This document shows, one piece after another, positions 1 to 56,011 of a DNA stretch of 56,011 bases. A model generated the notes under the pieces. The model was given only the letters and a program-made list of their open reading frames with translations, was not told the origin of the DNA and made no database searches. Where the stretch lies: positions 1-56,011 of IMG/VR virus record IMGVR_UViG_3300010413_000038; one strand, written 5' to 3'. A program made the translations under genes and the position numbers. The stretch is from a virus. Taxonomy: Duplodnaviria > Caudoviricetes. Every line of letters starts with the position of its first letter. Within the stretch, counting starts at the first letter, position 1.

Positions 1-144
1 GATACTTTAAAAAGATTGATAATAAGTGGCTGTATCTATGTTATGGATGTTGGACTCTTTTAAATGAAGTGATTTGTAGTGAGCAAACCTAGATTAAATT
101 AACAGAAGTAATAATTAAAAATAGCTAAGCTATGGCAAAAAAAG
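1..144. repeat. Terminal overlap identical to 55868-56011 (circular assembly of a complete genome)
   Basis: Exact 144-bp match between contig start and end; an ORF (55801-55959) and the RNA ligase start run through it. Confidence 0.95.
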
Positions 145-1070
145 AATTTAGAAAGTACCAACACATTGAAAGATTTGGAACTACAGAAGTACAAAACATT
201 GAATTAGGAGAATGTTATATTTTTCCGAAAATTGACGGAACAAATGCAAGTATTTGGCTTGACGAAAATGGAAAGCTACAAGCTGGTAGCCGTAAAAGAC
301 ATTTGAGTATTGACGATGATAACGCAGGTTTTTGTAAGTGGGCTAATGAGCAACCTAATTTAATTGCTTATTTACATGAAAACCCAACACATAGATTGTT
401 TGGCGAATGGCTTGTACCTCATAGTTTGAAAACTTACCGTGAAGATGCTTGGAGACATTTTTATGTATTTGATGTAGCTTTAGACAAAGAGGAAACCGAA
501 ATTAATCACGAAGGTGACAGCCAACATAAATATTTGCATTACCACGAATACAAGCCTTTGCTTGAAAAACACAATATTGATTACATACCACCTTTGGCAA
601 TTATTGAAAGAGCAAGCTATGAGCAATTTATTAACCAGCTTGAAAAGAATGTGTTTTTAGTAGAAGACGGTAAAGGTGCTGGAGAGGGAATTGTAATTAA
701 AAACTATGACTTTTTTAACCGATACGGGAGACAAACTTGGGCTAAAATTGTAACCTCTGAATTTAAAGAGAAGCATAGTAAAACAATGGGAGCACCAAAA
801 GTTGAAGGTAAAAAGATGGTTGAAGAAGAAATTGCAAAGAAATATGTTACTACTGCACTATGCGAAAAAGTAAAGGCTAAAATTGAACTTGATAACGATG
901 GGTTTAGCAGTAAGCAAATACCAAGGCTTTTAAATACTGTTTACTACGATGTAGTAAAAGAAGAAAGCTGGAACTTTGTAAAAGAGTTTAAAAATCCAAC
1001 TATTAATTACAATACACTACAGCACTTTATTTTTGCACAGGTGAAAGTATGTGTACCGATGCTATTCTAA
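132..1070 (+). CDS. ATP-dependent RNA ligase, Rnl2-like
   Basis: Nucleotidyltransferase motifs: I KIDGTN, III LFGEW, IIIa FYVFDV, IV EGIVIK, V WAKIV. Confidence 0.85.
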   Translation: MAKKEFRKYQHIERFGTTEVQNIELGECYIFPKIDGTNASIWLDENGKLQAGSRKRHLSIDDDNAGFCKWANEQPNLIAYLHENPTHRLFGEWLVPHSLKTYREDAWRHFYVFDVALDKEETEINHEGDSQHKYLHYHEYKPLLEKHNIDYIPPLAIIERASYEQFINQLEKNVFLVEDGKGAGEGIVIKNYDFFNRYGRQTWAKIVTSEFKEKHSKTMGAPKVEGKKMVEEEIAKKYVTTALCEKVKAKIELDNDGFSSKQIPRLLNTVYYDVVKEESWNFVKEFKNPTINYNTLQHFIFAQVKVCVPMLF

Positions 1071-1167
1071 TCGGTTTGAAAAACCGAAAGCGGGGATGGC
1101 TATTTTTAATTATGGTCAAATTTGCACTAACCTTGATTAAATGGACTGCCTTTCTTCCGCTTGTTGC

Positions 1168-1213
1168 TAACAAAGTAATAAAATCAGTTTTAATTGATTT
1201 TTATCGCGTATTA
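1168..1213. repeat. 46-bp attC-like palindrome, copy 1 (right box degenerate, ATTA)
   Basis: TAAC-aaagt-AATAAAATCA-loop-TGATTTTTATC-gcgt-ATTA; same family as seven other copies. Confidence 0.75.
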
Positions 1214-1271
1214 TGACAAAAATCATAGCATATAATATAGTTAAAAACTATTTTTAAGAAAAAATATTATT

Positions 1272-1865
1272 ATGAATATAATTGAAAAAATAGATGCTGC
1301 AAGAAAAAAAATAAAAAGTAGCGACTTAAAAAAACAAGGTAGAAATAAACATAGTAACTATGATTATTATACCCCAGAGCAAATAAATCATTTAGTAAAT
1401 GCCGTCTGTTCAGAATTAAGAATTTTTAACAGTTATGAACTTAAGCGAAATGAAATAGGTTTATACGCTGAATTAACAGTAATTAATTTAGATGATTTAA
1501 AAGATTTTAAAACATATACATTCGCAACAGACATTCCACAAATTACAGCTACAAATGTAGCGCAACAAATAGGAGGTTGTATGACGTATTCTGAACGTTA
1601 TGCTTTAATGTTTATCTATGATATTAAGGACAATAATCTTGATTATGATGCTCAATCGCCTGTAGATAATAAGCCAGATAAAAGTCAAAAACAATCAAAT
1701 AATCAATCTAATTTTGAAACTAGAGAGGTAACTAAATCAGAGGTTGATAGTAAATGGAATGGAAAGTTATATAAAGGTAATGCAGTATATATTGATAATA
1801 TTAAAATAGTTATACCGCAAGATCAATATGAAAAGTTAAAAACTCATCCTAAATATAAACAGTAA
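1272..1865 (+). CDS. erf: Erf-family single-strand annealing protein
   Basis: GRNKHSNYDY N-terminus and QQIGGCMTYSERYALM..YDI..D..D, typical of Erf (G...TY..RY). Confidence 0.8.
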   Translation: MNIIEKIDAARKKIKSSDLKKQGRNKHSNYDYYTPEQINHLVNAVCSELRIFNSYELKRNEIGLYAELTVINLDDLKDFKTYTFATDIPQITATNVAQQIGGCMTYSERYALMFIYDIKDNNLDYDAQSPVDNKPDKSQKQSNNQSNFETREVTKSEVDSKWNGKLYKGNAVYIDNIKIVIPQDQYEKLKTHPKYKQ

Positions 1866-1940
1866 TGAAAAGAAGTAAAGATATATTTTTAGAAGTAAGA
1901 GAAAAACAGTTAACTAAAGAATCTAAAAAAGACAAATTAA

Positions 1941-2780
1941 ATGAACAACTTAGATTTAAAAATAGAGATAAGTGATTTTGATAAGAAAATAGAATCTATA
2001 ATGTCGGGGGAAAAAGCTTTAAGTTATTCAAAACTTAGTTCTTTTTTAGAAACACCTAAACATTATTATGAACATGAAACTAATGAAGAAGTTACACCGG
2101 CGATGAAAGAAGGTCAAATATTTCATTGTGTATGTTTAGAACTTGAAAATTTTAATAAAAAATACTGGATTTTAGATGATGCAAAGATATGCGAAAAAAT
2201 TGGAGGCGCAAAACCAAGAGGAACTAATGATTATAAGGAATGGAAATTAAACCAAGAACTTTTAAATAAAGGTAAGGAATTAGTATCTATTGATGATTAT
2301 AATACTTTTATTAACATGTCTGATGCTTTAAGGCGAAATAAAGCTTCTAAAATATTAATAAATAGCTTAACAGATAAGGAATTTCCTTTTGAATTTGAAT
2401 ACGATCAATTTAAAATAAAAGGAAAGATTGATGGAAAAGGCGAAATAAAAGAAGATAATTTGTTTTTTGATAAAGGTAAATACATAATAGACTTAAAAAA
2501 AGTTGCAGACGCTTCTTATAAAAAAATAAGATGGGATATAAGAGATAAAAATCTTGATTTACAGGGAGGATTATATTCGTATTCTCAAAAAATCAACAAT
2601 TATTATCTCGTTTTTATTGACAAAAAATGTAATATTACTATTGTAAATCTAATTGAAGAAACATTAAATTCCGGATTTAATAAATTTGAAAATTCTATTA
2701 AAGAATTTCAACGCTGCGCTGAGGAAAATGCATGGCAAAGTTCATATGAATTTTATAACGGAGGATTTATACGAGTGTAA
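1941..2780 (+). CDS. PD-(D/E)XK exonuclease (RecE/exonuclease VIII-like)
   Basis: LSYSKL, G..FH, KGKIDG, IIDLKK, DLQGGLY motifs; adjacent to Erf. Confidence 0.8.
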   Translation: MNNLDLKIEISDFDKKIESIMSGEKALSYSKLSSFLETPKHYYEHETNEEVTPAMKEGQIFHCVCLELENFNKKYWILDDAKICEKIGGAKPRGTNDYKEWKLNQELLNKGKELVSIDDYNTFINMSDALRRNKASKILINSLTDKEFPFEFEYDQFKIKGKIDGKGEIKEDNLFFDKGKYIIDLKKVADASYKKIRWDIRDKNLDLQGGLYSYSQKINNYYLVFIDKKCNITIVNLIEETLNSGFNKFENSIKEFQRCAEENAWQSSYEFYNGGFIRV

Positions 2781-3238
2781 TGACTAAAAAAGCGAACATA
2801 CTAATAAAGCATAACGATAGGCTAGTTCCTTTCGATAATGAAGCCAGTGTATTTGTGTCAAGGCTTGAAGAAGGTGATAAGGTTCTATGTGAGAAGTTAA
2901 AAAAAACACGTTCATCACAACAGAATAGAGCCTTACACCTATTCTTTACAATGATCGCAGAAAATCTAAACAAGGAAGGGATAACATTTGTTTATAGAGA
3001 ACTTAAAGGCCAGGAACTTGAAACTAAGTATACTGAACATTTAGTAAAAGAAATGATTTGGAGACCTATTCAGGTCACTTTATTTAATGTAGAGTCTACA
3101 ACTAAATTGACAAGTGAGATGATAAATAAAATCCTTGATGTGTTAGTTAATTTTTTCGCTAATAAAGGAATACAGATATCATTCCCTAGCCGGTTTGATT
3201 TAATGGTTAAAGAAATGGAAGAGAAAGGATATTATTAA
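2780..3238 (+). CDS. NinB-like recombination accessory protein
   Basis: RSSQQNRALH and STTKLT..E motifs typical of the NinB family. Confidence 0.6.
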   Translation: MTKKANILIKHNDRLVPFDNEASVFVSRLEEGDKVLCEKLKKTRSSQQNRALHLFFTMIAENLNKEGITFVYRELKGQELETKYTEHLVKEMIWRPIQVTLFNVESTTKLTSEMINKILDVLVNFFANKGIQISFPSRFDLMVKEMEEKGYY

Positions 3239-3416
3239 ACTAATAATTATGAATTATTTATTAAACACACTTTTGATACTTAATACATTTTTTTCTTTTG
3301 TATATATTATTGCTTCAATGCATAAAAAAAATACAAGGTATGCAGCTTACTCAATTTTTCATTTATTGCTAGTAATAATACTTATTATAACTAAGTAATA
3401 AATTAGAAAAAAATTG

Positions 3417-3424
3417 TATCTTTG
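3417..3424 (+). promoter_or_regulatory. Bacteroidota housekeeping-sigma -7 element (TATCTTTG) upstream of rha leader
   Basis: Matches TAnnTTTG; other copies at 8184, 11804, 19626, 23566, 23657, 27553, 51174, all intergenic. Confidence 0.7.
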
Positions 3425-3427
3425 TAT

Positions 3428-3504
3428 ATGTTGAGTGGAGCAACATAATAAAATATAAATGGCATGGCGAGTAGGGACTCCACCCCGAAAGCCCTGCCTT
3501 TTTT
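3428..3504 (+). ncRNA. Structured 5' leader of rha/antirepressor with two complementary hairpin loops
   Basis: ATGTTG-AGTGGAG-CAACAT hairpin; second hairpin with loop ACTCCAC, followed by a T-tract. Confidence 0.55.
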
Positions 3505-3514
3505 ATTTAATATC

Positions 3515-4144
3515 ATGGAAGAATTAGTATTTAGATCAGAAAAAGGAAATCCGGTAACAAGCAGTAAGCTTGTGGCTAAAAAATTTAAAAAAAATCATAA
3601 AGATGTATTAAAAGCTATAAGGAATTTAGTAACATCAGATGATTGGTATAAGCGTAATTTTGCGCTCATTGAATATCAACAAGTTACGCACTCTCCTATT
3701 ATAAAAGATAAAGAATATATAATGACAAGAGATGGATTCTCTATTTTAGTTTTTGGATTTACTGGGGAAAAGGCATTAAAATTTAAAATAGATTTTATTG
3801 AAGCTTTTAATAAAATGGAACAAGCTTTAAATAAAATAATTCCAGATTTTAATAATCCTGTAGAAGCAGCAAGAGCATGGGCAGATGAAGTTGAGAAAAA
3901 GCAATTAGCTGAAATAAAAGTAAAAGAATTAGAGCCAAAAGCTGAAAGTTTCGATATTTTTATAGATTCTAAATCGCTTCAAGGATTTAAAGAAGTAGCA
4001 AATATGTTAGGATATGGACGTAATAAATTAATGTCTAAACTTAGAATATTATGTATTCTTACGCATAAAAATATCCCTTACCAACGTTTTTTAAACATGA
4101 AATTATTTGAGGTTAAGGAAAGCCAAAAGGAATTGATTATATAA
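3515..4144 (+). CDS. rha: Rha-family regulator fused to antirepressor (KilAC/ANT) domain, C-terminus frameshifted; likely start ATG 3515
   Basis: TSSKLVAKKFKKNHKDVLKAI, YIMTRDGFSIL..GFTG.KA..FK..FIEAFNKME (Rha); EAARAWADE, GRNKL, NIPYQRF, FEVKE (ANT). Confidence 0.85.
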   Translation: MEELVFRSEKGNPVTSSKLVAKKFKKNHKDVLKAIRNLVTSDDWYKRNFALIEYQQVTHSPIIKDKEYIMTRDGFSILVFGFTGEKALKFKIDFIEAFNKMEQALNKIIPDFNNPVEAARAWADEVEKKQLAEIKVKELEPKAESFDIFIDSKSLQGFKEVANMLGYGRNKLMSKLRILCILTHKNIPYQRFLNMKLFEVKESQKELII

Positions 4145-4259
4145 GAAAAGCACTAACTAAAATATATTAATAAATCATAACACAATGGCAGGAAGCGTAT
4201 TTAAATCACTTAAATATCTCCGTTGAATTCGGAGCGTTATATTAAATTTTTCCAAAACC

Positions 4260-4273
4260 ATGACAAATATCAT
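4260..4273. promoter_or_regulatory. Palindromic operator-like ATGA-N6-TCAT
   Basis: Also at 1213, 7788, 8313, 15662, 18498, 50697; always intergenic, upstream of promoter-like sequence. Confidence 0.6.
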
Positions 4274-4337
4274 ATTAATATCATAACCTAACCCTTATCT
4301 TTACCGTATAAGAAAGTATAACTTAAAAATTAGCATT

Positions 4338-4610
4338 ATGAAAACTTTAGAAACAAGAAAAGAAAAAGCAACTGACGTATATAATATATTAGATGCTGTG
4401 CGTATTAAAGAAGGCGCAACAAAATGGATGAAAGAGCGTGGGTTTTGGCTTGATGACTATCCAGAAAGCATTGACGGCATGACTGGTAAGATAAGTGGAG
4501 ACTACACTAACTTACGTGGTGATGATAAGCATTACGCAATTGACATAACGAACTATGTTGATAGAATAGGTGCTGTTGGGATCAATCCTATGTTTATAGA
4601 AGTTGTTTAG
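4338..4610 (+). CDS. Hypothetical protein
   Basis: ORF directly downstream of repeated promoter. Confidence 0.7.
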   Translation: MKTLETRKEKATDVYNILDAVRIKEGATKWMKERGFWLDDYPESIDGMTGKISGDYTNLRGDDKHYAIDITNYVDRIGAVGINPMFIEVV

Positions 4611-4619
4611 CATTGCATT

Positions 4620-4820
4620 ATGACAACTTTAACAACAACAACAGGAACAAATTTAAAAGTAAGTTCAAACAAATCAAAGAGGTATTACACTATAGTAACT
4701 GAAACAGCAAAATTCATAACTAATCCAATGAGTCGGGAAGAATTTGACAATAATGCATACAACACCGGTCAAGATTGGAAGAATTTTCTAAAAACAGATG
4801 ATTATTACGAAGTTAAATAA
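4620..4820 (+). CDS. Hypothetical protein
   Basis: ORF in operon. Confidence 0.65.
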   Translation: MTTLTTTTGTNLKVSSNKSKRYYTIVTETAKFITNPMSREEFDNNAYNTGQDWKNFLKTDDYYEVK

Positions 4821-4821
4821 T

Positions 4822-4876
4822 CCGCTAATTCTTATCGGCACCGCCCCTAACTTGGAAACGAGCCTGGGATTTGGTG
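4822..4876 (+). ncRNA. Repeated structured intergenic element, copy 1 (copy 2 at 8585-8639)
   Basis: CCGCTAATTCTTA followed by CACC-CCCC-CTTG-GAAA-CGAG-GGG-GGTG hairpin with GNRA loop. Confidence 0.6.
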
Positions 4877-4912
4877 ATAGAAATAAATAACTAAATAAAT
4901 AACTAAATAAAT

Positions 4913-5203
4913 ATGGAATATTTAAAACAAAACACAGCTATTATATCCATCGAAAGATATGATGAATTAAAAAACTTTGAAAGAGTGGTTTTAGATGATT
5001 CTGAAACACTATTTTACGTATCATGGGATGGAGCATTGAGAGAACGTTGTGTGTATTATAGTTCTGAAGCTCATTATGAGATAGTTGAGATGAATAATTC
5101 ATTAAAAATTGAAATAGAAGAGTTGAAAAAGAATAATAAACTAAAAGAAATGGAAATAAAAGAGTTGAAAAAACGTAAACGTAAATTATTTAAATGGTTT
5201 TAA
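4913..5203 (+). CDS. Hypothetical coiled-coil protein
   Basis: ORF; heptad-rich C-terminus. Confidence 0.6.
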   Translation: MEYLKQNTAIISIERYDELKNFERVVLDDSETLFYVSWDGALRERCVYYSSEAHYEIVEMNNSLKIEIEELKKNNKLKEMEIKELKKRKRKLFKWF

Positions 5204-5224
5204 TATTACTCATATTCAAAAATA

Positions 5225-5893
5225 ATGATTAATAAGCAATCCATAAAGCGTTGTAAAGGAACAGGAAAAGCAAAAGGCTGTGGATGTGGAGAAATAAAAG
5301 TAATATTCCGCTATGGCCTTTGCGTTATTTGTTATAAAGATTTTCTATTTAATAGTCCTGAAGGTATAGAAATATTAAGAAAATCAAGAATAACCGGTAA
5401 AAAACGAGCTGATAAAGAAGAAAAGCAAAGGAAAAATAGAGAGAAGTTAGAAAATAAATCTATCCAGACATTAATAAATCAAGCAAAAACTCCGTTTCAA
5501 AAGCTTATTCGAATAAGAGATCATGGTAAGAACTGTATTTGTTGCGATAGACCACTACCCTTTAATATAGGTGATTATGATGCCGGTCATTTCCTAAAGG
5601 CGGAGCTATATACAGGTTTAATTTTTCATCCAGATAACGTTTTTGGACAGCTAAAACATTGTAATAAATATGAGCATGGTAACGAAAATGGATATATGGG
5701 CGGCTTAATTAAACGAATAGGCATCGAAAGATACAATCATTTAAATGACGTTAAAAACACTTTAAAAGAGTATAAATTTAGCAAAGAACAGCTAATAAAA
5801 ATGAAGAAATACTATAATAAAGAATTAAAATCAGTCGAAAAAGGATTAAAAAATATTAATGATGTTGATTTTAATATTGGAATACTAATATAA
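5225..5893 (+). CDS. ninG: NinG/Rap-like recombination endonuclease
   Basis: FQKLIRIRD..NCICC..DAGHF..FHPDNVFGQ..CN....GN...Y...LI.RIG. Confidence 0.85.
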   Translation: MINKQSIKRCKGTGKAKGCGCGEIKVIFRYGLCVICYKDFLFNSPEGIEILRKSRITGKKRADKEEKQRKNREKLENKSIQTLINQAKTPFQKLIRIRDHGKNCICCDRPLPFNIGDYDAGHFLKAELYTGLIFHPDNVFGQLKHCNKYEHGNENGYMGGLIKRIGIERYNHLNDVKNTLKEYKFSKEQLIKMKKYYNKELKSVEKGLKNINDVDFNIGILI

Positions 5894-5988
5894 TATTAAT
5901 GATATGCATAAAGTTGAAAAATTAAAATTTTTATGGGGGATAGGGTGAAAATAAATGTAAATATTTACAAAATAAATTTGTTTTATTC

Positions 5989-6013
5989 GTAACTATTTAC
6001 TAATTTTATCGTA
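5989..6013 (+). promoter_or_regulatory. ECF-type promoter GTAAC-N16-CGTA
   Basis: Identical spacing at 7132, 8336, 15685, 50454, 53357, 54811; variants at 50720 (GTAGC) and 4283 (ATAAC, N17). Confidence 0.75.
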
Positions 6014-6034
6014 TAATTAATAAAAACAAATGCA

Positions 6035-6526
6035 ATGGCAATAGTAATTAGATACACAGCAGACATTGAAGCAGATAAAAAAAGAAACTATACTACTTTT
6101 TCCGCAATGGGTTTTACTTCAAAAGATAAAGAAACATTTATTAATGATTTATCTGAATTAATGGAAAGCGAAATGACCGATTCATACGAATACATGACTT
6201 CTAATGAAATTGAAGAAAATATAATTGAAACTGAAAAAGGAATTACTCTTAAACAACATGACGGACTTTCATTTTGTTTGATTCCTGAAAGTATTTGCGA
6301 AGATGAAAATGGATGGAACGAACTTGAAGAAAGTAAAAAAATAGAACTAATAAACAATTACGGATATGCTTTAGGTTGCCAAGGAACTCACATTATTGTT
6401 GATGCTGATAATTTAGAAGCTAGTTTATATGAACATGAACAACATTTAGTTTTTGAAGTAAACGATTTTGAAGAAATTTATTCAGAAAGTTCAGACATGA
6501 ATATTATACTTAATAGAGCTAAATAA
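6035..6526 (+). CDS. Hypothetical acidic protein
   Basis: ORF downstream of ECF-type promoter. Confidence 0.7.
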   Translation: MAIVIRYTADIEADKKRNYTTFSAMGFTSKDKETFINDLSELMESEMTDSYEYMTSNEIEENIIETEKGITLKQHDGLSFCLIPESICEDENGWNELEESKKIELINNYGYALGCQGTHIIVDADNLEASLYEHEQHLVFEVNDFEEIYSESSDMNIILNRAK

Positions 6527-6816
6527 TGATAGACGAGCGTGTAAAAAAAATATTTGGGAGTTGGATTTCATTTGCGAACTTACAAAATCAAAACCCGACT
6601 AATTTTAAGCGTAAAATAATGCAGAATATTAGCCGCTTAAACAAATGGTTAGAACCTGCTGGAATGCAAATTAAAATTGTTTTGAAAAAACAAAAGCGTG
6701 TTAGCCAGCGAAGCGAACTGTTGGCTTTTAAGAAATTTATAAGCAAAACTCCACAGGCTGAATTGGAATACTATAGTGATGAAGAATTTACAGACCTTTA
6801 TATAAAAGCAAAATGA
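6526..6816 (+). CDS. Hypothetical protein whose C-terminal ~38 aa derive from a cassette starting at GTTAGCC (6700)
   Basis: GTTAGCC 6700-6706 is the reverse complement of GGCTAAC 6817-6823 just after the stop. Confidence 0.65.
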   Translation: MIDERVKKIFGSWISFANLQNQNPTNFKRKIMQNISRLNKWLEPAGMQIKIVLKKQKRVSQRSELLAFKKFISKTPQAELEYYSDEEFTDLYIKAK

Positions 6817-6946
6817 GGCTAACGGTTACGGGTATGTTGTCGTTGCGTGAATTTAGTAATAATTTAAAAAATAGAACAAATGATAAAATTTATTAGAAAC
6901 TTATTTAAAGGTAGAAAGCAGCAATGCAATATACCTGATGTTAGCG
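6817..6946. repeat. Long attC-like hairpin
   Basis: GGCTAAC-ggtta-CGGGTATGTTG..GTTGC ... GCAAT.CAATATACCTG-at-GTTAGCG. Confidence 0.7.
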
Positions 6947-7086
6947 TTTCGGTTGCTGGTACTTGTGGTACTTGCAGATTCGCTGACAGAGAAAGAGATA
7001 TGTGTGCAGCAGGAAGTTATTGGGCAGAAAAGGGGCACAATAAAGTTTGCTATGGTGGTGAGTTGTGGGAAGCAACTGAACGCTAA
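6880..7086 (+). CDS. Small Cys-rich protein starting inside the hairpin and reading into cassette 6940-7087
   Basis: CGTC..C..C motif; AT-rich initiation region; stop lies in the CGCTAAC box. Confidence 0.65.
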   Translation: MIKFIRNLFKGRKQQCNIPDVSVSVAGTCGTCRFADRERDMCAAGSYWAEKGHNKVCYGGELWEATER

Positions 7087-7129
7087 CGTAGAAATAAAAT
7101 GCGTTTTAATGCATTTTAATCGAATGTTA
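7084..7129. repeat. 46-bp attC-like palindrome, copy 2
   Basis: TAAC-gtaga-AATAAAATGC-gttttaat-GCATTTTAATC-gaat-GTTA. Confidence 0.8.
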
Positions 7130-7173
7130 TCGTAACATTTTTAATCATCCTGCGTATAATCAAATAAAAAGAC

Positions 7174-7380
7174 ATGAATAATTTAAAACAAATACTAAAA
7201 AACTACGGGATTAAAAGAGAATTAACCCTTATAGGAGTTGAGAAAACTACTTACTCTGAACAAACGAGAGTTAATGTAATATTTGAGGGGTTAACATTAA
7301 GTTGTTTTGTTTTAAATTACATGATAGATCATGTTGATTTGATTGACAGGGCTATTTTTAGTAACTTAGATAAATTATAA
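7174..7380 (+). CDS. Hypothetical protein
   Basis: ORF after ECF-type promoter 7132. Confidence 0.6.
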   Translation: MNNLKQILKNYGIKRELTLIGVEKTTYSEQTRVNVIFEGLTLSCFVLNYMIDHVDLIDRAIFSNLDKL

Positions 7381-7402
7381 CGATGGCTATAATAATAGTT
7401 GG

Positions 7403-7735
7403 ATGTTCGATTACGTAGAAACTTTGATACGAGAACAAATAAAAACAAAAATAGCGATGGGATACACTAAAAGAAAATGTGATTTTTGTGGTAAAGAATA
7501 TATGGCAGATAACCGCAATTTAAAGCGTGGGTGGGGTTTATGTTGCTCCAAAAGATGCGCTGCTAAAAAAAGAGAAAAAAGCAGACCTGATTACGACCCT
7601 AAAACTGTAAGATATAACAACTTGAAAAGAGCAGGATTACTTCCAAGAGAAACAGATTATGTCGAAATGTATAATAATAGTGGATGGGCAGATGATGACC
7701 AATGGGGTGATTATGATTTAGGTATTCACAACTAA
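7403..7735 (+). CDS. Zinc-finger protein (likely start at MGYTKRK)
   Basis: CDFCGKEY...RGWGLCCSKRC. Confidence 0.65.
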   Translation: MFDYVETLIREQIKTKIAMGYTKRKCDFCGKEYMADNRNLKRGWGLCCSKRCAAKKREKSRPDYDPKTVRYNNLKRAGLLPRETDYVEMYNNSGWADDDQWGDYDLGIHN

Positions 7736-7742
7736 ATGCACA

Positions 7743-7788
7743 CAACGAAGAGATAAAATCAGTTTTAATTGATTTTTATTGATTGTTA
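7743..7788. repeat. 46-bp attC-like palindrome, copy 3
   Basis: CAAC-gaaga-GATAAAATCA-loop-TGATTTTTATT-gatt-GTTA. Confidence 0.8.
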
Positions 7789-7914
7789 TGATTTTTATCA
7801 TTGTTTTATAATAAAAAAATAACTATTTTTAGTACTAAATAATTAATATTATGATTTATATATATATTATATCATTTCTAATATTAGTACTTTTAATACT
7901 AAATGCGCCAATAA

Positions 7915-8157
7915 ATGAAAACTACAACTAAACTTTTAATTATATGCTTAATACTACTTAGTAGTTGTTCAAGACATATTATAGAAGGAATGGAATCAAC
8001 AGATCGATTAATAACCGGCTATTCAAAAAACATGAAGCGATATAAGGTTGTTAACAATAAACTTAAGCCAGAATGTGATATTAGAATAGATTCAGACACA
8101 TTATTTAAGCCAGGGGATATATTAAGTTTAAACTCAGAATTCAATCTATGTCATTAA
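7915..8157 (+). CDS. Putative lipoprotein
   Basis: Signal peptide with lipobox LLSSC. Confidence 0.55.
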   Translation: MKTTTKLLIICLILLSSCSRHIIEGMESTDRLITGYSKNMKRYKVVNNKLKPECDIRIDSDTLFKPGDILSLNSEFNLCH

Positions 8158-8265
8158 TAATTTGTAAAGTCATTATATTTTTGTAAATTTGAAAAGGAAT
8201 AGAGTATGTTTTTTCATGATTTTAGGGTTTAGTTAGTATTTTATGATTAATTAAGTTTTCATGTG

Positions 8266-8292
8266 CCCCGGAGTGGTTAACCGGGGTTTTTT
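8266..8292 (+). terminator. Rho-independent terminator
   Basis: CCCCGG-agtggttaa-CCGGGG plus T-tract. Confidence 0.85.
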
Positions 8293-8394
8293 ATTTTAAA
8301 AAGTTTAAAAACATGACAAATATCATATAATAATTGTAACCTTATTTATATCTTTACGTATAAGAAAGTAATTAATAACTAAAAACAAAAAGTC

Positions 8395-8583
8395 ATGAAA
8401 GAAATTAGAGTTATAAGATATTCGAATGAATCAGGTTCAAGAGAGGGTGTTTATTTTACTGAAGATTTTGAAGTGTTAAATAGCGAAATTATACCTTATT
8501 GTTGTACGGTTAATTCAGATTTAATAATCGAAGTATCTGATTTTGATTTAAGTTTTCCATTGGATTATAATCTTGAAAGATAA
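8395..8583 (+). CDS. Hypothetical protein
   Basis: ORF after ECF-type promoter 8336. Confidence 0.65.
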   Translation: MKEIRVIRYSNESGSREGVYFTEDFEVLNSEIIPYCCTVNSDLIIEVSDFDLSFPLDYNLER

Positions 8584-8584
8584 C

Positions 8585-8639
8585 CCGCTAATTCTTAGCT
8601 GCACCGCCCCGGACTTGGTAACGAGCCGGGGATTTGGTG
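8585..8639 (+). ncRNA. Repeated structured intergenic element, copy 2
   Basis: CCGCTAATTCTTA followed by CACC-CCCCGG-CTTG-GTAA-CGAG-CCGGGG-GGTG. Confidence 0.6.
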
Positions 8640-8670
8640 GTATAAACTAACACTAAAAATTGAAATATAA

Positions 8671-9123
8671 ATGAAAGCAGAAAAAATTAGAATAGGAAAC
8701 TTTGTAAATCTTAAAAATTGGCAAGATGAAATAAGCTTTTTTGGGGAGTTCGATATTTCACAAAATGAATTGGATAAATTAGTAAAAACAGGTGATGGAA
8801 ATGCTAAAGTATTATCTATTACAAGTGAAGAAGTAGAGCTATTGGCATATGGTTGTGATTTATATTATTATAGTTACGCTGAAATATTGCCGATAAAAAT
8901 TACTGAAAAATGGCTTATTGATTTAGGGTTTAATAAATTCCCAGGAAGTGGACAATTATTCGACACTGATGATTTTTGGGCTGGAAGATTAATAAACGAT
9001 GGCTTTTTTGAGATTTCGCACTTAGAATTAACATTGAAATATGTTCATGATTTACAGAATGTATTTTTTGCGCTTACAGGTAGAGAACTTGAATTGAAAA
9101 ACGAATGTAGTACTTGTGCCTAA
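8671..9123 (+). CDS. Hypothetical phage protein
   Basis: RIGNFV..PIKITEKWLIDLGF..LKYVHDLQNVFFALTGREL pattern; ends in GCCTAAC followed by half of a 46-bp element. Confidence 0.75.
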   Translation: MKAEKIRIGNFVNLKNWQDEISFFGEFDISQNELDKLVKTGDGNAKVLSITSEEVELLAYGCDLYYYSYAEILPIKITEKWLIDLGFNKFPGSGQLFDTDDFWAGRLINDGFFEISHLELTLKYVHDLQNVFFALTGRELELKNECSTCA

Positions 9124-9150
9124 CAAAGCGATAAAATAAACTTTAATTAT

Positions 9151-9564
9151 ATGGATAACGAAGAAATATTAAAAAAAATAGCTCCTTATTTGCCTTATGG
9201 TTTACAATGTTACGGAGCTTCAGATGTCTGGACAATACATTCTATGGGAATAGAAAATATATCATTCTTTAATGGAATTATTTTACAAGAATGTTCATTT
9301 GATTATTTTTTTACAGATTATTCTCTATTATTTCGTCCCCTATCCGATCTAACGAAAGAGATTGAGGTTGATGGAAATAAAATAACACATTCATTTAATC
9401 TTTTTAACGTAAAAAATGACATAAAATGTGTTTATTTTATTAATACTATTAAAGATAAAACTATGTGTTTTTATCAAGCGGAGAGACTTTTAGAATGGCA
9501 TTTTGATATTTTCGGACTTATTGAAAAAGGGCTTGCAATTGACATTAATACTTTAAAACAATGA
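9151..9564 (+). CDS. Hypothetical phage protein
   Basis: APYLPYGL..LFRPLSDLTKEI..WHFDIFGLIEKGLAIDINTL pattern. Confidence 0.75.
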   Translation: MDNEEILKKIAPYLPYGLQCYGASDVWTIHSMGIENISFFNGIILQECSFDYFFTDYSLLFRPLSDLTKEIEVDGNKITHSFNLFNVKNDIKCVYFINTIKDKTMCFYQAERLLEWHFDIFGLIEKGLAIDINTLKQ

Positions 9565-9743
9565 GCTTACAATCACCTATATTAAGCCTTGAACTAGACA
9601 TTAAATGTTTAGAAATAGAGATAGAAAACTATCACCCTCCGATACAGAACTATGAAAAAGAATTAAATAATAAAAAAAGGATACTTAAAGAATTTAAACA
9701 GGCAGTTGAAATACTTAAATTTCGGAGTGAATTAAATAAATAA
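9561..9743 (+). CDS. Hypothetical protein
   Basis: ORF with coupled start/stop. Confidence 0.55.
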   Translation: MSLQSPILSLELDIKCLEIEIENYHPPIQNYEKELNNKKRILKEFKQAVEILKFRSELNK

Positions 9744-9747
9744 AAAA

Positions 9748-10509
9748 ATGGGATCATATAAAACAAAATTAATAAATGGGATTACTTATAAAGTAATAAA
9801 TTATATTGAAAATATGGAATTAATATTTCCAAATGATTCAATTTATATTGAATATGATAAGATTATTATAACTAAATCTATCAAATGTAAAAATATATAT
9901 ATTAAAGGCGACCAGATAGTTAAAGGCTACCAGATAGTTGAAGGCTACCAGAGAGTTAAAGGCGACCAGAGAGTTGAAGGCTACCAGAGAGTTGAAGGCT
10001 ACCAGATAGTTGAAGGCGACCAGAGAGTTGAAGGCGACCAGATAGTTGAAGGCTACCAGAGAGTTGAAGGCGACCAGATAGTTGAAGGCTACCAGATAGT
10101 TAAAGGCTACCAGATAGTTGAAGGCGACCAGAGAGTTGAAGGCTACCAGATAGTTGAAGGCGACCAGAGAGTTGAAGGCGACCAGATAGTTGAAGGCTAC
10201 CAGATAGTTGAAGGCGACCAGATAGTTAAAGGCTACCAGAGAGTTGAAGGCTACCAGAGAGTTGAAGGCGACCAGATAATTAAATCTATACAAATTAATA
10301 GTTATTGTAAATGGACTATAATTGTATATAGACAGACAATTAAAATAGGGTGTAAAGAAAAAACTACAGAAGAATGGGAATTATTTTTTAAAGACAATAA
10401 AACATATGAAACAGATATTAATTCGAAAGAATATTTAAAAATAAAATCAGCATTTGAAATGGCTAAATCGGCACAAAAGCATTTAATATTAATGAATACT
10501 AATAAATAA
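9748..10509 (+). CDS. Hexapeptide-repeat (beta-helix-like) protein
   Basis: 21 x [KE]G[DY]Q[IR]V; C-terminal IKIGCKEKT.EEW domain. Confidence 0.8.
   Translation: MGSYKTKLINGITYKVINYIENMELIFPNDSIYIEYDKIIITKSIKCKNIYIKGDQIVKGYQIVEGYQRVKGDQRVEGYQRVEGYQIVEGDQRVEGDQIVEGYQRVEGDQIVEGYQIVKGYQIVEGDQRVEGYQIVEGDQRVEGDQIVEGYQIVEGDQIVKGYQRVEGYQRVEGDQIIKSIQINSYCKWTIIVYRQTIKIGCKEKTTEEWELFFKDNKTYETDINSKEYLKIKSAFEMAKSAQKHLILMNTNK
9904..10281 (+). repeat. Coding tandem repeat, 21 x 18 bp
   Basis: (A/G)AAGGC(G/T)ACCAGA(T/G)AGTT. Confidence 0.95.
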
Positions 10510-10694
10510 TGGGATCATATAAAACAAAAGATAGAAAAGGTCAGGTTCATGAATTAATTATACCTGATCAGTTTGATGAAATGGTTAATAAGGAATTTGT
10601 ATTAGTATTTCCTATAATGGAATGCGATGATCCAGAATTATTACCTTATAATGCTTTTACAAGATTTTTGAAGGCTAAAGGGGTTAAATATTAA
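10509..10694 (+). CDS. Hypothetical protein with same first 7 aa as 9748 gene
   Basis: ATGGGATCATATAAAACAAAA at both starts. Confidence 0.65.
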   Translation: MGSYKTKDRKGQVHELIIPDQFDEMVNKEFVLVFPIMECDDPELLPYNAFTRFLKAKGVKY

Positions 10695-10768
10695 CGAATA
10701 GTAATATGGAAAATACGGCCTTAACGTATAAAATTTTATACTAGTACTAATTAAAAAATAAAAAAGTT

Positions 10769-11056
10769 ATGGGAATGTCAACCTATGTAACAGGCTTTGT
10801 TTCGCCTGAAAATGAAAATTACAAGAAACACGCAAAAGTATTAATAGCTTGTATTGAGGCAGGTATTTCAGAATTACCAAAAGAAACTGCTGAATATTTT
10901 GGTAGTAAATATTGTGAAAAATACCTACTTGAAGAAAAACTTATAGTAGAAATACCTAAACATGAATACTGTAATGAAAGTTCAGAAGGATATGAAATTA
11001 TAGTTTCTGAAATACCTGACGGTGTTCATAAGATTAGATTTGCTAATAGCTGGTAG
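10769..11056 (+). CDS. Hypothetical protein flanked by 16-bp inverted repeat
   Basis: ORF; AATTAAAAAATAAAAA 10749-10764 and its reverse complement at 11067-11082. Confidence 0.7.
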   Translation: MGMSTYVTGFVSPENENYKKHAKVLIACIEAGISELPKETAEYFGSKYCEKYLLEEKLIVEIPKHEYCNESSEGYEIIVSEIPDGVHKIRFANSW

Positions 11057-11409
11057 TGTGCGTATGTTTTTATTTTTTAATTGCTTAATTATTCACTACT
11101 TAACGAACGAATCGCAGTTATAAAATCTGTTTGTTGCTCAATTAATTGTAAGTCAGAAGCATGGTGTTATGGATGCAAAGTAAAACATGATTGTTAAAAA
11201 TTTAATTATGATATATTTATTAGGAATTACAAAAGCAGAAAAAGAAACATCTAACAAGGTTACAAGGCTATTTAAAAGTCTAAAAATACCTTTTAAAGAT
11301 GAAGTAGAACTCGAAAAATTTAGGTTTAATAGAGAAATTAAATTTAATAAAAATATATACTTTATGAGTAAAGATACTTATATGGCAATTATGAAATAAT
11401 TAATTAACT

Positions 11410-11622
11410 ATGAAAGAATCAATAAAAATATTACAGGAATTCGGTATAAAAAGAACCGAAGAAGAGCTAAAGAAATGGAATGATATTCCAGATAACTTAA
11501 AAGCTAAAGAAGTAATTGAATCAGAACAAAAAAAGATAGATGAATACAAACATGCTATCGAAATACTTGGATCAATTAATGATTTTTTTGAGTCATTTAA
11601 TAAAATAATGAATGATGATTAA
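11410..11622 (+). CDS. Hypothetical protein
   Basis: ORF. Confidence 0.55.
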   Translation: MKESIKILQEFGIKRTEEELKKWNDIPDNLKAKEVIESEQKKIDEYKHAIEILGSINDFFESFNKIMNDD

Positions 11623-11844
11623 ACAATATGATTACACTCTTTGCGACAAGGATTGCAAAGAAGTTAAAGACGGTATTTGTAAGATGCTAGGTATATTTCA
11701 TCTTAGTCAATGTACAGATGATAATGAGACCTGTAAAGCTTTAATTTTATAAAATAAATCGAAAAATAAATATAATATTTAGTGAAAATATCGAATAATT
11801 TACTATATTTGCATACACGATAATTTTTCATATACATCTATTTA

Positions 11845-11868
11845 GCTCCCTTGAAACGGGGAGTTTTT
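11845..11868 (+). terminator. Rho-independent terminator
   Basis: GCTCCCT-tgaaac-GGGGAGT plus T-tract. Confidence 0.7.
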
Positions 11869-11893
11869 GAGAAACTTAAAATAACAAAGTAAA

Positions 11894-12073
11894 ATGCATT
11901 TAATTAAGACATCAGAAAAAGTATTAGTATGGATGCATAGAAATAAAATTTCAGGAAGCAAAATAGCTGGTGAAATTGGTATAACTAGACAAGCATTCAG
12001 TCAAAAATTAGTAAATAATGTTTTTACACCTTTAGATATTCAAGTATTGAAAAAACTTGGGTTTAATGAATAA
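11894..12073 (+). CDS. Cro/XRE-like helix-turn-helix protein (59 aa, absent from ORF track)
   Basis: SGSKIAGEIGITRQAFSQKL HTH; directly upstream of replication genes. Confidence 0.7.
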   Translation: MHLIKTSEKVLVWMHRNKISGSKIAGEIGITRQAFSQKLVNNVFTPLDIQVLKKLGFNE

Positions 12074-12096
12074 TTTTTTTTCTTTAACAATTAACA

Positions 12097-12870
12097 ATGT
12101 TAAGCATGGCAAAAGATAAAAATAGCTTTATTCTATATAAAGACACAATACATACGTTAAAAATGTTAACAGACGTTCAACGAGGTCAATTAATGTTAAT
12201 AATATTTGAATATGTCAATGATTTAAATCCAGAAGTTAATGATCCTGTTTTAAAAATAGTTTTTGAACCAATCAAACAATCATTAAAGCGAGATTTAAAA
12301 AAATATGAAAACAAAAAAAAACAATGGTCTAATGCTGGTAAAGCTAGTGCTGAAGCAAGGTTGAAGGCTAAACAACAAAAGTTAACGTCCGTTGACGAAT
12401 GTAAACAATCGTTAACGGTTTCAACTGTAAGTGTAAGTGATAGTGTAAGTGATAGTGTAAGTGATAGTGTAAGTGATATAAATAATAATATATTTAATTT
12501 TAAAAAATCTCTTTTAGATTTAGGAATTGAAAAACAAATAGTTTCTGATTGGTTAAAAGTAAGAATGAAGAAAAAATCATCTAATACAGAAACGGCATTT
12601 AAAAAAATTAAAGAACAAATTGATAAAACAAATCTTTCAGCAAATGAATGTATAAAAATTGCGGTGGAAAATAGTTGGGCTGGGTTTAATCATGAATGGG
12701 TAAAAAAATATAAAATTAATAGCTTACCAGAAAAAAAACTAACATCTTTTAGGATAAAACATCATTATTCAGGCACATTAAGAACCATACAAGCAGAAAC
12801 GCAAGAAGAAGCATTTGAAATATTTAGTAAGCAAACAGGGGCGATGATCGAAGATTTAAAAATTCAGTAA
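12097..12870 (+). CDS. Replication initiator / replisome organizer (DUF6291-like N-terminus)
   Basis: KNSFILY.D....L..LTD.QRG.L...IFEY pattern, low-complexity linker, C-terminal WLKVR.KKK..NT.TA..W.GF; precedes primase-helicase. Confidence 0.7.
   Translation: MLSMAKDKNSFILYKDTIHTLKMLTDVQRGQLMLIIFEYVNDLNPEVNDPVLKIVFEPIKQSLKRDLKKYENKKKQWSNAGKASAEARLKAKQQKLTSVDECKQSLTVSTVSVSDSVSDSVSDSVSDINNNIFNFKKSLLDLGIEKQIVSDWLKVRMKKKSSNTETAFKKIKEQIDKTNLSANECIKIAVENSWAGFNHEWVKKYKINSLPEKKLTSFRIKHHYSGTLRTIQAETQEEAFEIFSKQTGAMIEDLKIQ
12381..12477. repeat. Iteron-like repeats inside initiator gene (candidate origin)
   Basis: GTTAAC/GTTGAC/GTAAAC/GTTAAC at 10-bp period (12381-12416); 4 x AGTGTAAGTGAT (12430-12477); AT-rich tract after. 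Confidence 0.55.
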
Positions 12871-14736
12871 TTGTATATGCAAGTAAATGGATTTGAAATA
12901 TCAAAATTTAATATTCACAACATACCTGAAGGTGTAAAATATCATACCTGCCCTTTGTGTAGTGAATCAAGGAAAAAGAAAACTCAAAAATGTTTATCTG
13001 TTTTTTGGGATACAGGAATGGCATCTTGCGCTCATTGTGGTGAAGTAGTTCAGCTTCATGAATGGAAAAAGAAAGATAAACAGGAGGATTATAAGATACC
13101 AGAATGGAAAAACAATACAAAATTATCAGATAGATTAATTAAATGGTTTGAGGGAAGGGGTATAAGTCAGTTTGTTTTGAGATTAATGAAAATATCTGAA
13201 GGAATTGAAAATATGCCGGATAAACAAACAAATACATGGAAAGAAAAAAATACAGTCCAATTCCCTTATTATCGTTACGGTGAAATAATAAACATTAAAT
13301 ATCGTACAGGAGCTAAAGAGTTTAAATTATACAAGGATTCTGAGAAGATAACCTATAATTTAGATAGATTAATAGGTCAGGAAATAATATACATGTGTGA
13401 AGGAGAAATTGATGTTTTATCAATAATGGAGGTTGGAATATATAATGTTGGAAGTTGCCCGAATGGGTTCACAAAAAATACAGTTAATTTAGATTGGATT
13501 AATAACGATGTGGAACATTTTATAAACGCAAAAAAAATAATTTTGTGTTTTGATAATGATATACCCGGTGAAAATGGTAAAAGAGAATTTATACGTAGAT
13601 TTGGAGCTCATAAATGTTATACTGTCGATTTAAAAGGAGAAAAAGATGCTAATGATTTTTTGATTAAATATGGTAAAGAAGAACTAAGAAAAGTACTTGA
13701 AAATCATATTGAAATACCGTTAGAAAATGTAAGCACGTATAATGATTTTAAAGAAGAAGTTAGAGATTTCTTTCTAAATGGAATGCCTAAAGGTTTTCAA
13801 ACAGGTAATTTAATAGGATTAGATAATAATTTTAGTGTTAATTCATCTCATTTAGTGTTAGTTACAGGAATCCCGACATCTGGGAAAAGTGAAGTTGTTG
13901 ATCAAATAACTGTAGGTTATTCTATAAAACATAAAATTGACACAGCATATGCAAGCGTTGAAAATAAACCAAATAGCTTGCATTTATCTAAATTAGTCAG
14001 AAAATTAAACGGGATAACACCTAGACATAAACAAGACTTTAATGATTCGTTTATTGAAGTTGAAAAATATGTGGATAGGCATTTCCATTTTATTGATTTA
14101 GAGGGGAGTTATGATTTAGAAAGAGTTCTTTTAAAAGCTGAAGAACTTGTTTATAGAAAAGGAATAAAATGTCTTGTAATTGATCCTTATAATAAAGTTC
14201 AATATAAGGGTGAAGTTCCAGGAATAACTGGTAATAGAATAAATGATTACACAAATAAATATCTTAGTTTATTAAACGAATTTGCGACTAAATTAGATAT
14301 AATAATTTATCTTGTAGCTCACCCAGTTAAAATGAATAAAATGGATAATGGTAAAAGAGCTATCCCTGATTTTTACGATGTTAAAGGAGGCGGAGAATTT
14401 TATGATATGTGTCATCATGGATTAGTTGTACATCGTGATTACAATTTAGATTTGACATTGATTAAAGTTTTAAAATGTAAATTCGCACATCTTGGGACTA
14501 ATCAGGCAGAAGCTTATTTTAAGTATAATACTAACAATGGAAGATTAAATGATATAACTGGATCTATCGATGAACCTGAAGGGATAAGTTGTGATTATGA
14601 TAATACTAACTGGATAACAAGAGACTATAATAAAGTTGAACAACCAGAAATTGATTATTCAAACAATGATTTAATTGCAGATAATGAAGAGTGGTTTAAT
14701 AAAGAAAATAGAGAAATAGATGAAGCCCCTTTTTAA
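12871..14736 (+). CDS. Primase-helicase (T7 gp4/Twinkle-like)
   Basis: Zn finger CPLC..CAHC; TOPRIM CEGEID, FDND.PG, KDAND; SF4 Walker A GIPTSGKS, VIDPYN, VAHP. Confidence 0.92.
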   Translation: MYMQVNGFEISKFNIHNIPEGVKYHTCPLCSESRKKKTQKCLSVFWDTGMASCAHCGEVVQLHEWKKKDKQEDYKIPEWKNNTKLSDRLIKWFEGRGISQFVLRLMKISEGIENMPDKQTNTWKEKNTVQFPYYRYGEIINIKYRTGAKEFKLYKDSEKITYNLDRLIGQEIIYMCEGEIDVLSIMEVGIYNVGSCPNGFTKNTVNLDWINNDVEHFINAKKIILCFDNDIPGENGKREFIRRFGAHKCYTVDLKGEKDANDFLIKYGKEELRKVLENHIEIPLENVSTYNDFKEEVRDFFLNGMPKGFQTGNLIGLDNNFSVNSSHLVLVTGIPTSGKSEVVDQITVGYSIKHKIDTAYASVENKPNSLHLSKLVRKLNGITPRHKQDFNDSFIEVEKYVDRHFHFIDLEGSYDLERVLLKAEELVYRKGIKCLVIDPYNKVQYKGEVPGITGNRINDYTNKYLSLLNEFATKLDIIIYLVAHPVKMNKMDNGKRAIPDFYDVKGGGEFYDMCHHGLVVHRDYNLDLTLIKVLKCKFAHLGTNQAEAYFKYNTNNGRLNDITGSIDEPEGISCDYDNTNWITRDYNKVEQPEIDYSNNDLIADNEEWFNKENREIDEAPF

Positions 14737-15091
14737 AAATATAGAAAGTTATCAACATTATTTTGCAAAAGTTGTGTTGAGAAATTGGTTATTAACAAAC
14801 AACAAATTAACACCTTATAATATTGTTAAGATAGTAATAGAGAGAGAATTTTGTATTGGTGGATTTGTATATTTTAAGCCAGATCTAACATTATATGATC
14901 ATGATGGAGTAAAAGCATTTTATGAAGTAACAAAGACAAATCCAATAACCTTAAATAAAATAGATAAAATGAATGAATTTAGTAAAATACATAAATGGAA
15001 TTTTAACACATATGAAATAAAAGCATCATGGATTATGGATCAAACAAGGATTCCTAACAAATTAAAAATAATAAGAACAATAAACTTTTAA
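14720..15091 (+). CDS. PD-(D/E)XK nuclease-like protein
   Basis: KPDLTL...FYEVTKT. Confidence 0.5.
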   Translation: MKPLFKNIESYQHYFAKVVLRNWLLTNNKLTPYNIVKIVIEREFCIGGFVYFKPDLTLYDHDGVKAFYEVTKTNPITLNKIDKMNEFSKIHKWNFNTYEIKASWIMDQTRIPNKLKIIRTINF

Positions 15092-15095
15092 CATT

Positions 15096-15299
15096 ATGGA
15101 AAAAATGACTCAAAAACAACAGATACTTGAAGCATTACAAGAAGGATTTCATTTAAGCAAATTACAGATGCTTCAGAGATTTAAAGTATGGAATTCCGGG
15201 CATGTAATATTTAAGCTTCGAAAAGAAGGACATGATATAAAAACAACGATGGTTAGAAATGAATTATCAGGGAAGTATTTTGCAACTTATCATTTTTAA
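15096..15299 (+). CDS. Small winged-HTH protein
   Basis: TQKQQILEALQEG..IFKLRKEGHDIKT..ATY pattern. Confidence 0.65.
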   Translation: MEKMTQKQQILEALQEGFHLSKLQMLQRFKVWNSGHVIFKLRKEGHDIKTTMVRNELSGKYFATYHF

Positions 15300-15337
15300 T
15301 GGTAAAATGCGTTTTAATGCATTTTAATCGATTGTTA
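15297..15337. repeat. Truncated copy of the 46-bp attC-like palindrome
   Basis: TAAAATGC-gttttaat-GCATTTTAATC-gatt-GTTA with left box eroded. Confidence 0.7.
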
Positions 15338-15356
15338 AAATTTTTAAAAACAATAT

Positions 15357-15659
15357 ATGAATAATGTAGATACGTCAATTTTAGATAAATTAATAATTGA
15401 TTTTAAAAATAGATTTCCAGAAATTGATTATTTTACCCAAACTATTATAATTAACTTAACAAATCAGGCTTTTTGTTTAGGTTATGACTCTCACAATCAT
15501 AGATTTAAAGGTAGATCTAAAAAAGTAAGACGTGGTGATGGGAAGAAATATGAAAGTATACATAGAGCCGCAAAAGAAAACCTAATAAATGAAGATAATC
15601 TAAGAAAAGCAATTAAAAATAAACATAAATGTGCAGGGTATTATTGGAAAACATTATAA
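15357..15659 (+). CDS. Protein with C-terminal NUMOD1-like DNA-binding domain
   Basis: YESIHRAAKE..I....LRKAI....KCAGYYWK. Confidence 0.6.
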   Translation: MNNVDTSILDKLIIDFKNRFPEIDYFTQTIIINLTNQAFCLGYDSHNHRFKGRSKKVRRGDGKKYESIHRAAKENLINEDNLRKAIKNKHKCAGYYWKTL

Positions 15660-15731
15660 ACATGACTAAAATCATTGTTTTAATGTAACTTTTAGTTTTT
15701 TTTTACGTAAAAAAATAAATAAAATCTAAAC

Positions 15732-18059
15732 ATGAATTATACTGAATTCTTAGAAAATAAACAGCGAAAAATTATTCAATCAGGATTCGATATTGATGAA
15801 TCAAAATTAAATCCATTACTTTTAAATTTCCAAAAGTTTGTAATAAAAAGAGCATTAATGGCTGGTAAGTATGCCGTATTTGCTGATACCGGTTTGACTA
15901 AAACATTCATGCAACTTGAAATAGCTAATAAAACTAAAGAATTTACACATAAACCAGCTCTTATTTTATCTCCATTGGCTGTAACTGGACAAACTATTGA
16001 ACAGGGTGAAAAATTTAACATTGAAGTTAATAGATTAGATATTCGTAAGATAATGCCAACACAAGGAATATGGATAACAAATTATGAACAATTAGAAAAT
16101 ATAGACACTTCAGTATTTAGTTGCATTTGTCTCGATGAAAGTTCGATTTTAAAGAACGAAACAGGAAAATACAGAAACTTACTTATTGAAAAGTTTAAAA
16201 ATACACCTTACAAATTCTGTTTCTCAGCAACTCCGAGTCCTAACGATCCTATGGAGCTTGGTAATCATGCAGAATTTTTGGATGCAATGAAATATAATGA
16301 AATGCTTGCTATGTTTTTCGTTCACGACTCACAACAAACTCAGAAATGGAGGTTAAAAGGCCACGCAATAAAGCGTTTTTACGAGTTCGTTTCGACATGG
16401 TCTATTATGTTTTCTCATCCAAAAGATATTGGTTTTGATTTACCTGGTTTTGATTTACCTGAATTAAAAATAGAAGAAATTGAAGTTAAAACACCATTAC
16501 CAGAATGTCAATTGTTTCCTGGATTAGCTGTAAGTGCAACTGATTATCATAAATCATTGAGAGATACTGAGGAATTAAGAATAAAAGAAACAATTAGGAT
16601 AGTTCAATCAATACGAAAAACAGAGCAAATAATTATTTGGACTAAACAAAACCCAGAAGCAGCAAATATCTATAAACAGTTAAAAGCTTTAGGTTATGAC
16701 TGCAGAAACGTTCAAGGTTCAGATAGTCCAGATAAAAAAGAAAAAGATTTACTCGGGTTTGCACATAATGAATATCAGATTTTAATTACTAAAGAGTCTA
16801 TTGCCGGTATGGGTATGAATTATCAGAATTGCGGTTATCAGATATTTAATTCAATTGATTTTTCATTCGAGCAAACTTATCAGGCTTTAAGACGTTCGTG
16901 GCGTTTTGGTAGGAAAGAACAAGTAATAGCTTATATGATTACTACTGATAGAATGATTAATGTTTCAAAAATTCAACAAGACAAACAAAAACAATTTAAA
17001 ACTATGCAACAAGAAATGATTAATGCTGTAGATAGGAATTTGAACTATAAATTGACTGAAAACTTAGATTCATCAGATGATGTCAAAACAGATAGATTCT
17101 GGTGTATGAAGGGTGATTGCATAAAACGGTCAAAAGAAATTCCAGACAATACGGCTGATATAAGTATTTTTTCTCCTCCTTTTGCTGATTTATACACATA
17201 CTCAAATGCTATTGAGGATATGGGTAATGTATCAGATTATGAGGAATTCAGGAAACATTTTAAATATTTAGTTCCAGAATTAAAAAGGCTTATAAAACCA
17301 GGGCGAGTTATTTGTGTTCATTCAATGAATTTACCAACTTTAAAGAGTCGTGATGGTTATATTGGATTAAGACGTTTTAATTCGCTTATAGGTGATTTAT
17401 TTGAAGAAAATGATATGTATTTGCATTCTGAACACGCTATTTGGAAAGATCCATTATTAGCAGCCGTAAGAACAAAAACAAAGGGACTAGCCCACCAACA
17501 ACTTTTAAAAGATAGCGTTCAGGTAAGAACTGGAATATTTGATTTAATTCAATGCTTTAAAACTAAAGAAGAAAATGCAGTTCCGGTTGAACATAAATTA
17601 CTCGATTATTACATACCTATGCATGAGTATGATACTTTTCCGAAAACTATATACGATTTTAAGGAAATGTTATCGAAAAATCCAGATTTAATTGATAAAG
17701 AAAGTAAATATTCAATTGAAGAACAATATTCTCATCAGGTTTGGCAGAGATATGCAAGTCCAGTATGGATGGATATTAATCAAACAGATGTACTTAAATA
17801 CATGAATGCTAGAGATCAAAATGATGAAAAACACATTTGCCCTTTACAACTTCCAGTAATTGAACGATTATTATTGCTTTATTCAAACGAAAATGAAACT
17901 TGTTTTAGCCCATTTGGTGGTATAGGTTCTGAAGGTTATCAGGCTTTAAAATGTAACCGTAAATCTATTAGTATTGAATTAAAAGAATCATATTTTAATA
18001 TCAATGTAAAAAATCATAGATCAGCAATAGAACAAAATGGACAATTAACAATATTCTAA
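15732..18059 (+). CDS. SF2 (SNF2-like) helicase fused to amino (N4-C/N6-A) DNA methyltransferase
   Basis: DTGLTKT, LDESS, SATPSPND, QALRRSWRFG; then GDCI, FSPPF, HICPLQL, SPFGGIGS, IELK. Confidence 0.88.
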   Translation: MNYTEFLENKQRKIIQSGFDIDESKLNPLLLNFQKFVIKRALMAGKYAVFADTGLTKTFMQLEIANKTKEFTHKPALILSPLAVTGQTIEQGEKFNIEVNRLDIRKIMPTQGIWITNYEQLENIDTSVFSCICLDESSILKNETGKYRNLLIEKFKNTPYKFCFSATPSPNDPMELGNHAEFLDAMKYNEMLAMFFVHDSQQTQKWRLKGHAIKRFYEFVSTWSIMFSHPKDIGFDLPGFDLPELKIEEIEVKTPLPECQLFPGLAVSATDYHKSLRDTEELRIKETIRIVQSIRKTEQIIIWTKQNPEAANIYKQLKALGYDCRNVQGSDSPDKKEKDLLGFAHNEYQILITKESIAGMGMNYQNCGYQIFNSIDFSFEQTYQALRRSWRFGRKEQVIAYMITTDRMINVSKIQQDKQKQFKTMQQEMINAVDRNLNYKLTENLDSSDDVKTDRFWCMKGDCIKRSKEIPDNTADISIFSPPFADLYTYSNAIEDMGNVSDYEEFRKHFKYLVPELKRLIKPGRVICVHSMNLPTLKSRDGYIGLRRFNSLIGDLFEENDMYLHSEHAIWKDPLLAAVRTKTKGLAHQQLLKDSVQVRTGIFDLIQCFKTKEENAVPVEHKLLDYYIPMHEYDTFPKTIYDFKEMLSKNPDLIDKESKYSIEEQYSHQVWQRYASPVWMDINQTDVLKYMNARDQNDEKHICPLQLPVIERLLLLYSNENETCFSPFGGIGSEGYQALKCNRKSISIELKESYFNINVKNHRSAIEQNGQLTIF

Positions 18060-18061
18060 TT

Positions 18062-18382
18062 ATGAATAAAGCAAAAGAATTATTAAATAGGTCTTATAAA
18101 TCTATAGTGAATAGAGGATTAATTAATGATTTAACTAAAGATGAAGATTTCTATATTAAAATACTTGAAGAGTCAAAAGAATTTTATGAAGCTATAAGAT
18201 TTAATGATGATATTTCAAAAATAGAAGAAGTTACAGACTTAATGAATGTTTGTATAAATTATTTAATTTTTAGGGGGAGTGATCCTTTAGAAGAACTTGA
18301 AAAAGTAATAATTAAAAACGAAAATAGAGTAAAAAATAAAAGCAATGAAAAAAGAGCAGGTACAAATAGCATTATTAATTAG
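18062..18382 (+). CDS. MazG-like nucleotide pyrophosphohydrolase
   Basis: KILEESKEF...EEVTDL..V (EExxE...ExxD). Confidence 0.65.
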   Translation: MNKAKELLNRSYKSIVNRGLINDLTKDEDFYIKILEESKEFYEAIRFNDDISKIEEVTDLMNVCINYLIFRGSDPLEELEKVIIKNENRVKNKSNEKRAGTNSIIN

Positions 18383-18452
18383 TGCATTTATTTTTGTAAT
18401 AGGATTAGCAGTATTAGCTATATATGCTATTAGTGTAGCTTTTGGGTTATCA

Positions 18453-18498
18453 TAACGCAGAGATAAAATGCGTTTCAATGCATTTTAATAGACTGTTA
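18453..18498. repeat. 46-bp attC-like palindrome, copy 4
   Basis: TAAC-gcaga-GATAAAATGC-gtttcaat-GCATTTTAATA-gact-GTTA. Confidence 0.8.
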
Positions 18499-18816
18499 TG
18501 ATTTTTATCATTGTTTATAACAAACTATATATTTAAATTTAAATATAATATATGAATATGAGTGAATTAGATAAAGCACAAAAGAAAATAGATGAAGCTC
18601 AAAAAAAGCTTAAAGAAGCTAAAGAAAAGAGAGAAATATCAAAAATAAGATATGATACTCATGTAATAATAATGGAAGGTCAAAGAAGAACACTTGCAGA
18701 TTTATAGAGAATGAATCAAGAATTAATGAATGAATTAATGAAATCTAATAATGTAGTTAGTGAATCACAAATTAATCTTCAAGAATCAATTAGTAATTTA
18801 CATAATTTAGAAACAG

Positions 18817-19059
18817 ATGAATCAAGAGAATGAAATAATATTATGCACTACTTGCGGATTACCTTTAGATCGTGAATTTGCAAAAGACAAAAAAGGCGAA
18901 AGATACTGCAAATGTCCTTTTGAAGTAAACGAAAAACAACTTCGAGAAATGCGTAATGAAGCTTATAGAAATATACCTCATAATTATGTAGGTAAATATA
19001 AAGACGGTATAGAAAATAAAATATTTTTTGACACAAATAAAAGGAGTTTAAACAGATGA
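18817..19059 (+). CDS. Hypothetical Cys-containing protein
   Basis: CTTC..CKC. Confidence 0.55.
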   Translation: MNQENEIILCTTCGLPLDREFAKDKKGERYCKCPFEVNEKQLREMRNEAYRNIPHNYVGKYKDGIENKIFFDTNKRSLNR

Positions 19060-19253
19060 TAATTATTTTGATAATAATCTCATTATTCGTAATTTACAAA
19101 ATAATTGGATTAATAACATCTAGGAAAAGAGCTATTTTGAGAGCAAAAGAAGAGTTTATCCATGAGAAAGAACTTGCAAAGAAAAAAGGTAAGGAACTAA
19201 GTGTAATTAACGATGTAAGTGATTTTTATGACGCTTATGTGTTTATGCAGTAG
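19056..19253 (+). CDS. Hypothetical membrane-anchored protein
   Basis: N-terminal hydrophobic helix. Confidence 0.55.
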   Translation: MIIILIIISLFVIYKIIGLITSRKRAILRAKEEFIHEKELAKKKGKELSVINDVSDFYDAYVFMQ

Positions 19254-19313
19254 TTAACAGACCGGGTGTATTGGATGGGAATTTAAGGACATTTTTAATT
19301 AAAATTATATACT

Positions 19314-19478
19314 ATGAAATTAAGAAGAATTATAGGGATAACTTTGTTAGTTTGTTTATTGGCTACACCATTCGTAATTGTAGGTATACAAGATGGATTA
19401 TGGTGGGCATTGTTCCCTTTAGGGGTAATAATTTTGCTTGTCATACTTAGTTACATTGCTATATGGTTAATCAACTGA
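19314..19478 (+). CDS. Two-TM small membrane protein (54 aa, absent from ORF track) enclosed in an attC-like hairpin 19255-19510
   Basis: MKLRRIIGITLLVCLLATPFVIVGIQDGLWWALFPLGVIILLVILSYIAIWLIN; flanked by AATTTAAGGAC/GTCCTTAAATT. Confidence 0.65.
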   Translation: MKLRRIIGITLLVCLLATPFVIVGIQDGLWWALFPLGVIILLVILSYIAIWLIN

Positions 19479-19552
19479 GTCCTTAAATTACTTTCCTATA
19501 AACCTAGTTAGCTGCACGTAGCTTAGCAATATGATGAGATTGATTAATAGTA

Positions 19553-19598
19553 TAACGCAGAGATAAAATGCGTTTCAATGCATTTTAATCGATTGTTA
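19553..19598. repeat. 46-bp attC-like palindrome, copy 5
   Basis: TAAC-gcaga-GATAAAATGC-gtttcaat-GCATTTTAATC-gatt-GTTA. Confidence 0.8.
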
Positions 19599-19788
19599 TG
19601 ATTTTATTATCTAATTAATAATCACTATATTTGCTTATTATTATGATAAAAATGAAACAAATATACATCATACAGAATCGCAGAATATTGCGCGATCTTG
19701 ACGTAAAAACAAACGTCAATGATGAATGTTGTGTTCGTTATATTCATGATAATAGGGCTATAATGCCTAATTTTAAGCTTAATTAATT

Positions 19789-20268
19789 ATGTCTAATGCT
19801 GAATATCAAAATATGATTTTAGCTTATTACAAAGATTTAGAACATTTTGCTGCTCATCTAACAAACAATAGAGATGACGCTAAAGATTTAACACAACAAA
19901 CTTACTTAAAAGCACTTCAATTCAAAAATAAATATAAAGAACATAAATGCATTAAAATTTGGCTTTCAGTTATAATGAAAAACATATTTATTGATCAAAA
20001 AAGGAAAGAGAAAAACATTAAATATGATTATGATTTAGATGATTTAATTATTTCGGAGCCTGAAAATATAACATCAAAACTAACATTAGATGAAATATGG
20101 GTTTATTTAAACAAAAAATATAAAGAAAAAATGATAATGCCTCTAATTTTAAACGCAAAAGGTATTAAACACGAGGAAATATCTAAAAAGTATAATATAA
20201 ACATAAATACAATTAAAAGCAGGGTAAAAAGGGTAAGAGAAGTCTTAAGAAAAAGATATAATCTATGA
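19789..20268 (+). CDS. ECF-type sigma-70 factor
   Basis: Region 2 DAKDLTQQTYLKA..WL..IMKNIFID; region 4 GIKHEEIS...NININTIKSRV.R.R..L. Confidence 0.88.
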   Translation: MSNAEYQNMILAYYKDLEHFAAHLTNNRDDAKDLTQQTYLKALQFKNKYKEHKCIKIWLSVIMKNIFIDQKRKEKNIKYDYDLDDLIISEPENITSKLTLDEIWVYLNKKYKEKMIMPLILNAKGIKHEEISKKYNININTIKSRVKRVREVLRKRYNL

Positions 20269-20633
20269 AAAGAGTACAAAGAAAGAGGACAAAAGGCTAT
20301 AGAATGCCTGAAAACACAAAATATGTAGGTAGACCTACGGCTTGGGGTAATCCATTTAAACTAACTCCGGATGGTTGGATAATGTATTATTCTGTTAATC
20401 GTAAAATATTAGACCCATGGATTTATTGGAGCGTAACTGGTGGATTTTGTTTGACAGATATAGTTGAACTTTATGAGTGTTGGATTAAAGGAGAATTTAA
20501 AAATTATACGGATCTACCTAATACTACTGATATAGAACAATTAAAAGGTTTCGATTTAGCTTGTTTTTGCCCGTTAAATTCTCCTTGTCATGCCGATATA
20601 TTAATTAAATTATTAAGTGATGAAAACACATGA
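20265..20633 (+). CDS. DUF4326-family protein
   Basis: YVGRPTAWGNPF...LKGFDLACFCP...CHADIL. Confidence 0.85.
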   Translation: MKRVQRKRTKGYRMPENTKYVGRPTAWGNPFKLTPDGWIMYYSVNRKILDPWIYWSVTGGFCLTDIVELYECWIKGEFKNYTDLPNTTDIEQLKGFDLACFCPLNSPCHADILIKLLSDENT

Positions 20634-20737
20634 AGATAAAAGCAAGATTGAAAAAGAACTCCTAAAAATGGAGTTAGACTAAAAAAAAGCTTTTGCAAGA
20701 TACGAATTAACTCAGCTTTATAATAAAAATTAAAATT

Positions 20738-21133
20738 ATGAAAATTATATTTGTCGGAATACATAATAAACCGCATTTAACAGCTTTACATTCGTCAACT
20801 AAAACAGGTAAAATAATTGATGATATAATTAAAGAATTGCCTAGAAATATAGAAATTTTAAAAACAAATTTATTTGATATTGATTATTTACCAATAAGTC
20901 AATTAGAAATAGATACTTTACATACTGAGTGGTATTGGCAACATTTACCTATAGAAGATGATATTATTATTTTATTAGGGAATAATGTAAAAAGAAATTT
21001 TAGACATGATTTAAATAACATTATTAAAGTTGCTCATCCAGCAAGTAAGTATAGTAAATTAGATATTTCAGATTATATTAAAAATACTGTTGAATTAATA
21101 AAAACTAAAATATATGGAACTAAACAAAAGTAA
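20738..21133 (+). CDS. Uracil-DNA glycosylase-superfamily-like protein
   Basis: IIFVG..., IILLG, VAHPAS. Confidence 0.5.
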   Translation: MKIIFVGIHNKPHLTALHSSTKTGKIIDDIIKELPRNIEILKTNLFDIDYLPISQLEIDTLHTEWYWQHLPIEDDIIILLGNNVKRNFRHDLNNIIKVAHPASKYSKLDISDYIKNTVELIKTKIYGTKQK

Positions 21134-21212
21134 AGGAAATATACCTTATTTAATCGAAGGATTAAATGAATTCACAACAGTACATTTAAAGAAATCTTAA
21201 TAGATTAATAAA

Positions 21213-21446
21213 ATGACTTACTGGACAACATACATAATAGCTAAAGATCCATATACCGGAGAACTTAAGAAGTATGCAGGTCAGAATATTCCGGGATTAA
21301 CTAAAAAAGATGCTAAAAGATATTGTCAGCTAAATGGTTTAGGTTATTTGCAGGTTGAAGATAAATTAGTCGCTGAAATACCAGAAAACAATATGGTTCC
21401 AGATTGGGAGAAAGCGATATATTATGATAAAATTCAAAATAATTAG
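21213..21446 (+). CDS. Hypothetical protein
   Basis: ORF. Confidence 0.65.
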   Translation: MTYWTTYIIAKDPYTGELKKYAGQNIPGLTKKDAKRYCQLNGLGYLQVEDKLVAEIPENNMVPDWEKAIYYDKIQNN

Positions 21447-21620
21447 ATATTTAAAAATGGATCTAATTAAACAAAAAGCATTAGAGCTATATAATAAATT
21501 TCCTTTGGGGAACAGGAAAGAAAGCGCGATTGTTTGTGTTAACGAAATCCTTAATGTAATTGAAGAAACAGAGCAAATAATATATTGGTTGAAAGTTAAA
21601 AAATACTTAATTTTAGAATT

Positions 21621-22007
21621 ATGAATGAACAATTAGATAAAGCAAAAGATTTAGAAATAAGAAGATTAAATAAATATTTACCTATAGAAGCTGAATTAAA
21701 TAGAGCTAAAAATAAACATCCATATTTCCCTGATGATATGTTTAAACAATTAGCTATAATGCAAGAAGAAGCGGGAGAAGTTACAAAATCAGTTATGCAT
21801 TTACATTATGAAAATGGAACACTAGAAAATGTTAGAGAAGAATTAATTCAAACAGCTGCAATGTGTATGAGAATGCTTGAAAATTTAGATAAACATATAG
21901 AATATATAAAAAATACATCTTGGTGTACTTCTAAATTAAGATGTGAAGGATCAATGCATTGTAGATTATCTTATTGTGAATTTGATAATAGAAATGATAA
22001 AAAATAG
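21621..22007 (+). CDS. MazG-like protein
   Basis: IMQEEAGEV...REELIQTAAM. Confidence 0.65.
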   Translation: MNEQLDKAKDLEIRRLNKYLPIEAELNRAKNKHPYFPDDMFKQLAIMQEEAGEVTKSVMHLHYENGTLENVREELIQTAAMCMRMLENLDKHIEYIKNTSWCTSKLRCEGSMHCRLSYCEFDNRNDKK

Positions 22008-22009
22008 TT

Positions 22010-22315
22010 ATGAAAACAGTAATAATACCAATAATTACACGAACAAATATAGAATTATTAAATCGACTTGAAGAAATAGGCTTATTTAATCTAATAAGAA
22101 AAGAACCTAAAGAAGAAGGTAAAAAAGGATTTCCTATTGCGTTCGATTATATCAATGGAATATCAGAAAATCCAGAATATATAAATGATAATTGTCATGT
22201 ATATAAAGAATTTAATGAAAAATATTTTATGTGGCATTATTTTAGAATAAATCTAACCGAAAAAGGAGAACAGATATTAAAGAATAATAACATTAATTAT
22301 TTTTATGATTTATAA
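22010..22315 (+). CDS. Hypothetical protein
   Basis: ORF. Confidence 0.55.
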   Translation: MKTVIIPIITRTNIELLNRLEEIGLFNLIRKEPKEEGKKGFPIAFDYINGISENPEYINDNCHVYKEFNEKYFMWHYFRINLTEKGEQILKNNNINYFYDL

Positions 22316-22422
22316 AGGTACTCAAATATTGGTATGTGCTGCCATCGAAAAGCAGCGAACTTAATTAAATGTATAATCGATCCAGTTTTATTTTTTTGAG
22401 CTAGGACATAAAAATAAATAAT

Positions 22423-22812
22423 ATGAATAAAGAACAAATAGATGCAATAAATAAAGAATGCCCATATAACCAAGGGATATTTACAGAACCTTATGGAATA
22501 CCAGTAAAGATTAAAGAACCTGTTATTTATTGCCGTTACAAAACAGGTGGGTATATTGGAGGAAGCTGCTGGGATGATAGCGACCCTCGACAATATACAG
22601 AAGCAGTGCCTAAAGATAGGTTTAAGGTGCTTGATCTAATACTGCAATTCATATTCCCAGACATAAAATACTTACAATACAAAGAGATTGAGGAATTGAT
22701 ACATGATAATGAAGAAGCAGAATATGAATATTATGGGAATAGTACGAACTGGAAATGTGAGTATATAATACTCAGTGAATTAGAGGCACTTATTGCAGGG
22801 TGGAAAAAATAA
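22423..22812 (+). CDS. Hypothetical phage protein
   Basis: TGGYIGGSCWDD..EYEYYGN pattern. Confidence 0.7.
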   Translation: MNKEQIDAINKECPYNQGIFTEPYGIPVKIKEPVIYCRYKTGGYIGGSCWDDSDPRQYTEAVPKDRFKVLDLILQFIFPDIKYLQYKEIEELIHDNEEAEYEYYGNSTNWKCEYIILSELEALIAGWKK

Positions 22813-22859
22813 AACTAGCATAAAATTTATTTGAAATACTTAACTTAATAATACGAGCT

Positions 22860-23183
22860 ATGGAAAACAGATTTAAAAAATATTTAATGTACGAAAAAGA
22901 AAACGGTAAAATAGTTAATGTAAATCCACAAGCATTTGAACTTGCTGATGAAGCTTTTTTGCTGTTTAAAAGTATGTATGATACTTTTTATGGTTCGATA
23001 GATGAAGATGAAAATTTAATATCAATTCATACAGGAGGATGGTCGTATAATGAAGAATTAATTAGAGAATTTGAAGAAACTGGATGGTGGTTTAAAAATC
23101 ATAAAATAATAGCAAAAGGCGGCAATTATTACTTTAATACTGATATTTATGCAGATAAGAAATGGGAAGTTATATCCAAGTGA
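22860..23183 (+). CDS. Hypothetical protein
   Basis: HTGGWSYNEELI..KGGNYYF; followed by a 46-bp element. Confidence 0.7.
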   Translation: MENRFKKYLMYEKENGKIVNVNPQAFELADEAFLLFKSMYDTFYGSIDEDENLISIHTGGWSYNEELIREFEETGWWFKNHKIIAKGGNYYFNTDIYADKKWEVISK

Positions 23184-23229
23184 GCGTAGGCAAATTTAGT
23201 TATGTGTACTTGCTTTTTAGCCTTACGAA

Positions 23230-23275
23230 TAACAAAGTAATAAAATACGTTTTAATGTATTTTTATTACATGTTA
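23230..23275. repeat. 46-bp attC-like palindrome, copy 6
   Basis: TAAC-aaa-GTAATAAAATAC-gttttaat-GTATTTTTATTAC-at-GTTA. Confidence 0.8.
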
Positions 23276-23309
23276 TAAATTATTAATAAACTAAATAAAA
23301 CATTAAATT

Positions 23310-23528
23310 ATGAATACTAAAATAACTGAAAATGAACCTCTAACTTTAGATTATTGTTATTATTGGAGGATAAAGAATATAAATGGAGCTTTAATTAGAG
23401 ATGGAATGAAAGGAGAAATACAGCATGTTAATAATGAATTTTTTTATTGTGAAAATAACATAGCTATAAAACAACTAAAAACTAAAAAAGATTTAAATGA
23501 TATCATTATTCCAATTGCTAATTTATAA
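23310..23528 (+). CDS. Hypothetical protein
   Basis: ORF. Confidence 0.55.
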   Translation: MNTKITENEPLTLDYCYYWRIKNINGALIRDGMKGEIQHVNNEFFYCENNIAIKQLKTKKDLNDIIIPIANL

Positions 23529-23686
23529 ATTTTAAAAAGAAATAGTAATTAAATATAAAATATATTAACTTTGAAATTCGACTGTCAAAGTATATACTTT
23601 GTACAATATACAGAGCAGGCTATTTTAGTCGGTTTTTTTATATCATAAATTTTAACTATCTTTGTAATAGATTAATATAAACAACA

Positions 23687-23851
23687 ATGCCAGTAAAAAC
23701 AGGAAAAGATAATAAAGGTTGTTTTGCTCAATGGGGAAATTCAGGTAAAAAATATTACTTTGAATGTAACAATCCAGTTGAACGCGCAAAAGCAAGAACG
23801 AAAGCAGAGAAACAGAGTAAAGCTATAAGAGCTTCAGGATACAAAGGATAA
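23687..23851 (+). CDS. Small basic phage protein at head of packaging operon (54 aa, absent from ORF track)
   Basis: MPVKTG..WGNSGKKY..KAEKQSKAIRAS; promoter TATCTTTG at 23657. Confidence 0.7.
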   Translation: MPVKTGKDNKGCFAQWGNSGKKYYFECNNPVERAKARTKAEKQSKAIRASGYKG

Positions 23852-24065
23852 AATTAATGAACGAACAAAATACATATAGAGATAACTTTAAAAAATGCTG
23901 GATAGAAAATAATATAAGTATAGTTCGTTTAGAAGAACCAGAGAAAGTAGAATCAATGCATGATGGAATTATTGAAATAAATTCAAAATTAGAATGTAAA
24001 TTCAATGGACTTTATTGCAGTAGTAAAAATTGTATTTTAGTTAACAATTAAAACATTCATAAGTT

Positions 24066-24659
24066 ATGGATGAATTAAAAAAATATACTTTAAAAGAATT
24101 AAAAGAAAAACTAACAGTTAAAGAAAAAAAATTTTGTCATCAATATATTATTGACTGGAATGGAGCGAGGGCTGCAAGAGAAGCAGGTTATAGTGAAAAA
24201 ACAGCAAGAGAAATAGCACATTATAACTTATCAAAACTTCACATACAGCAATATATAGATTATATTAAGGATGATTTTGAAAAAGAATCAGGTATAAGTA
24301 AATTAAGACAACTAAACGAACTAATTAAAATAGCTTATTCAAGTGTTTCTAATTTACATGAAACATGGATTGAGTTAAAAGAATTCGAATCTTTAACAGA
24401 AGAGCAAAAATCATGTATTGAATCAATTGAAACAAAAACAGAGAAAAGATTAGAATATAATATTGAATCTAAAGAAAGAGATAAGGAAATTGAAATAAAA
24501 TATGTAAAATTAAAACTACATTCAAAAATACAAGCAATAGATCAAATTAATAAGATGATGGGATATAATGCGCCTAATGTATTAGAATTAACAGATAAAC
24601 GAAAAGATATATCTGAATTATTCCCAACTGATGATGAATTAAATGAAACGGAAGATTAA
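24066..24659 (+). CDS. terS: Terminase small subunit
   Basis: LTVKEKKFCHQYIIDWNGARAAREAGYSEKTA; KLHSKIQAIDQI.KMMG. Confidence 0.92.
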   Translation: MDELKKYTLKELKEKLTVKEKKFCHQYIIDWNGARAAREAGYSEKTAREIAHYNLSKLHIQQYIDYIKDDFEKESGISKLRQLNELIKIAYSSVSNLHETWIELKEFESLTEEQKSCIESIETKTEKRLEYNIESKERDKEIEIKYVKLKLHSKIQAIDQINKMMGYNAPNVLELTDKRKDISELFPTDDELNETED

Positions 24660-25059
24660 TCCAAATCTGAAATATCTTTATTCATGCCTGAAAAATCAAA
24701 AGTATGATGAAAATGAAGAATTAATATCAGGTAAAAGAGGAGTTATTTTAGAAGGTTCTAGTCGATGCTTTAGTGAGAATCAAAAAATATTAACTGATAA
24801 AGGAGTTAAAAGAATATATGATATAACCACTCAGGATAATGTAATAACATATAATGAAAATAAACGAGTAAATGAAATAAAGCGAGTTATAGCTAAATTA
24901 GTATTTAAAAATTCAAAAAAATGTTATAGGATAAAATTAAAAAATAATGAATTTATAGAAGTCACTGATGATCATGAATTTTATTATAATGGTAAATGGG
25001 TAAGTATTTCTAATATAATATATATTTGGAATGAAAGGAATAAAAAAAGAGAAAAATAA
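24643..25059 (+). CDS. terL: Terminase large subunit N-extein (41 aa) fused to split intein N-fragment (97 aa, from Cys42 at 24766)
   Basis: ILEGSSR|CFSENQKILT (intein block A); EVTDDHEFY (block B TxxH). Confidence 0.9.
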   Translation: MKRKINPNLKYLYSCLKNQKYDENEELISGKRGVILEGSSRCFSENQKILTDKGVKRIYDITTQDNVITYNENKRVNEIKRVIAKLVFKNSKKCYRIKLKNNEFIEVTDDHEFYYNGKWVSISNIIYIWNERNKKREK

Positions 25060-25699
25060 ATTTATTGCTCGTATATCAATAAATGGTAAAAGAATTCAAA
25101 ATAGTTTTGATGATATAGAATCAGCTAATAGTTGGTTGTGTTCAATACGGTTAAATAATAAATTAAAATCATTGCCTAATGAGGTATGGAAAATTATTCC
25201 TAATTTTAATAGATATATGGCATCTAATTTAGGTCGTATAAAATCATTAAATTATAAAAATTCTGGAATTGAAAAATTAATTAATCCATCTAAATCAACA
25301 GATGGATATTTAAAGACAATGTTAAAGAATAACGATAATAAATATTGTTCATGGGAGGTTCATAAATTTGTAATGAGATCATTTTATGGTAATTATAATG
25401 GATTAGAGGTTAATCATAAAGATGGTAATAAATTAAATAATCAGTTAACTAATTTAGAAATATGTACTAAATCTGAAAATGCTATACATGCGATAAATAA
25501 TGGATTATGGGAAATAAAAGTTGGAGAAAAAAATGGTATGGCTAAATTAACAAAAGAACAAGTAATTCAAGCTAGAGAAGCTAAAAAAAATAATGGTCGA
25601 TTTTGGGGAAGAAAAGAAATTGCAAAAAGTTTTAATATATCTGAAAAACATTTACAAAAAATAGTTAATAATCCAGATAAATTATGGTACAATGCTTAG
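25031..25699 (+). CDS. Free-standing NUMOD4-HNH homing endonuclease
   Basis: EVWKIIP..YMASNLGRIKS (NUMOD4); VHKFV..F, VNHKDGNKLNN..NLE.CT..EN..HA (HNH); GEKNGMAKLT. Confidence 0.92.
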   Translation: MKGIKKEKNKFIARISINGKRIQNSFDDIESANSWLCSIRLNNKLKSLPNEVWKIIPNFNRYMASNLGRIKSLNYKNSGIEKLINPSKSTDGYLKTMLKNNDNKYCSWEVHKFVMRSFYGNYNGLEVNHKDGNKLNNQLTNLEICTKSENAIHAINNGLWEIKVGEKNGMAKLTKEQVIQAREAKKNNGRFWGRKEIAKSFNISEKHLQKIVNNPDKLWYNA

Positions 25700-27027
25700 A
25701 TATAAATCAAATAGAAAGTATAGAAGAAATTGAATTAGATTATGTTTATGATATAACCATAAAGGATAATCATAATTATTATATTAATGAATTAAATCCT
25801 ATATTAGTACATAACTCAGGTAAAACATGGAGCTCAGTAGATTTAATAATATTAATATGTACAAGAATAGAAACCAATTGCGTTATAAACATAATAAAAG
25901 AAACCTACCAAAGCTTTAAAACAACATTATATAATGATTTTAATGAAAGGCTTCCTATGTTTGGTATTCCTTCACCGTTTGAACATGCAAAAGAATTGCA
26001 TAGCTTTAAAATATTCGGTAATAAAATAAATCTTATTGGAGCTGATAAAATAAGCAAGTTCGAGGGTATGGGATGCGATTATCTATATATTAACGAGATG
26101 TTGCCTATTGATAAAAAAGTGTTTGACCATGCAGAAATGAGATGTAAAAAGTTTTGGTGGGCTGATTATAACCCAAGTGTTACTGAACATTATATATTCA
26201 ATAATATTATTCCTAGAAAAGACGTAGGATTTATTCGTACAACATTTAATCATAATCCTTTTATATCAATACAAGAAAAAAAGAAGATACTTAGTTATGA
26301 GCCTTGGGAATCAGGAAGTTATATTGTAACAGAAGATTCAATATATTATAATGATAAGTTAGTAGATGAAAAAAACTATCCACCTCCACATAAAGAAAAT
26401 ATAGAAAATGGAACAGCCGATGAGTTTATGTGGAAAGTTTATGGATTAGGATTACGAGGAGCAATGAGAGGAGTTATATTTAATAATGTAACTTGGATAG
26501 ATGAATTTCCTGATATACATTTTGATTATGGATTAGACTTTGGATTTATAGCAGATCCAACAGTTATTACAAAATGTGCTGAAGATTATAATAATATATG
26601 GATTGAATATTTATCTTACGCTCCTATGGAAACACCGGATCAAATTTTTGAATATGGGAAATCAATAGGAATGAATTATAGATTACCAATAACAGCAGAT
26701 TCAAGTGATAAATATACAGGAGAAAATAAGGGAACTGTTGAGATGGTTAAGAGTTTACGAAAAATGGGATGGAATATAACTAAAGTAAGCAAAACGAAAA
26801 ATGTTATGTATTGGATAACATCTATGAAACAAAAAAAGATTCATATAGTAAAAAATGAATTCTATAAAGAAGCTAAAAGAGAACAGGAAAATTATAAATT
26901 AAGAGAAATTAATGGAATATCAATTAATCAGCCAATAGATGACTTTAATCATGGTTGGGATTCAGCGAGATATAGACATATGGCATTTAATTCTAAACGA
27001 CAAGGTATTATATTAAATAATGATTAA
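25684..27027 (+). CDS. terL: Split intein C-fragment (44 aa, to 25815) fused to terminase large subunit C-extein (PBSX-like)
   Basis: VYDITIKDNHNYY..ILVHN|SGKT; YINE, DYNP, GLDFGF..DPT, ADS, NHGWDSARY. Confidence 0.92.
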   Translation: MVQCLDINQIESIEEIELDYVYDITIKDNHNYYINELNPILVHNSGKTWSSVDLIILICTRIETNCVINIIKETYQSFKTTLYNDFNERLPMFGIPSPFEHAKELHSFKIFGNKINLIGADKISKFEGMGCDYLYINEMLPIDKKVFDHAEMRCKKFWWADYNPSVTEHYIFNNIIPRKDVGFIRTTFNHNPFISIQEKKKILSYEPWESGSYIVTEDSIYYNDKLVDEKNYPPPHKENIENGTADEFMWKVYGLGLRGAMRGVIFNNVTWIDEFPDIHFDYGLDFGFIADPTVITKCAEDYNNIWIEYLSYAPMETPDQIFEYGKSIGMNYRLPITADSSDKYTGENKGTVEMVKSLRKMGWNITKVSKTKNVMYWITSMKQKKIHIVKNEFYKEAKREQENYKLREINGISINQPIDDFNHGWDSARYRHMAFNSKRQGIILNND

Positions 27028-27301
27028 CATGGAACGAATATTTATTGAAACATTATCAATTTTTCAAGATTCAGATGATGAAAACTTATCCAAAAAATAT
27101 TGGGCTGAATATGTATTTTCGTTAGATAATATTATAGGATATAATAAATCTACTAATGGATATACAACAATAGATTTGAAAAATGATGGTAGATATGAAA
27201 TAGCAATAAAATATGAAGAATTTAAAAAAATAATGAATAATTATTATAAACATGAAATTATAATAGACGCCAAAGCTAATTATGAATTTAAAGAGCAATG
27301 A
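27020..27301 (+). CDS. Hypothetical protein
   Basis: ORF coupled to terL. Confidence 0.6.
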   Translation: MINMERIFIETLSIFQDSDDENLSKKYWAEYVFSLDNIIGYNKSTNGYTTIDLKNDGRYEIAIKYEEFKKIMNNYYKHEIIIDAKANYEFKEQ

Positions 27302-27474
27302 TAGTAATAATAGATAAATTACTCGATAAATCATATCATACTAAATTTAAAACAAAAGCATCTAAAATAATAGGTATGAGTAGAGATACTATGTTGAGAT
27401 GGGAGAAGATGGGGAAATTTAAAGGAACGTATAAAAATAGATTTAAAATATATTTAGATTCTGAAAATATCTAA
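27298..27474 (+). CDS. Small HTH-like protein (58 aa, absent from ORF track)
   Basis: KASKIIGMSRDTMLRW. Confidence 0.5.
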   Translation: MIVIIDKLLDKSYHTKFKTKASKIIGMSRDTMLRWEKMGKFKGTYKNRFKIYLDSENI

Positions 27475-27574
27475 ATACGGCAAAAATAACGATAAAATGC
27501 CGAATACAGATATCCATTAATTAACATAATAATACTTAACATAATAATTTAGTACATTTGTAGATATAAAACAT

Positions 27575-29227
27575 TTGCAAGTGTTAACAAAAGAATTTGT
27601 AAAAAGTGTAATAGAATCAGATTTAGACCCTCGCATTAAGCAAGCAAGGGAAATGAATAAACGTCTTTTGTTGCATGTAGAAGGAGTCGGACTTCAAGAA
27701 TATTTATCAAGAATAGTTAATTACGAGAATGACTTACAGTTTGATGCAAGAAAAAAACATGCAATTTCTAATAAATTTGTTACAGAAGAATTATTAAGGC
27801 CAATTGACAATATATTTACAGCTAAAGGTGGAGGTAAATATTATATATTTTCAACTAATCAAGAAAATAATGATAAAGAATTTAGATTATCATTATCTAA
27901 TGTTAAAAATGGACAATCATTATCTGAATATATAGAATCTGAATGGTCTAATAAATTAATAACGGATCCAAATGGATTAATATTCTGTGAGATTGAAAAT
28001 TATGATGAATTACATGATTATAATGAACCTAAAATATATCCTTGTTATAAATCAATTCAAAAAATACGCAATTATAAGCAAAATGGAATAATGATTGAGT
28101 GGGTTATATTTGAACCTCATAAAATAGACATAGATGAAGAAAATGAGAAAAAACAGATTGAGTATTTTTGGGCTGTTGATGAATATTATTATTATGAATA
28201 TAAAATAGAAAATGGAGAAATTAATGAAATATCAAAAATTGAAAATATATTTGAATTCGTTCCAGCTGTTTTATGTTCAAATATAAATGATCCTATTACA
28301 GGATTGAAACGATCTCCTATTGATGCACAAATTGAATTATTAGATAGATATGTATTATCGAATTCGGTACTTACTATTGCTGAGTTTCAGCATAATTTCC
28401 CTCGTGAATGGGAATATGTAGGTGATTGTAATGTTTGTGGTGGTTCAGGCGTTTTAATGAATGGAGATAAATGTGACATATGTGGTGGTACTGGATTACG
28501 AACTAAAAATGATGTCACAGATAAAACATTATTACAAATACCGAAAGAAGGGGAAATAAAAATTGATCCTCCATCAGGTTATACATATCTTCCTACTGAA
28601 CCGTGGGAACTTATGGTTAAATCTATAGATCGTTATTTTGATATAATTATAAATTCTCACTGGGGAGCAACAAAAGAAAAAAAAGATAATGAAACGGCAA
28701 CCGGTAGATGGATAGATGTTCAGCCAGTAAATAATAGATTATCTAAATATTCAAAAAGTGCTCAATTAGTTCATAATAAATTAGCTTATATCTTTGGAAA
28801 ATTTTATTTCCCGGAAACGTTCGTGAAATCAGATATAACTTATGGACAAAGATATCTAATTGAAACACCGGATCAGATTTGGGAAAAATATATAAAAGCT
28901 AAAGAAAAAAATGCGCCTGTATCAACATTAGATTTATTGTTAACTCAATATATAGAATCAGAATTTAAAGACAATGAGGTGATGTTTAACTATGAAATAA
29001 GAAAAATTAAACTTGAACCTTTTATTCATTGGGATATTGAAATAGTAAGATCATCAATAAATATATCTAATGAAGATAAAGCTAAAAAAGAATATTTTAA
29101 TGAATGGATAAATACACTTGAAATAAAAGATATTATAACATCAAAAATGGATGATTTAAGAAATATGTTAACAGAATATTCACTTAATAAATTAAAAAAC
29201 AATGATCAAAGCAAAAACTTACAGTAA
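27575..29227 (+). CDS. Portal protein with CxxCxGxG zinc-finger insertion (TTG start)
   Basis: Size (550 aa) and position after terL; ETATG motif; CNVCGGSG...CDICGGTG. Confidence 0.75.
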   Translation: MQVLTKEFVKSVIESDLDPRIKQAREMNKRLLLHVEGVGLQEYLSRIVNYENDLQFDARKKHAISNKFVTEELLRPIDNIFTAKGGGKYYIFSTNQENNDKEFRLSLSNVKNGQSLSEYIESEWSNKLITDPNGLIFCEIENYDELHDYNEPKIYPCYKSIQKIRNYKQNGIMIEWVIFEPHKIDIDEENEKKQIEYFWAVDEYYYYEYKIENGEINEISKIENIFEFVPAVLCSNINDPITGLKRSPIDAQIELLDRYVLSNSVLTIAEFQHNFPREWEYVGDCNVCGGSGVLMNGDKCDICGGTGLRTKNDVTDKTLLQIPKEGEIKIDPPSGYTYLPTEPWELMVKSIDRYFDIIINSHWGATKEKKDNETATGRWIDVQPVNNRLSKYSKSAQLVHNKLAYIFGKFYFPETFVKSDITYGQRYLIETPDQIWEKYIKAKEKNAPVSTLDLLLTQYIESEFKDNEVMFNYEIRKIKLEPFIHWDIEIVRSSINISNEDKAKKEYFNEWINTLEIKDIITSKMDDLRNMLTEYSLNKLKNNDQSKNLQ

Positions 29228-29486
29228 GTATGTCGTAAAAAGGAAGCCAGGATCTAAAGAAGTAATGTTAAAACCTGATGGTAGTCCTGAATTAGGTGAT
29301 TTAATAAAGAATAACATACGAATAACAGAAAGTAAAGCTGAAATTCTTAATTCTGGATGGGATAATAAAGAGCTTTATGTTACATTTTATTATGTAGAGC
29401 AGAAAGTAGAAAAACAAGAAGTTAAACAAGAGGAAAAACAGGAAGATAAAAAACCTGGTAGACCTTCAATAAAAAAAGAGGATTAA
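29202..29486 (+). CDS. Hypothetical head-region protein
   Basis: ORF; KKPGRP tail. Confidence 0.65.
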   Translation: MIKAKTYSKYVVKRKPGSKEVMLKPDGSPELGDLIKNNIRITESKAEILNSGWDNKELYVTFYYVEQKVEKQEVKQEEKQEDKKPGRPSIKKED

Positions 29487-29490
29487 AAAA

Positions 29491-30324
29491 ATGATTAGTC
29501 AAGTAGATTTACAAACAATATCGACAGTGTTCGGAAAGACATCTGACGAAATAAGCAGTGCTATTTCTCAGGAAGGAGAAGTATTGCTTGGCTTAAAATT
29601 ACCTGGAAAGATTTATACACAAGATGAAATCGAAGGATTAAAAACAGCTATTAGGGGAGCAGGTGTAGAAATAGGATTGAAACAGATAAGTAAACAATTT
29701 GGTATTGATTTAAATGGAGAAGATAAAACACCTGAATTTGTAGCTAATAAAATTAAATCAATAGTTTCAAATGAATTCGAGGAAAAATATAAAAATCAAA
29801 CTCCTGATGAAAAACTTATTGAACTTCAAAAAAAGATTGAAGAACAACAAAAAAGTTATGATAAGCTAAAAGGAACATATGATTCAACTATTACGCAAGT
29901 TGATGAATGGAAAAACAAATATTCTGAACTTGAAAATAATTATGAGAGTAAAGAAATTAACAATAAAATATTGAGTTATTTACCAGAAAAGCTTAAAATA
30001 GAAAAGGAAGATGCATTAAATCTGATAAGATTAGGAATTCAGGTTGAAAAAACTGATAATGGTATTATTTATAAAAAAAATGGTCAAATTATTACTGATG
30101 CAGTTGGAAAACCAGAAACACTTGAAAATGTAGTTAAATCATTTGTTGAAGAAAAAAAATGGATTAGAGGATCTGGAATGAATGGTAAAGACACAGAAAT
30201 AGGGATTAATGGATTGCCTAAAGGACTAACTGAATCAGATGCTTATAAATGGCTTGAAGATAGAAATATAGAGCCCATGAGTGAGGAAGGTACAGAGAAA
30301 TTTTTACAACTTACTAGTAAATAA
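29491..30324 (+). CDS. Capsid scaffolding protein
   Basis: Charged coiled coil directly before the major capsid gene. Confidence 0.65.
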   Translation: MISQVDLQTISTVFGKTSDEISSAISQEGEVLLGLKLPGKIYTQDEIEGLKTAIRGAGVEIGLKQISKQFGIDLNGEDKTPEFVANKIKSIVSNEFEEKYKNQTPDEKLIELQKKIEEQQKSYDKLKGTYDSTITQVDEWKNKYSELENNYESKEINNKILSYLPEKLKIEKEDALNLIRLGIQVEKTDNGIIYKKNGQIITDAVGKPETLENVVKSFVEEKKWIRGSGMNGKDTEIGINGLPKGLTESDAYKWLEDRNIEPMSEEGTEKFLQLTSK

Positions 30325-30403
30325 ATAATTACAGTGTAATTTTCATAATATAAATGGCAGTGCCAGGACAAAAAAAAATAATTATTAATTAAAATTTATT
30401 AAA

Positions 30404-31465
30404 ATGGCAAATTTTTCACCGAGTAATTTAGTAAAAGGACAAGCGTTGTTCAATCAGCGTTATAAGTCTTTAGAATGGAGATTGCCTGACACCGCCGCCT
30501 TATCTGTGGCTTATATTGGTGAAAAGGCAAATCCTATGCTTGCAGAATTACGCAAGCGAGAAGATCGATCAGTATCAGCTTATTTTCCTATTAGAAAAAC
30601 AAAGGCTGCTTCATCTGCAAGGGTGCATAATCACACTGGAACTAGAGGAGATTCTTTAGAGGTGGCAATTAATTGGAGTACTGTTGTTGATACGTTTTCA
30701 ATATCAATAAAACAAAACGATAATAATGTTATTTCATGGGAAGAAAACTATGCTGCTCAGATGCAGAATTCTGTATTTAATGTATTATCTGCATTAGATA
30801 CTAGTTTTATAACATTATTAGAAGCTGATAGAACTCAGATAAACGTAGGAGGAGTAAATGGGACATTTGATGGTACAGATTATGTAATGGAAATTTCTGC
30901 ATCACATAAAGATTATTTCTTTCAGAATCTAATGGCTAATATGAGACAAAATCTTTATAAAGGCCAGTTAACTGTTATTGTTGACTCATTATCAGGAATT
31001 GAAGCAGCCAGACAAGCAAATCAAGGTATTGGAAATGCTACCAATTTAGGCTATCAATTCCTAAACATGAATATTGTTCAGTCTACAAACGCAATTCTTG
31101 ACGGATTAACTGACACTTATGATGGAGCAGCTTTAGCATTTCCAATGGATTCAGCAGGAGTTGTATTCTGGATACCAAAACAAAATCGTAAAGCTTTAGA
31201 CCCTGTACAAGCTCTTAGTTATAATGGTGATTTTGGTTCTATTAATGTTCCTATATATGATGATAAAGGAAATGTACGGTACAATGTACCTTTAGCTATT
31301 CATTCGTATGCAGAAAGAGCAGATGCTTCAGCCTCAAACGGTTCGGCACAGGATGTTGTAATTCAAATTGAAGTATCGCTAGATATGGCTTATGTATCAG
31401 CTCCTCTATCAACATTCAGAGGAAGTAATGATTCAGTAGTTTATGGATTTGGACAATTAAGCTAA
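30404..31465 (+). CDS. Major capsid protein
   Basis: 353 aa, MAN start, position after portal and scaffold, strong A-rich initiation region. Confidence 0.75.
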   Translation: MANFSPSNLVKGQALFNQRYKSLEWRLPDTAALSVAYIGEKANPMLAELRKREDRSVSAYFPIRKTKAASSARVHNHTGTRGDSLEVAINWSTVVDTFSISIKQNDNNVISWEENYAAQMQNSVFNVLSALDTSFITLLEADRTQINVGGVNGTFDGTDYVMEISASHKDYFFQNLMANMRQNLYKGQLTVIVDSLSGIEAARQANQGIGNATNLGYQFLNMNIVQSTNAILDGLTDTYDGAALAFPMDSAGVVFWIPKQNRKALDPVQALSYNGDFGSINVPIYDDKGNVRYNVPLAIHSYAERADASASNGSAQDVVIQIEVSLDMAYVSAPLSTFRGSNDSVVYGFGQLS

Positions 31466-31479
31466 TAGGAGGAAATAAA

Positions 31480-31878
31480 ATGAAAAAAATATTAATATTA
31501 TTTGCGTTTATTATTTCTGCTATCTATGTTAATGCACAAGTAGATTTAAAATCAGAATATTCATTAACTACAGATACTGTAACTAATACAGGAACAGTTT
31601 ATATGACTGTTGGTGCTGCCTTCTCTGGGGATAATATATTAGCTGTCTCAGCTAAAACTACACAATTAAGTGGAACATCTGCTGGTACAGCTACATTGGA
31701 ATGGAGCATAGATGGTACTGATTATAAAACTCATCCAACTGCTGACACTATGACAATAGCGAACGGAGCTGTATATATTTGGTCTTTAGATCATACTTAC
31801 GCTAAAAAATATAGAGTTAAATTTACAGGTTCTGGAACAAATACAACTAAAGTAGAAGGTAAGTATATTTATAAATAA
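31480..31878 (+). CDS. Beta-rich protein with Sec signal peptide (paralog of 31879)
   Basis: MKKILILFAFIISAIYVNA|Q; LEWSIDG..Y, YRVK..G. Confidence 0.7.
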   Translation: MKKILILFAFIISAIYVNAQVDLKSEYSLTTDTVTNTGTVYMTVGAAFSGDNILAVSAKTTQLSGTSAGTATLEWSIDGTDYKTHPTADTMTIANGAVYIWSLDHTYAKKYRVKFTGSGTNTTKVEGKYIYK

Positions 31879-32298
31879 ATGAAGCGTCTTTTTATTTCAA
31901 TATTATTCATAGTCTTTACCCTCTGTTTATTTGGGCAGAGAGGTAAAGGCGTTGTGCAATATTTAGACGTAGATACATTAAAAGGAGAAGATACCATATA
32001 TATTAATCTTCCAAAGCTTACAGGTTATTATTCTTTATCATTTGAATTATACTTTCATGAGGTAGGTGGAACATCAGATGGTATAGGAATATTAGAGGCT
32101 TCAAATGACACTAATTATGTCACATTAAACAATGTTGAACCTGTTATAACTGGAACTCCAAACGATACAATTGTTATATCAGATGGATTAATCCAATATT
32201 ATTTTTTATATGGGACTCCTGCTATTAATTATCGAGTAAAACTTATAGGTACAACAGGCGATACTACTAGAATCATATCAAATTATGTAATTAAATGA
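31879..32298 (+). CDS. Beta-rich protein with Sec signal peptide (paralog of 31480)
   Basis: MKRLFISILFIVFTLCLFG|Q; LEASND..Y, YRVKL.G. Confidence 0.7.
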   Translation: MKRLFISILFIVFTLCLFGQRGKGVVQYLDVDTLKGEDTIYINLPKLTGYYSLSFELYFHEVGGTSDGIGILEASNDTNYVTLNNVEPVITGTPNDTIVISDGLIQYYFLYGTPAINYRVKLIGTTGDTTRIISNYVIK

Positions 32299-33320
32299 TA
32301 AGGATTGAAGCTATACAAGCATTAAGGGGTTTAGTCGGATTTAAACAACCGATTAACCCTAATTATGCTTTTCTTGATTCAGATAATTTAAAATCAGATA
32401 GTGGATTAAAATTCGAAGATATAACAAGAATAATAACTATTCAGAATATTATTGATACATATGAATATCAAGGAACATTAACAGCAGATCAAAAAAATGG
32501 TATACTTGATTCATTAAGAGATTCAGCTGCAAATGATGTACTAATTGAGATATTTAATGATAAATCATTTATAAAAGAATCAAATATATTATTCCCACAC
32601 GAACAAGATTATGAATCTACAATAGATTTAATTAATGATTTCAATTATATTGAGATAAAACATTTAAAAAAAGGAATAACTACTAATATAAACAATATAA
32701 TATTATCATTCAGTGAAGATGCAACTTTTAAAATATATTTATATAAATCTACAACGAAAGACCCTATAGAAGAGATAGATGCAACTGTAGTTGGTGGAGA
32801 AGATACTAAAATATATTTAGGATGGAATTTAGATGATAGGTATACATATAGATTAGGATATAAAACATCTGAAGTTGGAACATCTAAACCTTATTTAAGA
32901 AATTATGAATTATCTAATATTGAAGAATTAAGTAATAATATATGTTTTGAATATTACTCAGCAAATTTTAATGGTGACAGATTAGATTTAAGCAGTGAAT
33001 TATCATATAGTGATGCATTAGGAATAAACATTGAATATTCTACATATATTGATTGGACATCTGAAATAATTAAAAATAAAAATTTATTTGCTAAAGCTAT
33101 ACAAATACAAATGGCATTAACTGTTGCAGATTTAATTTTAACTACGACTAATAGTAGCATTACGCAAAGATTAACGCAGGAAGCTTTAGAGAGAATTGGA
33201 TATATTTTAGGTAATGCTGAAAAGGGAACCGGATTAAAAGGACAATTCAGAAAAGAAATCGAAAATATTAAAAGATTTTTCTTCCCCGTAAGTAGAATAT
33301 ATAAAAAAACAATTGGATGA
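32295..33320 (+). CDS. Putative head-tail connector/structural protein
   Basis: Position only. Confidence 0.5.
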   Translation: MIRIEAIQALRGLVGFKQPINPNYAFLDSDNLKSDSGLKFEDITRIITIQNIIDTYEYQGTLTADQKNGILDSLRDSAANDVLIEIFNDKSFIKESNILFPHEQDYESTIDLINDFNYIEIKHLKKGITTNINNIILSFSEDATFKIYLYKSTTKDPIEEIDATVVGGEDTKIYLGWNLDDRYTYRLGYKTSEVGTSKPYLRNYELSNIEELSNNICFEYYSANFNGDRLDLSSELSYSDALGINIEYSTYIDWTSEIIKNKNLFAKAIQIQMALTVADLILTTTNSSITQRLTQEALERIGYILGNAEKGTGLKGQFRKEIENIKRFFFPVSRIYKKTIG

Positions 33321-33865
33321 TATTTGCAAAAGATGTCACATATGGTCTGGAAACAACTGTAAAACATTTACAGCAATATATAGATGCTAATATTCAATGG
33401 TTAGGGACTAATAATATTTATGGACTTATTTATAGAAATTCATCTGATAAAGGAATAATTCCAGAAGCATATATAGGTGATGGAATCACAAAAAAAGAAT
33501 ATGACAATGTATTTTGTCAGGATAATATTACGTCTACAATAGGATTTTTAGAGTCTGGTGATCGCAATTTAAGTGGTGGTAGGAATGTAAATGTTGACGC
33601 TATAGTAACAATTAGATTAGATAAAGCCTTTAATAGTGATATAAGAAATGATGAATTAGCTATGTTGCAATTCGAGAGATTACTTAAGGGATTTTATGGG
33701 ATAAATGAAGTATTAACATCTAAGCAGGGTATTGAAAATGTGTTCTCTGGATTTTATTATGATAATATGCTATATAGAGATATGCATCCGTGGTTAACAT
33801 TTTCAATGCAAGTTAATTTATTGTATAATGATGATTTAAAATGTAATTCATTAAGTGTCAATTAA
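33317..33865 (+). CDS. Putative tail completion/terminator protein
   Basis: Position; IPEAY and DMHPW..F motifs. Confidence 0.45.
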   Translation: MIFAKDVTYGLETTVKHLQQYIDANIQWLGTNNIYGLIYRNSSDKGIIPEAYIGDGITKKEYDNVFCQDNITSTIGFLESGDRNLSGGRNVNVDAIVTIRLDKAFNSDIRNDELAMLQFERLLKGFYGINEVLTSKQGIENVFSGFYYDNMLYRDMHPWLTFSMQVNLLYNDDLKCNSLSVN

Positions 33866-34784
33866 AAAGAAAAATATAACTTTTGCCTCAACAGGACAGG
33901 ATTTTGACCTAAATAAAAACTTTTTAGGTGAAATGACTAGCATATTCCTTACACCTAGCAGTTTTAGCCTTACAGAAAGTGAGTTGCAAGATATTGATAC
34001 ATTATTTAATTATATGTTGGATGGTAAAATATTCCCTATACATCGCATATTTAGTTACGAAACTAATCACAAGGATGCTGAGTATGCAGATGCATTACAA
34101 GATTTTAGTTTCAGAAACTATAGAGGTAAAGACATTTTTAAAATAAAATATGATATAAGACCTGATTATCATCAGCTATTGCAGCAATTTGAAGGTCAAG
34201 AAATGAGATTAATAATAGGAATGAATAATAATAGTTTCCTGTGCACTCAGTATGGTGATAATGTAAGAGGTTATTTACTATCAGATATAACAATTGAAGA
34301 TATTGAAATATTTAATACAAACTTAAGCCCTTTAAGAATTGAATTAGCTGATAAAAAAGAGCGAGACAGTGAATTGCAAGTTAATGCAGGATATAGGCTT
34401 TTTGATTTAGATAGAAGAATTCTTGAAGTTGAAATAGATGTCACTACTACAACAACACCATCAAATGCAGAAGCTACTTTATCAGTTAGTTATTTAGGAA
34501 ATCCAATCGAAACATTAATCTTAGAAGATATCATATTCAATGATGATATAAATGGAGATATTGAATTTAATATTATTAATTATAACGGAGGAATATATAA
34601 ACTTTATTCTCCTGATGCTCCTCCAACGTCAGGCTGTGTTACAATAAACACATATGGGTATATAGGCCGTCAAAGATATAAGATTAGAATTGTTTCCACA
34701 TATGATAGTTGGGTTCTAATTGATGGGGATAATTTTGTGACAATAAATGGGGGGGATAATTTAGTATTTGTAAACACTAATTAA
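33855..34784 (+). CDS. Tail-tube-like paralog of 35319 (GTG start)
   Basis: Visible alignment to 35319 (F..TE.E, P[IV]H, F.....G, D.....L....G, GDN..G[YF]). Confidence 0.55.
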   Translation: MSIKKKNITFASTGQDFDLNKNFLGEMTSIFLTPSSFSLTESELQDIDTLFNYMLDGKIFPIHRIFSYETNHKDAEYADALQDFSFRNYRGKDIFKIKYDIRPDYHQLLQQFEGQEMRLIIGMNNNSFLCTQYGDNVRGYLLSDITIEDIEIFNTNLSPLRIELADKKERDSELQVNAGYRLFDLDRRILEVEIDVTTTTTPSNAEATLSVSYLGNPIETLILEDIIFNDDINGDIEFNIINYNGGIYKLYSPDAPPTSGCVTINTYGYIGRQRYKIRIVSTYDSWVLIDGDNFVTINGGDNLVFVNTN

Positions 34785-34786
34785 AA

Positions 34787-35290
34787 ATGGCAGATAAAAA
34801 TATAAATCAAGTAAATGGTGGTCAAACCACATCACCTACAAATGGCAGGTTCTATGTGATTAGACCAGCTGCCACACCTTCAGGATTTGAAGACTACTGG
34901 ATTAGTGAATCAGATTTACATTCAGCATTAAATACACTTATATCATCAAATACGTCTAACATATCTAATCATGAAACTAGAATTACACAGGTAGAATCCT
35001 CTGTATTAAAAACAGTTGTCCAAAATACAGGAACGTTTGATTTTAATATGCCTATAAACAGTTCAATTGATTCAATTTGCATTAAAACAAGAACTGGAAA
35101 TCCTATTGTTTCAATTGTAAACGCAACAAGCGGAGACGTGTATTTAAGTGAATATGATATCGAATCTGATGGATATTTAAGATTAACGCTAAATACGGAA
35201 CCTTTTAAAAATGTATCGAATATTCAAGTAACCGTTATAGGAGGATATATCGATATTACAAGATTTACAAAAACAAATATTTTTAGTTAA
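34787..35290 (+). CDS. Putative virion fibre/structural protein
   Basis: MADKNINQV start; short coiled coil ISNHETRITQVE. Confidence 0.5.
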   Translation: MADKNINQVNGGQTTSPTNGRFYVIRPAATPSGFEDYWISESDLHSALNTLISSNTSNISNHETRITQVESSVLKTVVQNTGTFDFNMPINSSIDSICIKTRTGNPIVSIVNATSGDVYLSEYDIESDGYLRLTLNTEPFKNVSNIQVTVIGGYIDITRFTKTNIFS

Positions 35291-35318
35291 CATAATATAA
35301 ATAAAAATTTAAGAAAAA

Positions 35319-36227
35319 ATGTCAACAACTTTATCATGCGGACAAGTAAGAGACGGATTACCTGAATCATGTAGCAAAGGAAATCCGTTGAGAATAATGG
35401 CTGGGTTCTTTACAGTAGCTAAAGGAACGTCATTCACTGAGACTGAGGCGGCAGCATTGGCTAATTATAATACAATGGTTAGAGAAAAAACGTTGCTGCC
35501 TGTACACGATGTAATAAACATCGAGGATATGTCTTCTGAGAAGAAGGTATTCGAATCTGTATTAGGGTTTAAAAAAACAATGCATAAAGGTATTAGAGGT
35601 TATCGCTTATCATTTGATATGACCATGGATGAATATAAGGTATTAGATTCATGGATGGGTAAGAATTTTGATATAATACCTTATGATTCAGATGGTATAA
35701 TTATTTTTAAATCACTAGGAGGTGACAATTTAGGTGGTTTTCCTATTGCTTATTTTGATGTTGAAAAACCAGCTGTAATTACTGAGGCTGCGCCTATGCT
35801 TACAATGGTTGAAATACAGGAAGAAGATGCAAACGATTGGCTATTAGCAAGGCATCTAAAACCTCAAGATAATACAACTATTGCAGACAGATGGTCACCT
35901 AAAGATATTAAAACTATAACAAAAGTTACATTAACAGCTGGTGCAGTTGCTGCTAATGCTTTTACTGTTAATCTTGATTATGTTTCTACTTCTGAAATGT
36001 TAGACGGATCAGATGTAGCTAAAGTAGTAACAGGAGCATTATTAGCTAATTTTGATGTACGAGATGGAACCGGATCCGTAGTTACACCTACTAGTGTAGT
36101 TGAAACTGTAGGAACTCCTGGAGAATATACAATAACATGCACTACTTATACAGGTGGAACAGCTCAGCTAGTAGCTACAGCATCGGATGAGAAGTATTTT
36201 GAATCAGATGTTGTTGTTGTTAGTTAA
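35319..36227 (+). CDS. Major tail tube protein (putative), C-terminal Ig-like extension
   Basis: Position; Thr/Val-rich C-terminus. Confidence 0.6.
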   Translation: MSTTLSCGQVRDGLPESCSKGNPLRIMAGFFTVAKGTSFTETEAAALANYNTMVREKTLLPVHDVINIEDMSSEKKVFESVLGFKKTMHKGIRGYRLSFDMTMDEYKVLDSWMGKNFDIIPYDSDGIIIFKSLGGDNLGGFPIAYFDVEKPAVITEAAPMLTMVEIQEEDANDWLLARHLKPQDNTTIADRWSPKDIKTITKVTLTAGAVAANAFTVNLDYVSTSEMLDGSDVAKVVTGALLANFDVRDGTGSVVTPTSVVETVGTPGEYTITCTTYTGGTAQLVATASDEKYFESDVVVVS

Positions 36228-36236
36228 TATAATATC

Positions 36237-36668
36237 ATGAACTTAGACCGCATTATAAAAAATTGTGACAGAGTAATAAAAGAACTTCCTTCTTATGCAG
36301 CAGAGATTATCGAAGAAGAAAAGAAGGAAGTGCTTTCTATTCAAGAGGAACAAATTAAAAGCGGTTATAGAGGTGATGGAAAAAGAACAAAGAAATATAA
36401 AAGCGATGCATATGTAAAGCGTAAAAAACAAACATCAAAATCAAAACCTTATCGTGATTATTTTGATACGGGAGAATTTTTAGGAAGTATGTTTTTAAAC
36501 GCTAACGGAGACAACGTTTTTATAGGATCATATGATGAGAAAACGGCATTTCTGGAAAAAGAAGAAGATAACGAGATGTTTGGAATAATGCCGTCAAATC
36601 AGAGTAAAGTAGATAAACGAATAACACCAAAATTAATTAAAAAAGTAGGAAATGAACTTGGTAAATAA
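36237..36668 (+). CDS. Neck/tail completion protein (HK97 gp10-like)
   Basis: Basic middle region, DTGEF..SM motif. Confidence 0.55.
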   Translation: MNLDRIIKNCDRVIKELPSYAAEIIEEEKKEVLSIQEEQIKSGYRGDGKRTKKYKSDAYVKRKKQTSKSKPYRDYFDTGEFLGSMFLNANGDNVFIGSYDEKTAFLEKEEDNEMFGIMPSNQSKVDKRITPKLIKKVGNELGK

Positions 36669-36966
36669 CAAAACAGGAAAATCATTAAAGATAGAAGATG
36701 CTTTAGTAATAGCGGGGCAACAGGCATATATAATTAAGCCTAAAGAGGCGTGGTTATTAGAGGTTGGGAGTCTTTTGAAATTTGAATATCGTAAAAAACA
36801 TGGTAAAGTAGTTTATACTTTTAAATGGAATCAAAAAGAAAACAAACTTGATATTTACGACTCAGATAATAAATATGTTAAATCACTCGAAAGAAAATCA
36901 GAAACTAAAGTATCATCAGACGTGTCAAACGCTACCGCTAAGAAAAATGATAAATCTACAAAATAG
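36652..36966 (+). CDS. Hypothetical protein, possible tail assembly chaperone
   Basis: Position; overlaps next ORF. Confidence 0.45.
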   Translation: MNLVNNKTGKSLKIEDALVIAGQQAYIIKPKEAWLLEVGSLLKFEYRKKHGKVVYTFKWNQKENKLDIYDSDNKYVKSLERKSETKVSSDVSNATAKKNDKSTK

Positions 36967-37510
36967 TGTAGATGAAAATGGAGTGGCAGACGCAAGACAC
37001 ATATTAATTGATGAAGTTTGGCCAGAAGATTATGAAGATTCTAATCTTATCCAGGCAGTAGAAAAAATAATGATTGAATGGAATAAGTTGAATGGAATAG
37101 AGCATGATATGGATGAATTATTATATAAACAAGATTCAAATCTTTATGATAGGGCTAAACTTGAAGCTTTAGAATTGGCATATATTTGTTGTAATTTAGC
37201 TGAATCCGCCGAAATATTAGGAAATATAAAAGAAAAAGAATTATGTCTAAAAGAATGTGATGATATACTCAATAAGTTTAATATATATGGATTAAAAACA
37301 AAGCATGATATTGAGCAAAAATCAAAACAAATTGAACAAAAAATAAAAGATGATATAAAAGAGAATATAAGAAAACATAAACATAAAAAAAATATTAATT
37401 TTTATGATTTAATTATTCCTATTGAAATATATTTTAAAAAAGATATCGATGAGAATATAACATGTGCTAAATTTATATCATATGTTAATAAATTAAAAAA
37501 TGTATCATAA
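36848..37510 (+). CDS. Putative tail assembly chaperone (start uncertain)
   Basis: Immediately upstream of tape measure gene. Confidence 0.5.
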   Translation: MIFTTQIINMLNHSKENQKLKYHQTCQTLPLRKMINLQNSVDENGVADARHILIDEVWPEDYEDSNLIQAVEKIMIEWNKLNGIEHDMDELLYKQDSNLYDRAKLEALELAYICCNLAESAEILGNIKEKELCLKECDDILNKFNIYGLKTKHDIEQKSKQIEQKIKDDIKENIRKHKHKKNINFYDLIIPIEIYFKKDIDENITCAKFISYVNKLKNVS

Positions 37511-39849
37511 TGGCTGGTGTTTTTGATGCTCAGAATATTAATATAGTAACTAAACTTAGAGAAGAAATAATACTTATAAAAAAATCTCTAATAGATTTAC
37601 AATCAGCATATAATAACGCATCAAAAACACAAGATGACGTTAATAAAAAAACAGAAAATTTAACTAAAATAGAAAGAGATAGATTAAAATTATTAGATAA
37701 TTTAAAGAAAGCGAATTCAGATAATATACAAAAAAATGAGGAATTAAAAGTTCAATTACAAGAGCAGAATAAAATAAATAAACAATTAGCTAAAGAAAAA
37801 ATAGGATTAATAGGAGCTTATGAGAAAGAATCAAGGAAATTAACCGATTTAAGGAAAAAATATAAAGATTTAGCTGTATCTGGAAAAGAAAACACAAAAG
37901 AAGCTAGAAAACTCAAAGATGAAATAACTAAACTTGATGGTAAATTAAAGAAAGTTGATGCATCTACAGGTCAATTTCAACGCAATGTTGGGGATTATCC
38001 TGGATCATTAGGAAGAGCTGGATCTGCTGTTCAAAGATTAAACATGCAATTTAAAGCGTTATTAGCCAATCCTATTGTTCTTGTTATAGCTGCTATTGCT
38101 GGGGCATTTATAGCATTGGCAAAAGCATTAAAAAGAAGTGAAGAAGGACAAAATGCATTAAATAAAATAAGTTCTGTATTATCAGCAACATTAAATGTAT
38201 TCTTAGACATAGTTACTAATTTAGCAGAAAAATTAATAAAGGCTTTTGAAGATCCACAACAAGCAGTAAAAGATTTATGGGAATCTATAAAAAATAATCT
38301 AGTTAATAGGATTAAGGCTGTAGCTGATTTATTTATCGGATTAAAAGACGTAGGTGTGAATACTTTTAATTTGATAGGAGCAAGTATAAAAGGAATATTT
38401 AAAGATAATGATGAAGATATTAAAAAGTATAAGGATGGCATTATAAATGCTACTGCTGATATAGGAGGTGCAATGATTCAAGCTGCAACAGGATTAGAGC
38501 CTGAAAAAATAATACAAGGATTTATAGGGATTACTGAAGAAATAACAAGAGAAGCTAAAATTGCAGCTGATTTAGCTAATAAACAAGCAAAGCTAGATAA
38601 ATTAATTCGTAAAGCTTTAGTTTTTGAGGCAAAAGCAAGAGCAGAGATAAATAATTTAAGAGAAACAGCCGCTAAAAAAGATGAAGTATCAGCTTCGGAT
38701 AGATTAGCAGCTTTAGAAAAGGCTATAGCTTTAGAAACAGAAATAGAAGATTTAAATGTTAGAATAGCAAAAGAAAAATTATATATAAAAGCGACACAGA
38801 ATGCTTTAGGTGCATCAACTAAAGAGGATTTAGATGAAGAGGCTAGGTTAAGAGCTGAAATATATAACGCAGAAGCACAAGCAGCTAGAAAAAGAAAATT
38901 ATTAGAATCAGAGAGAGTGTCAGCGACAAAAGAAGTAAATAAAGAATTTATAAAACAATTTGATGGACTTACAGAAGAAAATAAGAAGTTCCAAGAAGAA
39001 TTATTTAATGAGCTAATAGAAGAAGAGAAAAATTTAACAGAAAAAATAGAAGAAGAAGAAGAGAAAAGATTAGAAGCACATAAAGAAAGAATAGAAAATC
39101 AAAAAGAATTAGACAAATTATATGAACAAGTAAGATTAGAAGCAGAACAATCCGCAATAAATATAATTACAGATCAATATAATGCTTCAATTGATAATAA
39201 ATTAGCTAAGTTCATGGCATCTAATGAAGCTGAAAAAGAAATACAAAAAGATAGATTAGATAAGGGAATTATATCAGAAGCTCAATATAAGAAAAAAATT
39301 GAAGCTTTAGATCTTAAAGCAAGGCAAGAAAGTGCGAAAGCCGAAAAGAAGAAAGCTTTATTTGATATAGGTATTAATACACTCGTTGGGGTGTTAAAAA
39401 CAACTGCTAATTTAGGATTACCAGCTGCAATCCCTTTTATAGCGGCTACTATTGCATTAGGTGCAATACAAGCTTCGACTGTAGCAGCAAAGCCTATTCC
39501 TAAATTTAGACACGGTTCAAAAGGGGAATTAAAAGGCGACACAATGGCAATAGTTGGAGATGGAGGAAAGGCTGAAACTATAATTGATCCTTATGGTAAT
39601 TATATGTTGACTCCAAATATCCCTACCGGTGTATTTTTGCAGAAAGGGTCTCGTGTGTTATCAGGTGAAGAAACTGAAAAATTAGTAGAAAAAAATAATG
39701 AGTTTGCAGAATTAATAAAAGAAACTAAATTAACACGTAAAGCAATAACATCACAAAAAAATATAAGGAGTGAATTTACTCCTAATGCTGTATATTATAG
39801 TATAGAACAGAAAAATAGAATCGAACGAATAAGAAGGAGGTATATATAA
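37510..39849 (+). CDS. Tape measure protein
   Basis: Long helical/coiled coil; GQFQRNVGDY, ANPI..VIAAI, PKF..G..A.VGDGG..E. Confidence 0.88.
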   Translation: MAGVFDAQNINIVTKLREEIILIKKSLIDLQSAYNNASKTQDDVNKKTENLTKIERDRLKLLDNLKKANSDNIQKNEELKVQLQEQNKINKQLAKEKIGLIGAYEKESRKLTDLRKKYKDLAVSGKENTKEARKLKDEITKLDGKLKKVDASTGQFQRNVGDYPGSLGRAGSAVQRLNMQFKALLANPIVLVIAAIAGAFIALAKALKRSEEGQNALNKISSVLSATLNVFLDIVTNLAEKLIKAFEDPQQAVKDLWESIKNNLVNRIKAVADLFIGLKDVGVNTFNLIGASIKGIFKDNDEDIKKYKDGIINATADIGGAMIQAATGLEPEKIIQGFIGITEEITREAKIAADLANKQAKLDKLIRKALVFEAKARAEINNLRETAAKKDEVSASDRLAALEKAIALETEIEDLNVRIAKEKLYIKATQNALGASTKEDLDEEARLRAEIYNAEAQAARKRKLLESERVSATKEVNKEFIKQFDGLTEENKKFQEELFNELIEEEKNLTEKIEEEEEKRLEAHKERIENQKELDKLYEQVRLEAEQSAINIITDQYNASIDNKLAKFMASNEAEKEIQKDRLDKGIISEAQYKKKIEALDLKARQESAKAEKKKALFDIGINTLVGVLKTTANLGLPAAIPFIAATIALGAIQASTVAAKPIPKFRHGSKGELKGDTMAIVGDGGKAETIIDPYGNYMLTPNIPTGVFLQKGSRVLSGEETEKLVEKNNEFAELIKETKLTRKAITSQKNIRSEFTPNAVYYSIEQKNRIERIRRRYI

Positions 39850-41987
39850 TGTCTTTTTATACTGACAATTTCGGAAGTTATAAAGCATACAGAACTTGGA
39901 ATGGACTAGGTTCAAGAAGTTATATCATTATATTAATTAATAACAAAACATCAGCTGAAGAAATAGTAAAACACAACCCATCTGGTATTGAAAAATTTGG
40001 GTTACAGTTAAAAAGGCATGAAATATATCACGGTATTTTTGAAAATACGTCTTTAGATTTAAGTTTTTCGTTAAAAGAAGATAGTGGAGGACAGTTTATT
40101 AAAGACGCTTATGATTCAGACGGAATAAAGGCAGATGTAGACGCAAAAATATATAGATATGTTAAATCTACGAATGATTTCTCATTACTATATGACTATA
40201 AGATAAATTTTAAAAAGGATTCGTATAATTATGAAAGTGGATCAAATGGTAATATTATAACTGTTAAATTAAATCAAAAAGGATCTATATCAAAATTTGG
40301 TGCGAGAGATGAAATTGAACTTGATATTACAAAAAATGTAAGTGTTGGAGGAACAACTATATCTAATGTAATTAAAAAATCAATATTATTTCCTGGAATA
40401 GATATATTTCTTATGGCTGAAGCTAACGGTTTGTTTTGGAATTTTGATATAACAACACAAGAAGGATTTTTCCCTTATAATGTAGATGTTGCTGTATCGC
40501 CTGTATACGGTGAGCTATTAAGCGATCAAATAGATGGAAGGGCTAATTTTGAGACAATAATAGATAGTAAAATATATATAAATGATACAGATATAGGAAG
40601 ATATATAAGATTATTTTTAGAAATGCCTTATACATGGACAATATATACCCCTAATTTAATAGGTCAGGCTGCAATAAACATTTATTGGAAAACATATAAT
40701 TCATCAGACATAGAAGTATCGTCACACATAATAGCTACTTTTGAAAAAACAGTTTTAAATTCAATTGTACAATCAGGTACTGGAACGTTTAATTATGATA
40801 GTACTAATTATCAATCTATAATAGATTCAGGTGGATATATTAAATTAGTTGCAGTTTTGATAGGTTCATCGTTTTTAGCTGGTGGAAATTTTAGATTCAT
40901 TTTCAATACAAATAATGGCAATGGAACATATATAAAAATAAGCGAAAAATCATTATCTATAGGAGATTCAACAAATGCATGTTATAGTAGTGATGCATTA
41001 GGTACAAAATTAATGAGACTTATTTGCGATAAAACAGATGCATTTATAGTATCATATATGCAAGGTATGGATTTAAAAAATATATATTTTACATCGGGAT
41101 GGCTTTTGCGAAAATATAATAAAAATCTTATAATATCATTTTTAGATTATTTTAAATCATTAAGTTATAGCGAGGCGATAGGATTGCATTATTATGCAAA
41201 TGATGATAAATTCGTTATTAGAGAACTAGAATATTTTTATCGTGACGAACAAATAATTGATTATGGAGTAGTAAAGAATTTTAGGAGTTACCCTTCGGAT
41301 GATTATATTTCATCTATAAAAGCAGGATGTAATCAAACGGGCAAATATGAAGATGTGCAAGGAGCTTTAGAATTTAATTTAAAATATAATTATAGTATTG
41401 ATTTTGATGAAAACAAATCAAAAGATATGCTTATACCTATTCATACTGATAGTTTAGCAATAGAATTAACACGAAGGAAGCAATATAAATATCATTCAGC
41501 AGAAGACACGGAATATGATAACGATATTTTTATGGTTTATACTGATGGAAATGAGGTTATAGTATCAAGTAATTTAAGTGGATTTGATGGTGTTGAGGCT
41601 TATTATAATGAGAGATTTTTACCTTATAATACTTTATTAAGAAATAAAGGTATTCTAGGAGGTATATTTTGGAAAGATACGGCAAATAAATTAAGATATA
41701 TATCAAATACTAAAGATGTTGAAGTAACAGATTCATCAGGGATAAGTAATAAGGATGATATTTTGCAATCAGATTTAGAGCCAGGATATTTTTATCCTGA
41801 AGTACAAGAATTTGAGCCATTAATCACAATTGATGAATTAAAAGATTTAAGGACTGATCCGTATGGTTACTATAAATGCACTGATGAAGATGGAAATATA
41901 CATTATGGTTATCATGATATTATAGACGTACAAGATTCTGAAAAAAGTATGAAAGTAGTTGGAAGAACAGCAAATAGGAATAGATAA
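39849..41987 (+). CDS. Tail tip/baseplate protein
   Basis: 712 aa directly after tape measure gene. Confidence 0.6.
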   Translation: MSFYTDNFGSYKAYRTWNGLGSRSYIIILINNKTSAEEIVKHNPSGIEKFGLQLKRHEIYHGIFENTSLDLSFSLKEDSGGQFIKDAYDSDGIKADVDAKIYRYVKSTNDFSLLYDYKINFKKDSYNYESGSNGNIITVKLNQKGSISKFGARDEIELDITKNVSVGGTTISNVIKKSILFPGIDIFLMAEANGLFWNFDITTQEGFFPYNVDVAVSPVYGELLSDQIDGRANFETIIDSKIYINDTDIGRYIRLFLEMPYTWTIYTPNLIGQAAINIYWKTYNSSDIEVSSHIIATFEKTVLNSIVQSGTGTFNYDSTNYQSIIDSGGYIKLVAVLIGSSFLAGGNFRFIFNTNNGNGTYIKISEKSLSIGDSTNACYSSDALGTKLMRLICDKTDAFIVSYMQGMDLKNIYFTSGWLLRKYNKNLIISFLDYFKSLSYSEAIGLHYYANDDKFVIRELEYFYRDEQIIDYGVVKNFRSYPSDDYISSIKAGCNQTGKYEDVQGALEFNLKYNYSIDFDENKSKDMLIPIHTDSLAIELTRRKQYKYHSAEDTEYDNDIFMVYTDGNEVIVSSNLSGFDGVEAYYNERFLPYNTLLRNKGILGGIFWKDTANKLRYISNTKDVEVTDSSGISNKDDILQSDLEPGYFYPEVQEFEPLITIDELKDLRTDPYGYYKCTDEDGNIHYGYHDIIDVQDSEKSMKVVGRTANRNR

Positions 41988-42835
41988 TGAGTAATTGGAA
42001 GTTTGAAATACCACGTATAAATCCTTTAAGATTTAGAATGCAATCTTATAATTTGATTGATTATGATTCAATTATGCCTAGATTTGATTTAATGAAAATT
42101 AATGAAGATTATCAGAAAGGAGAATATCATATTGAAGCTTATCCAGACTTCATGATAAACAAGACGATCAGTAATCAATTTAGTGCACAATTATATGATC
42201 TTGTTTCTACGTTCAGGGCTAGATTGTATAAAGTTGGAACATCTGGTTATATTCAACAGATTACACCTACTAATATAACACCAGTATTTTATTCAGGATA
42301 TAATGTCTTTAAAATAAATTTTACTCCTACATCAAGCGGATTTTATTATATAACATTCACTATTAGTCAAATAAGTCCGACAGATCCATTATCAAAAGTT
42401 GAACCTACATTTATTTCAGACACATTCTATGTTTCTGATAGTTTAAGCACACAAAAAAATTTAATAGAATTAAAATATAAAAACTCAGAAAATGATTTCG
42501 GTATGGTTTTCGATGATTATTACACAGCATTTTATGAATGTATGTATAGCGAAGGTGATGGAGAAATAGAAGAGTCAACATTTCAAGTAGACTCAGGGAC
42601 ATCAAAACAGCGTAGTTATTATTACCCTCAAATTGATGTAGTGTTTTGTAATATTAAAAAAAGATACAAACAAACTTTAATAAATCAATTACGATGTGAT
42701 TCTATATTATTTAATGGAATGGAGTGTATTTGTAAAGATTCAATCACTTCAGAAAATATTGATAAGACGGATTTAGTTAACATAACTACTAAGTTGACAT
42801 TGAAATCTGATAATAATTTACTAGATTTGTACTAA
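41987..42835 (+). CDS. Tail protein (distal-tail-like)
   Basis: Position; INPLRF motif. Confidence 0.5.
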   Translation: MSNWKFEIPRINPLRFRMQSYNLIDYDSIMPRFDLMKINEDYQKGEYHIEAYPDFMINKTISNQFSAQLYDLVSTFRARLYKVGTSGYIQQITPTNITPVFYSGYNVFKINFTPTSSGFYYITFTISQISPTDPLSKVEPTFISDTFYVSDSLSTQKNLIELKYKNSENDFGMVFDDYYTAFYECMYSEGDGEIEESTFQVDSGTSKQRSYYYPQIDVVFCNIKKRYKQTLINQLRCDSILFNGMECICKDSITSENIDKTDLVNITTKLTLKSDNNLLDLY

Positions 42836-42847
42836 ATAAATTAAACG

Positions 42848-45286
42848 ATGAAAAGAATATTATGTTTAATAGCATTATTAATAATCATAGCAACATCTTA
42901 TAGTCAAGTTGGTAATTTTAGGGATTTAAGAGTACGAGAATCTATACGTCTAGGAGATAGTACTGTGACTATAATAGGATCTGATACACTTACTAATCCT
43001 GCAATGGTTCGTCAATTAATAAGTGAAGGTTCAGGGTATACAGCAAGTAATGGTATTACTAAAGTAGGAAGTGATTTTCAAACGGGGGGAACATTAACAA
43101 AAAATACATGGTATAATGGTAATTCATATGATTTTAATATAGGTCAACCAGCAAGCCAAGTAAATAATTTTGATGTTTGGAGTTCTGGAAATGCTACAAT
43201 TACATCAGATATCTTTAAAATTTCAATGCCATCTTACGAATGGACATTTGATGGGTTAAATATTACTGGTTCTGATGCTGATTATTTAGTAAAAAATAGC
43301 AGATTATTAAGTTATGTATCATCGCAAGAGAAGTCATCACCTTTTATATTTTTATATGAAAATCAAGGTGTAACAGCTAATCAAAGACCTGGCGTAGGAT
43401 TTTATTCAACAAATAGCGCAACCGCTTCACTTATAACGCAAATATATATAGATGATTATGATCAAAACTCAGTCGATAAACATAATTTTATCCAATTAGC
43501 CGATACAGGAAGCTATTTTTATATTCAACAAAAAGGTATAACTACAGCTTATTACATGTATCAGATAGAAAGTTTTGCAGATAGCTCTGGATGGACTGTG
43601 TATAACGTATATTATAAGTTCAGCACAGGAACTATAACAGTTACAGATAATATAGAACTCGTTTTAGAAATAAATAATAACGTAGGAGGTTATAGCGGAA
43701 CAGTAGATACTTTTTATGTGGCTGGTCAAAACGAATGGATATTTAGCGGTGATACTATTAGAAAAATAGATACAAGTAATTATAGTTTTTTATCTAATTT
43801 ATCGGATAGTTCTACTATTTCAGATAGTTCAAGGGTTGCAGCTTATGCCTATAATTCAGATAGTAATTTTGTCACTATTATAGCAGACACAGGATATATA
43901 AATAATATATATTCAGATAATGGATTTAAGGTAGATGGTGATTCTATAAACTTAAGTGATTTGACGGTTAGATTTGGATCTCAGATAGCTAATAAAGAAT
44001 ACACATCAGGTAATAATTTTTCATATGTAGCATTACCTGATGCATACGCGGCTTTAGCACATGGAGCGTCTAATTTAAGAAGTCAATTCTTAGCTGACGC
44101 AGGTTATGCTATAATGGAGGCTGTTAACACTGCTGGAGATGCTTATAGATATAAAATCTATGAAAATACGGCTTACTTAATACTAAACGGTAATGACACT
44201 ATTTATAAATTTAACACTGACTCATTGAAGGCTCCTGATGTTATTGCTGAGTTTAAAGAAGTGAATGTAGAAAAGTTAATATCTGATACGAATATTATAA
44301 ATGGAGACACAATAACTGGTGGAATATCTTTAAAAGATGCTGTTGAATCGGAGCAATTCGCTCAGATAAATTTTAAAGACACAACATTTACAGCGCAATC
44401 GGATGGGAGGTTATTTTACAATGAAAATACAAAAAATTTAATATTTGAGAATGATATATCAGATTTTGAACATAATATAGGTTATGAACTTGTAAAGAGG
44501 GTATATAATAATTCAGGATCAACAATTACGAATGGGAGCATAGTTAGGCGTACAGGTACATATGTTAACGGTTCAAGAGTTCCTACAGTAGGACTTGCAG
44601 GTAATGGATCGGCTGATAGTTCAAGAGTGTGTGGAATGGCAACTGTAGACATACCTAATAATAGCTATGGAATAATAACAATAATTGGAGACGTAAATTT
44701 TTATAACTCATCTCATTTAGCAGAAAATCAATTTTACTTAGGACATGCAGGATCTACTATAGATACATCTCCACCACCACCTTATTATTCTGTAGATTTA
44801 GGTTGTGTTATTTATTCAGATAATGATTCAGGTATTGTTGCCTTTAATTTTAGAAACCCAACATTTGATCCAACTCCTATTATAAGCTCAGATACTTCAG
44901 GATGGCTTAAATTAGTGAGTGTTACACAAAATATTTATACTAAATTTCAAATATCAGATTTTGATTTAGAAAATGATTACGGATTTACAAGATTAGGAGA
45001 CTCAATACGGTGTGATGTAGGTGGTTTTGTTACGATAGTAATGAATACCAGTTATACTGGTGCAGTAACTTCAGCTACTTGGAGGAAGGGTATATTTTTA
45101 AATGGAGTTAATAAACATTCAGTTAGTCGTTCAACTACATCTCAGGCTGTTGGAAATAGTACGGTTATAAAAACATTACGAGTTGAAGTAAATGATTATA
45201 TATCATTTAGGATAACGAATACAACAGGAAATGAAGACCCTACAATTAATGACTTTAGTTATCAAATACTATACTTACACGAATGA
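42848..45286 (+). CDS. Tail fibre/receptor-binding-like protein with Sec signal peptide
   Basis: MKRILCLIALLIIIATSYS|Q; TASNGITK..LGGTL-like fibre motif; C1q/TNF-like C-terminus. Confidence 0.6.
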   Translation: MKRILCLIALLIIIATSYSQVGNFRDLRVRESIRLGDSTVTIIGSDTLTNPAMVRQLISEGSGYTASNGITKVGSDFQTGGTLTKNTWYNGNSYDFNIGQPASQVNNFDVWSSGNATITSDIFKISMPSYEWTFDGLNITGSDADYLVKNSRLLSYVSSQEKSSPFIFLYENQGVTANQRPGVGFYSTNSATASLITQIYIDDYDQNSVDKHNFIQLADTGSYFYIQQKGITTAYYMYQIESFADSSGWTVYNVYYKFSTGTITVTDNIELVLEINNNVGGYSGTVDTFYVAGQNEWIFSGDTIRKIDTSNYSFLSNLSDSSTISDSSRVAAYAYNSDSNFVTIIADTGYINNIYSDNGFKVDGDSINLSDLTVRFGSQIANKEYTSGNNFSYVALPDAYAALAHGASNLRSQFLADAGYAIMEAVNTAGDAYRYKIYENTAYLILNGNDTIYKFNTDSLKAPDVIAEFKEVNVEKLISDTNIINGDTITGGISLKDAVESEQFAQINFKDTTFTAQSDGRLFYNENTKNLIFENDISDFEHNIGYELVKRVYNNSGSTITNGSIVRRTGTYVNGSRVPTVGLAGNGSADSSRVCGMATVDIPNNSYGIITIIGDVNFYNSSHLAENQFYLGHAGSTIDTSPPPPYYSVDLGCVIYSDNDSGIVAFNFRNPTFDPTPIISSDTSGWLKLVSVTQNIYTKFQISDFDLENDYGFTRLGDSIRCDVGGFVTIVMNTSYTGAVTSATWRKGIFLNGVNKHSVSRSTTSQAVGNSTVIKTLRVEVNDYISFRITNTTGNEDPTINDFSYQILYLHE

Positions 45287-45798
45287 TATACTTAATAATA
45301 ACATTAGTAATACATACTTTTTATACAATATTCAGTAAATTGTATTTAGGATATATTGATAAATCTTATTCAGACACATTTTATAAGCTTCGTGGATGGC
45401 ATAAGGTATTTTTTTGGTTGTGGATATTAGGCATTTCAGTGCCTTCTATTTATTATTTGAGAGATATATCTTTTATATCGGCATTTGGAGCATTGTTTGT
45501 ATTAGGTGTTTTCTTTTCCTCGTATACAGTCCAAAAACCTCAGCGAACCACATTTCATGTAATAAGTGCAACAGGAGGAATTTTGTTAATACTTGCCGGA
45601 TTTATAATTCAACTTGCTAACTGGATAGAATTTAACATCTTCAATTATAGTGTGTTTTTATTAATATTACTTTCAATAATTATCATGCCTATCGGAAAAA
45701 TAAAAAAAGGTGTAAAAAACCATACATATTGGATAGAATCAGTATTTATTTATATACCAGTTTTAACACTTTTAATCAATGAAATATTTTATACTTAA
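45283..45798 (+). CDS. Multi-pass membrane protein
   Basis: Five to six hydrophobic helices. Confidence 0.7.
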   Translation: MIYLIITLVIHTFYTIFSKLYLGYIDKSYSDTFYKLRGWHKVFFWLWILGISVPSIYYLRDISFISAFGALFVLGVFFSSYTVQKPQRTTFHVISATGGILLILAGFIIQLANWIEFNIFNYSVFLLILLSIIIMPIGKIKKGVKNHTYWIESVFIYIPVLTLLINEIFYT

Positions 45799-46222
45799 CA
45801 TAATATTACTATTTACGTTTATTTCTTGCAGAAGCCAGGAAACTGACACTCTTATCTATTATACTGTAGATGAAGTTAACGAAATTGTTGTATTATATCA
45901 GAAACAGATATCTGATTTAACAACATATAATCAACAATTAATAGACAGCATAAGTAGTCACAAGTTCCAGGTTGCAGATTATTTAACAGTTGAAAAAGAC
46001 TCATGCAGTTTTTTCGTGTATGGAGAAAATACAATAATAGAAGTTAATAAACGAAATGATAATGTTGTTATTGATGTACAAGATCATTATAAGAGGATGC
46101 AATTTTCATATTATAATGGCGAAATGCAGACTTATTATATGAATTATACGTACACCGTAGGAAGTATGTTTATGAATTCTGAATTAAATAAAGGAAACGC
46201 ATTAATTGATTTAAATCACTAA
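45779..46222 (+). CDS. Putative lipoprotein
   Basis: MKYFILNIILLFTFISC lipobox; short coiled coil. Confidence 0.6.
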   Translation: MKYFILNIILLFTFISCRSQETDTLIYYTVDEVNEIVVLYQKQISDLTTYNQQLIDSISSHKFQVADYLTVEKDSCSFFVYGENTIIEVNKRNDNVVIDVQDHYKRMQFSYYNGEMQTYYMNYTYTVGSMFMNSELNKGNALIDLNH

Positions 46223-46224
46223 TT

Positions 46225-48222
46225 ATGAAAAGAATACTATTTAATATAATATTATTAAGTTTTACAGTTGCTTTATTTGGACAAAAAAAAGTACTCCCAT
46301 TTAATGGGAAAATAATTGTATTTCAAAACAAATATGTTACTACACAAAAATATAACGATCATGCTTTATCTTTTTTTTCTAGGATGGACATTCAACCTTC
46401 AGGAATTCAAAAAGATCGTATAAATACAATATATGATACTTTGGATTATTATAATATTATTGACAGCTTAAATCATTTAGCTATTTACGCACTTCATGAT
46501 CAGCAATCAAGTTTATTAGACTGGGTTAGGGATACAAGTTTAATATCTAATAGCAATGTTTTTTATCATCAGTATAAAGGAATAAGCTCTGATGGTACAG
46601 GATATATAGATACAAGATATAACCCAAACAATAGTTTGGTCGGAGGTTTAAATAATGAATTTATTGCATCATATTGCTTTGATAACATAATAGAATCACG
46701 AGCAATGATGGGTAGCTATATAGGAGGGAATTTTCATTATTTACTCGCAAGAGATAATGGAAGTATAGGTGGGGCTATAAATAGCACGTCAAGAAGTTTA
46801 AATGCTATAAGTAATGGAAGTGGTTTTTCTGGAATTCAAAGGCATCGTTCTGACTCTGTTTATATTTATAAAAATGGTTCCATTTATAGCAAAAGAAAAA
46901 TAAATTCAGCGTCTATTCCGAATGGTAATTTATATACATTAAGATACAATTTAAATAATACAAGTCAAGGGGCTGCCGTAAATAGCATAATAGGTGCTAC
47001 GGTTGCAGGAAGCAATTTAACTAATTTACAGCATCAAAAATTATATGAAATATTAGATTGGTATTTCACTCAAACAGGAGCAAAGGGAAGTGAGTTTACA
47101 TTTGATACGGCAAATATTACATATAAACGTGTAATGAAATTACCATATCAGCCTAATATGACATTATTGCAAAACAGAGATAATTTTAAGGTTGCTTATA
47201 CTGATGATAGTTTATATTTTTCTGTAGATACCGGTAGAACTTATCCGCATAGAATTTTATACGCTAATGCTGATAGTATAAATACATGTTATGTTTTTAA
47301 TAATGGAATAATTAAATTATTTAAAGATGGGAATACAGTTTGGGAAAGTGCTGATTCTTTGCAAACAATAGTAAAAGATACAATTTGGAATACAAATGGA
47401 ACTCCTTATGTATTTCATACGCCAGTTAATTCGCTTTACCCAGGTACATACTTTAATATATTTAATTATCAACAGTCAAAAATCATTAATGGTCATGATA
47501 TATTTATGTTTGGAAACTACGGGAACACGGATGAAGGGGCTAATCCTGTAAATCTTTATTCATGTGTAGATGGTGATAGTATATTTGTTGTTAGAACATG
47601 GGGATTGGGAAATTATAGGGATAATGGAACTGCAATACCCTCACAAGTAGCTGGTAATTTTTTAGGAGATCCTGCTGATACACTTAAAGCAAGGCATGTT
47701 CACGGCGTATCATGGATAAATGATACTGCAATTATATATACAGGAGATGCATCAGCTGATGAGGTAAGATGGTTAAAAGCTACAATAAATCCAGATTATA
47801 AAACATATACATTTACGTATCTAGCATCTGGTGCAGATTATTGTTATTTTAAATCAACGGGGTTATATTATTACAATGATACAATCTATTTAGGGTCAGA
47901 TTGCACTGATGACAGCGATCATAAAGGTGTATATAAGTTTTCATATGAAGATATTAATAACGAAATAAATCACGAACGTATATTTAGCAATACAATTCAT
48001 AACGGTTATGGATTGAATGGAAATGGTAATAATATATACTATTACACATATCCAGACAGAGAAATAATTGTATCTAATGATATTGGTTATACGTGGAAAA
48101 AAATAGAATTAAAGGCGTTGCCTGTATCTACTAATCTTTACAAAATGAACATGCTTGATTTTGATGGATATTTTGGATATTATGTTGGAGCCTCTACATT
48201 TAGATCAGTTTTAATTAAATAA
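46225..48222 (+). CDS. Exported protein: lectin/concanavalin-like N-half plus Asp-box (BNR) beta-propeller
   Basis: MKRILFNIILLSFTVALFG|Q; SVDTGRTY and SNDIGYTW Asp-boxes; RHVH motif. Confidence 0.6.
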   Translation: MKRILFNIILLSFTVALFGQKKVLPFNGKIIVFQNKYVTTQKYNDHALSFFSRMDIQPSGIQKDRINTIYDTLDYYNIIDSLNHLAIYALHDQQSSLLDWVRDTSLISNSNVFYHQYKGISSDGTGYIDTRYNPNNSLVGGLNNEFIASYCFDNIIESRAMMGSYIGGNFHYLLARDNGSIGGAINSTSRSLNAISNGSGFSGIQRHRSDSVYIYKNGSIYSKRKINSASIPNGNLYTLRYNLNNTSQGAAVNSIIGATVAGSNLTNLQHQKLYEILDWYFTQTGAKGSEFTFDTANITYKRVMKLPYQPNMTLLQNRDNFKVAYTDDSLYFSVDTGRTYPHRILYANADSINTCYVFNNGIIKLFKDGNTVWESADSLQTIVKDTIWNTNGTPYVFHTPVNSLYPGTYFNIFNYQQSKIINGHDIFMFGNYGNTDEGANPVNLYSCVDGDSIFVVRTWGLGNYRDNGTAIPSQVAGNFLGDPADTLKARHVHGVSWINDTAIIYTGDASADEVRWLKATINPDYKTYTFTYLASGADYCYFKSTGLYYYNDTIYLGSDCTDDSDHKGVYKFSYEDINNEINHERIFSNTIHNGYGLNGNGNNIYYYTYPDREIIVSNDIGYTWKKIELKALPVSTNLYKMNMLDFDGYFGYYVGASTFRSVLIK

Positions 48223-48319
48223 TACTTAATGCAATGAAAAAATTTAAATTAAACAAACTGCTAAGAGTTCCACAAGATGATGACGAAGATGAGCCAGAAC
48301 CACCGACTAAAGTGAAGAA

Positions 48320-48703
48320 ATGATGATAAAATTAGCTGAAATAGGAAAGGTAATCGGGGGACTACTATTAGTTTTTTCAGCAATAGTGACTTTTAAATTT
48401 GACATGCCTAAGATTATAGAAAATATAATATATTTTAGAGGCATTATATTAGGAAGTATATTTCTATTTTTAGGGAGTGCCATAACAACTGAATCTATAA
48501 TTATTAAAAATATATTATATTCATTAGCTAGCGGTGATTTTGTGTTACTTGTTGCTAGTACTTATAATTTAATTTTTGATAATTTTGTAGATTTAGATAT
48601 CTATTTTGATTTAACTGTAGTTACAACATTCACAATAATATTAATTATAACAATTATACGGTTATGGTCGAGGCGAGCATCGATATTTCGAAAGCGATTG
48701 TAA
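48320..48703 (+). CDS. Four-TM membrane protein
   Basis: Hydrophobic helices; lysis region. Confidence 0.65.
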   Translation: MMIKLAEIGKVIGGLLLVFSAIVTFKFDMPKIIENIIYFRGIILGSIFLFLGSAITTESIIIKNILYSLASGDFVLLVASTYNLIFDNFVDLDIYFDLTVVTTFTIILIITIIRLWSRRASIFRKRL

Positions 48704-48990
48704 TATTAAGTTATTTAATCGCAATTATAGGAGGGTTTTTTACGATAAGGGCTCAAATAAGGGCAGAAAGACGAATTCAAGATCAGAAATACGCAAGAAA
48801 AGAAAGTGTAAACAAAGATATTTCAAATATGGAAGCAAAAATAAATACGCTTGACGAAATAGTTAAAACTAATCGTAAGGAAAATATGGAGGCACATCGT
48901 GATATCAAGAATGATTTAAAGGATCATATAGATCAACGATTTGATGATTTAAAAGATTATCTAAAGGCCTTAAATAAAAAGTCTGCATAA
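48664..48990 (+). CDS. Single-TM coiled-coil protein (holin/XhlA-like)
   Basis: N-terminal TM plus coiled coil, directly before endolysin. Confidence 0.5.
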   Translation: MVEASIDISKAIVILSYLIAIIGGFFTIRAQIRAERRIQDQKYARKESVNKDISNMEAKINTLDEIVKTNRKENMEAHRDIKNDLKDHIDQRFDDLKDYLKALNKKSA

Positions 48991-49403
48991 TGTATAAACT
49001 AGGAAAATCAAGTCTTAATAATATAAGTAATATCAATGAATTACTTCAGATATTAGTTAAAAAAGCAATAATCATATCTAAAATTGATTTTGGAATAATA
49101 AGTAACGGTGGGTTGAGAACATCAGAAGAACAAAACGAATTATTCAAAAGAGGAGTATCTAAATGTGATGGATATAAAAAAATATCTTATCATCAAACCG
49201 GAAATGCTGTTGATTTAATTCCTTATACTGGATATAGATATACATGGGATATAATTGAGTATTTTTACGCTATAAATGAGGCTATAATGAAATCATGGGA
49301 AGAAATGAAGGAAGAAGGATTAACTAACGGATATAGTCTTATTTGGGGAGGTAATTGGACTAATTTTAAAGACTACCCACATTATGAATTAAGGGAAATA
49401 TGA
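48990..49403 (+). CDS. Endolysin, M15 family L-Ala-D-Glu peptidase
   Basis: GLRTSEEQ..L, SYHQTGNAVD, WGGNW..FKDYPHYEL. Confidence 0.92.
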   Translation: MYKLGKSSLNNISNINELLQILVKKAIIISKIDFGIISNGGLRTSEEQNELFKRGVSKCDGYKKISYHQTGNAVDLIPYTGYRYTWDIIEYFYAINEAIMKSWEEMKEEGLTNGYSLIWGGNWTNFKDYPHYELREI

Positions 49404-49786
49404 TACTATTAATTTATTCAATAATAATTATACTTTCAGCCTTGACTGATGCACTGTTTTTTCAGGGTGAAAAGGCACTTTCTAAGCTAGTAGAGACGAT
49501 TTTAACCGCCGGTATTATATCTGTGCCTTTTATATATAAAATACATTTAAATAAACGTTTAAAAATTGAATATTTCGTAGCTATTGGAGTTATGTATATC
49601 TGTTTGCGTATTAGCTTGTTTGATTTTGTTTTTAATGTAGCTTCAGGGTTACCCGTAAATCATACAGGGACAACTACATTTATTTGGGATGCATTACTAT
49701 CTTATCTAAAATCATGGCAATTTTGGGTAATGAGAGGATTTTTCTTTACCTTAGCGTGGTTAGTTTGGACTCATAAATTGAGATAA
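49400..49786 (+). CDS. Membrane protein
   Basis: Multiple TM helices. Confidence 0.65.
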   Translation: MILLIYSIIIILSALTDALFFQGEKALSKLVETILTAGIISVPFIYKIHLNKRLKIEYFVAIGVMYICLRISLFDFVFNVASGLPVNHTGTTTFIWDALLSYLKSWQFWVMRGFFFTLAWLVWTHKLR

Positions 49787-49787
49787 T

Positions 49788-50030
49788 ATGAAGGATTTTT
49801 TACTCGGCTGGGCAATAATATCAACATTAATTAATATATATGTCATTTGGTTACTTTCAAAAAAACCGCTCACTGAAAATAATATTGAAAATTTAAAACA
49901 GAAAAACAAGCGAAATAAGCAATCTAACATTGATAATGATATAAGTAGTCGGATTGACTTAGAAAACGTAAACAACGATAAAAAACAGCGCAAAAAGCGC
50001 AAAATATTCACTAAAAAGGATAAAGTATGA
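49788..50030 (+). CDS. Single-TM basic protein (possible spanin component)
   Basis: N-terminal TM; lysis region. Confidence 0.45.
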   Translation: MKDFLLGWAIISTLINIYVIWLLSKKPLTENNIENLKQKNKRNKQSNIDNDISSRIDLENVNNDKKQRKKRKIFTKKDKV

Positions 50031-50380
50031 ATTCATTACTAAAAGGTTTAATCATGGGTCTGATCGGAGCGATTGGAGCCGCTCTTTCAGACATGGAAAC
50101 TATGAATGTTGCGTACATTGTATTAGTTTCAGTGATTTTCGTGTTTCAGTATTCTGTTAAAAATTGGCTTATGCCTAGTATTTCTGATAAATTTTCTGTT
50201 GATATACAGGATTTAATAAGCGGAGTTTTAGCAGCTGTATTCATGGGTATTTCTGTGTATGCTGCAAGCTTATTAACAGGGATTGAATTTACTTGGATAG
50301 CATTATGGAAGGCAACAGTAGTTGCAATAATAGGTTATTTTAGTAAAACAATACCATCAAAAGCAAAGGCAGTAAAATAG
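50027..50380 (+). CDS. Holin-like four-TM protein
   Basis: Four TM helices, basic C-terminus, end of late operon. Confidence 0.55.
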   Translation: MNSLLKGLIMGLIGAIGAALSDMETMNVAYIVLVSVIFVFQYSVKNWLMPSISDKFSVDIQDLISGVLAAVFMGISVYAASLLTGIEFTWIALWKATVVAIIGYFSKTIPSKAKAVK

Positions 50381-50414
50381 ATTATAACAGCGATAATTTC
50401 CCAAAATTAAATAG

Positions 50415-50442
50415 GCCGGATAATAAAAATCCGGCTTTTTTT
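50415..50442 (+). terminator. Late-operon terminator
   Basis: GCCGGAT-aataaaa-ATCCGGC plus T-tract. Confidence 0.85.
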
Positions 50443-50507
50443 ATTTATTTTTTGTAACCTTTTAAAAAAAATATCGTAAAAGAAAATATAACTAAAAACA
50501 AAAAGTC

Positions 50508-50690
50508 ATGAAACGTTTAGAAGAACTTGCAGAAGAAAGAAGAAAAAGACAGATTGAAAGATTTGAATCTATTGAAAAAGGAATTGAAAATCATAATACA
50601 ATGTTAGATTATTATGAAAAGACATGCCGTTTATTCGATATGACAGGACGCGGATTATCAAAAAATACTGGTAATTTAGAATTGTTTTAG
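50508..50690 (+). CDS. Hypothetical protein
   Basis: ORF after ECF-type promoter 50454. Confidence 0.6.
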   Translation: MKRLEELAEERRKRQIERFESIEKGIENHNTMLDYYEKTCRLFDMTGRGLSKNTGNLELF

Positions 50691-50780
50691 TAAAACATGA
50701 CAAATATCATAGTTATAGTGTAGCCTTGTTTTTATCTTTACGTAAAAGAAAGTATAATTAATAAAACTTACTTTAAAATT

Positions 50781-50963
50781 ATGGATTACATAGAACTAAA
50801 AACAGAGCATGGCGAGGCTTTATATAATGGAGAAACGCGTATAGTTGCCCACTTAACAAGAAACAAAGTATTAATGGAGTGTGAGATGCCTAGCGATTGG
50901 GCAAAAACACGGATATTTCAATTTATGGACAGCCTATTAAAAGCAAACGAAACCATAATTTAA
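50781..50963 (+). CDS. Hypothetical protein
   Basis: ORF after ECF-type promoter 50720. Confidence 0.6.
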   Translation: MDYIELKTEHGEALYNGETRIVAHLTRNKVLMECEMPSDWAKTRIFQFMDSLLKANETII

Positions 50964-50971
50964 TTGTGTTA

Positions 50972-51074
50972 TAACGGGATTGTGGTATGAAATCGAAACC
51001 GACAGCACCACAGCCAGAACAATGAACTACACTAACAGAGGTTTTGTTTTATACCACTTGTTACCAACTGGCGG
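50972..51074. repeat. Long attC-like hairpin plus cassette start (near-duplicate at 53800-53902)
   Basis: TAAC..GTGGTATGAAA..GAAACC ... GGTTTT.TTTTATACCAC-tt-GTTACCAACTGGCGG. Confidence 0.75.
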
Positions 51075-51185
51075 ACTTATCTTGCAAAAACGTTCATTAA
51101 ATGCTGAAAATAAAAAAAGCGAAGCGTGGGGATTTTTTTTCTTCTTTTTGCTTGTTTATTAAAAATATGTGTGTAAATTTGTAAC

Positions 51186-51347
51186 ATGAATGACACACAA
51201 AATAAAAACAGACGATTCCACTTATTTATTGAACAAAAATGGATTGATAGGCTAAAAATAGAAATGAACTCTTACGGCTTTACAACTGTTTCGTCATTCG
51301 TGAGATTTATAATTATAAAGTTCTTTGATAAAAATAAAAAGCAGTAG
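51186..51347 (+). CDS. Ribbon-helix-helix regulator (53 aa, absent from ORF track)
   Basis: RRFHLFI-EQKWIDRLKIEMNSYG-TTVSSFVRFII; promoter TAAATTTG at 51174. Confidence 0.65.
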   Translation: MNDTQNKNRRFHLFIEQKWIDRLKIEMNSYGFTTVSSFVRFIIIKFFDKNKKQ

Positions 51348-51486
51348 CGATAAGTGGGTTACTTCGCTATGGGAGCCGTGTGTCACTGGTTCGATTCCAG
51401 TATCCCTGCCAAATTAAAACAACATGCAGGGATTAGCTCAGTTGGTAGAGCAACGATACAGATTCCTACTTAAATTTTCTCTGCTT
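51339..51486 (+). ncRNA. yrlA: Y RNA (YrlA-like) 1
   Basis: 5'/3' closing stem with bulge and GCGA; T-arm ACTGG-TTCGATT-CCAGT, closed acceptor stem ATCCCTGC/GCAGGGAT, D-arm TAGCTCAGTTGGTAGAGC in permuted order; next to Ro60. Confidence 0.85.
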
Positions 51487-51496
51487 TTTAAAAATA

Positions 51497-51567
51497 TTGC
51501 AAGTGGCGATGAATGAGTTACTTCGTTTCGGATATGAAAAAATACTTATTCAATTTTTCCCTTGCAA
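51497..51567 (+). ncRNA. Minimal Y RNA-like 2 (Ro-binding stem only)
   Basis: TTGCAAG-T-GG-CGA-TGAATGAGT-TACTTCG ... ACTTATTCA-ATTTTT-CC-CTTGCAA; covaries with copies 1 and 3. Confidence 0.75.
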
Positions 51568-51572
51568 AGATA

Positions 51573-51710
51573 TTAGTGGTAGCGAAATGTGAGTTACTTC
51601 GAATGCTAATCGAGAGGTCGCAGGTTCGATTCCTGTCAAAATGGTGTATTCCGTTTTGTAGCTCAGTTGGTTAGAGCGCTAAAATTTCTCACGTTGATTT
51701 TCTCCACTAA
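51573..51710 (+). ncRNA. yrlA: Y RNA (YrlA-like) 3
   Basis: TTAGTGG/CCACTAA and AATGTGAG/CTCACGTT stems; T-arm GCAGG-TTCGATT-CCTGT; acceptor hairpin; D-arm TAGCTCAGTTGGTTAGAGC. Confidence 0.85.
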
Positions 51711-51719
51711 CTTATTTGC

Positions 51720-51759
51720 AAGGGTTACATAGCTATTTTATTGTGTAACCCTTTTTTTT
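51720..51759 (+). terminator. Terminator between Y RNAs and Ro60 gene
   Basis: AGGGTTACATA...TGTGTAACCCT plus long T-tract. Confidence 0.75.
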
Positions 51760-51787
51760 TGTTGAACTAATTTTAAATTTAATAGAT

Positions 51788-53218
51788 ATGTCAAGATTTA
51801 ACACTACTTCGGAAGGTACTAAAACCGTAAATTTAGCAGGTGGACAAGCATATAAACAAACACCTGAATTAGAATTGGTTTCAATATTGCTTACTTCGTT
51901 TGCAAATGACCAGTTTTATCGTTCATCTTCCGACACATTTGACACTTTAACGCAATTGATTTTAATGTGCGATAAAAAGTTTGTTGCGAAAGCTGCCATT
52001 TATGCAAGGACTAAATTTGGAATGCGTTCTATTTCTCACGTAGTTGCTTCCGAATTGGCAAAACATATTGGAGGTAATAAGTGGGCAAAAGATTTCTATG
52101 AATCTATTGTTTACAGACCTGACGATATGATGGAAATTTTATCGTATCATACATTAAAGAACGGTAAAATTCCAAATGCAATTAAGAAAGGTTTTGCTAA
52201 AGCATTTGATAAATTCGACCGTTATCAATTGGCTAAATATAGAGGTGAAGGGAAAGGATATAAATTGATTGATATTGTTAATTTAGTTCATCCAGTTCCG
52301 GTTGAAAAGAATGTAGATGCCATAAATGCACTTGTTAAAGGAGAATTGAAATCGTTCTATACTTGGGAATCTGAGTTAACACGTGCCGGGCAAAATGCGA
52401 CTTCTGAGGAAGAAAAGGCAGACTTTAAAAAAGATGTTTGGATTAAACTTGTAGGGGAACGTAAACTTGGATATTTTGCACTTTTGCGAAATCTTAGAAA
52501 CATTATTGAACAAGCACCTGAAGTTTTGGCCGAATCGCTTGAAATGCTTACGAATGAATCAATGATAAAAAAATCTTTGGTTTTACCGTTTCGATTTATT
52601 ACTGCTTTCGATGAAATTCAAAAGTTGAATAACGGTAAAATTGTTCGTGAAACATTGATTGCTTTGAATAAGGCTGTTGACATTTCAATTTCCAACGTTC
52701 CAAAGTTTGATGGTGAAACACTGGTTGTTTTGGACGTTTCCGGCTCTATGTCTGGAAAACCTGCTGTAATTGGCTCTCTGTTTTCTGCTGTTTTGGTAAA
52801 ATCAAACAACGCTGATTTTATGACATTTTCAGACAGGGCGCAATATCGAAACGTAAATCCAATGGATTCTACAATAACAATTGCAAATTCATTGCGCTTT
52901 TCGATGGGAGGAACCAATTTTCAAGACATTTTCAGGGTTGCAAACAAAAAGTATGACCGTGTAGTAATACTTTCAGATATGCAGGGATGGATAGGTTATT
53001 ACTCACCTGTTGCTGAATATAACAACTGGAAACGAGTTACCGGAGCAAATCCTTTTGTTTATTCGTTCGACCTTAATTCATACGGAAACATGCAATTTCC
53101 TGAACAGAATGTATTTTGTTTAGCTGGATTTTCTGACAAGGTTTTCGATATTATGAAACTTTTGGAACAAGATAAGAACGCATTAGTGAACGAGATTCGC
53201 AAAGTTTCTTTTTCCTAA
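51788..53218 (+). CDS. rsr: Ro60/Rsr RNA-binding protein (TROVE plus vWA domains)
   Basis: NLAGGQAY, FYRS, FDRYQLAKY, TWE, ALLRNLRN, LPFRF; vWA DVSGSM, GGT, LSDMQ. Confidence 0.95.
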   Translation: MSRFNTTSEGTKTVNLAGGQAYKQTPELELVSILLTSFANDQFYRSSSDTFDTLTQLILMCDKKFVAKAAIYARTKFGMRSISHVVASELAKHIGGNKWAKDFYESIVYRPDDMMEILSYHTLKNGKIPNAIKKGFAKAFDKFDRYQLAKYRGEGKGYKLIDIVNLVHPVPVEKNVDAINALVKGELKSFYTWESELTRAGQNATSEEEKADFKKDVWIKLVGERKLGYFALLRNLRNIIEQAPEVLAESLEMLTNESMIKKSLVLPFRFITAFDEIQKLNNGKIVRETLIALNKAVDISISNVPKFDGETLVVLDVSGSMSGKPAVIGSLFSAVLVKSNNADFMTFSDRAQYRNVNPMDSTITIANSLRFSMGGTNFQDIFRVANKKYDRVVILSDMQGWIGYYSPVAEYNNWKRVTGANPFVYSFDLNSYGNMQFPEQNVFCLAGFSDKVFDIMKLLEQDKNALVNEIRKVSFS

Positions 53219-53308
53219 TGGTTTTGAAAAAACCAATGTGCGGTGGGGCTTTTTTTATTTCTTCGCATACTTCTGTCGTTGATTAAATGAGCCGCCACCG
53301 CTTGTTGG

Positions 53309-53354
53309 TAACGAAGAGATAAAATGCGTTTCAATGCATTTTAATCGAATGTTA
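53309..53354. repeat. 46-bp attC-like palindrome, copy 7
   Basis: TAAC-gaaga-GATAAAATGC-gtttcaat-GCATTTTAATC-gaat-GTTA. Confidence 0.8.
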
Positions 53355-53408
53355 ACGTAACCTTTTAAATAATTTACCGTATAATCAGTATAACTAAAAA
53401 CAAAAGTC

Positions 53409-53627
53409 ATGTACGGTTCTATGCCAATATCGAAATACAGAATAGCCAGATATTTATTTCTTAGTGAATATACAAATTATGAAATTCCTGAGAAATTCAT
53501 AAATTTAGCAGTTAATGATTTGATGAAAAAACCGGATAGATTCTTGGTTAAGAAATTTAGGCGTAGGCATTATATAAATTTACGAGTTTTTGCGCCTGGA
53601 TTATTCCAAATAATTTACGATTTATAA
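53409..53627 (+). CDS. Hypothetical protein
   Basis: ORF after ECF-type promoter 53357. Confidence 0.6.
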   Translation: MYGSMPISKYRIARYLFLSEYTNYEIPEKFINLAVNDLMKKPDRFLVKKFRRRHYINLRVFAPGLFQIIYDL

Positions 53628-53799
53628 ACTAAAACTATGAAAAATAAGGTATATTATAATAAAGAAGAGGTTATATTAACCGGGAGAACTAACAAATTTC
53701 TATTTGAAGTTAAATTTCAAACAGGAGAAACTAGATTCATACACGTAGATGATTTAGATTTTATTTCTGATATAAGAGATAAGAATCACTTCTTTTAAT

Positions 53800-53902
53800 T
53801 AACGGATTGTGGTATGAAATCGAAACCGACACAACCACAGCCTAAACAATGAGAATAAGCAACCAGATATTTTGTTTTATGCCACTTGTTACCAACTGGC
53901 GG
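53800..53902. repeat. Long attC-like hairpin plus cassette start (near-duplicate of 50972-51074)
   Basis: TAAC-ggatt-GTGGTATGAAA ... TTTTATGCCAC-tt-GTTACCAACTGGCGG. Confidence 0.75.
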
Positions 53903-53955
53903 TTATAACGAACCTCGATTAAATGAACAGAAGTAATAATTAAATATTTAAACAG

Positions 53956-54126
53956 ATGAAAAAGATTTATAAAACTAAAGGATTACCATATTATGTGAAG
54001 AATTGTAATAATATTTTTGATGCGGTGGCAGAACTGCTTAAAAATAGAATAGGTGTAACAGAAAACGACTTGGAGGAAGTAAAAACAGACCTTATTCAGA
54101 TGGGTGCAAAAATATTTTGTGCATAA
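53956..54126 (+). CDS. Small cassette gene (56 aa, absent from ORF track) in cassette 53888-54198
   Basis: MKKIYKTKGLPYYV...KIFCA; leader and trailer homologous to those of the RNA ligase gene. Confidence 0.6.
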   Translation: MKKIYKTKGLPYYVKNCNNIFDAVAELLKNRIGVTENDLEEVKTDLIQMGAKIFCA

Positions 54127-54194
54127 CCATATTTAATTATGGACAAGTTACCACATAAGTCTGTTAAATGTACTGCCTTTCTTCCGCTTGTTGC

Positions 54195-54317
54195 TAACGG
54201 TTTAGCTATGAATAGTAGCGGATTAATAGCACAAATTTATCAAAATGAGATACAGTAAATTAATATTATAAACCTATCGAGTAGCACTAATACCACTATT
54301 ATTTATAGCTGTTGTTA
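54195..54317. repeat. Long attC-like hairpin
   Basis: TAAC-ggttt-AGCTATGAATAGTAG ... CTATTATTTATAGCT-gtt-GTTA. Confidence 0.75.
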
Positions 54318-54343
54318 TGCGCTGCAGATGCTAATTAAAAGAT

Positions 54344-54754
54344 ATGAGTTTAAGAAAATTAATACCAATGACCGATTTTGTAAATCAAATTTTAGCTTAT
54401 ACGAAAGAAAGCAATAATTACCAAAGAGGTATACAACTAATTGATTGGTATGCTGAATTAATACAGCAACCTATAAGTATGGAAATGTTTAAAGGCGATA
54501 ACCCTTTATTTCCGAATTTTAAAATTGTAGAATCTCAAAAAGAAGCCACAGAAAACAACTATAAAAATGCTATTTGGTATTTTGGCAATGGCGAATTTGC
54601 CACTACGCTTTATCGAAAATCAGAACACAGCACAACAAAGTCAGGAATGTGTTTTATTACCAGTTTTCATTTAAGTACAATTGAACAACTTTGTGATAAA
54701 GATATTGATTTTAGTATGTTATCTGAATATGCAGAGAGTGACATATTTGATTAG
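54344..54754 (+). CDS. Hypothetical protein in cassette 54314-54766
   Basis: KLIPMTDFV..YA.LI.QP...MF; cassette ends GTTATGCGC / GCGCATAAC. Confidence 0.75.
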   Translation: MSLRKLIPMTDFVNQILAYTKESNNYQRGIQLIDWYAELIQQPISMEMFKGDNPLFPNFKIVESQKEATENNYKNAIWYFGNGEFATTLYRKSEHSTTKSGMCFITSFHLSTIEQLCDKDIDFSMLSEYAESDIFD

Positions 54755-54762
54755 GTTGCGCA

Positions 54763-54808
54763 TAACAAAGAGATAAAATCTGTTTTTATGGATTTTCATC
54801 GATTGTTA
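54763..54808. repeat. 46-bp attC-like palindrome, copy 8
   Basis: TAAC-aaaga-GATAAAATC..GATTTT-C-ATC-gatt-GTTA. Confidence 0.8.
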
Positions 54809-54853
54809 ACGTAACCTTATTAATTCAATTACGTATACTCTAATAAAAAATCT

Positions 54854-55147
54854 ATGGAACTTCATAATTATAAAATATTCATTCAGGATCAGATAAGTAA
54901 AAATGGGTTTAATCGTTATGATAAACAGCGATATGCAATGAAACTTTTTTGGTATTTAAAAAAGATTGATTACGCATATCCAATATTTAAAAACAAGCAA
55001 TTAATAGGATTTAATCTATATACTTTAAAGGATTTCTGGGAAATAATTAACTCATTATATCTTGATAAATGGAAATCAAGTGAAAATAGTACTGGTACAA
55101 AATGGTATTATGAAAATGCTGTTTCTGGAACCTATACTGGTGATTAA
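54854..55147 (+). CDS. Hypothetical protein
   Basis: ORF after ECF-type promoter 54811. Confidence 0.6.
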   Translation: MELHNYKIFIQDQISKNGFNRYDKQRYAMKLFWYLKKIDYAYPIFKNKQLIGFNLYTLKDFWEIINSLYLDKWKSSENSTGTKWYYENAVSGTYTGD

Positions 55148-55340
55148 ATAAATATTAATATAAAACGCTTAAAGATATGTTATCTCAATTACAGGATTTA
55201 ATTTCAGAAAATAATATATCAGAAATCCTAAAAATCAAATCAGAATTAGAAGAACTAGAGAAATATATACCTATAGAGCTTTTCAGCACTGAAAATAGGG
55301 AAGCAAAAGAACTAATAGACGAACATTTAAACGAAAAATT

Positions 55341-55574
55341 ATGAAGCCGTATACAGAAAATCAATTAAAAGCCGCTGCATCTGCTGCAAGCTTAGAAATA
55401 ATGAATAGAAATTTAAGCGAATCAGAACAAAGGCATGCGATGTTTATTAAAGGTGCAAGGTTCGCAGAAACCGAATTCCTGACAGAGGTATGTAATCCAA
55501 TAAAAATGGAAATAGACAGACTAAGGGATGAAAATAAAATGCTTAAGGATAAGATTGTTAAATTAACAGAATAA
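55341..55574 (+). CDS. Hypothetical protein
   Basis: ORF; FIKGARFA motif plus coiled coil. Confidence 0.6.
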   Translation: MKPYTENQLKAAASAASLEIMNRNLSESEQRHAMFIKGARFAETEFLTEVCNPIKMEIDRLRDENKMLKDKIVKLTE

Positions 55575-55588
55575 TTTTTTCATGCTTT

Positions 55589-55804
55589 ATGAAATACATA
55601 CAATTAGGATTACATCTCACGGATGATTTAGGAATAAAATCGGTAACTATTGATCATAATGAAACTGATTTACTGAGTGATTCAAAGCTAATAAACTTGA
55701 TTGCACTTGCCTTATTGAAAAGCATTCACTTAAATAAAAGTGATTTGGAATTTCAGGATATGTTAAATGAATTAGGGATTGTAAAATCAAAAAAAAATAG
55801 ATGA
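55589..55804 (+). CDS. Hypothetical protein
   Basis: ORF. Confidence 0.5.
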   Translation: MKYIQLGLHLTDDLGIKSVTIDHNETDLLSDSKLINLIALALLKSIHLNKSDLEFQDMLNELGIVKSKKNR

Positions 55805-55959
55805 ATACTGAATATTCAAATAAATGTGACAAATGCAAAAGTATTGGTAAAGAAACTCATGCAAGGAGATACTTTAAAAAGATTGATAATAAGTGGCTGT
55901 ATCTATGTTATGGATGTTGGACTCTTTTAAATGAAGTGATTTGTAGTGAGCAAACCTAG
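55801..55959 (+). CDS. Small zinc-finger protein crossing the assembly junction (52 aa)
   Basis: CDKC...LCYGC. Confidence 0.55.
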   Translation: MNTEYSNKCDKCKSIGKETHARRYFKKIDNKWLYLCYGCWTLLNEVICSEQT

Positions 55960-56011
55960 ATTAAATTAACAGAAGTAATAATTAAAAATAGCTAAGCTAT
56001 GGCAAAAAAAG
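55868..56011. repeat. Terminal overlap identical to 1-144
   Basis: Exact match. Confidence 0.95.

Follow-up and report, generated by a model that had tools for sequence, protein, structure and literature searches.

The phage genome analysed here carries a 46-nt hairpin-forming element in ten complete or damaged copies, which are probably, although we hold this with modest confidence, attC-type single-strand recombination sites in a phage without a recombinase of its own, a CALIN-like arrangement. The window (the whole stretch of DNA analysed, 56,011 nt) is a complete 56-kb genome of Flavobacterium type, with 29% G+C and direct terminal repeats. An analogy with integrons had been drawn in a sequence-only reading of this DNA and it remains the best-supported interpretation, the main rival being an RNA-level boundary signal that is exchanged by homologous recombination. 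All ten copies lie on the + strand, eight of them full, one without its left arm and one reduced to its left half, and they are listed here with the features beside them.

1168–1213, + strand: full copy, right box ATTA in place of GTTA, 68.7 bits, followed by TGACAAAAATCA; preceded by an RNA ligase gene and then a structured spacer of about 100 nt
7084–7129, + strand: full copy, 74.7 bits; the TAA of its TAAC is the stop codon of the ORF at 6880–7086
7132–7160: class B promoter GTAACA-N16-CGTATAAT, 3 nt after copy 7084–7129
7743–7788, + strand: full copy, CAAC...GTTA, 75.8 bits, followed by the palindrome TGATTTTTATCA
7801–7803 (TTG) and 7824–7831 (TATTTTTA): putative host-type promoter after copy 7743
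9121–9147, + strand: left half only, 17 nt and a loop remnant, no fold; its TAA is the stop of the ORF at 8671–9123, and the ATG of the gene at 9151–9564 sits at the expected place of the right arm
15292–15337, + strand: copy without left arm, 58.7 bits; positions 12–46 intact (15303–15337), positions 1–11 replaced by the end of the ORF at 15096–15299
18453–18498, + strand: full copy, 76.3 bits, followed by TGATTTTTATCA
18511–18513 (TTG) and 18534–18541 (TAAATTTA): putative host-type promoter after copy 18453
19553–19598, + strand: full copy, 80.1 bits, upstream of a unit that opens with the phage sigma factor gene
19789–20268, + strand: small phage sigma factor, 159 aa (phrog_1740, E 4.9e-23; Sigma70_r2, 39.1 bits; r4_2 below cut-off), a candidate reader of the class B promoters
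23230–23275, + strand: full copy with extended lower stem, 66.4 bits, no recognisable promoter after it; the last site ahead of the packaging and structural genes
50413–50447, + strand: canonical terminator, G+C-rich hairpin and T-run, directly before a class B promoter (50454) that has no 46-nt element
53309–53354, + strand: full copy, 77.8 bits, followed by a class B promoter (53357–53385); preceded by a TROVE/VWA gene and then a structured spacer of about 100 nt, homologous to that ahead of copy 1168
54763–54808, + strand: full copy, loop GTTTTTAT, one U.G stem pair, 72 bits
54811–54839: class B promoter after copy 54763–54808

The host-type promoters after copies 7743 and 18453 were called from what we take to be the Bacteroidetes consensus. 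The sequences found at the ten coordinates were as the sequence-only reading had described them, and all eight full copies are 46 nt long, running from (T/C)AAC to GTTA as claimed with the single exception of copy 1168. The two copies that had been called eroded are both damaged, the one placed at 15297 in fact spanning 15292–15337; this copy and the eight full ones align without gaps over 62 columns, and the copies are mosaic among themselves. A degenerate pattern of the core matched the genome nine times on the forward strand and never on the reverse, while the reversed-pattern control matched neither strand. With filters off, a covariance model returned the same nine + strand sites (E 1.5e-16 to 3.1e-11), next the opposite strands of the same sites (E 0.03 and 0.21), and all remaining matches at E 0.5 or worse; no Rfam family matched at the elements, either at gathering score or at E <= 1.

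To the right of the element most copies fall into the two types that had been proposed, namely TGA(T/C)... in four copies (1168, 7743, 18453 and 19553) and (A/T)CGTAAC in three (7084, 53309 and 54763), with 23230 and 15292 belonging to neither. The left flank had been said to match the start of the upstream cassette, and this was not borne out: complementarity to the right flank of the previous copy is 3.25/8, against 3.2/8 for unrelated pairs, and that of a copy's own flanks is 3.9/8. To describe the copies as closing each cassette array is imprecise, given that up to about ten genes lie between one site and the next; among these are essential genes such as that for DNA polymerase, which counts against the attC reading.

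The copies share one common hairpin fold supported by covariation, which comprises an outer 5-bp stem, in which the box (T/C)AAC(G/A) is paired with TGTT(A/G), then a 4/3-nt internal loop, an inner stem of 12 bp whose 3' arm carries one unpaired base, and a 4-nt loop. Pairing extends to 94.1% of 153 cells, compared to 89.2 +/- 1.3% in shuffles, none of which (0/500) reached the observed value, and to 31–46% when the partners are slid. The covariation noted in the sequence-only reading is confirmed by compensatory, two-sided changes at two inner pairs (GC/CG/AU and CG/AU/UG), as is the single unpaired base of the right arm (A in five copies, T in three and C in one). One G.U pair (G.T in DNA) is invariant across 9/9 copies, and it forms on the + strand only. 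The eight full copies with their flanks give RNA folds of -7.8 to -16.4 kcal/mol, with z-scores down to -4.6; folding energies as single-stranded DNA are weak (-3.3 to -7.6 kcal/mol) and near-equal for both strands, which speaks against the attC reading.

Integron attC sites are, like the phage element, imperfect palindromes with AAC...GTT outer boxes; AAC is present in 8/8 and GTT in 7/8 of the full copies (ATT in 1168), and the same boxes are found in the bacterial and Polaribacter phage P12002L members of the family. Canonical attC sites are 57–141 bp long, with the R-box consensus RYYYAAC / GTTRRRY and with extrahelical bases on the 3' arm of the bottom strand. At 46 nt the phage element is shorter and keeps the consensus only at AAC and GTT, beyond which its left 7-mers (e.g. 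TGCTAAC and CGCTAAC) and right 7-mers (GTTATGA and GTTAACG) fall outside it, and it also differs from canonical sites in that its loop (GTTTYAAT) is conserved. The folded-strand features of attC, i.e. an unpaired central spacer, one or more extrahelical bases and a terminal loop (PMC8946536), are all seen in the phage element and supported there by covariation. Whereas attC is found at the 3' end of an ORF without a promoter, with its bottom strand antisense to that ORF, an arrangement that the bacterial members of the family share, the phage site precedes genes on the coding strand, and its units are multi-gene with a promoter of their own.

The copies had been interpreted as phage-owned docking sites equivalent to attI, a view that we abandon; they resemble cassette-borne attC and have homologues among the sites within bacterial cassette rows. 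A pattern derived from the core, with the NAAC / GTTN' boxes lying outside it, retrieved 94 metagenome stretches and 41 genome stretches, and the covariance model gave 51 matches at E <= 0.01 among 80 of the 94 metagenome loci and 26 among the 41 genome loci. In the matching loci the two free stem positions are complementary and the NAAC / GTTN' boxes stand at the same spacing, with position 1 covarying with position 46 (UA, CG, GC). The 11 best genome matches (38 bits or more) all lie in records titled as Bacteroidota taxa. In bacteria the element lies in the short spaces between neighbouring co-directional genes and on the opposite strand to them: among 35 contexts read on the G.T strand, both flanking ORFs are antisense in 15 and one flank is antisense in 16, the others having no ORF called (three) or being mixed (one).

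At two bacterial loci a XerA/integron-integrase-like recombinase lies one or two genes upstream of the element. The row at L219 runs recombinase gene, gene, 111-nt TAAC...GTTG palindrome, gene, 46-nt element, gene, further palindrome, gene, with every gene in the same direction, and at L167 recombinase fragments are followed by a gene, the element and another gene; the element is the site of the second gene after the recombinase in L219 and of the first in L167. Against NF040815 ('tyrosine recombinase/integron integrase', cut-off 220) the recombinase scores 215–230 bits, and against TIGR02249 (cut-off 265) 194–214 bits, the latter in two stretches that leave model positions of about 180–240 unmatched, which we take to be the place of the IntI-specific domain. 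The likely enzyme, XerA-like, differs in this respect from that of attC systems. Recombinases 49–53% identical to the L219 one adjoin rows of co-directional small ORFs separated by AAC...GTT palindromes in two complete genomes; we found no paper on Bacteroidota cassette rows beside an XerA/IntI-like recombinase. Sedentary chromosomal integrons are similar in that the site lies on the bottom strand between co-directional genes, in rows beside a recombinase, but in Bacteroidota the recombinase gene points the same way as the cassettes, sites of several types occur within a row and most genomes checked hold only 1–3 copies of the element. These low numbers (1–3 matches each at E <= 1 in the bacterial genomes examined) tell against the attC reading, as does the finding that in five genomes searched the element was nowhere near an integron-integrase-like match, the two being far apart on two complete chromosomes and on separate contigs in three MAGs.

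At a further locus (L105) the element contains an ORF-less group II intron (RF02001, 84 bits; RF01998; RF00029), which lies on the G.T strand, begins 5 nt beyond the inner stem and runs antisense to the gene beside it. Group IIC-attC introns, as described by Leon et al. 2010 (PMC3001079), likewise insert in the attC bottom strand, opposite the cassette genes; the L105 intron, which we identify to the level of group II, differs from these in having no ORF.

Diverged family members are also present in phage P12002L (30004–30060 and 30905–30959; 48 and 50 bits), in the gaps around a methyltransferase gene, and no tyrosine recombinase was found in that genome. In their passages on this phage, Qi et al. 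2023 (PMC9892861) describe the methyltransferase region as a CALIN with two methyltransferase genes and report that P12002L_attC2 recombined with IntI1; our two matches are presumably their attC1 and attC2. CALINs, as delimited in the sections of PMC9024848 and PMC9892861 that deal with them, have at least two attC within about 3–4 kb and no integron integrase nearby. The window contains such clusters at 7084/7743/9121, at 18453/19553/23230 and at 53309/54763, the last of which 1168 joins (2.4 kb) if the direct terminal repeats represent a circular join, and the phage genome gave 0 PF00589 matches for a tyrosine recombinase. The lack of such an enzyme in the phage and in P12002L counts against the attC reading. 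The CALINs that Qi et al. 2023 (PMC9892861) discuss in virulent phages likewise have several sites within 4 kb and no integrase.

Flank switching at the AAC edge is seen in relatives, where the sequence-only reading had named a lack of polymorphism as grounds for rejecting it: the same right flank occurs with six different left flanks, with divergence at position 1 of NAAC, and four phage-type copies have the element and everything to its right in common but four different left flanks. The proposed crossover at the AAC end is supported by this switching only in part, as switches also occur to the right of the core (L111 versus L145, L140 versus L126), and exchange is therefore not confined to the AAC end. 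Flank switches on both sides of the core are predicted by homologous recombination and not by crossover at AA/C alone. Searches for close relatives of the phage found none, 80 loci around related DNA polymerases held no family member, and phage FCV-1 has only one weak candidate element; the distribution of the element is patchy, which favours the attC reading.

The strongest of the alternatives, which we nevertheless consider rather unlikely, is an RNA-level boundary element, a 'stem-loop plus promoter' cassette like the PeSLs of T4-like phages that Arbiol reportedly treated in 2010. The hairpin would end or stabilise the upstream message, as a weak terminator, 3' protection or a processing site, and the repeat of about 46 bp would allow modules to be shuffled by homologous recombination through the phage Erf, exonuclease, NinB and NinG. 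The phage does encode Erf-like, exonuclease, NinB and NinG proteins, and both the two-sided switches and the mosaic copies accord with such exchange. Every copy in the window and in P12002L is on the coding strand, as are most copies in other phage-type contigs; within the window 9/9 are sense and at the ends of gene groups, 7/9 have a promoter directly downstream, and a transcription-level role also fits this placement. The G.U pairs and the RNA folding energies given above suit a fold in RNA. PeSLs, in the part of Comeau 2014 (PMC4122927) that describes them, are composite terminator/promoter motifs that mediate modular exchange, and resemble the phage element in being repeated stem-loops directly upstream of promoters among small variable early genes and a plausible substrate for homologous exchange. 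The phage stem-loop, however, is not terminator-like, is common to bacterial cassette rows, where it is opposite to the genes, and has a constant hairpin with a promoter part in two unrelated classes. Rho-independent terminators too are hairpins 3' of gene groups, and the sequence downstream of the phage element is moderately U-rich, but its stem is AT-rich, its flanking boxes are conserved and there is no T-run, in agreement with the earlier observation that a terminator T-tract is lacking; no copy satisfied the criteria of a terminator scan. Ordinary terminators do occur in the phage, at 50413 and 51720, and the AT-rich elements are therefore not its standard terminator. Of seven intergenic class B promoters (GTAAC pattern), four have no element, nor does a variant at 4284, and a terminator would not be expected to have AAC/GTT boxes and a loop that are conserved between phage and bacteria. 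Since the bacterial homologues are antisense to flanking genes in 31/35 contexts and sense-only in 0/35, an RNA role on the G.T strand is unlikely for the family.

A double-stranded DNA site, bound as an upstream activator or operator by a phage or host regulator of the adjacent promoter, is improbable. The element does lie at about -40 to -85 from the inferred starts of seven promoters, is a near-palindrome and is separated from the promoter by another small palindrome (TGATTTTTATCA or GTTA-N3-TAAC), but the compensatory changes and the G.T pairs, which would be mismatches on the opposite strand, point to folding as a single strand rather than to recognition of the duplex by a protein, and a palindromic operator needs no strict strand polarity. 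Furthermore, no promoter follows two of the copies, the element is missing from five promoters of the same class, and the bacterial copies fill short gaps between co-directional genes. Least probable of all is that the repeat is selfish or a relic, either MITE-like or a set of decayed recombination sites, and serves no function in the phage today, as suggested by the truncation of 2/10 copies (9121, 15292), the lost G of GTT in copy 1168 and the lack of a recombinase, and opposed by eight copies, all of them intergenic and on the same strand, whose length is exactly kept and whose stems still pair, with compensatory changes, at a genomic G+C of 29%.

On the attC reading, the + DNA strand would fold into a hairpin with an internal loop, an extrahelical 3'-arm base and a small loop, and its partner would be a host tyrosine recombinase, XerA- or integron-integrase-like and of the kind encoded beside the Bacteroidota chromosomal cassette rows. 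Bound to the folded strand, this enzyme would carry out strand exchange at the conserved AAC. Recombinase action on the phage copies is our inference, as are the point of crossover and the unit that would move. The phage layout would be reversed relative to bacterial cassettes, with the site followed by its own promoter and then by the genes that travel with it, and most copies would abut a promoter because the site precedes genes that bring their own. At these sites small genes may be exchanged between phage and host. We can imagine, as a speculative extension that is possible yet doubtful, that the early and accessory region of this virulent phage is made up of reversed, promoter-carrying cassettes bounded by attC-type hairpins, which a host XerA-type integron recombinase would cut and paste, so that phages and Bacteroidota arrays would draw on one gene pool; the foldable strand would be placed where replication exposes it, so that turnover would be fast.

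If the sites are active, integron-style exchange would help to explain the gain and loss of small early genes in virulent marine and freshwater Bacteroidota phages, as a site-specific route beside homologous or illegitimate recombination. Direct tests are within reach: the site is short and defined, there is a family of candidate recombinases, and an assay format has been published by Qi et al. 2023. Integrons are rare in Bacteroidota according to the relevant section of the IntegronFinder 2.0 paper (PMC9024848); active sites of the kind described here would mean that Bacteroidota have a cassette system which standard attC and IntI models have largely missed.

At all ten coordinates singled out by the sequence-only reading, the sequence is as it was described there: eight copies of a hairpin of exactly 46 nt, which align without gaps, and two damaged copies.

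Copies of the 46-nt AAC...GTT element in the window
Starts at 1168, 7084, 7743, 18453, 19553, 23230, 53309 and 54763; + strand; intact copies
15292-15337; + strand; damaged copy, positions 1-11 lost
9121-9147; + strand; damaged copy, left half only

The core-hairpin pattern occurs nine times forward in the window and never in reverse (reversed-pattern control, 0 and 0), and a covariance model run with its filters off found nothing in the window at E below 0.5 beyond these sites and their opposite strands. In the fold, positions 1-5 pair with 42-46 as the outer stem; inside it come an internal loop of 4/3 nt and a stem of 12 bp capped by a 4-nt loop. The single unpaired base that had been described in the right arm was found in this 12-bp stem at position 35, where it is A, T or C. 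The copies pair at 94%; shuffles give 89 ± 1.3%, and sliding the partners lowers the figure to 31-46%. Both partners have changed at two inner pairs, and one G.U pair is invariant among the window copies, which are mosaic among themselves. The hairpin feature is real.

No match to the element was found in Rfam. The core-hairpin pattern was detected in 94 metagenome and 41 genome stretches (numbered below with the prefix L), among which conservation of the core is by construction; not imposed by the pattern are the two free stem positions, where many different dinucleotides occur and nearly every model match is complementary, the NAAC(G) and TGTTN' boxes, which lie at the same distance, and the covariation of position 1 with position 46. 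An alignment of 22 phage, Polaribacter phage P12002L and bacterial sequences pairs in 91.6% of cells, with double changes at seven pairs, and its covariation score was reached by none of 500 shuffles. A third hairpin group among the metagenome matches (ATAAAATTTG...; e.g. L139 and L150) lacks the AAC/GTT boxes and several other matches (e.g. L196 and L207) lie within a conserved coding gene, and both sets were placed outside the family. The core pattern gave four single matches in IMG/VR, all of the core hairpin with arms absent; both models, at default filters, found no family member in 80 loci around related DNA polymerases (≤51% amino acid identity), blastn of one element against GenBank phages returned chance matches only, and a literature search with the element sequence found no paper.

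The record is a whole virus flanked by direct terminal repeats, with a G+C content of 28.8%. The + strand carries 86 of the 107 ORFs of at least 60 aa and every gene of the gene set used, and the sequence upstream of start codons is A-rich and mostly devoid of a Shine-Dalgarno motif. Terminase, endolysin, a replication initiator, a primase-helicase, recombination proteins (Erf-like, exonuclease, NinB and NinG), a small sigma factor, a TROVE/VWA protein and an RNA ligase are encoded; a search of the window for a tyrosine recombinase (PF00589) gave 0 matches at E ≤ 0.1. Megablast of 15 kb of the window against GenBank phages found no match; the DNA polymerase shares 47% identity with its counterpart in Flavobacterium columnare phages, and the portal and other proteins show distant kinship to those of P12002L. 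The HNH endonuclease gene at 25031-25699 (region 24643-27027) is overlapped at its two ends by a 138-aa and a 447-aa ORF, the latter matching large-terminase families in its C-terminal half only.

Clusters of integron cassette recombination sites (attC) without an integrase, termed CALINs, are reported in virulent phages in the main text of Qi et al. 2023 (PMC9892861), according to which the CALIN of P12002L holds a pair of methyltransferase genes and includes a site that recombined with IntI1. In this phage our models place one family member at 30004-30060 and another at 30905-30959. Both occupy the coding strand in the gaps that flank a methyltransferase gene, and they have in common ATTGTTGC-TAACG as left flank, the GTTTTAAT loop and TTGTTA. 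Coordinates are absent from that main text; we infer that the two are its attC1 and attC2. It was the only report on a Flavobacteriia phage found in the literature on integrons or attC sites with phages and Bacteroidota, and integrons are described as rare in Bacteroidetes in the IntegronFinder 2.0 article (PMC9024848).

In phage-like contigs (L111, L121, L145, L154, L168, L176 and L202) the element lies mostly on the coding strand, as in the window, and L154 has two copies 667 bp apart. Directly after the element these contigs carry another, shorter hairpin that shares the GTTTTAAT loop and has a different stem; the attC reading does not explain it.

Second, shorter hairpin in phage-type contigs
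L154, 1734-1760 and 2401-2427
L145, about 2370-2395
L202

The first gene after the element of L145 (2493-3095) is 44% identical over its C-terminal 50 aa to the window gene at 9151-9564, which begins inside the half-site at 9121, a homology hinting that site and downstream gene may travel together. On Bacteroidota chromosomes and MAGs, the element occupies short gaps between co-directional genes, on the opposite strand: among 35 contexts, both flanking genes were antisense in 15, one in 16, three had no ORF call, one was mixed and none was sense-only. The stop codon of the upstream bacterial gene often falls within the element, and the flanking genes are varied, many with signal-peptide-like N-termini; DUF6090 paralogues and an alpha/beta hydrolase are among those of one region. 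Five bacterial genomes gave 1-3 matches each at E ≤ 1.

Row position, an intron and the flank switches described below suggest that the bacterial copies are cassette recombination sites. Some of them stand in rows headed by a recombinase. The row in L219 reads, in one direction, recombinase, gene, 111-nt TAAC...GTTG palindrome, gene, element, gene, another such palindrome, gene, and L167 has recombinase fragments followed by gene, element, gene. With NCBIfam NF040815, 'site-specific tyrosine recombinase/integron integrase', whose cut-off is 220, the row recombinase reaches 215-230 bits; with TIGR02249, integron integrase (cut-off 265), it reaches 194-214 bits, the latter match being in two stretches that leave model positions ~180-240 unmatched, which we take to be where the IntI-specific domain is located. 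In two complete genomes, recombinases 49-53% identical to that of L219 adjoin rows in which AAC...GTT palindromes separate small ORFs of one direction, and an 8-kb stretch of one MAG has four hairpins, each on the strand opposite to the genes: the element and variants that differ in the stem and keep its boxes and loop. The recombinase gene is directly followed by a short perfect hairpin, TAACAGGA-ATAC-TCCTGTTA, in L219 (6060-6095) and, in L167 (783-835), by an AT-rich hairpin of 10 bp with TTGTTG after it; both are candidate primary insertion sites of the array. L105 carries an ORF-less group II intron inserted between the inner stem, which ends 5 nt before it, and the right GTT arm; the intron lies on the strand that can form the G.T pair of the hairpin and is antisense to the neighbouring gene. 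Group IIC-attC introns are described in PMC3001079 as inserting into the attC bottom strand, opposite to the cassette genes. The GTGTGTGCC start of the L105 intron recurs, likewise 5 nt past the hairpin, in L101, which has no Rfam match at E ≤ 0.001, and in L171, which its contig cuts short.

Flanks change at the edges of the element. Six left flanks that diverge at position 1 of NAAC share a single right flank, so that position 1 travels with the left flank. The earlier proposal that left flanks match the start of the upstream cassette was not borne out on comparison. Switches also occur right of the core (L111 versus L145, L140 versus L126) and left-arm differences sometimes reach position 9 (L097 versus L156 and L174); homologous exchange within the 27-nt core accounts equally well for both. 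Contig joints at or near 1168 and 7084 from a sequencing run that is probably the source sample have sides of only 21-37 letters and were set aside as repeat or other-organism artefacts.

The two right-flank types of the sequence-only reading were seen again. Copies 7084, 53309 and 54763 are followed by GTAAC(A/C)-N16-CGTAT (class B), 16-27 nt upstream of a start codon. GTAAC and CGTA spaced by 15-18 nt occur eight times on the + strand of the window and never on the - strand, in seven cases intergenically before genes and once within a gene; only three adjoin an element.

Promoter family and sigma factor in the window
4284 (variant), 5989, 7132, 8336, 15685, 50454, 53357 and 54811; + strand; GTAAC(N15-16)CGTA(T/A)A promoters
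19789-20268; + strand; phage sigma factor of 159 aa, Sigma70_r2

ECF-sigma promoters have AAC at -35 and CGT at -10, which these promoters resemble, and together with the sigma factor they look like an ECF-type middle-gene regulon. That the element is itself such a promoter was rejected, since its AAC-N-CGT spacing, read by eye, does not fit. Copies 7743 and 18453 are followed by TGATTTTTATCA, TTG, 20 nt and TAnnTTTA, which would correspond to a host-type Bacteroidetes promoter; no recognisable promoter lies downstream of copies 23230 and 15292. A near-identical leader, ATAACTAAAAACAAAA(A)GTCATG, at 8372-8397, 50485-50510 and 53386-53411, precedes three small genes (62, 60 and 72 aa), each downstream of a class B promoter. 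Canonical terminators lie at 50413, directly before a class B promoter without an element, and at 51720; no copy of the element was flagged as a terminator, in keeping with the lack of a T-tract reported earlier, and scans of the window for sigma-70-type promoters and for terminators gave no enrichment over shuffles.

Homologous spacers of ~100 nt precede copies 1168 and 53309 (1071-1167 and 53219-53308), each with a small hairpin right after the stop codon, a long G+C-rich stem around GATTAAATG and the end CCGCTTGTTG(C/G). Their folding energies are -28 and -33 kcal/mol; neither spacer has an Rfam match, and both are possibly structured RNA. YrlA (Y RNA-like) matches that stay below the gathering score were found at 51377-51456 (E = 0.0013) and 51596-51703 (E = 1.8e-5), just upstream of the TROVE/Ro60-like plus VWA gene (51788-53218), and the RNA ligase gene (132-1070) is ~3 kb away if the direct terminal repeats represent a circular join. 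These genes look like a phage Ro/Y-RNA/RNA-repair module, and the small ORFs called at 51354-51674 are probably the Y RNA-like genes themselves.

On balance, we lean towards the elements being attC-type recombination sites in a phage that lacks a resident recombinase, with recombination on the phage copies presumed. Against this stand the lack of any recombination event seen on a phage copy, the flank switches right of the core, the mosaic make-up of the window copies, the essential genes contained in some units, and the single-stranded DNA folds of the copies, which are weak and alike on both strands. A role as boundaries at the RNA level would also fit, and the sense orientation of the window copies and their adjacency to promoters are compatible with it. 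The two readings are not exclusive; attC sites are thought to be weak terminators, as stated in the main text of Qi et al. (PMC9892861).

Compared with attC sites, the layout in the phage is reversed, in that the strand able to fold is also the coding one, and promoter and genes come after the site. The + strand is strongly purine-rich, and if this bias reflects the direction of replication, the foldable strand would be the lagging-strand template, a position said in PMC8946536 to favour attC folding.

Read as attC-type sites, the elements also suggest limits for what moves. Crossover at attC sites falls at AA|C. With the + strand as bottom strand, a mobile unit would begin at the C of one site and end with the AA of the following one, so that hairpin, promoter and genes would move together in each unit and the TAA stop codons of 7084 and 9121 would remain with the unit upstream. 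attC sites and CALINs are already known in phages, and on this reading the elements described here are a variant of them.

Follow-up and report, generated by a model that had tools for sequence, protein, structure and literature searches.

Xer-dependent pdif modules on Acinetobacter plasmids are cassette-like and lie outside the classical proteobacterial integrons, and the system analyzed here is likened to them by description. The same kind of likeness holds for the archaeal integrons of Ghaly et al. (2022, 10.1101/2022.02.06.479319), presented in part of that account as non-classical, with cassette-like modules and recombinases of the Xer/IntI family. Integrons proper, as outlined in parts of two articles (10.1101/030866, 2016; Neron et al. 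2022, 10.1101/2022.02.28.482270), consist of co-oriented, mostly single-gene units with folded sites, and the Bacteroidetes are treated there as nearly devoid of them. The DNA studied here resembles this scheme in its units, in folded sites of 46-127 nt in which unpaired bases separate a conserved AAC/GTT base from a long stem with a variable loop, in a unit start that complements the inverse box of the site that follows and, in bacteria, in a tyrosine recombinase gene at one array end and cargo for defence and stress. It differs in that the core consensus is not followed, the complementary helix spans at least 15 bp with a conserved G.T, the recombinase is XerA-like and points its 3' end toward the array, and, relative to the site, phage genes occupy the opposite strand.

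Promoter-early stem-loops (PeSLs) of T4-type phages, in the portions of Arbiol et al. (2010, PMC2839356) and Comeau et al. (2014, PMC4122927) that describe them, are likewise repeats of a stem-loop plus promoter in plastic regions, where accessory genes are gained, lost and swapped as at the hairpins below, and circular intermediates are reported. PeSL exchange is homologous and takes place between like repeats, whereas here one hairpin is unlike the next, inverted boxes specific to each unit stand in the flanks, and bacteria have these sites beside a recombinase gene. In the sections of Qi et al. (2023, PMC9892861) on Polaribacter phage P12002L, two hairpins are named attC sites and read as IntI substrates; HattCI called as attC a P12002L hairpin homologous to those described here. 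Five of six phage hairpins with AAC...GTT bases were recombined by IntI1, P12002L_attC2 among them and P12002L_attC1 being the exception. Cross-unit complementarity, several hairpin families and arrays in Bacteroidia chromosomes are described here and not in those sections.

Results and Discussion

Cassettes and hairpins in the phage genome

The window, that is the whole stretch of viral DNA analyzed (56,011 nt), had been proposed in the original prediction to hold accessory genes in units that begin with a GTT box and end with a complementary AAC box, joined by TAAC...GTTA hairpins. All five box pairs were confirmed at the coordinates given there. The 9-mer partner boxes are unique or nearly so in the genome and adjoin four kinds of TAACG...TGTTA hairpin, A (46 nt, nine copies), B (92 nt, two copies), C (123 nt) and D (124 nt). 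Covariance models were made of the 46-nt hairpin (R1) and, from viral copies only, of the 124-nt hairpin (R2). R1 found exactly nine copies in the window, all on the + strand and scoring 58.6-76.7 bits, with the next best hit at 18.1 bits, and hairpin A forms a genuine repeat family; for the longer hairpins the folds agree with the original description. All features of the window listed in this section are on the + strand.

Cassette 1 (51060..53312) runs from GTTACCAAC at 51060, a box with a second site at 53888, to GTTGGTAAC, which has its single site at 53304. It holds an ORF (51186-51347), two YrlA-like RNAs and a Ro60/Rsr-like ORF (51788-53218), and the block recurs at 90-95% identity in other metagenomes and viral contigs, with its left break at 51054-51056 after different hairpins (X4; L126). 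The junction site before this Rsr cassette is the first copy of hairpin B (50972..51063, 92 nt, TAACG...CTTGTTA), a direct repeat of the second copy at 53800..53891, which also folds. A folding hairpin A copy (53309..53355, 46-47 nt, R1 73.0 bits) closes the cassette, and its upstream 9-mer pairs with 51060.

In cassette 2 (53888..54198) the boxes are GTTACCAAC and GTTGCTAAC, complementary at 8 of 9 bases (one mismatch), and GTTGCTAAC has sites at 54190 and 1163. Its ORF (53956-54126) lies between a 5' leader (53911-53947) and a 3' element (54129-54198) that recur at 86-122 and 1102-1171 around an RNA ligase gene (families D11 and D13), and between the same flanks different cargo is found at joints in runs X2 and X3 and in viral contigs G008 and G009. 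Hairpin C (54195..54317, 123 nt), a member of the 124-nt class with a covarying stem (R2 104.7 bits), is followed by cassette 3 (54314..54766), where GTTATGCGC at 54314 and GCGCATAAC at 54758, both single sites, enclose an ORF (54344-54754) that starts 21 nt past the first box and ends 3 nt short of the second. The cassette is closed by a hairpin A copy at 54763..54809 (R1 68.6 bits, fold z-score -4.4), and the block 54195/54292-54768 is 97.7% identical in contigs from runs X2 and X3, which diverge from the window beyond 54768.

The smaller cluster consists of hairpin D (6820..6943, 124 nt, R2 77.5 bits), a 148-nt unit (6940..7087) with boxes GTTAGCGTT (single site, 6940) and AACGCTAAC (7079, also at 36498), and a closing hairpin A copy (7084..7130, R1 73.1 bits, fold z-score -3.3). 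The unit contains the 3' two-thirds of an ORF (6880-7086) whose start codon is in the loop of hairpin D, and box 6940 lies inside that ORF. The 7-mers GTTAGCC (6700, inside ORF 6526-6816) and GGCTAAC (6817) occur once each in the window and form a weak box pair.

A complementary upstream box is present at only three of the nine A copies (7084, 53309 and 54763). It is absent at 1168..1214, which is preceded by a 3' element ending in GTTGCTAAC, at 7743..7789, at 15292..15338 (degenerate 5' arm, 58.6 bits), at 19553..19599 and at 23230..23276, and at 18453..18499 the upstream box finds its only partner in the copy's own 3' flank. Copies without a box bound multi-gene blocks, of 1.1-30 kb for those at 1.2, 18.5, 19.6 and 23.2 kb. 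The predicted clusters at 6.7-7.8 and 51-54.8 kb stand beside dispersed loci that do have an A copy but bound no box-marked cassette; the locus at 9.1 kb (14.2 bits) found no support, the copy at 15292 had been overlooked, and the lack of elements at 24-50 kb noted originally agrees with the absence of R1 copies there.

Site anatomy and cross-unit pairing

Every site rests on an invariant 5-bp base, TAACG paired with TGTTA and closing with a G.T; above it come unpaired bases that form an asymmetric spacer, then a long stem that covaries, and a loop that varies. Each hairpin body is a module of its own, with flanks that differ exactly from TAAC and GTTA outward, and hairpin B keeps ~91% identity in the viral contigs G008, G009 and G010, even where almost no proteins are shared with the window (at most nine of its ORFs, G009). 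In the 124-nt class 88% of cells are paired and 13 of 22 pairs show a compensatory change; the covariation score is 0.407 as compared to 0.140 in shuffles, none of 500 reaching 0.407.

Bases immediately flanking the hairpin make up an R box, and the R-box strand before a hairpin pairs with the strand behind the previous hairpin, not with that behind its own. This cross-unit helix extends inward and covaries, with a conserved G.T at position 11 in 29 of 44 units and the reverse A.C in 2. Counted over the whole window, GTTA.../...TAAC 9-mer pairs are not above shuffles (14 vs. 9.3 on average and at most 18), but anchored at hairpins the predicted end complementarity is strong: in the window 5, 4 and 5 of five variable bases are complementary across the unit and 1 locally, and in G010 4, 5, 4 and 5 match across units, local matches in the window and G010 being 0-3. 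Among 34 strong hairpins in six sequences (one G008 hairpin counted on both strands) the partner lay in the predicted direction in 19 cases and in the wrong direction in 3, while 76 background TAAC..GTTA hairpins from other phage loci (925 kb) yielded 4 and 1, respectively. The box-plus-hairpin pattern is real and not a product of chance.

Related sites in phages and in Bacteroidia

A box after one hairpin that is complementary to the box before the next was also found in G008, G009, G010 (where one box, at 44447, is inside an ORF), L126, L138 and L139; in L138 and L139 both partners are present for most strong hairpins, and units are 140-2200 nt long. Phage P12002L has the same pattern. The methyltransferase unit between its attC1 and attC2 sites (PMC9892861), which attC2 adjoins, has the box signature of the window units, GTTAGGCAC/GTGCCTAAC; methyltransferase cargo is also found in G010. 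Among the bench-tested hairpins of that study attC1 is closest to type A, which it resembles in TAACGG..., the loop TCGTTTTAATG and ...ATTGTTA. An integrase is absent from P12002L as presented there and, as predicted, no recombinase is found among the ORFs of the window.

R2 matched 109 of 151 sampled genomes of Bacteroidia (the class of G005), and five chromosomal arrays in this class hold 6-42 co-oriented hairpins each, with all 69 hits on one strand in G126, G117 and G138. Perfect 9/9 cross-unit complementarity was seen in 74 of 91 adjacent pairs, one truncated hit having been dropped (G158, 13/13; G019, 8/13; G126, 4/5; G117, 12/19; G138, 37/41). A tyrosine recombinase gene lies near one array end in all seven fetched loci (G158, G019, G067, G134, G126, G117 and G138), and in the four where the ORF was located, 0.8-3 kb separate it from the nearest hairpin and its 3' end points toward the array. 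By coordinates alone, G151, G153, G053 and G141 also have a recombinase match and hairpins on one contig. These recombinases are XerA/IntI-like, with a 95-130-aa N-terminal extension, and their best NCBIfam model is 'tyrosine recombinase/integron integrase' (XerA type). They align unbroken to XerA without the IntI insertion, and no IntI-specific domain was found in them.

Mechanism and alternative explanations

Taken together, our results suggest that 50972-54809 and the smaller cluster at 6820-7130 are probably mobile cassette arrays, with folded single-stranded DNA sites working like integron attC. The observed box pairing is what would remain if a resident site and a cassette in circular form exchanged strands at the base of the hairpin. 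A host XerA/IntI-like tyrosine recombinase, acting in trans on the phage sites during infection, is what we infer, because the phage has no recombinase and the same site family adjoins one in Bacteroidia, the likely hosts' class. The predicted host enzyme in trans thereby gains a candidate, though its identity as an IntI is not supported. The phage is tied to the bacterial arrays at the level of this class and to no one array, and phage and Bacteroidia may share one integron-like gene-swapping system. The predicted gain and shuffling of cassettes is borne out in large part, though not in full, and only three of nine A copies bound box-marked ones.

The hairpins and long-range helices could instead be structures of phage transcripts that enclose accessory genes as processing, stability or translation signals, with RNA selection keeping the boxes and ordinary recombination producing the mosaicism. 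Of 46 phage hairpins, 40 have an arm duplex that is more stable on the sense strand (p = 7.6e-9), as is the case in the window for hairpin B copy 1 (-23.7 kcal/mol on + vs. -15.4 on -), C (-24.7 vs. -17.1) and D (minimum free energy -23.9 vs. -10.5). The stems conserve G.U-type wobbles (11 and 12 of 17), as does helix position 11, the boxes fit closely around ORFs in at least 13 units (4-60 nt ahead of the ATG and 2-13 nt past the stop), some start codons are in hairpin loops, and in G008 the hairpin strand tracks the gene strand in both genome arms. However, phage ORFs follow the model strand (of 44 units, 26 are sense, 5 antisense and 13 without ORF), whereas in the five bacterial arrays ORFs are on the strand opposite to the hairpin model (e.g. 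G138, 12363 vs. 1038 aa). Site polarity is therefore independent of mRNA sense, and the hairpin acts as a DNA site, not as an mRNA element. This is further supported by the base G.T and position-11 G.T, which in bacteria follow the model strand and not the mRNA, and by the recombinase gene beside the arrays. A purely local hairpin would do for RNA, yet local complementarity is low, and an intrinsic terminator scan flagged no hairpin. A purely RNA-based explanation is thus unlikely, and besides their role as DNA sites the hairpins may have a second one in RNA.

Similarly improbable as a full account is that hairpins and downstream promoters are terminator/promoter modules, as in PeSLs, with genes shuffled by homologous recombination and no site-specific enzyme. 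T4-type phages shuffle genes and form mini-circles between PeSLs, as described in parts of PMC2839356 and PMC4122927, promoter-like motifs follow hairpin A, and the phage encodes Erf, an exonuclease, NinB and NinG. Hairpin B with its leader and the 3' element are conserved around differing cargo, and homologous exchange may well explain these swaps. Break points vary too: the Rsr block breaks at 53256 in L126 and at 51134 and 53213 in L127, and therefore not all exchange takes place at boxes. The association of hairpin and gene is inconsistent, as C keeps its downstream ORF in X2 and X3 and the Rsr unit stands behind three different hairpins. No two contigs were found to differ by a single cassette (L139, L142 and L145 agree fully in their overlaps), and no excision or insertion event was directly observed in the sequences compared; the sole joint that goes back and links cassette ends (from 53313 to 51054 in one contig of X3, 33 letters) is equally explained by a 21-nt repeat at 53882. 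Against homologous exchange as the general route, units are mostly flanked by different hairpin families with only the 5-nt base in common, which is too little for it, and it predicts neither 42 co-oriented sites beside a tyrosine recombinase nor perfect cross-unit matches in the bacterial arrays.

Site-specific exchange could also mean a canonical integron, the hairpins being ordinary attC sites of a host IntI integrase. The unit geometry does match integron cassettes, as predicted, and the attC call and IntI1 recombination for P12002L in the sections cited (PMC9892861) point the same way, although IntI1 did not recombine attC1. The predicted GTTRRRY and RYYYAAC cores fit only 3 and 1 of 37 hairpins, the array-linked recombinases match the integron-integrase model in two stretches at 206-217 bits against a cut-off of 265, and the IntI-like integrase expected in Bacteroidia exceeds the curated cut-off in one of 301 genomes, with no attC-type hairpin within 14 kb of that gene. 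With such core frequencies and no IntI-specific domain the phage system is not a canonical integron, a reading that we consider very unlikely. Chance, i.e. an A+T-rich genome in which short inverted repeats lie near intergenic hairpins by accident, would suit the window-wide pair count and the weak 6700/6817 pair, but it is contradicted by the hairpin-anchored tests and the recurrence in other genomes and can be dismissed.

The cargo of the phage cassettes is likely to be counter-defence; in this phage it comprises Rsr with Y-RNA-like genes as well as an RNA ligase, and in relatives DNA methyltransferases. In the one bacterial array whose ORFs were scanned, we found restriction-modification, GmrSD type IV restriction enzyme, Fic and metal-resistance genes.

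Hairpins and unit-specific boxes in the phage genome

The window spans a complete phage genome, 55,867 bp long plus a 144-bp terminal repeat, in which every called gene is on the + strand. Searches with PHROGs and Pfam identified siphovirus-type structural genes at 24-50 kb, a recombination module (Erf, a PDDEXK exonuclease, NinB and NinG), a primase/helicase, a small sigma factor (19789-20268, +), an RNA ligase (132-1070, +) and a Ro60/Rsr-like protein with TROVE and vWA domains (51788-53218, +). Neither the 95 ORFs compared with PHROGs nor the 67 compared with Pfam included a tyrosine recombinase, serine recombinase or transposase; the window holds no tRNA and no Rfam family at the gathering score. 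By helicase, the nearest cultured relatives are Flavobacterium columnare phages (46.8% amino-acid identity), and hairpin A, the 46-nt hairpin of the window, is absent from the helicase relatives (≤51% amino-acid identity). No close relative for break-point mapping was found in the phage collection, and scans with a tail protein and with the 136-aa cassette protein both came back empty.

Hairpin A is a genuine repeat family: its covariance model gave nine copies in the window at 58.6-76.7 bits, with the next best match at 18.1 bits, and the inner stem covaries (GC/GC, CA/TG, AC/GT, CU/GG). In the scan with this model no copy lay between 24 and 50 kb, and here the original prediction, that the structural region is free of such elements, was borne out. 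Longer hairpins also start with TAACG and end with TGTTA, namely B (92 nt, + strand, at 50972 and 53800), C (123 nt, + strand, at 54195) and D (124 nt, + strand, at 6820). All hairpin copies in the window are on the + strand, and hairpin lengths fall into three classes of 46, 85-92 and 122-127 nt. The hairpins studied have an attC-type fold, with a paired base, an unpaired spacer, a stem and a variable loop; attC sites are usually about 57-141 nt long and type A falls short of this. Comparison of the hairpins with Rfam returned no ribozyme or other family at E ≤ 5.

Between 50972 and 54809 the order is B, cassette, A, two ORFs, B, cassette, C, cassette, A, and between 6820 and 7130 it is D, unit, A. 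A 9-mer box beginning with GTT, at the end of one hairpin, opens the boxed unit, and its complement ending in AAC closes it at the start of the next hairpin. Every box that had been listed was found in its place, and the genome has no or hardly any further copies of the 9-mers. The five variable bases ahead of a hairpin matched those behind the previous hairpin at 5, 4 and 5 of 5 positions, as against only 1 match in the window with those behind the hairpin's own end. Complementarity in excess of shuffled controls had also been expected; the genome-wide count of complementary 9-mer pairs did not exceed the shuffles, and the signal was clear once pairs were anchored at hairpins. The proposed cassette geometry is supported for the boxed units and not for six of the nine A copies, which have no complementary partner and flank multi-gene blocks of 1.1 to 30 kb. 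The Rsr gene and two YrlA-like RNAs are cassette cargo, and the RNA ligase gene is flanked by the leader and 3' element of cassette 2 but has no 5' box.

The same units in other phages and in metagenomes

Exact-word scans with parts of B picked up the viral contigs G008, G009, G010, L138 and L139 (identical to L142 and L145). Hairpin B is about 91% identical in these five contigs, yet they have almost no proteins in common with the window, and the sequence around B diverges from exactly TAAC and GTTA outward. A tblastn search with the window ORFs against the other carriers found no protein common to all, and no phage-encoded enzyme shared by them came to light. G010 holds 15 complementary 9-mer pairs, compared with a mean of 4.3 and a maximum of 12 in shuffled sequence, and in L138 and L139 most strong hairpins are partnered on both sides. 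Of 34 strong hairpins, 19 had the box partner on the predicted side and 3 on the opposite side; a background set of 76 hairpins, drawn from 925 kb of other phage loci, gave 4 and 1. The box helix extends by at least 6 further pairs, with covariation at position 10 and a G.T at position 11 that is conserved in 29 of 44 units. The 124-nt hairpins form a single family, in which a stem of 17 pairs covaries and two G.T pairs are conserved. Phage units frequently hold a single ORF, tightly bracketed by boxes, and DNA methyltransferases are among the cargo; the RtcB-like and methyltransferase-like cargo of G009 and G008 was assigned by eye from motifs.

Hairpin A also occurs singly at 13 metagenome and 6 genome loci, in most cases antisense to the genes beside it. 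Several hairpins of the 124-nt class lie in hairpin-A loci from metagenomes and Aquimarina (L094, L101, L091, L092, L097 and L105), with up to 5 in L094, so the short and long site types co-occur outside phages too.

Hairpin arrays in Bacteroidia

A covariance model of the 124-nt class, built from viral copies only, was run over 151 genomes of the class holding Aquimarina, which we take to be Bacteroidia in GTDB; this class was chosen after the genus had surfaced in the hairpin A scan. With 23 candidates scored per genome, matches were obtained in at least 109 of the 151 genomes (108 of 150 when genome G104 is left out), and many of them were clustered. Seven bacterial loci were fetched. Five are arrays of 6 to 42 hairpins, and the other two hold five hairpins (G067) and one (G134).

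Perfect 9/9 cross-unit matches joined 13 of 13 adjacent hairpin pairs in G158 (14 hairpins), 8 of 13 in G019 (14 hairpins), 4 of 5 in G126 (6 hairpins), 12 of 19 in G117 (20 hairpins) and 37 of 41 in G138 (42 hairpins). This amounts to 74 of 91 pairs, one truncated hairpin hit being omitted from the counts, against local scores mostly of 3-7 of 9. The sites are co-oriented, with 69 of 69 hits on one strand in G126, G117 and G138 together, and with 14 hairpins on the - strand in G019 beside two stray + hits. Most units hold one ORF, and the median unit length in G138 is 675 nt. The arrays of G158 and G138 lie at G158:C35:1-32000 (L161/L162) and G138:C1:4344001-4404000 (L168-L170). The G158 cargo comprises a C5 methylase with a BanI-type restriction enzyme and controller, an Eco57I-like enzyme, GmrSD and a YhcG nuclease, as well as Fic, TerC and MerT/ArsR. 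With the methylase/BanI/controller set, GmrSD, the Eco57I-like enzyme, Fic and MerT/ArsR, this array looks like a bank of defence and stress genes, and in this it resembles sedentary chromosomal integrons.

The original prediction placed an IntI-like integrase beside such hairpins in Bacteroidota hosts. A tyrosine recombinase gene does lie near one array end, and what is absent there is an IntI with its specific extra domain. In G158, G019, G067 and G134 the recombinase ORF has its 3' end towards the array and lies within 0.8-3 kb of the closest hairpin; in G126, G117 and G138 a recombinase match, known by match position only, lies 6.5-23 kb past the last hairpin; and in G151, G153, G053 and G141 a match and hairpins share one contig, judged from coordinates alone. 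The recombinases of the first four genomes are 369-404 aa long, with an N-terminal extension of roughly 95-130 aa. They score 213-233 bits against a XerA-type 'tyrosine recombinase/integron integrase' model (cut-off 220), and 206-217 bits, in two stretches, against the integron-integrase model TIGR02249 (cut-off 265). Against solved structures, the 369-aa G158 recombinase aligned unbroken to XerA and in two pieces to IntI4. With the adjacent recombinases below the TIGR02249 cut-off and this XerA-like alignment in G158, the idea of IntI as the enzyme is not upheld. The sole IntI-positive genome, G290 (1 of 301 genomes of the class, or 1 of 299 without G104 and G190), has no RYYYAAC...GTTRRRY hairpin within 14 kb of the gene.

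A DNA site rather than an RNA element

In the phages, where ORFs lie on the hairpin-model strand, the hairpins could be read as RNA structures. In favour of this, phage hairpins show a bias for folding of the sense strand (40 of 46, p = 7.6e-9), their wobble pairs are conserved and the boxes bracket the ORFs closely. The bacterial arrays overturn this reading, as their ORFs run opposite to the model strand, with 4932/529, 11199/1361, 5683/0, 7161/1034 and 12363/1038 amino acids encoded opposite to and on that strand in the five arrays. The asymmetric base TAACG/TGTTA keeps to the model strand in both phages and bacteria, and the position-11 G.T, scored by eye, is on the model strand in two of the three G158 units inspected. 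Since the site keeps its polarity whichever way the genes around it run, and since the arrays stand beside a recombinase gene, the hairpin is a DNA site, and the bacterial arrays settle this question. The bias in the phages then means that the folding strand there carries the gene-sense sequence, and the hairpins may have an added role in the transcript.

We also considered that the A hairpins are terminator/promoter modules of the promoter-early stem-loop (PeSL) kind (PMC2839356, PMC4122927), exchanged by homologous recombination between like repeats. A GTAACC-N16/17-CGTATAA motif after 3 A copies and a palindrome after 4 would suit such modules, and the swapping of cargo inside the flanks formed by the B leader and the 3' element agrees with homologous exchange of this kind. 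Units flanked by unlike hairpins disagree with exchange between like repeats, and we now consider this explanation unlikely overall. A simple scan showed no excess of sigma-70-like promoters and flagged none of the hairpins as terminators, and a reading of them as plain terminators was rejected.

Relation to integrons

The geometry is that of integron cassette arrays, and it is in core consensus and integrase that membership breaks down. As in integrons and CALINs, the cassette start is complementary to the inverse core of the far site, and this holds in the window, the viral contigs and the bacterial arrays. The core consensus that had been invoked was not recovered, with RYYYAAC in 1 and GTTRRRY in 3 of 37 array hairpins. 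The constant bases are TAAC and GTTA, whose constancy is not independent as they were imposed by the hairpin finder, together with the adjoining G and T (35 of 37 each).

Clusters of attC without an integrase have been reported in virulent phages (Qi et al. 2023, PMC9892861). There, P12002L_attC1 was found by HattCI only and attC2 by HattCI plus Infernal, and IntI1 recombined attC2 (bottom strand) and not attC1, the sole failure of six. By our comparison, attC1 of this Polaribacter phage is a hairpin of the same kind as our type A, and the methyltransferase unit between attC1 and attC2 carries the box signature seen in the window. The integron literature that we drew on (including 10.1101/030866 and 10.1101/2022.02.28.482270) describes Bacteroidetes as nearly devoid of integrons; one paper reports one complete integron, in Salinibacter, and another lists Bacteroidota among clades 'previously found without any integrons'. 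Our literature search retrieved no account of the Bacteroidia hairpin arrays, which papers outside the searched literature may describe.

A proposed model for cassette exchange

We propose that a circular cassette would carry one long hairpin, formed by the box helix together with the hairpin itself. The cassette would be inserted when strands are exchanged with a resident site at the base of the hairpin. This would leave one box strand behind the upstream hairpin and the other ahead of the downstream hairpin, which is the arrangement of boxes that we see. The host would supply the enzyme, a Xer-like recombinase of the type linked to the arrays. Among the window, contigs and arrays compared, we observed no recombination event, circle or cassette-level polymorphism. 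All four metagenome runs consist of contigs that break at repeated hairpins, and contig ends (53312, 51009 and similar) are therefore uninformative on mobility. In one of these contig sets (X1), apparent joints of 53354 to 44000 and of 53370 to 53310 were rejected as cross-matches between hairpin A copies.

In several genomes hairpins B and C are kept together with the unit that follows them, the Rsr unit is found behind three different hairpins, and the break points in the viral contigs L126 and L127 are elsewhere than at boxes. This variable pairing of hairpin and unit, together with the L126 and L127 break points, indicates that homologous or illegitimate exchange also contributes, and such exchange probably accounts for the replacement of cargo between two conserved flanks, the B leader and the 3' element.

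On balance, we lean towards the view that Bacteroidia hold a widespread and so far unannotated analogue of the integron, in which a XerA-like recombinase lacking the IntI domain handles up to dozens of cassettes by way of folded sites of about 125 nt of the form TAACG...TGTTA. Unrelated Bacteroidota phages would join in with recombinase-less arrays of opposite gene orientation, so that hosts bank defence and phages trade counter-defence (methyltransferases, RNA-repair modules) in one shared currency. Activity of the arrays would mean that a major phylum possesses a cassette system of its own, overlooked by standard detectors, and that its phages take part without carrying the enzyme. It would also give unrelated phages, and perhaps phage and host, a rapid route for exchange of defence and counter-defence, and provide a second case, independently evolved or deeply diverged, for studying the origin of folded-DNA recombination sites and cassettes.

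Other elements of the phage genome

Two YrlA-like permuted tRNA-like modules (51377-51456 and 51596-51703) lie just upstream of the Ro60/Rsr-like gene (51788-53218). They score 33.8 and 40.2 bits (E = 1.8e-6) with the Rfam YrlA (Y RNA-like) model, short of its gathering score of 69, and ARAGORN called no tRNA in them; in other metagenomes real tRNAs match both halves of the modules, with the anticodon arm lying between. The RNA ligase gene (132-1070) is 2.9 kb beyond the Rsr gene, across the genome end. Together, the YrlA-like RNAs, Rsr and RNA ligase have the appearance of an RNA-repair module that the phage bears as cassette cargo.

The small terminase gene is separated from the C-terminal part of the large terminase gene (25684-27027) by an intein splicing/HINT domain (24643-25059) and an HNH_3/NUMOD4 endonuclease (25031-25699). 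An intein or homing element may interrupt the large terminase gene. An 18-nt unit encoding a 6-aa repeat occurs in 21 tandem copies (9830-10374) inside ORF 9748-10509, a 253-aa protein with weak tail-fibre-like matches and a relative in G009 at 41% identity. An 84-nt intergenic repeat (4800-4883 and 8563-8646, 80% identity) holds G+C-rich inverted segments (GCACCGCCCC...GGGATTTGGTG) and is possibly another structured element, with no kinship to hairpins A-D.

The motif GTAAC(C)-N16/17-CGTATAA occurs at seven intergenic sites, three of them directly after hairpin A (7131-7165, 53356-53390 and 54810-54845) and the others at 4255-4317, 8308-8370, 15657-15719 and 50692-50754. It resembles ECF-type promoters, with AAC at -35 and CGT at -10, and judged by its sequence may represent a phage-specific promoter class; the ORF at 19789-20268 encodes a 159-aa phage sigma factor with Sigma70_r2/r4. 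Directly after four A copies there is a palindrome, ATGAT-TTTT(T)-ATCAT (or ATGACAAATATCAT), at sites including 7785-7800, 18495-18510 and 19595-19610, which looks like an operator, and in the D7 repeats it stands ahead of the promoter-like motif.
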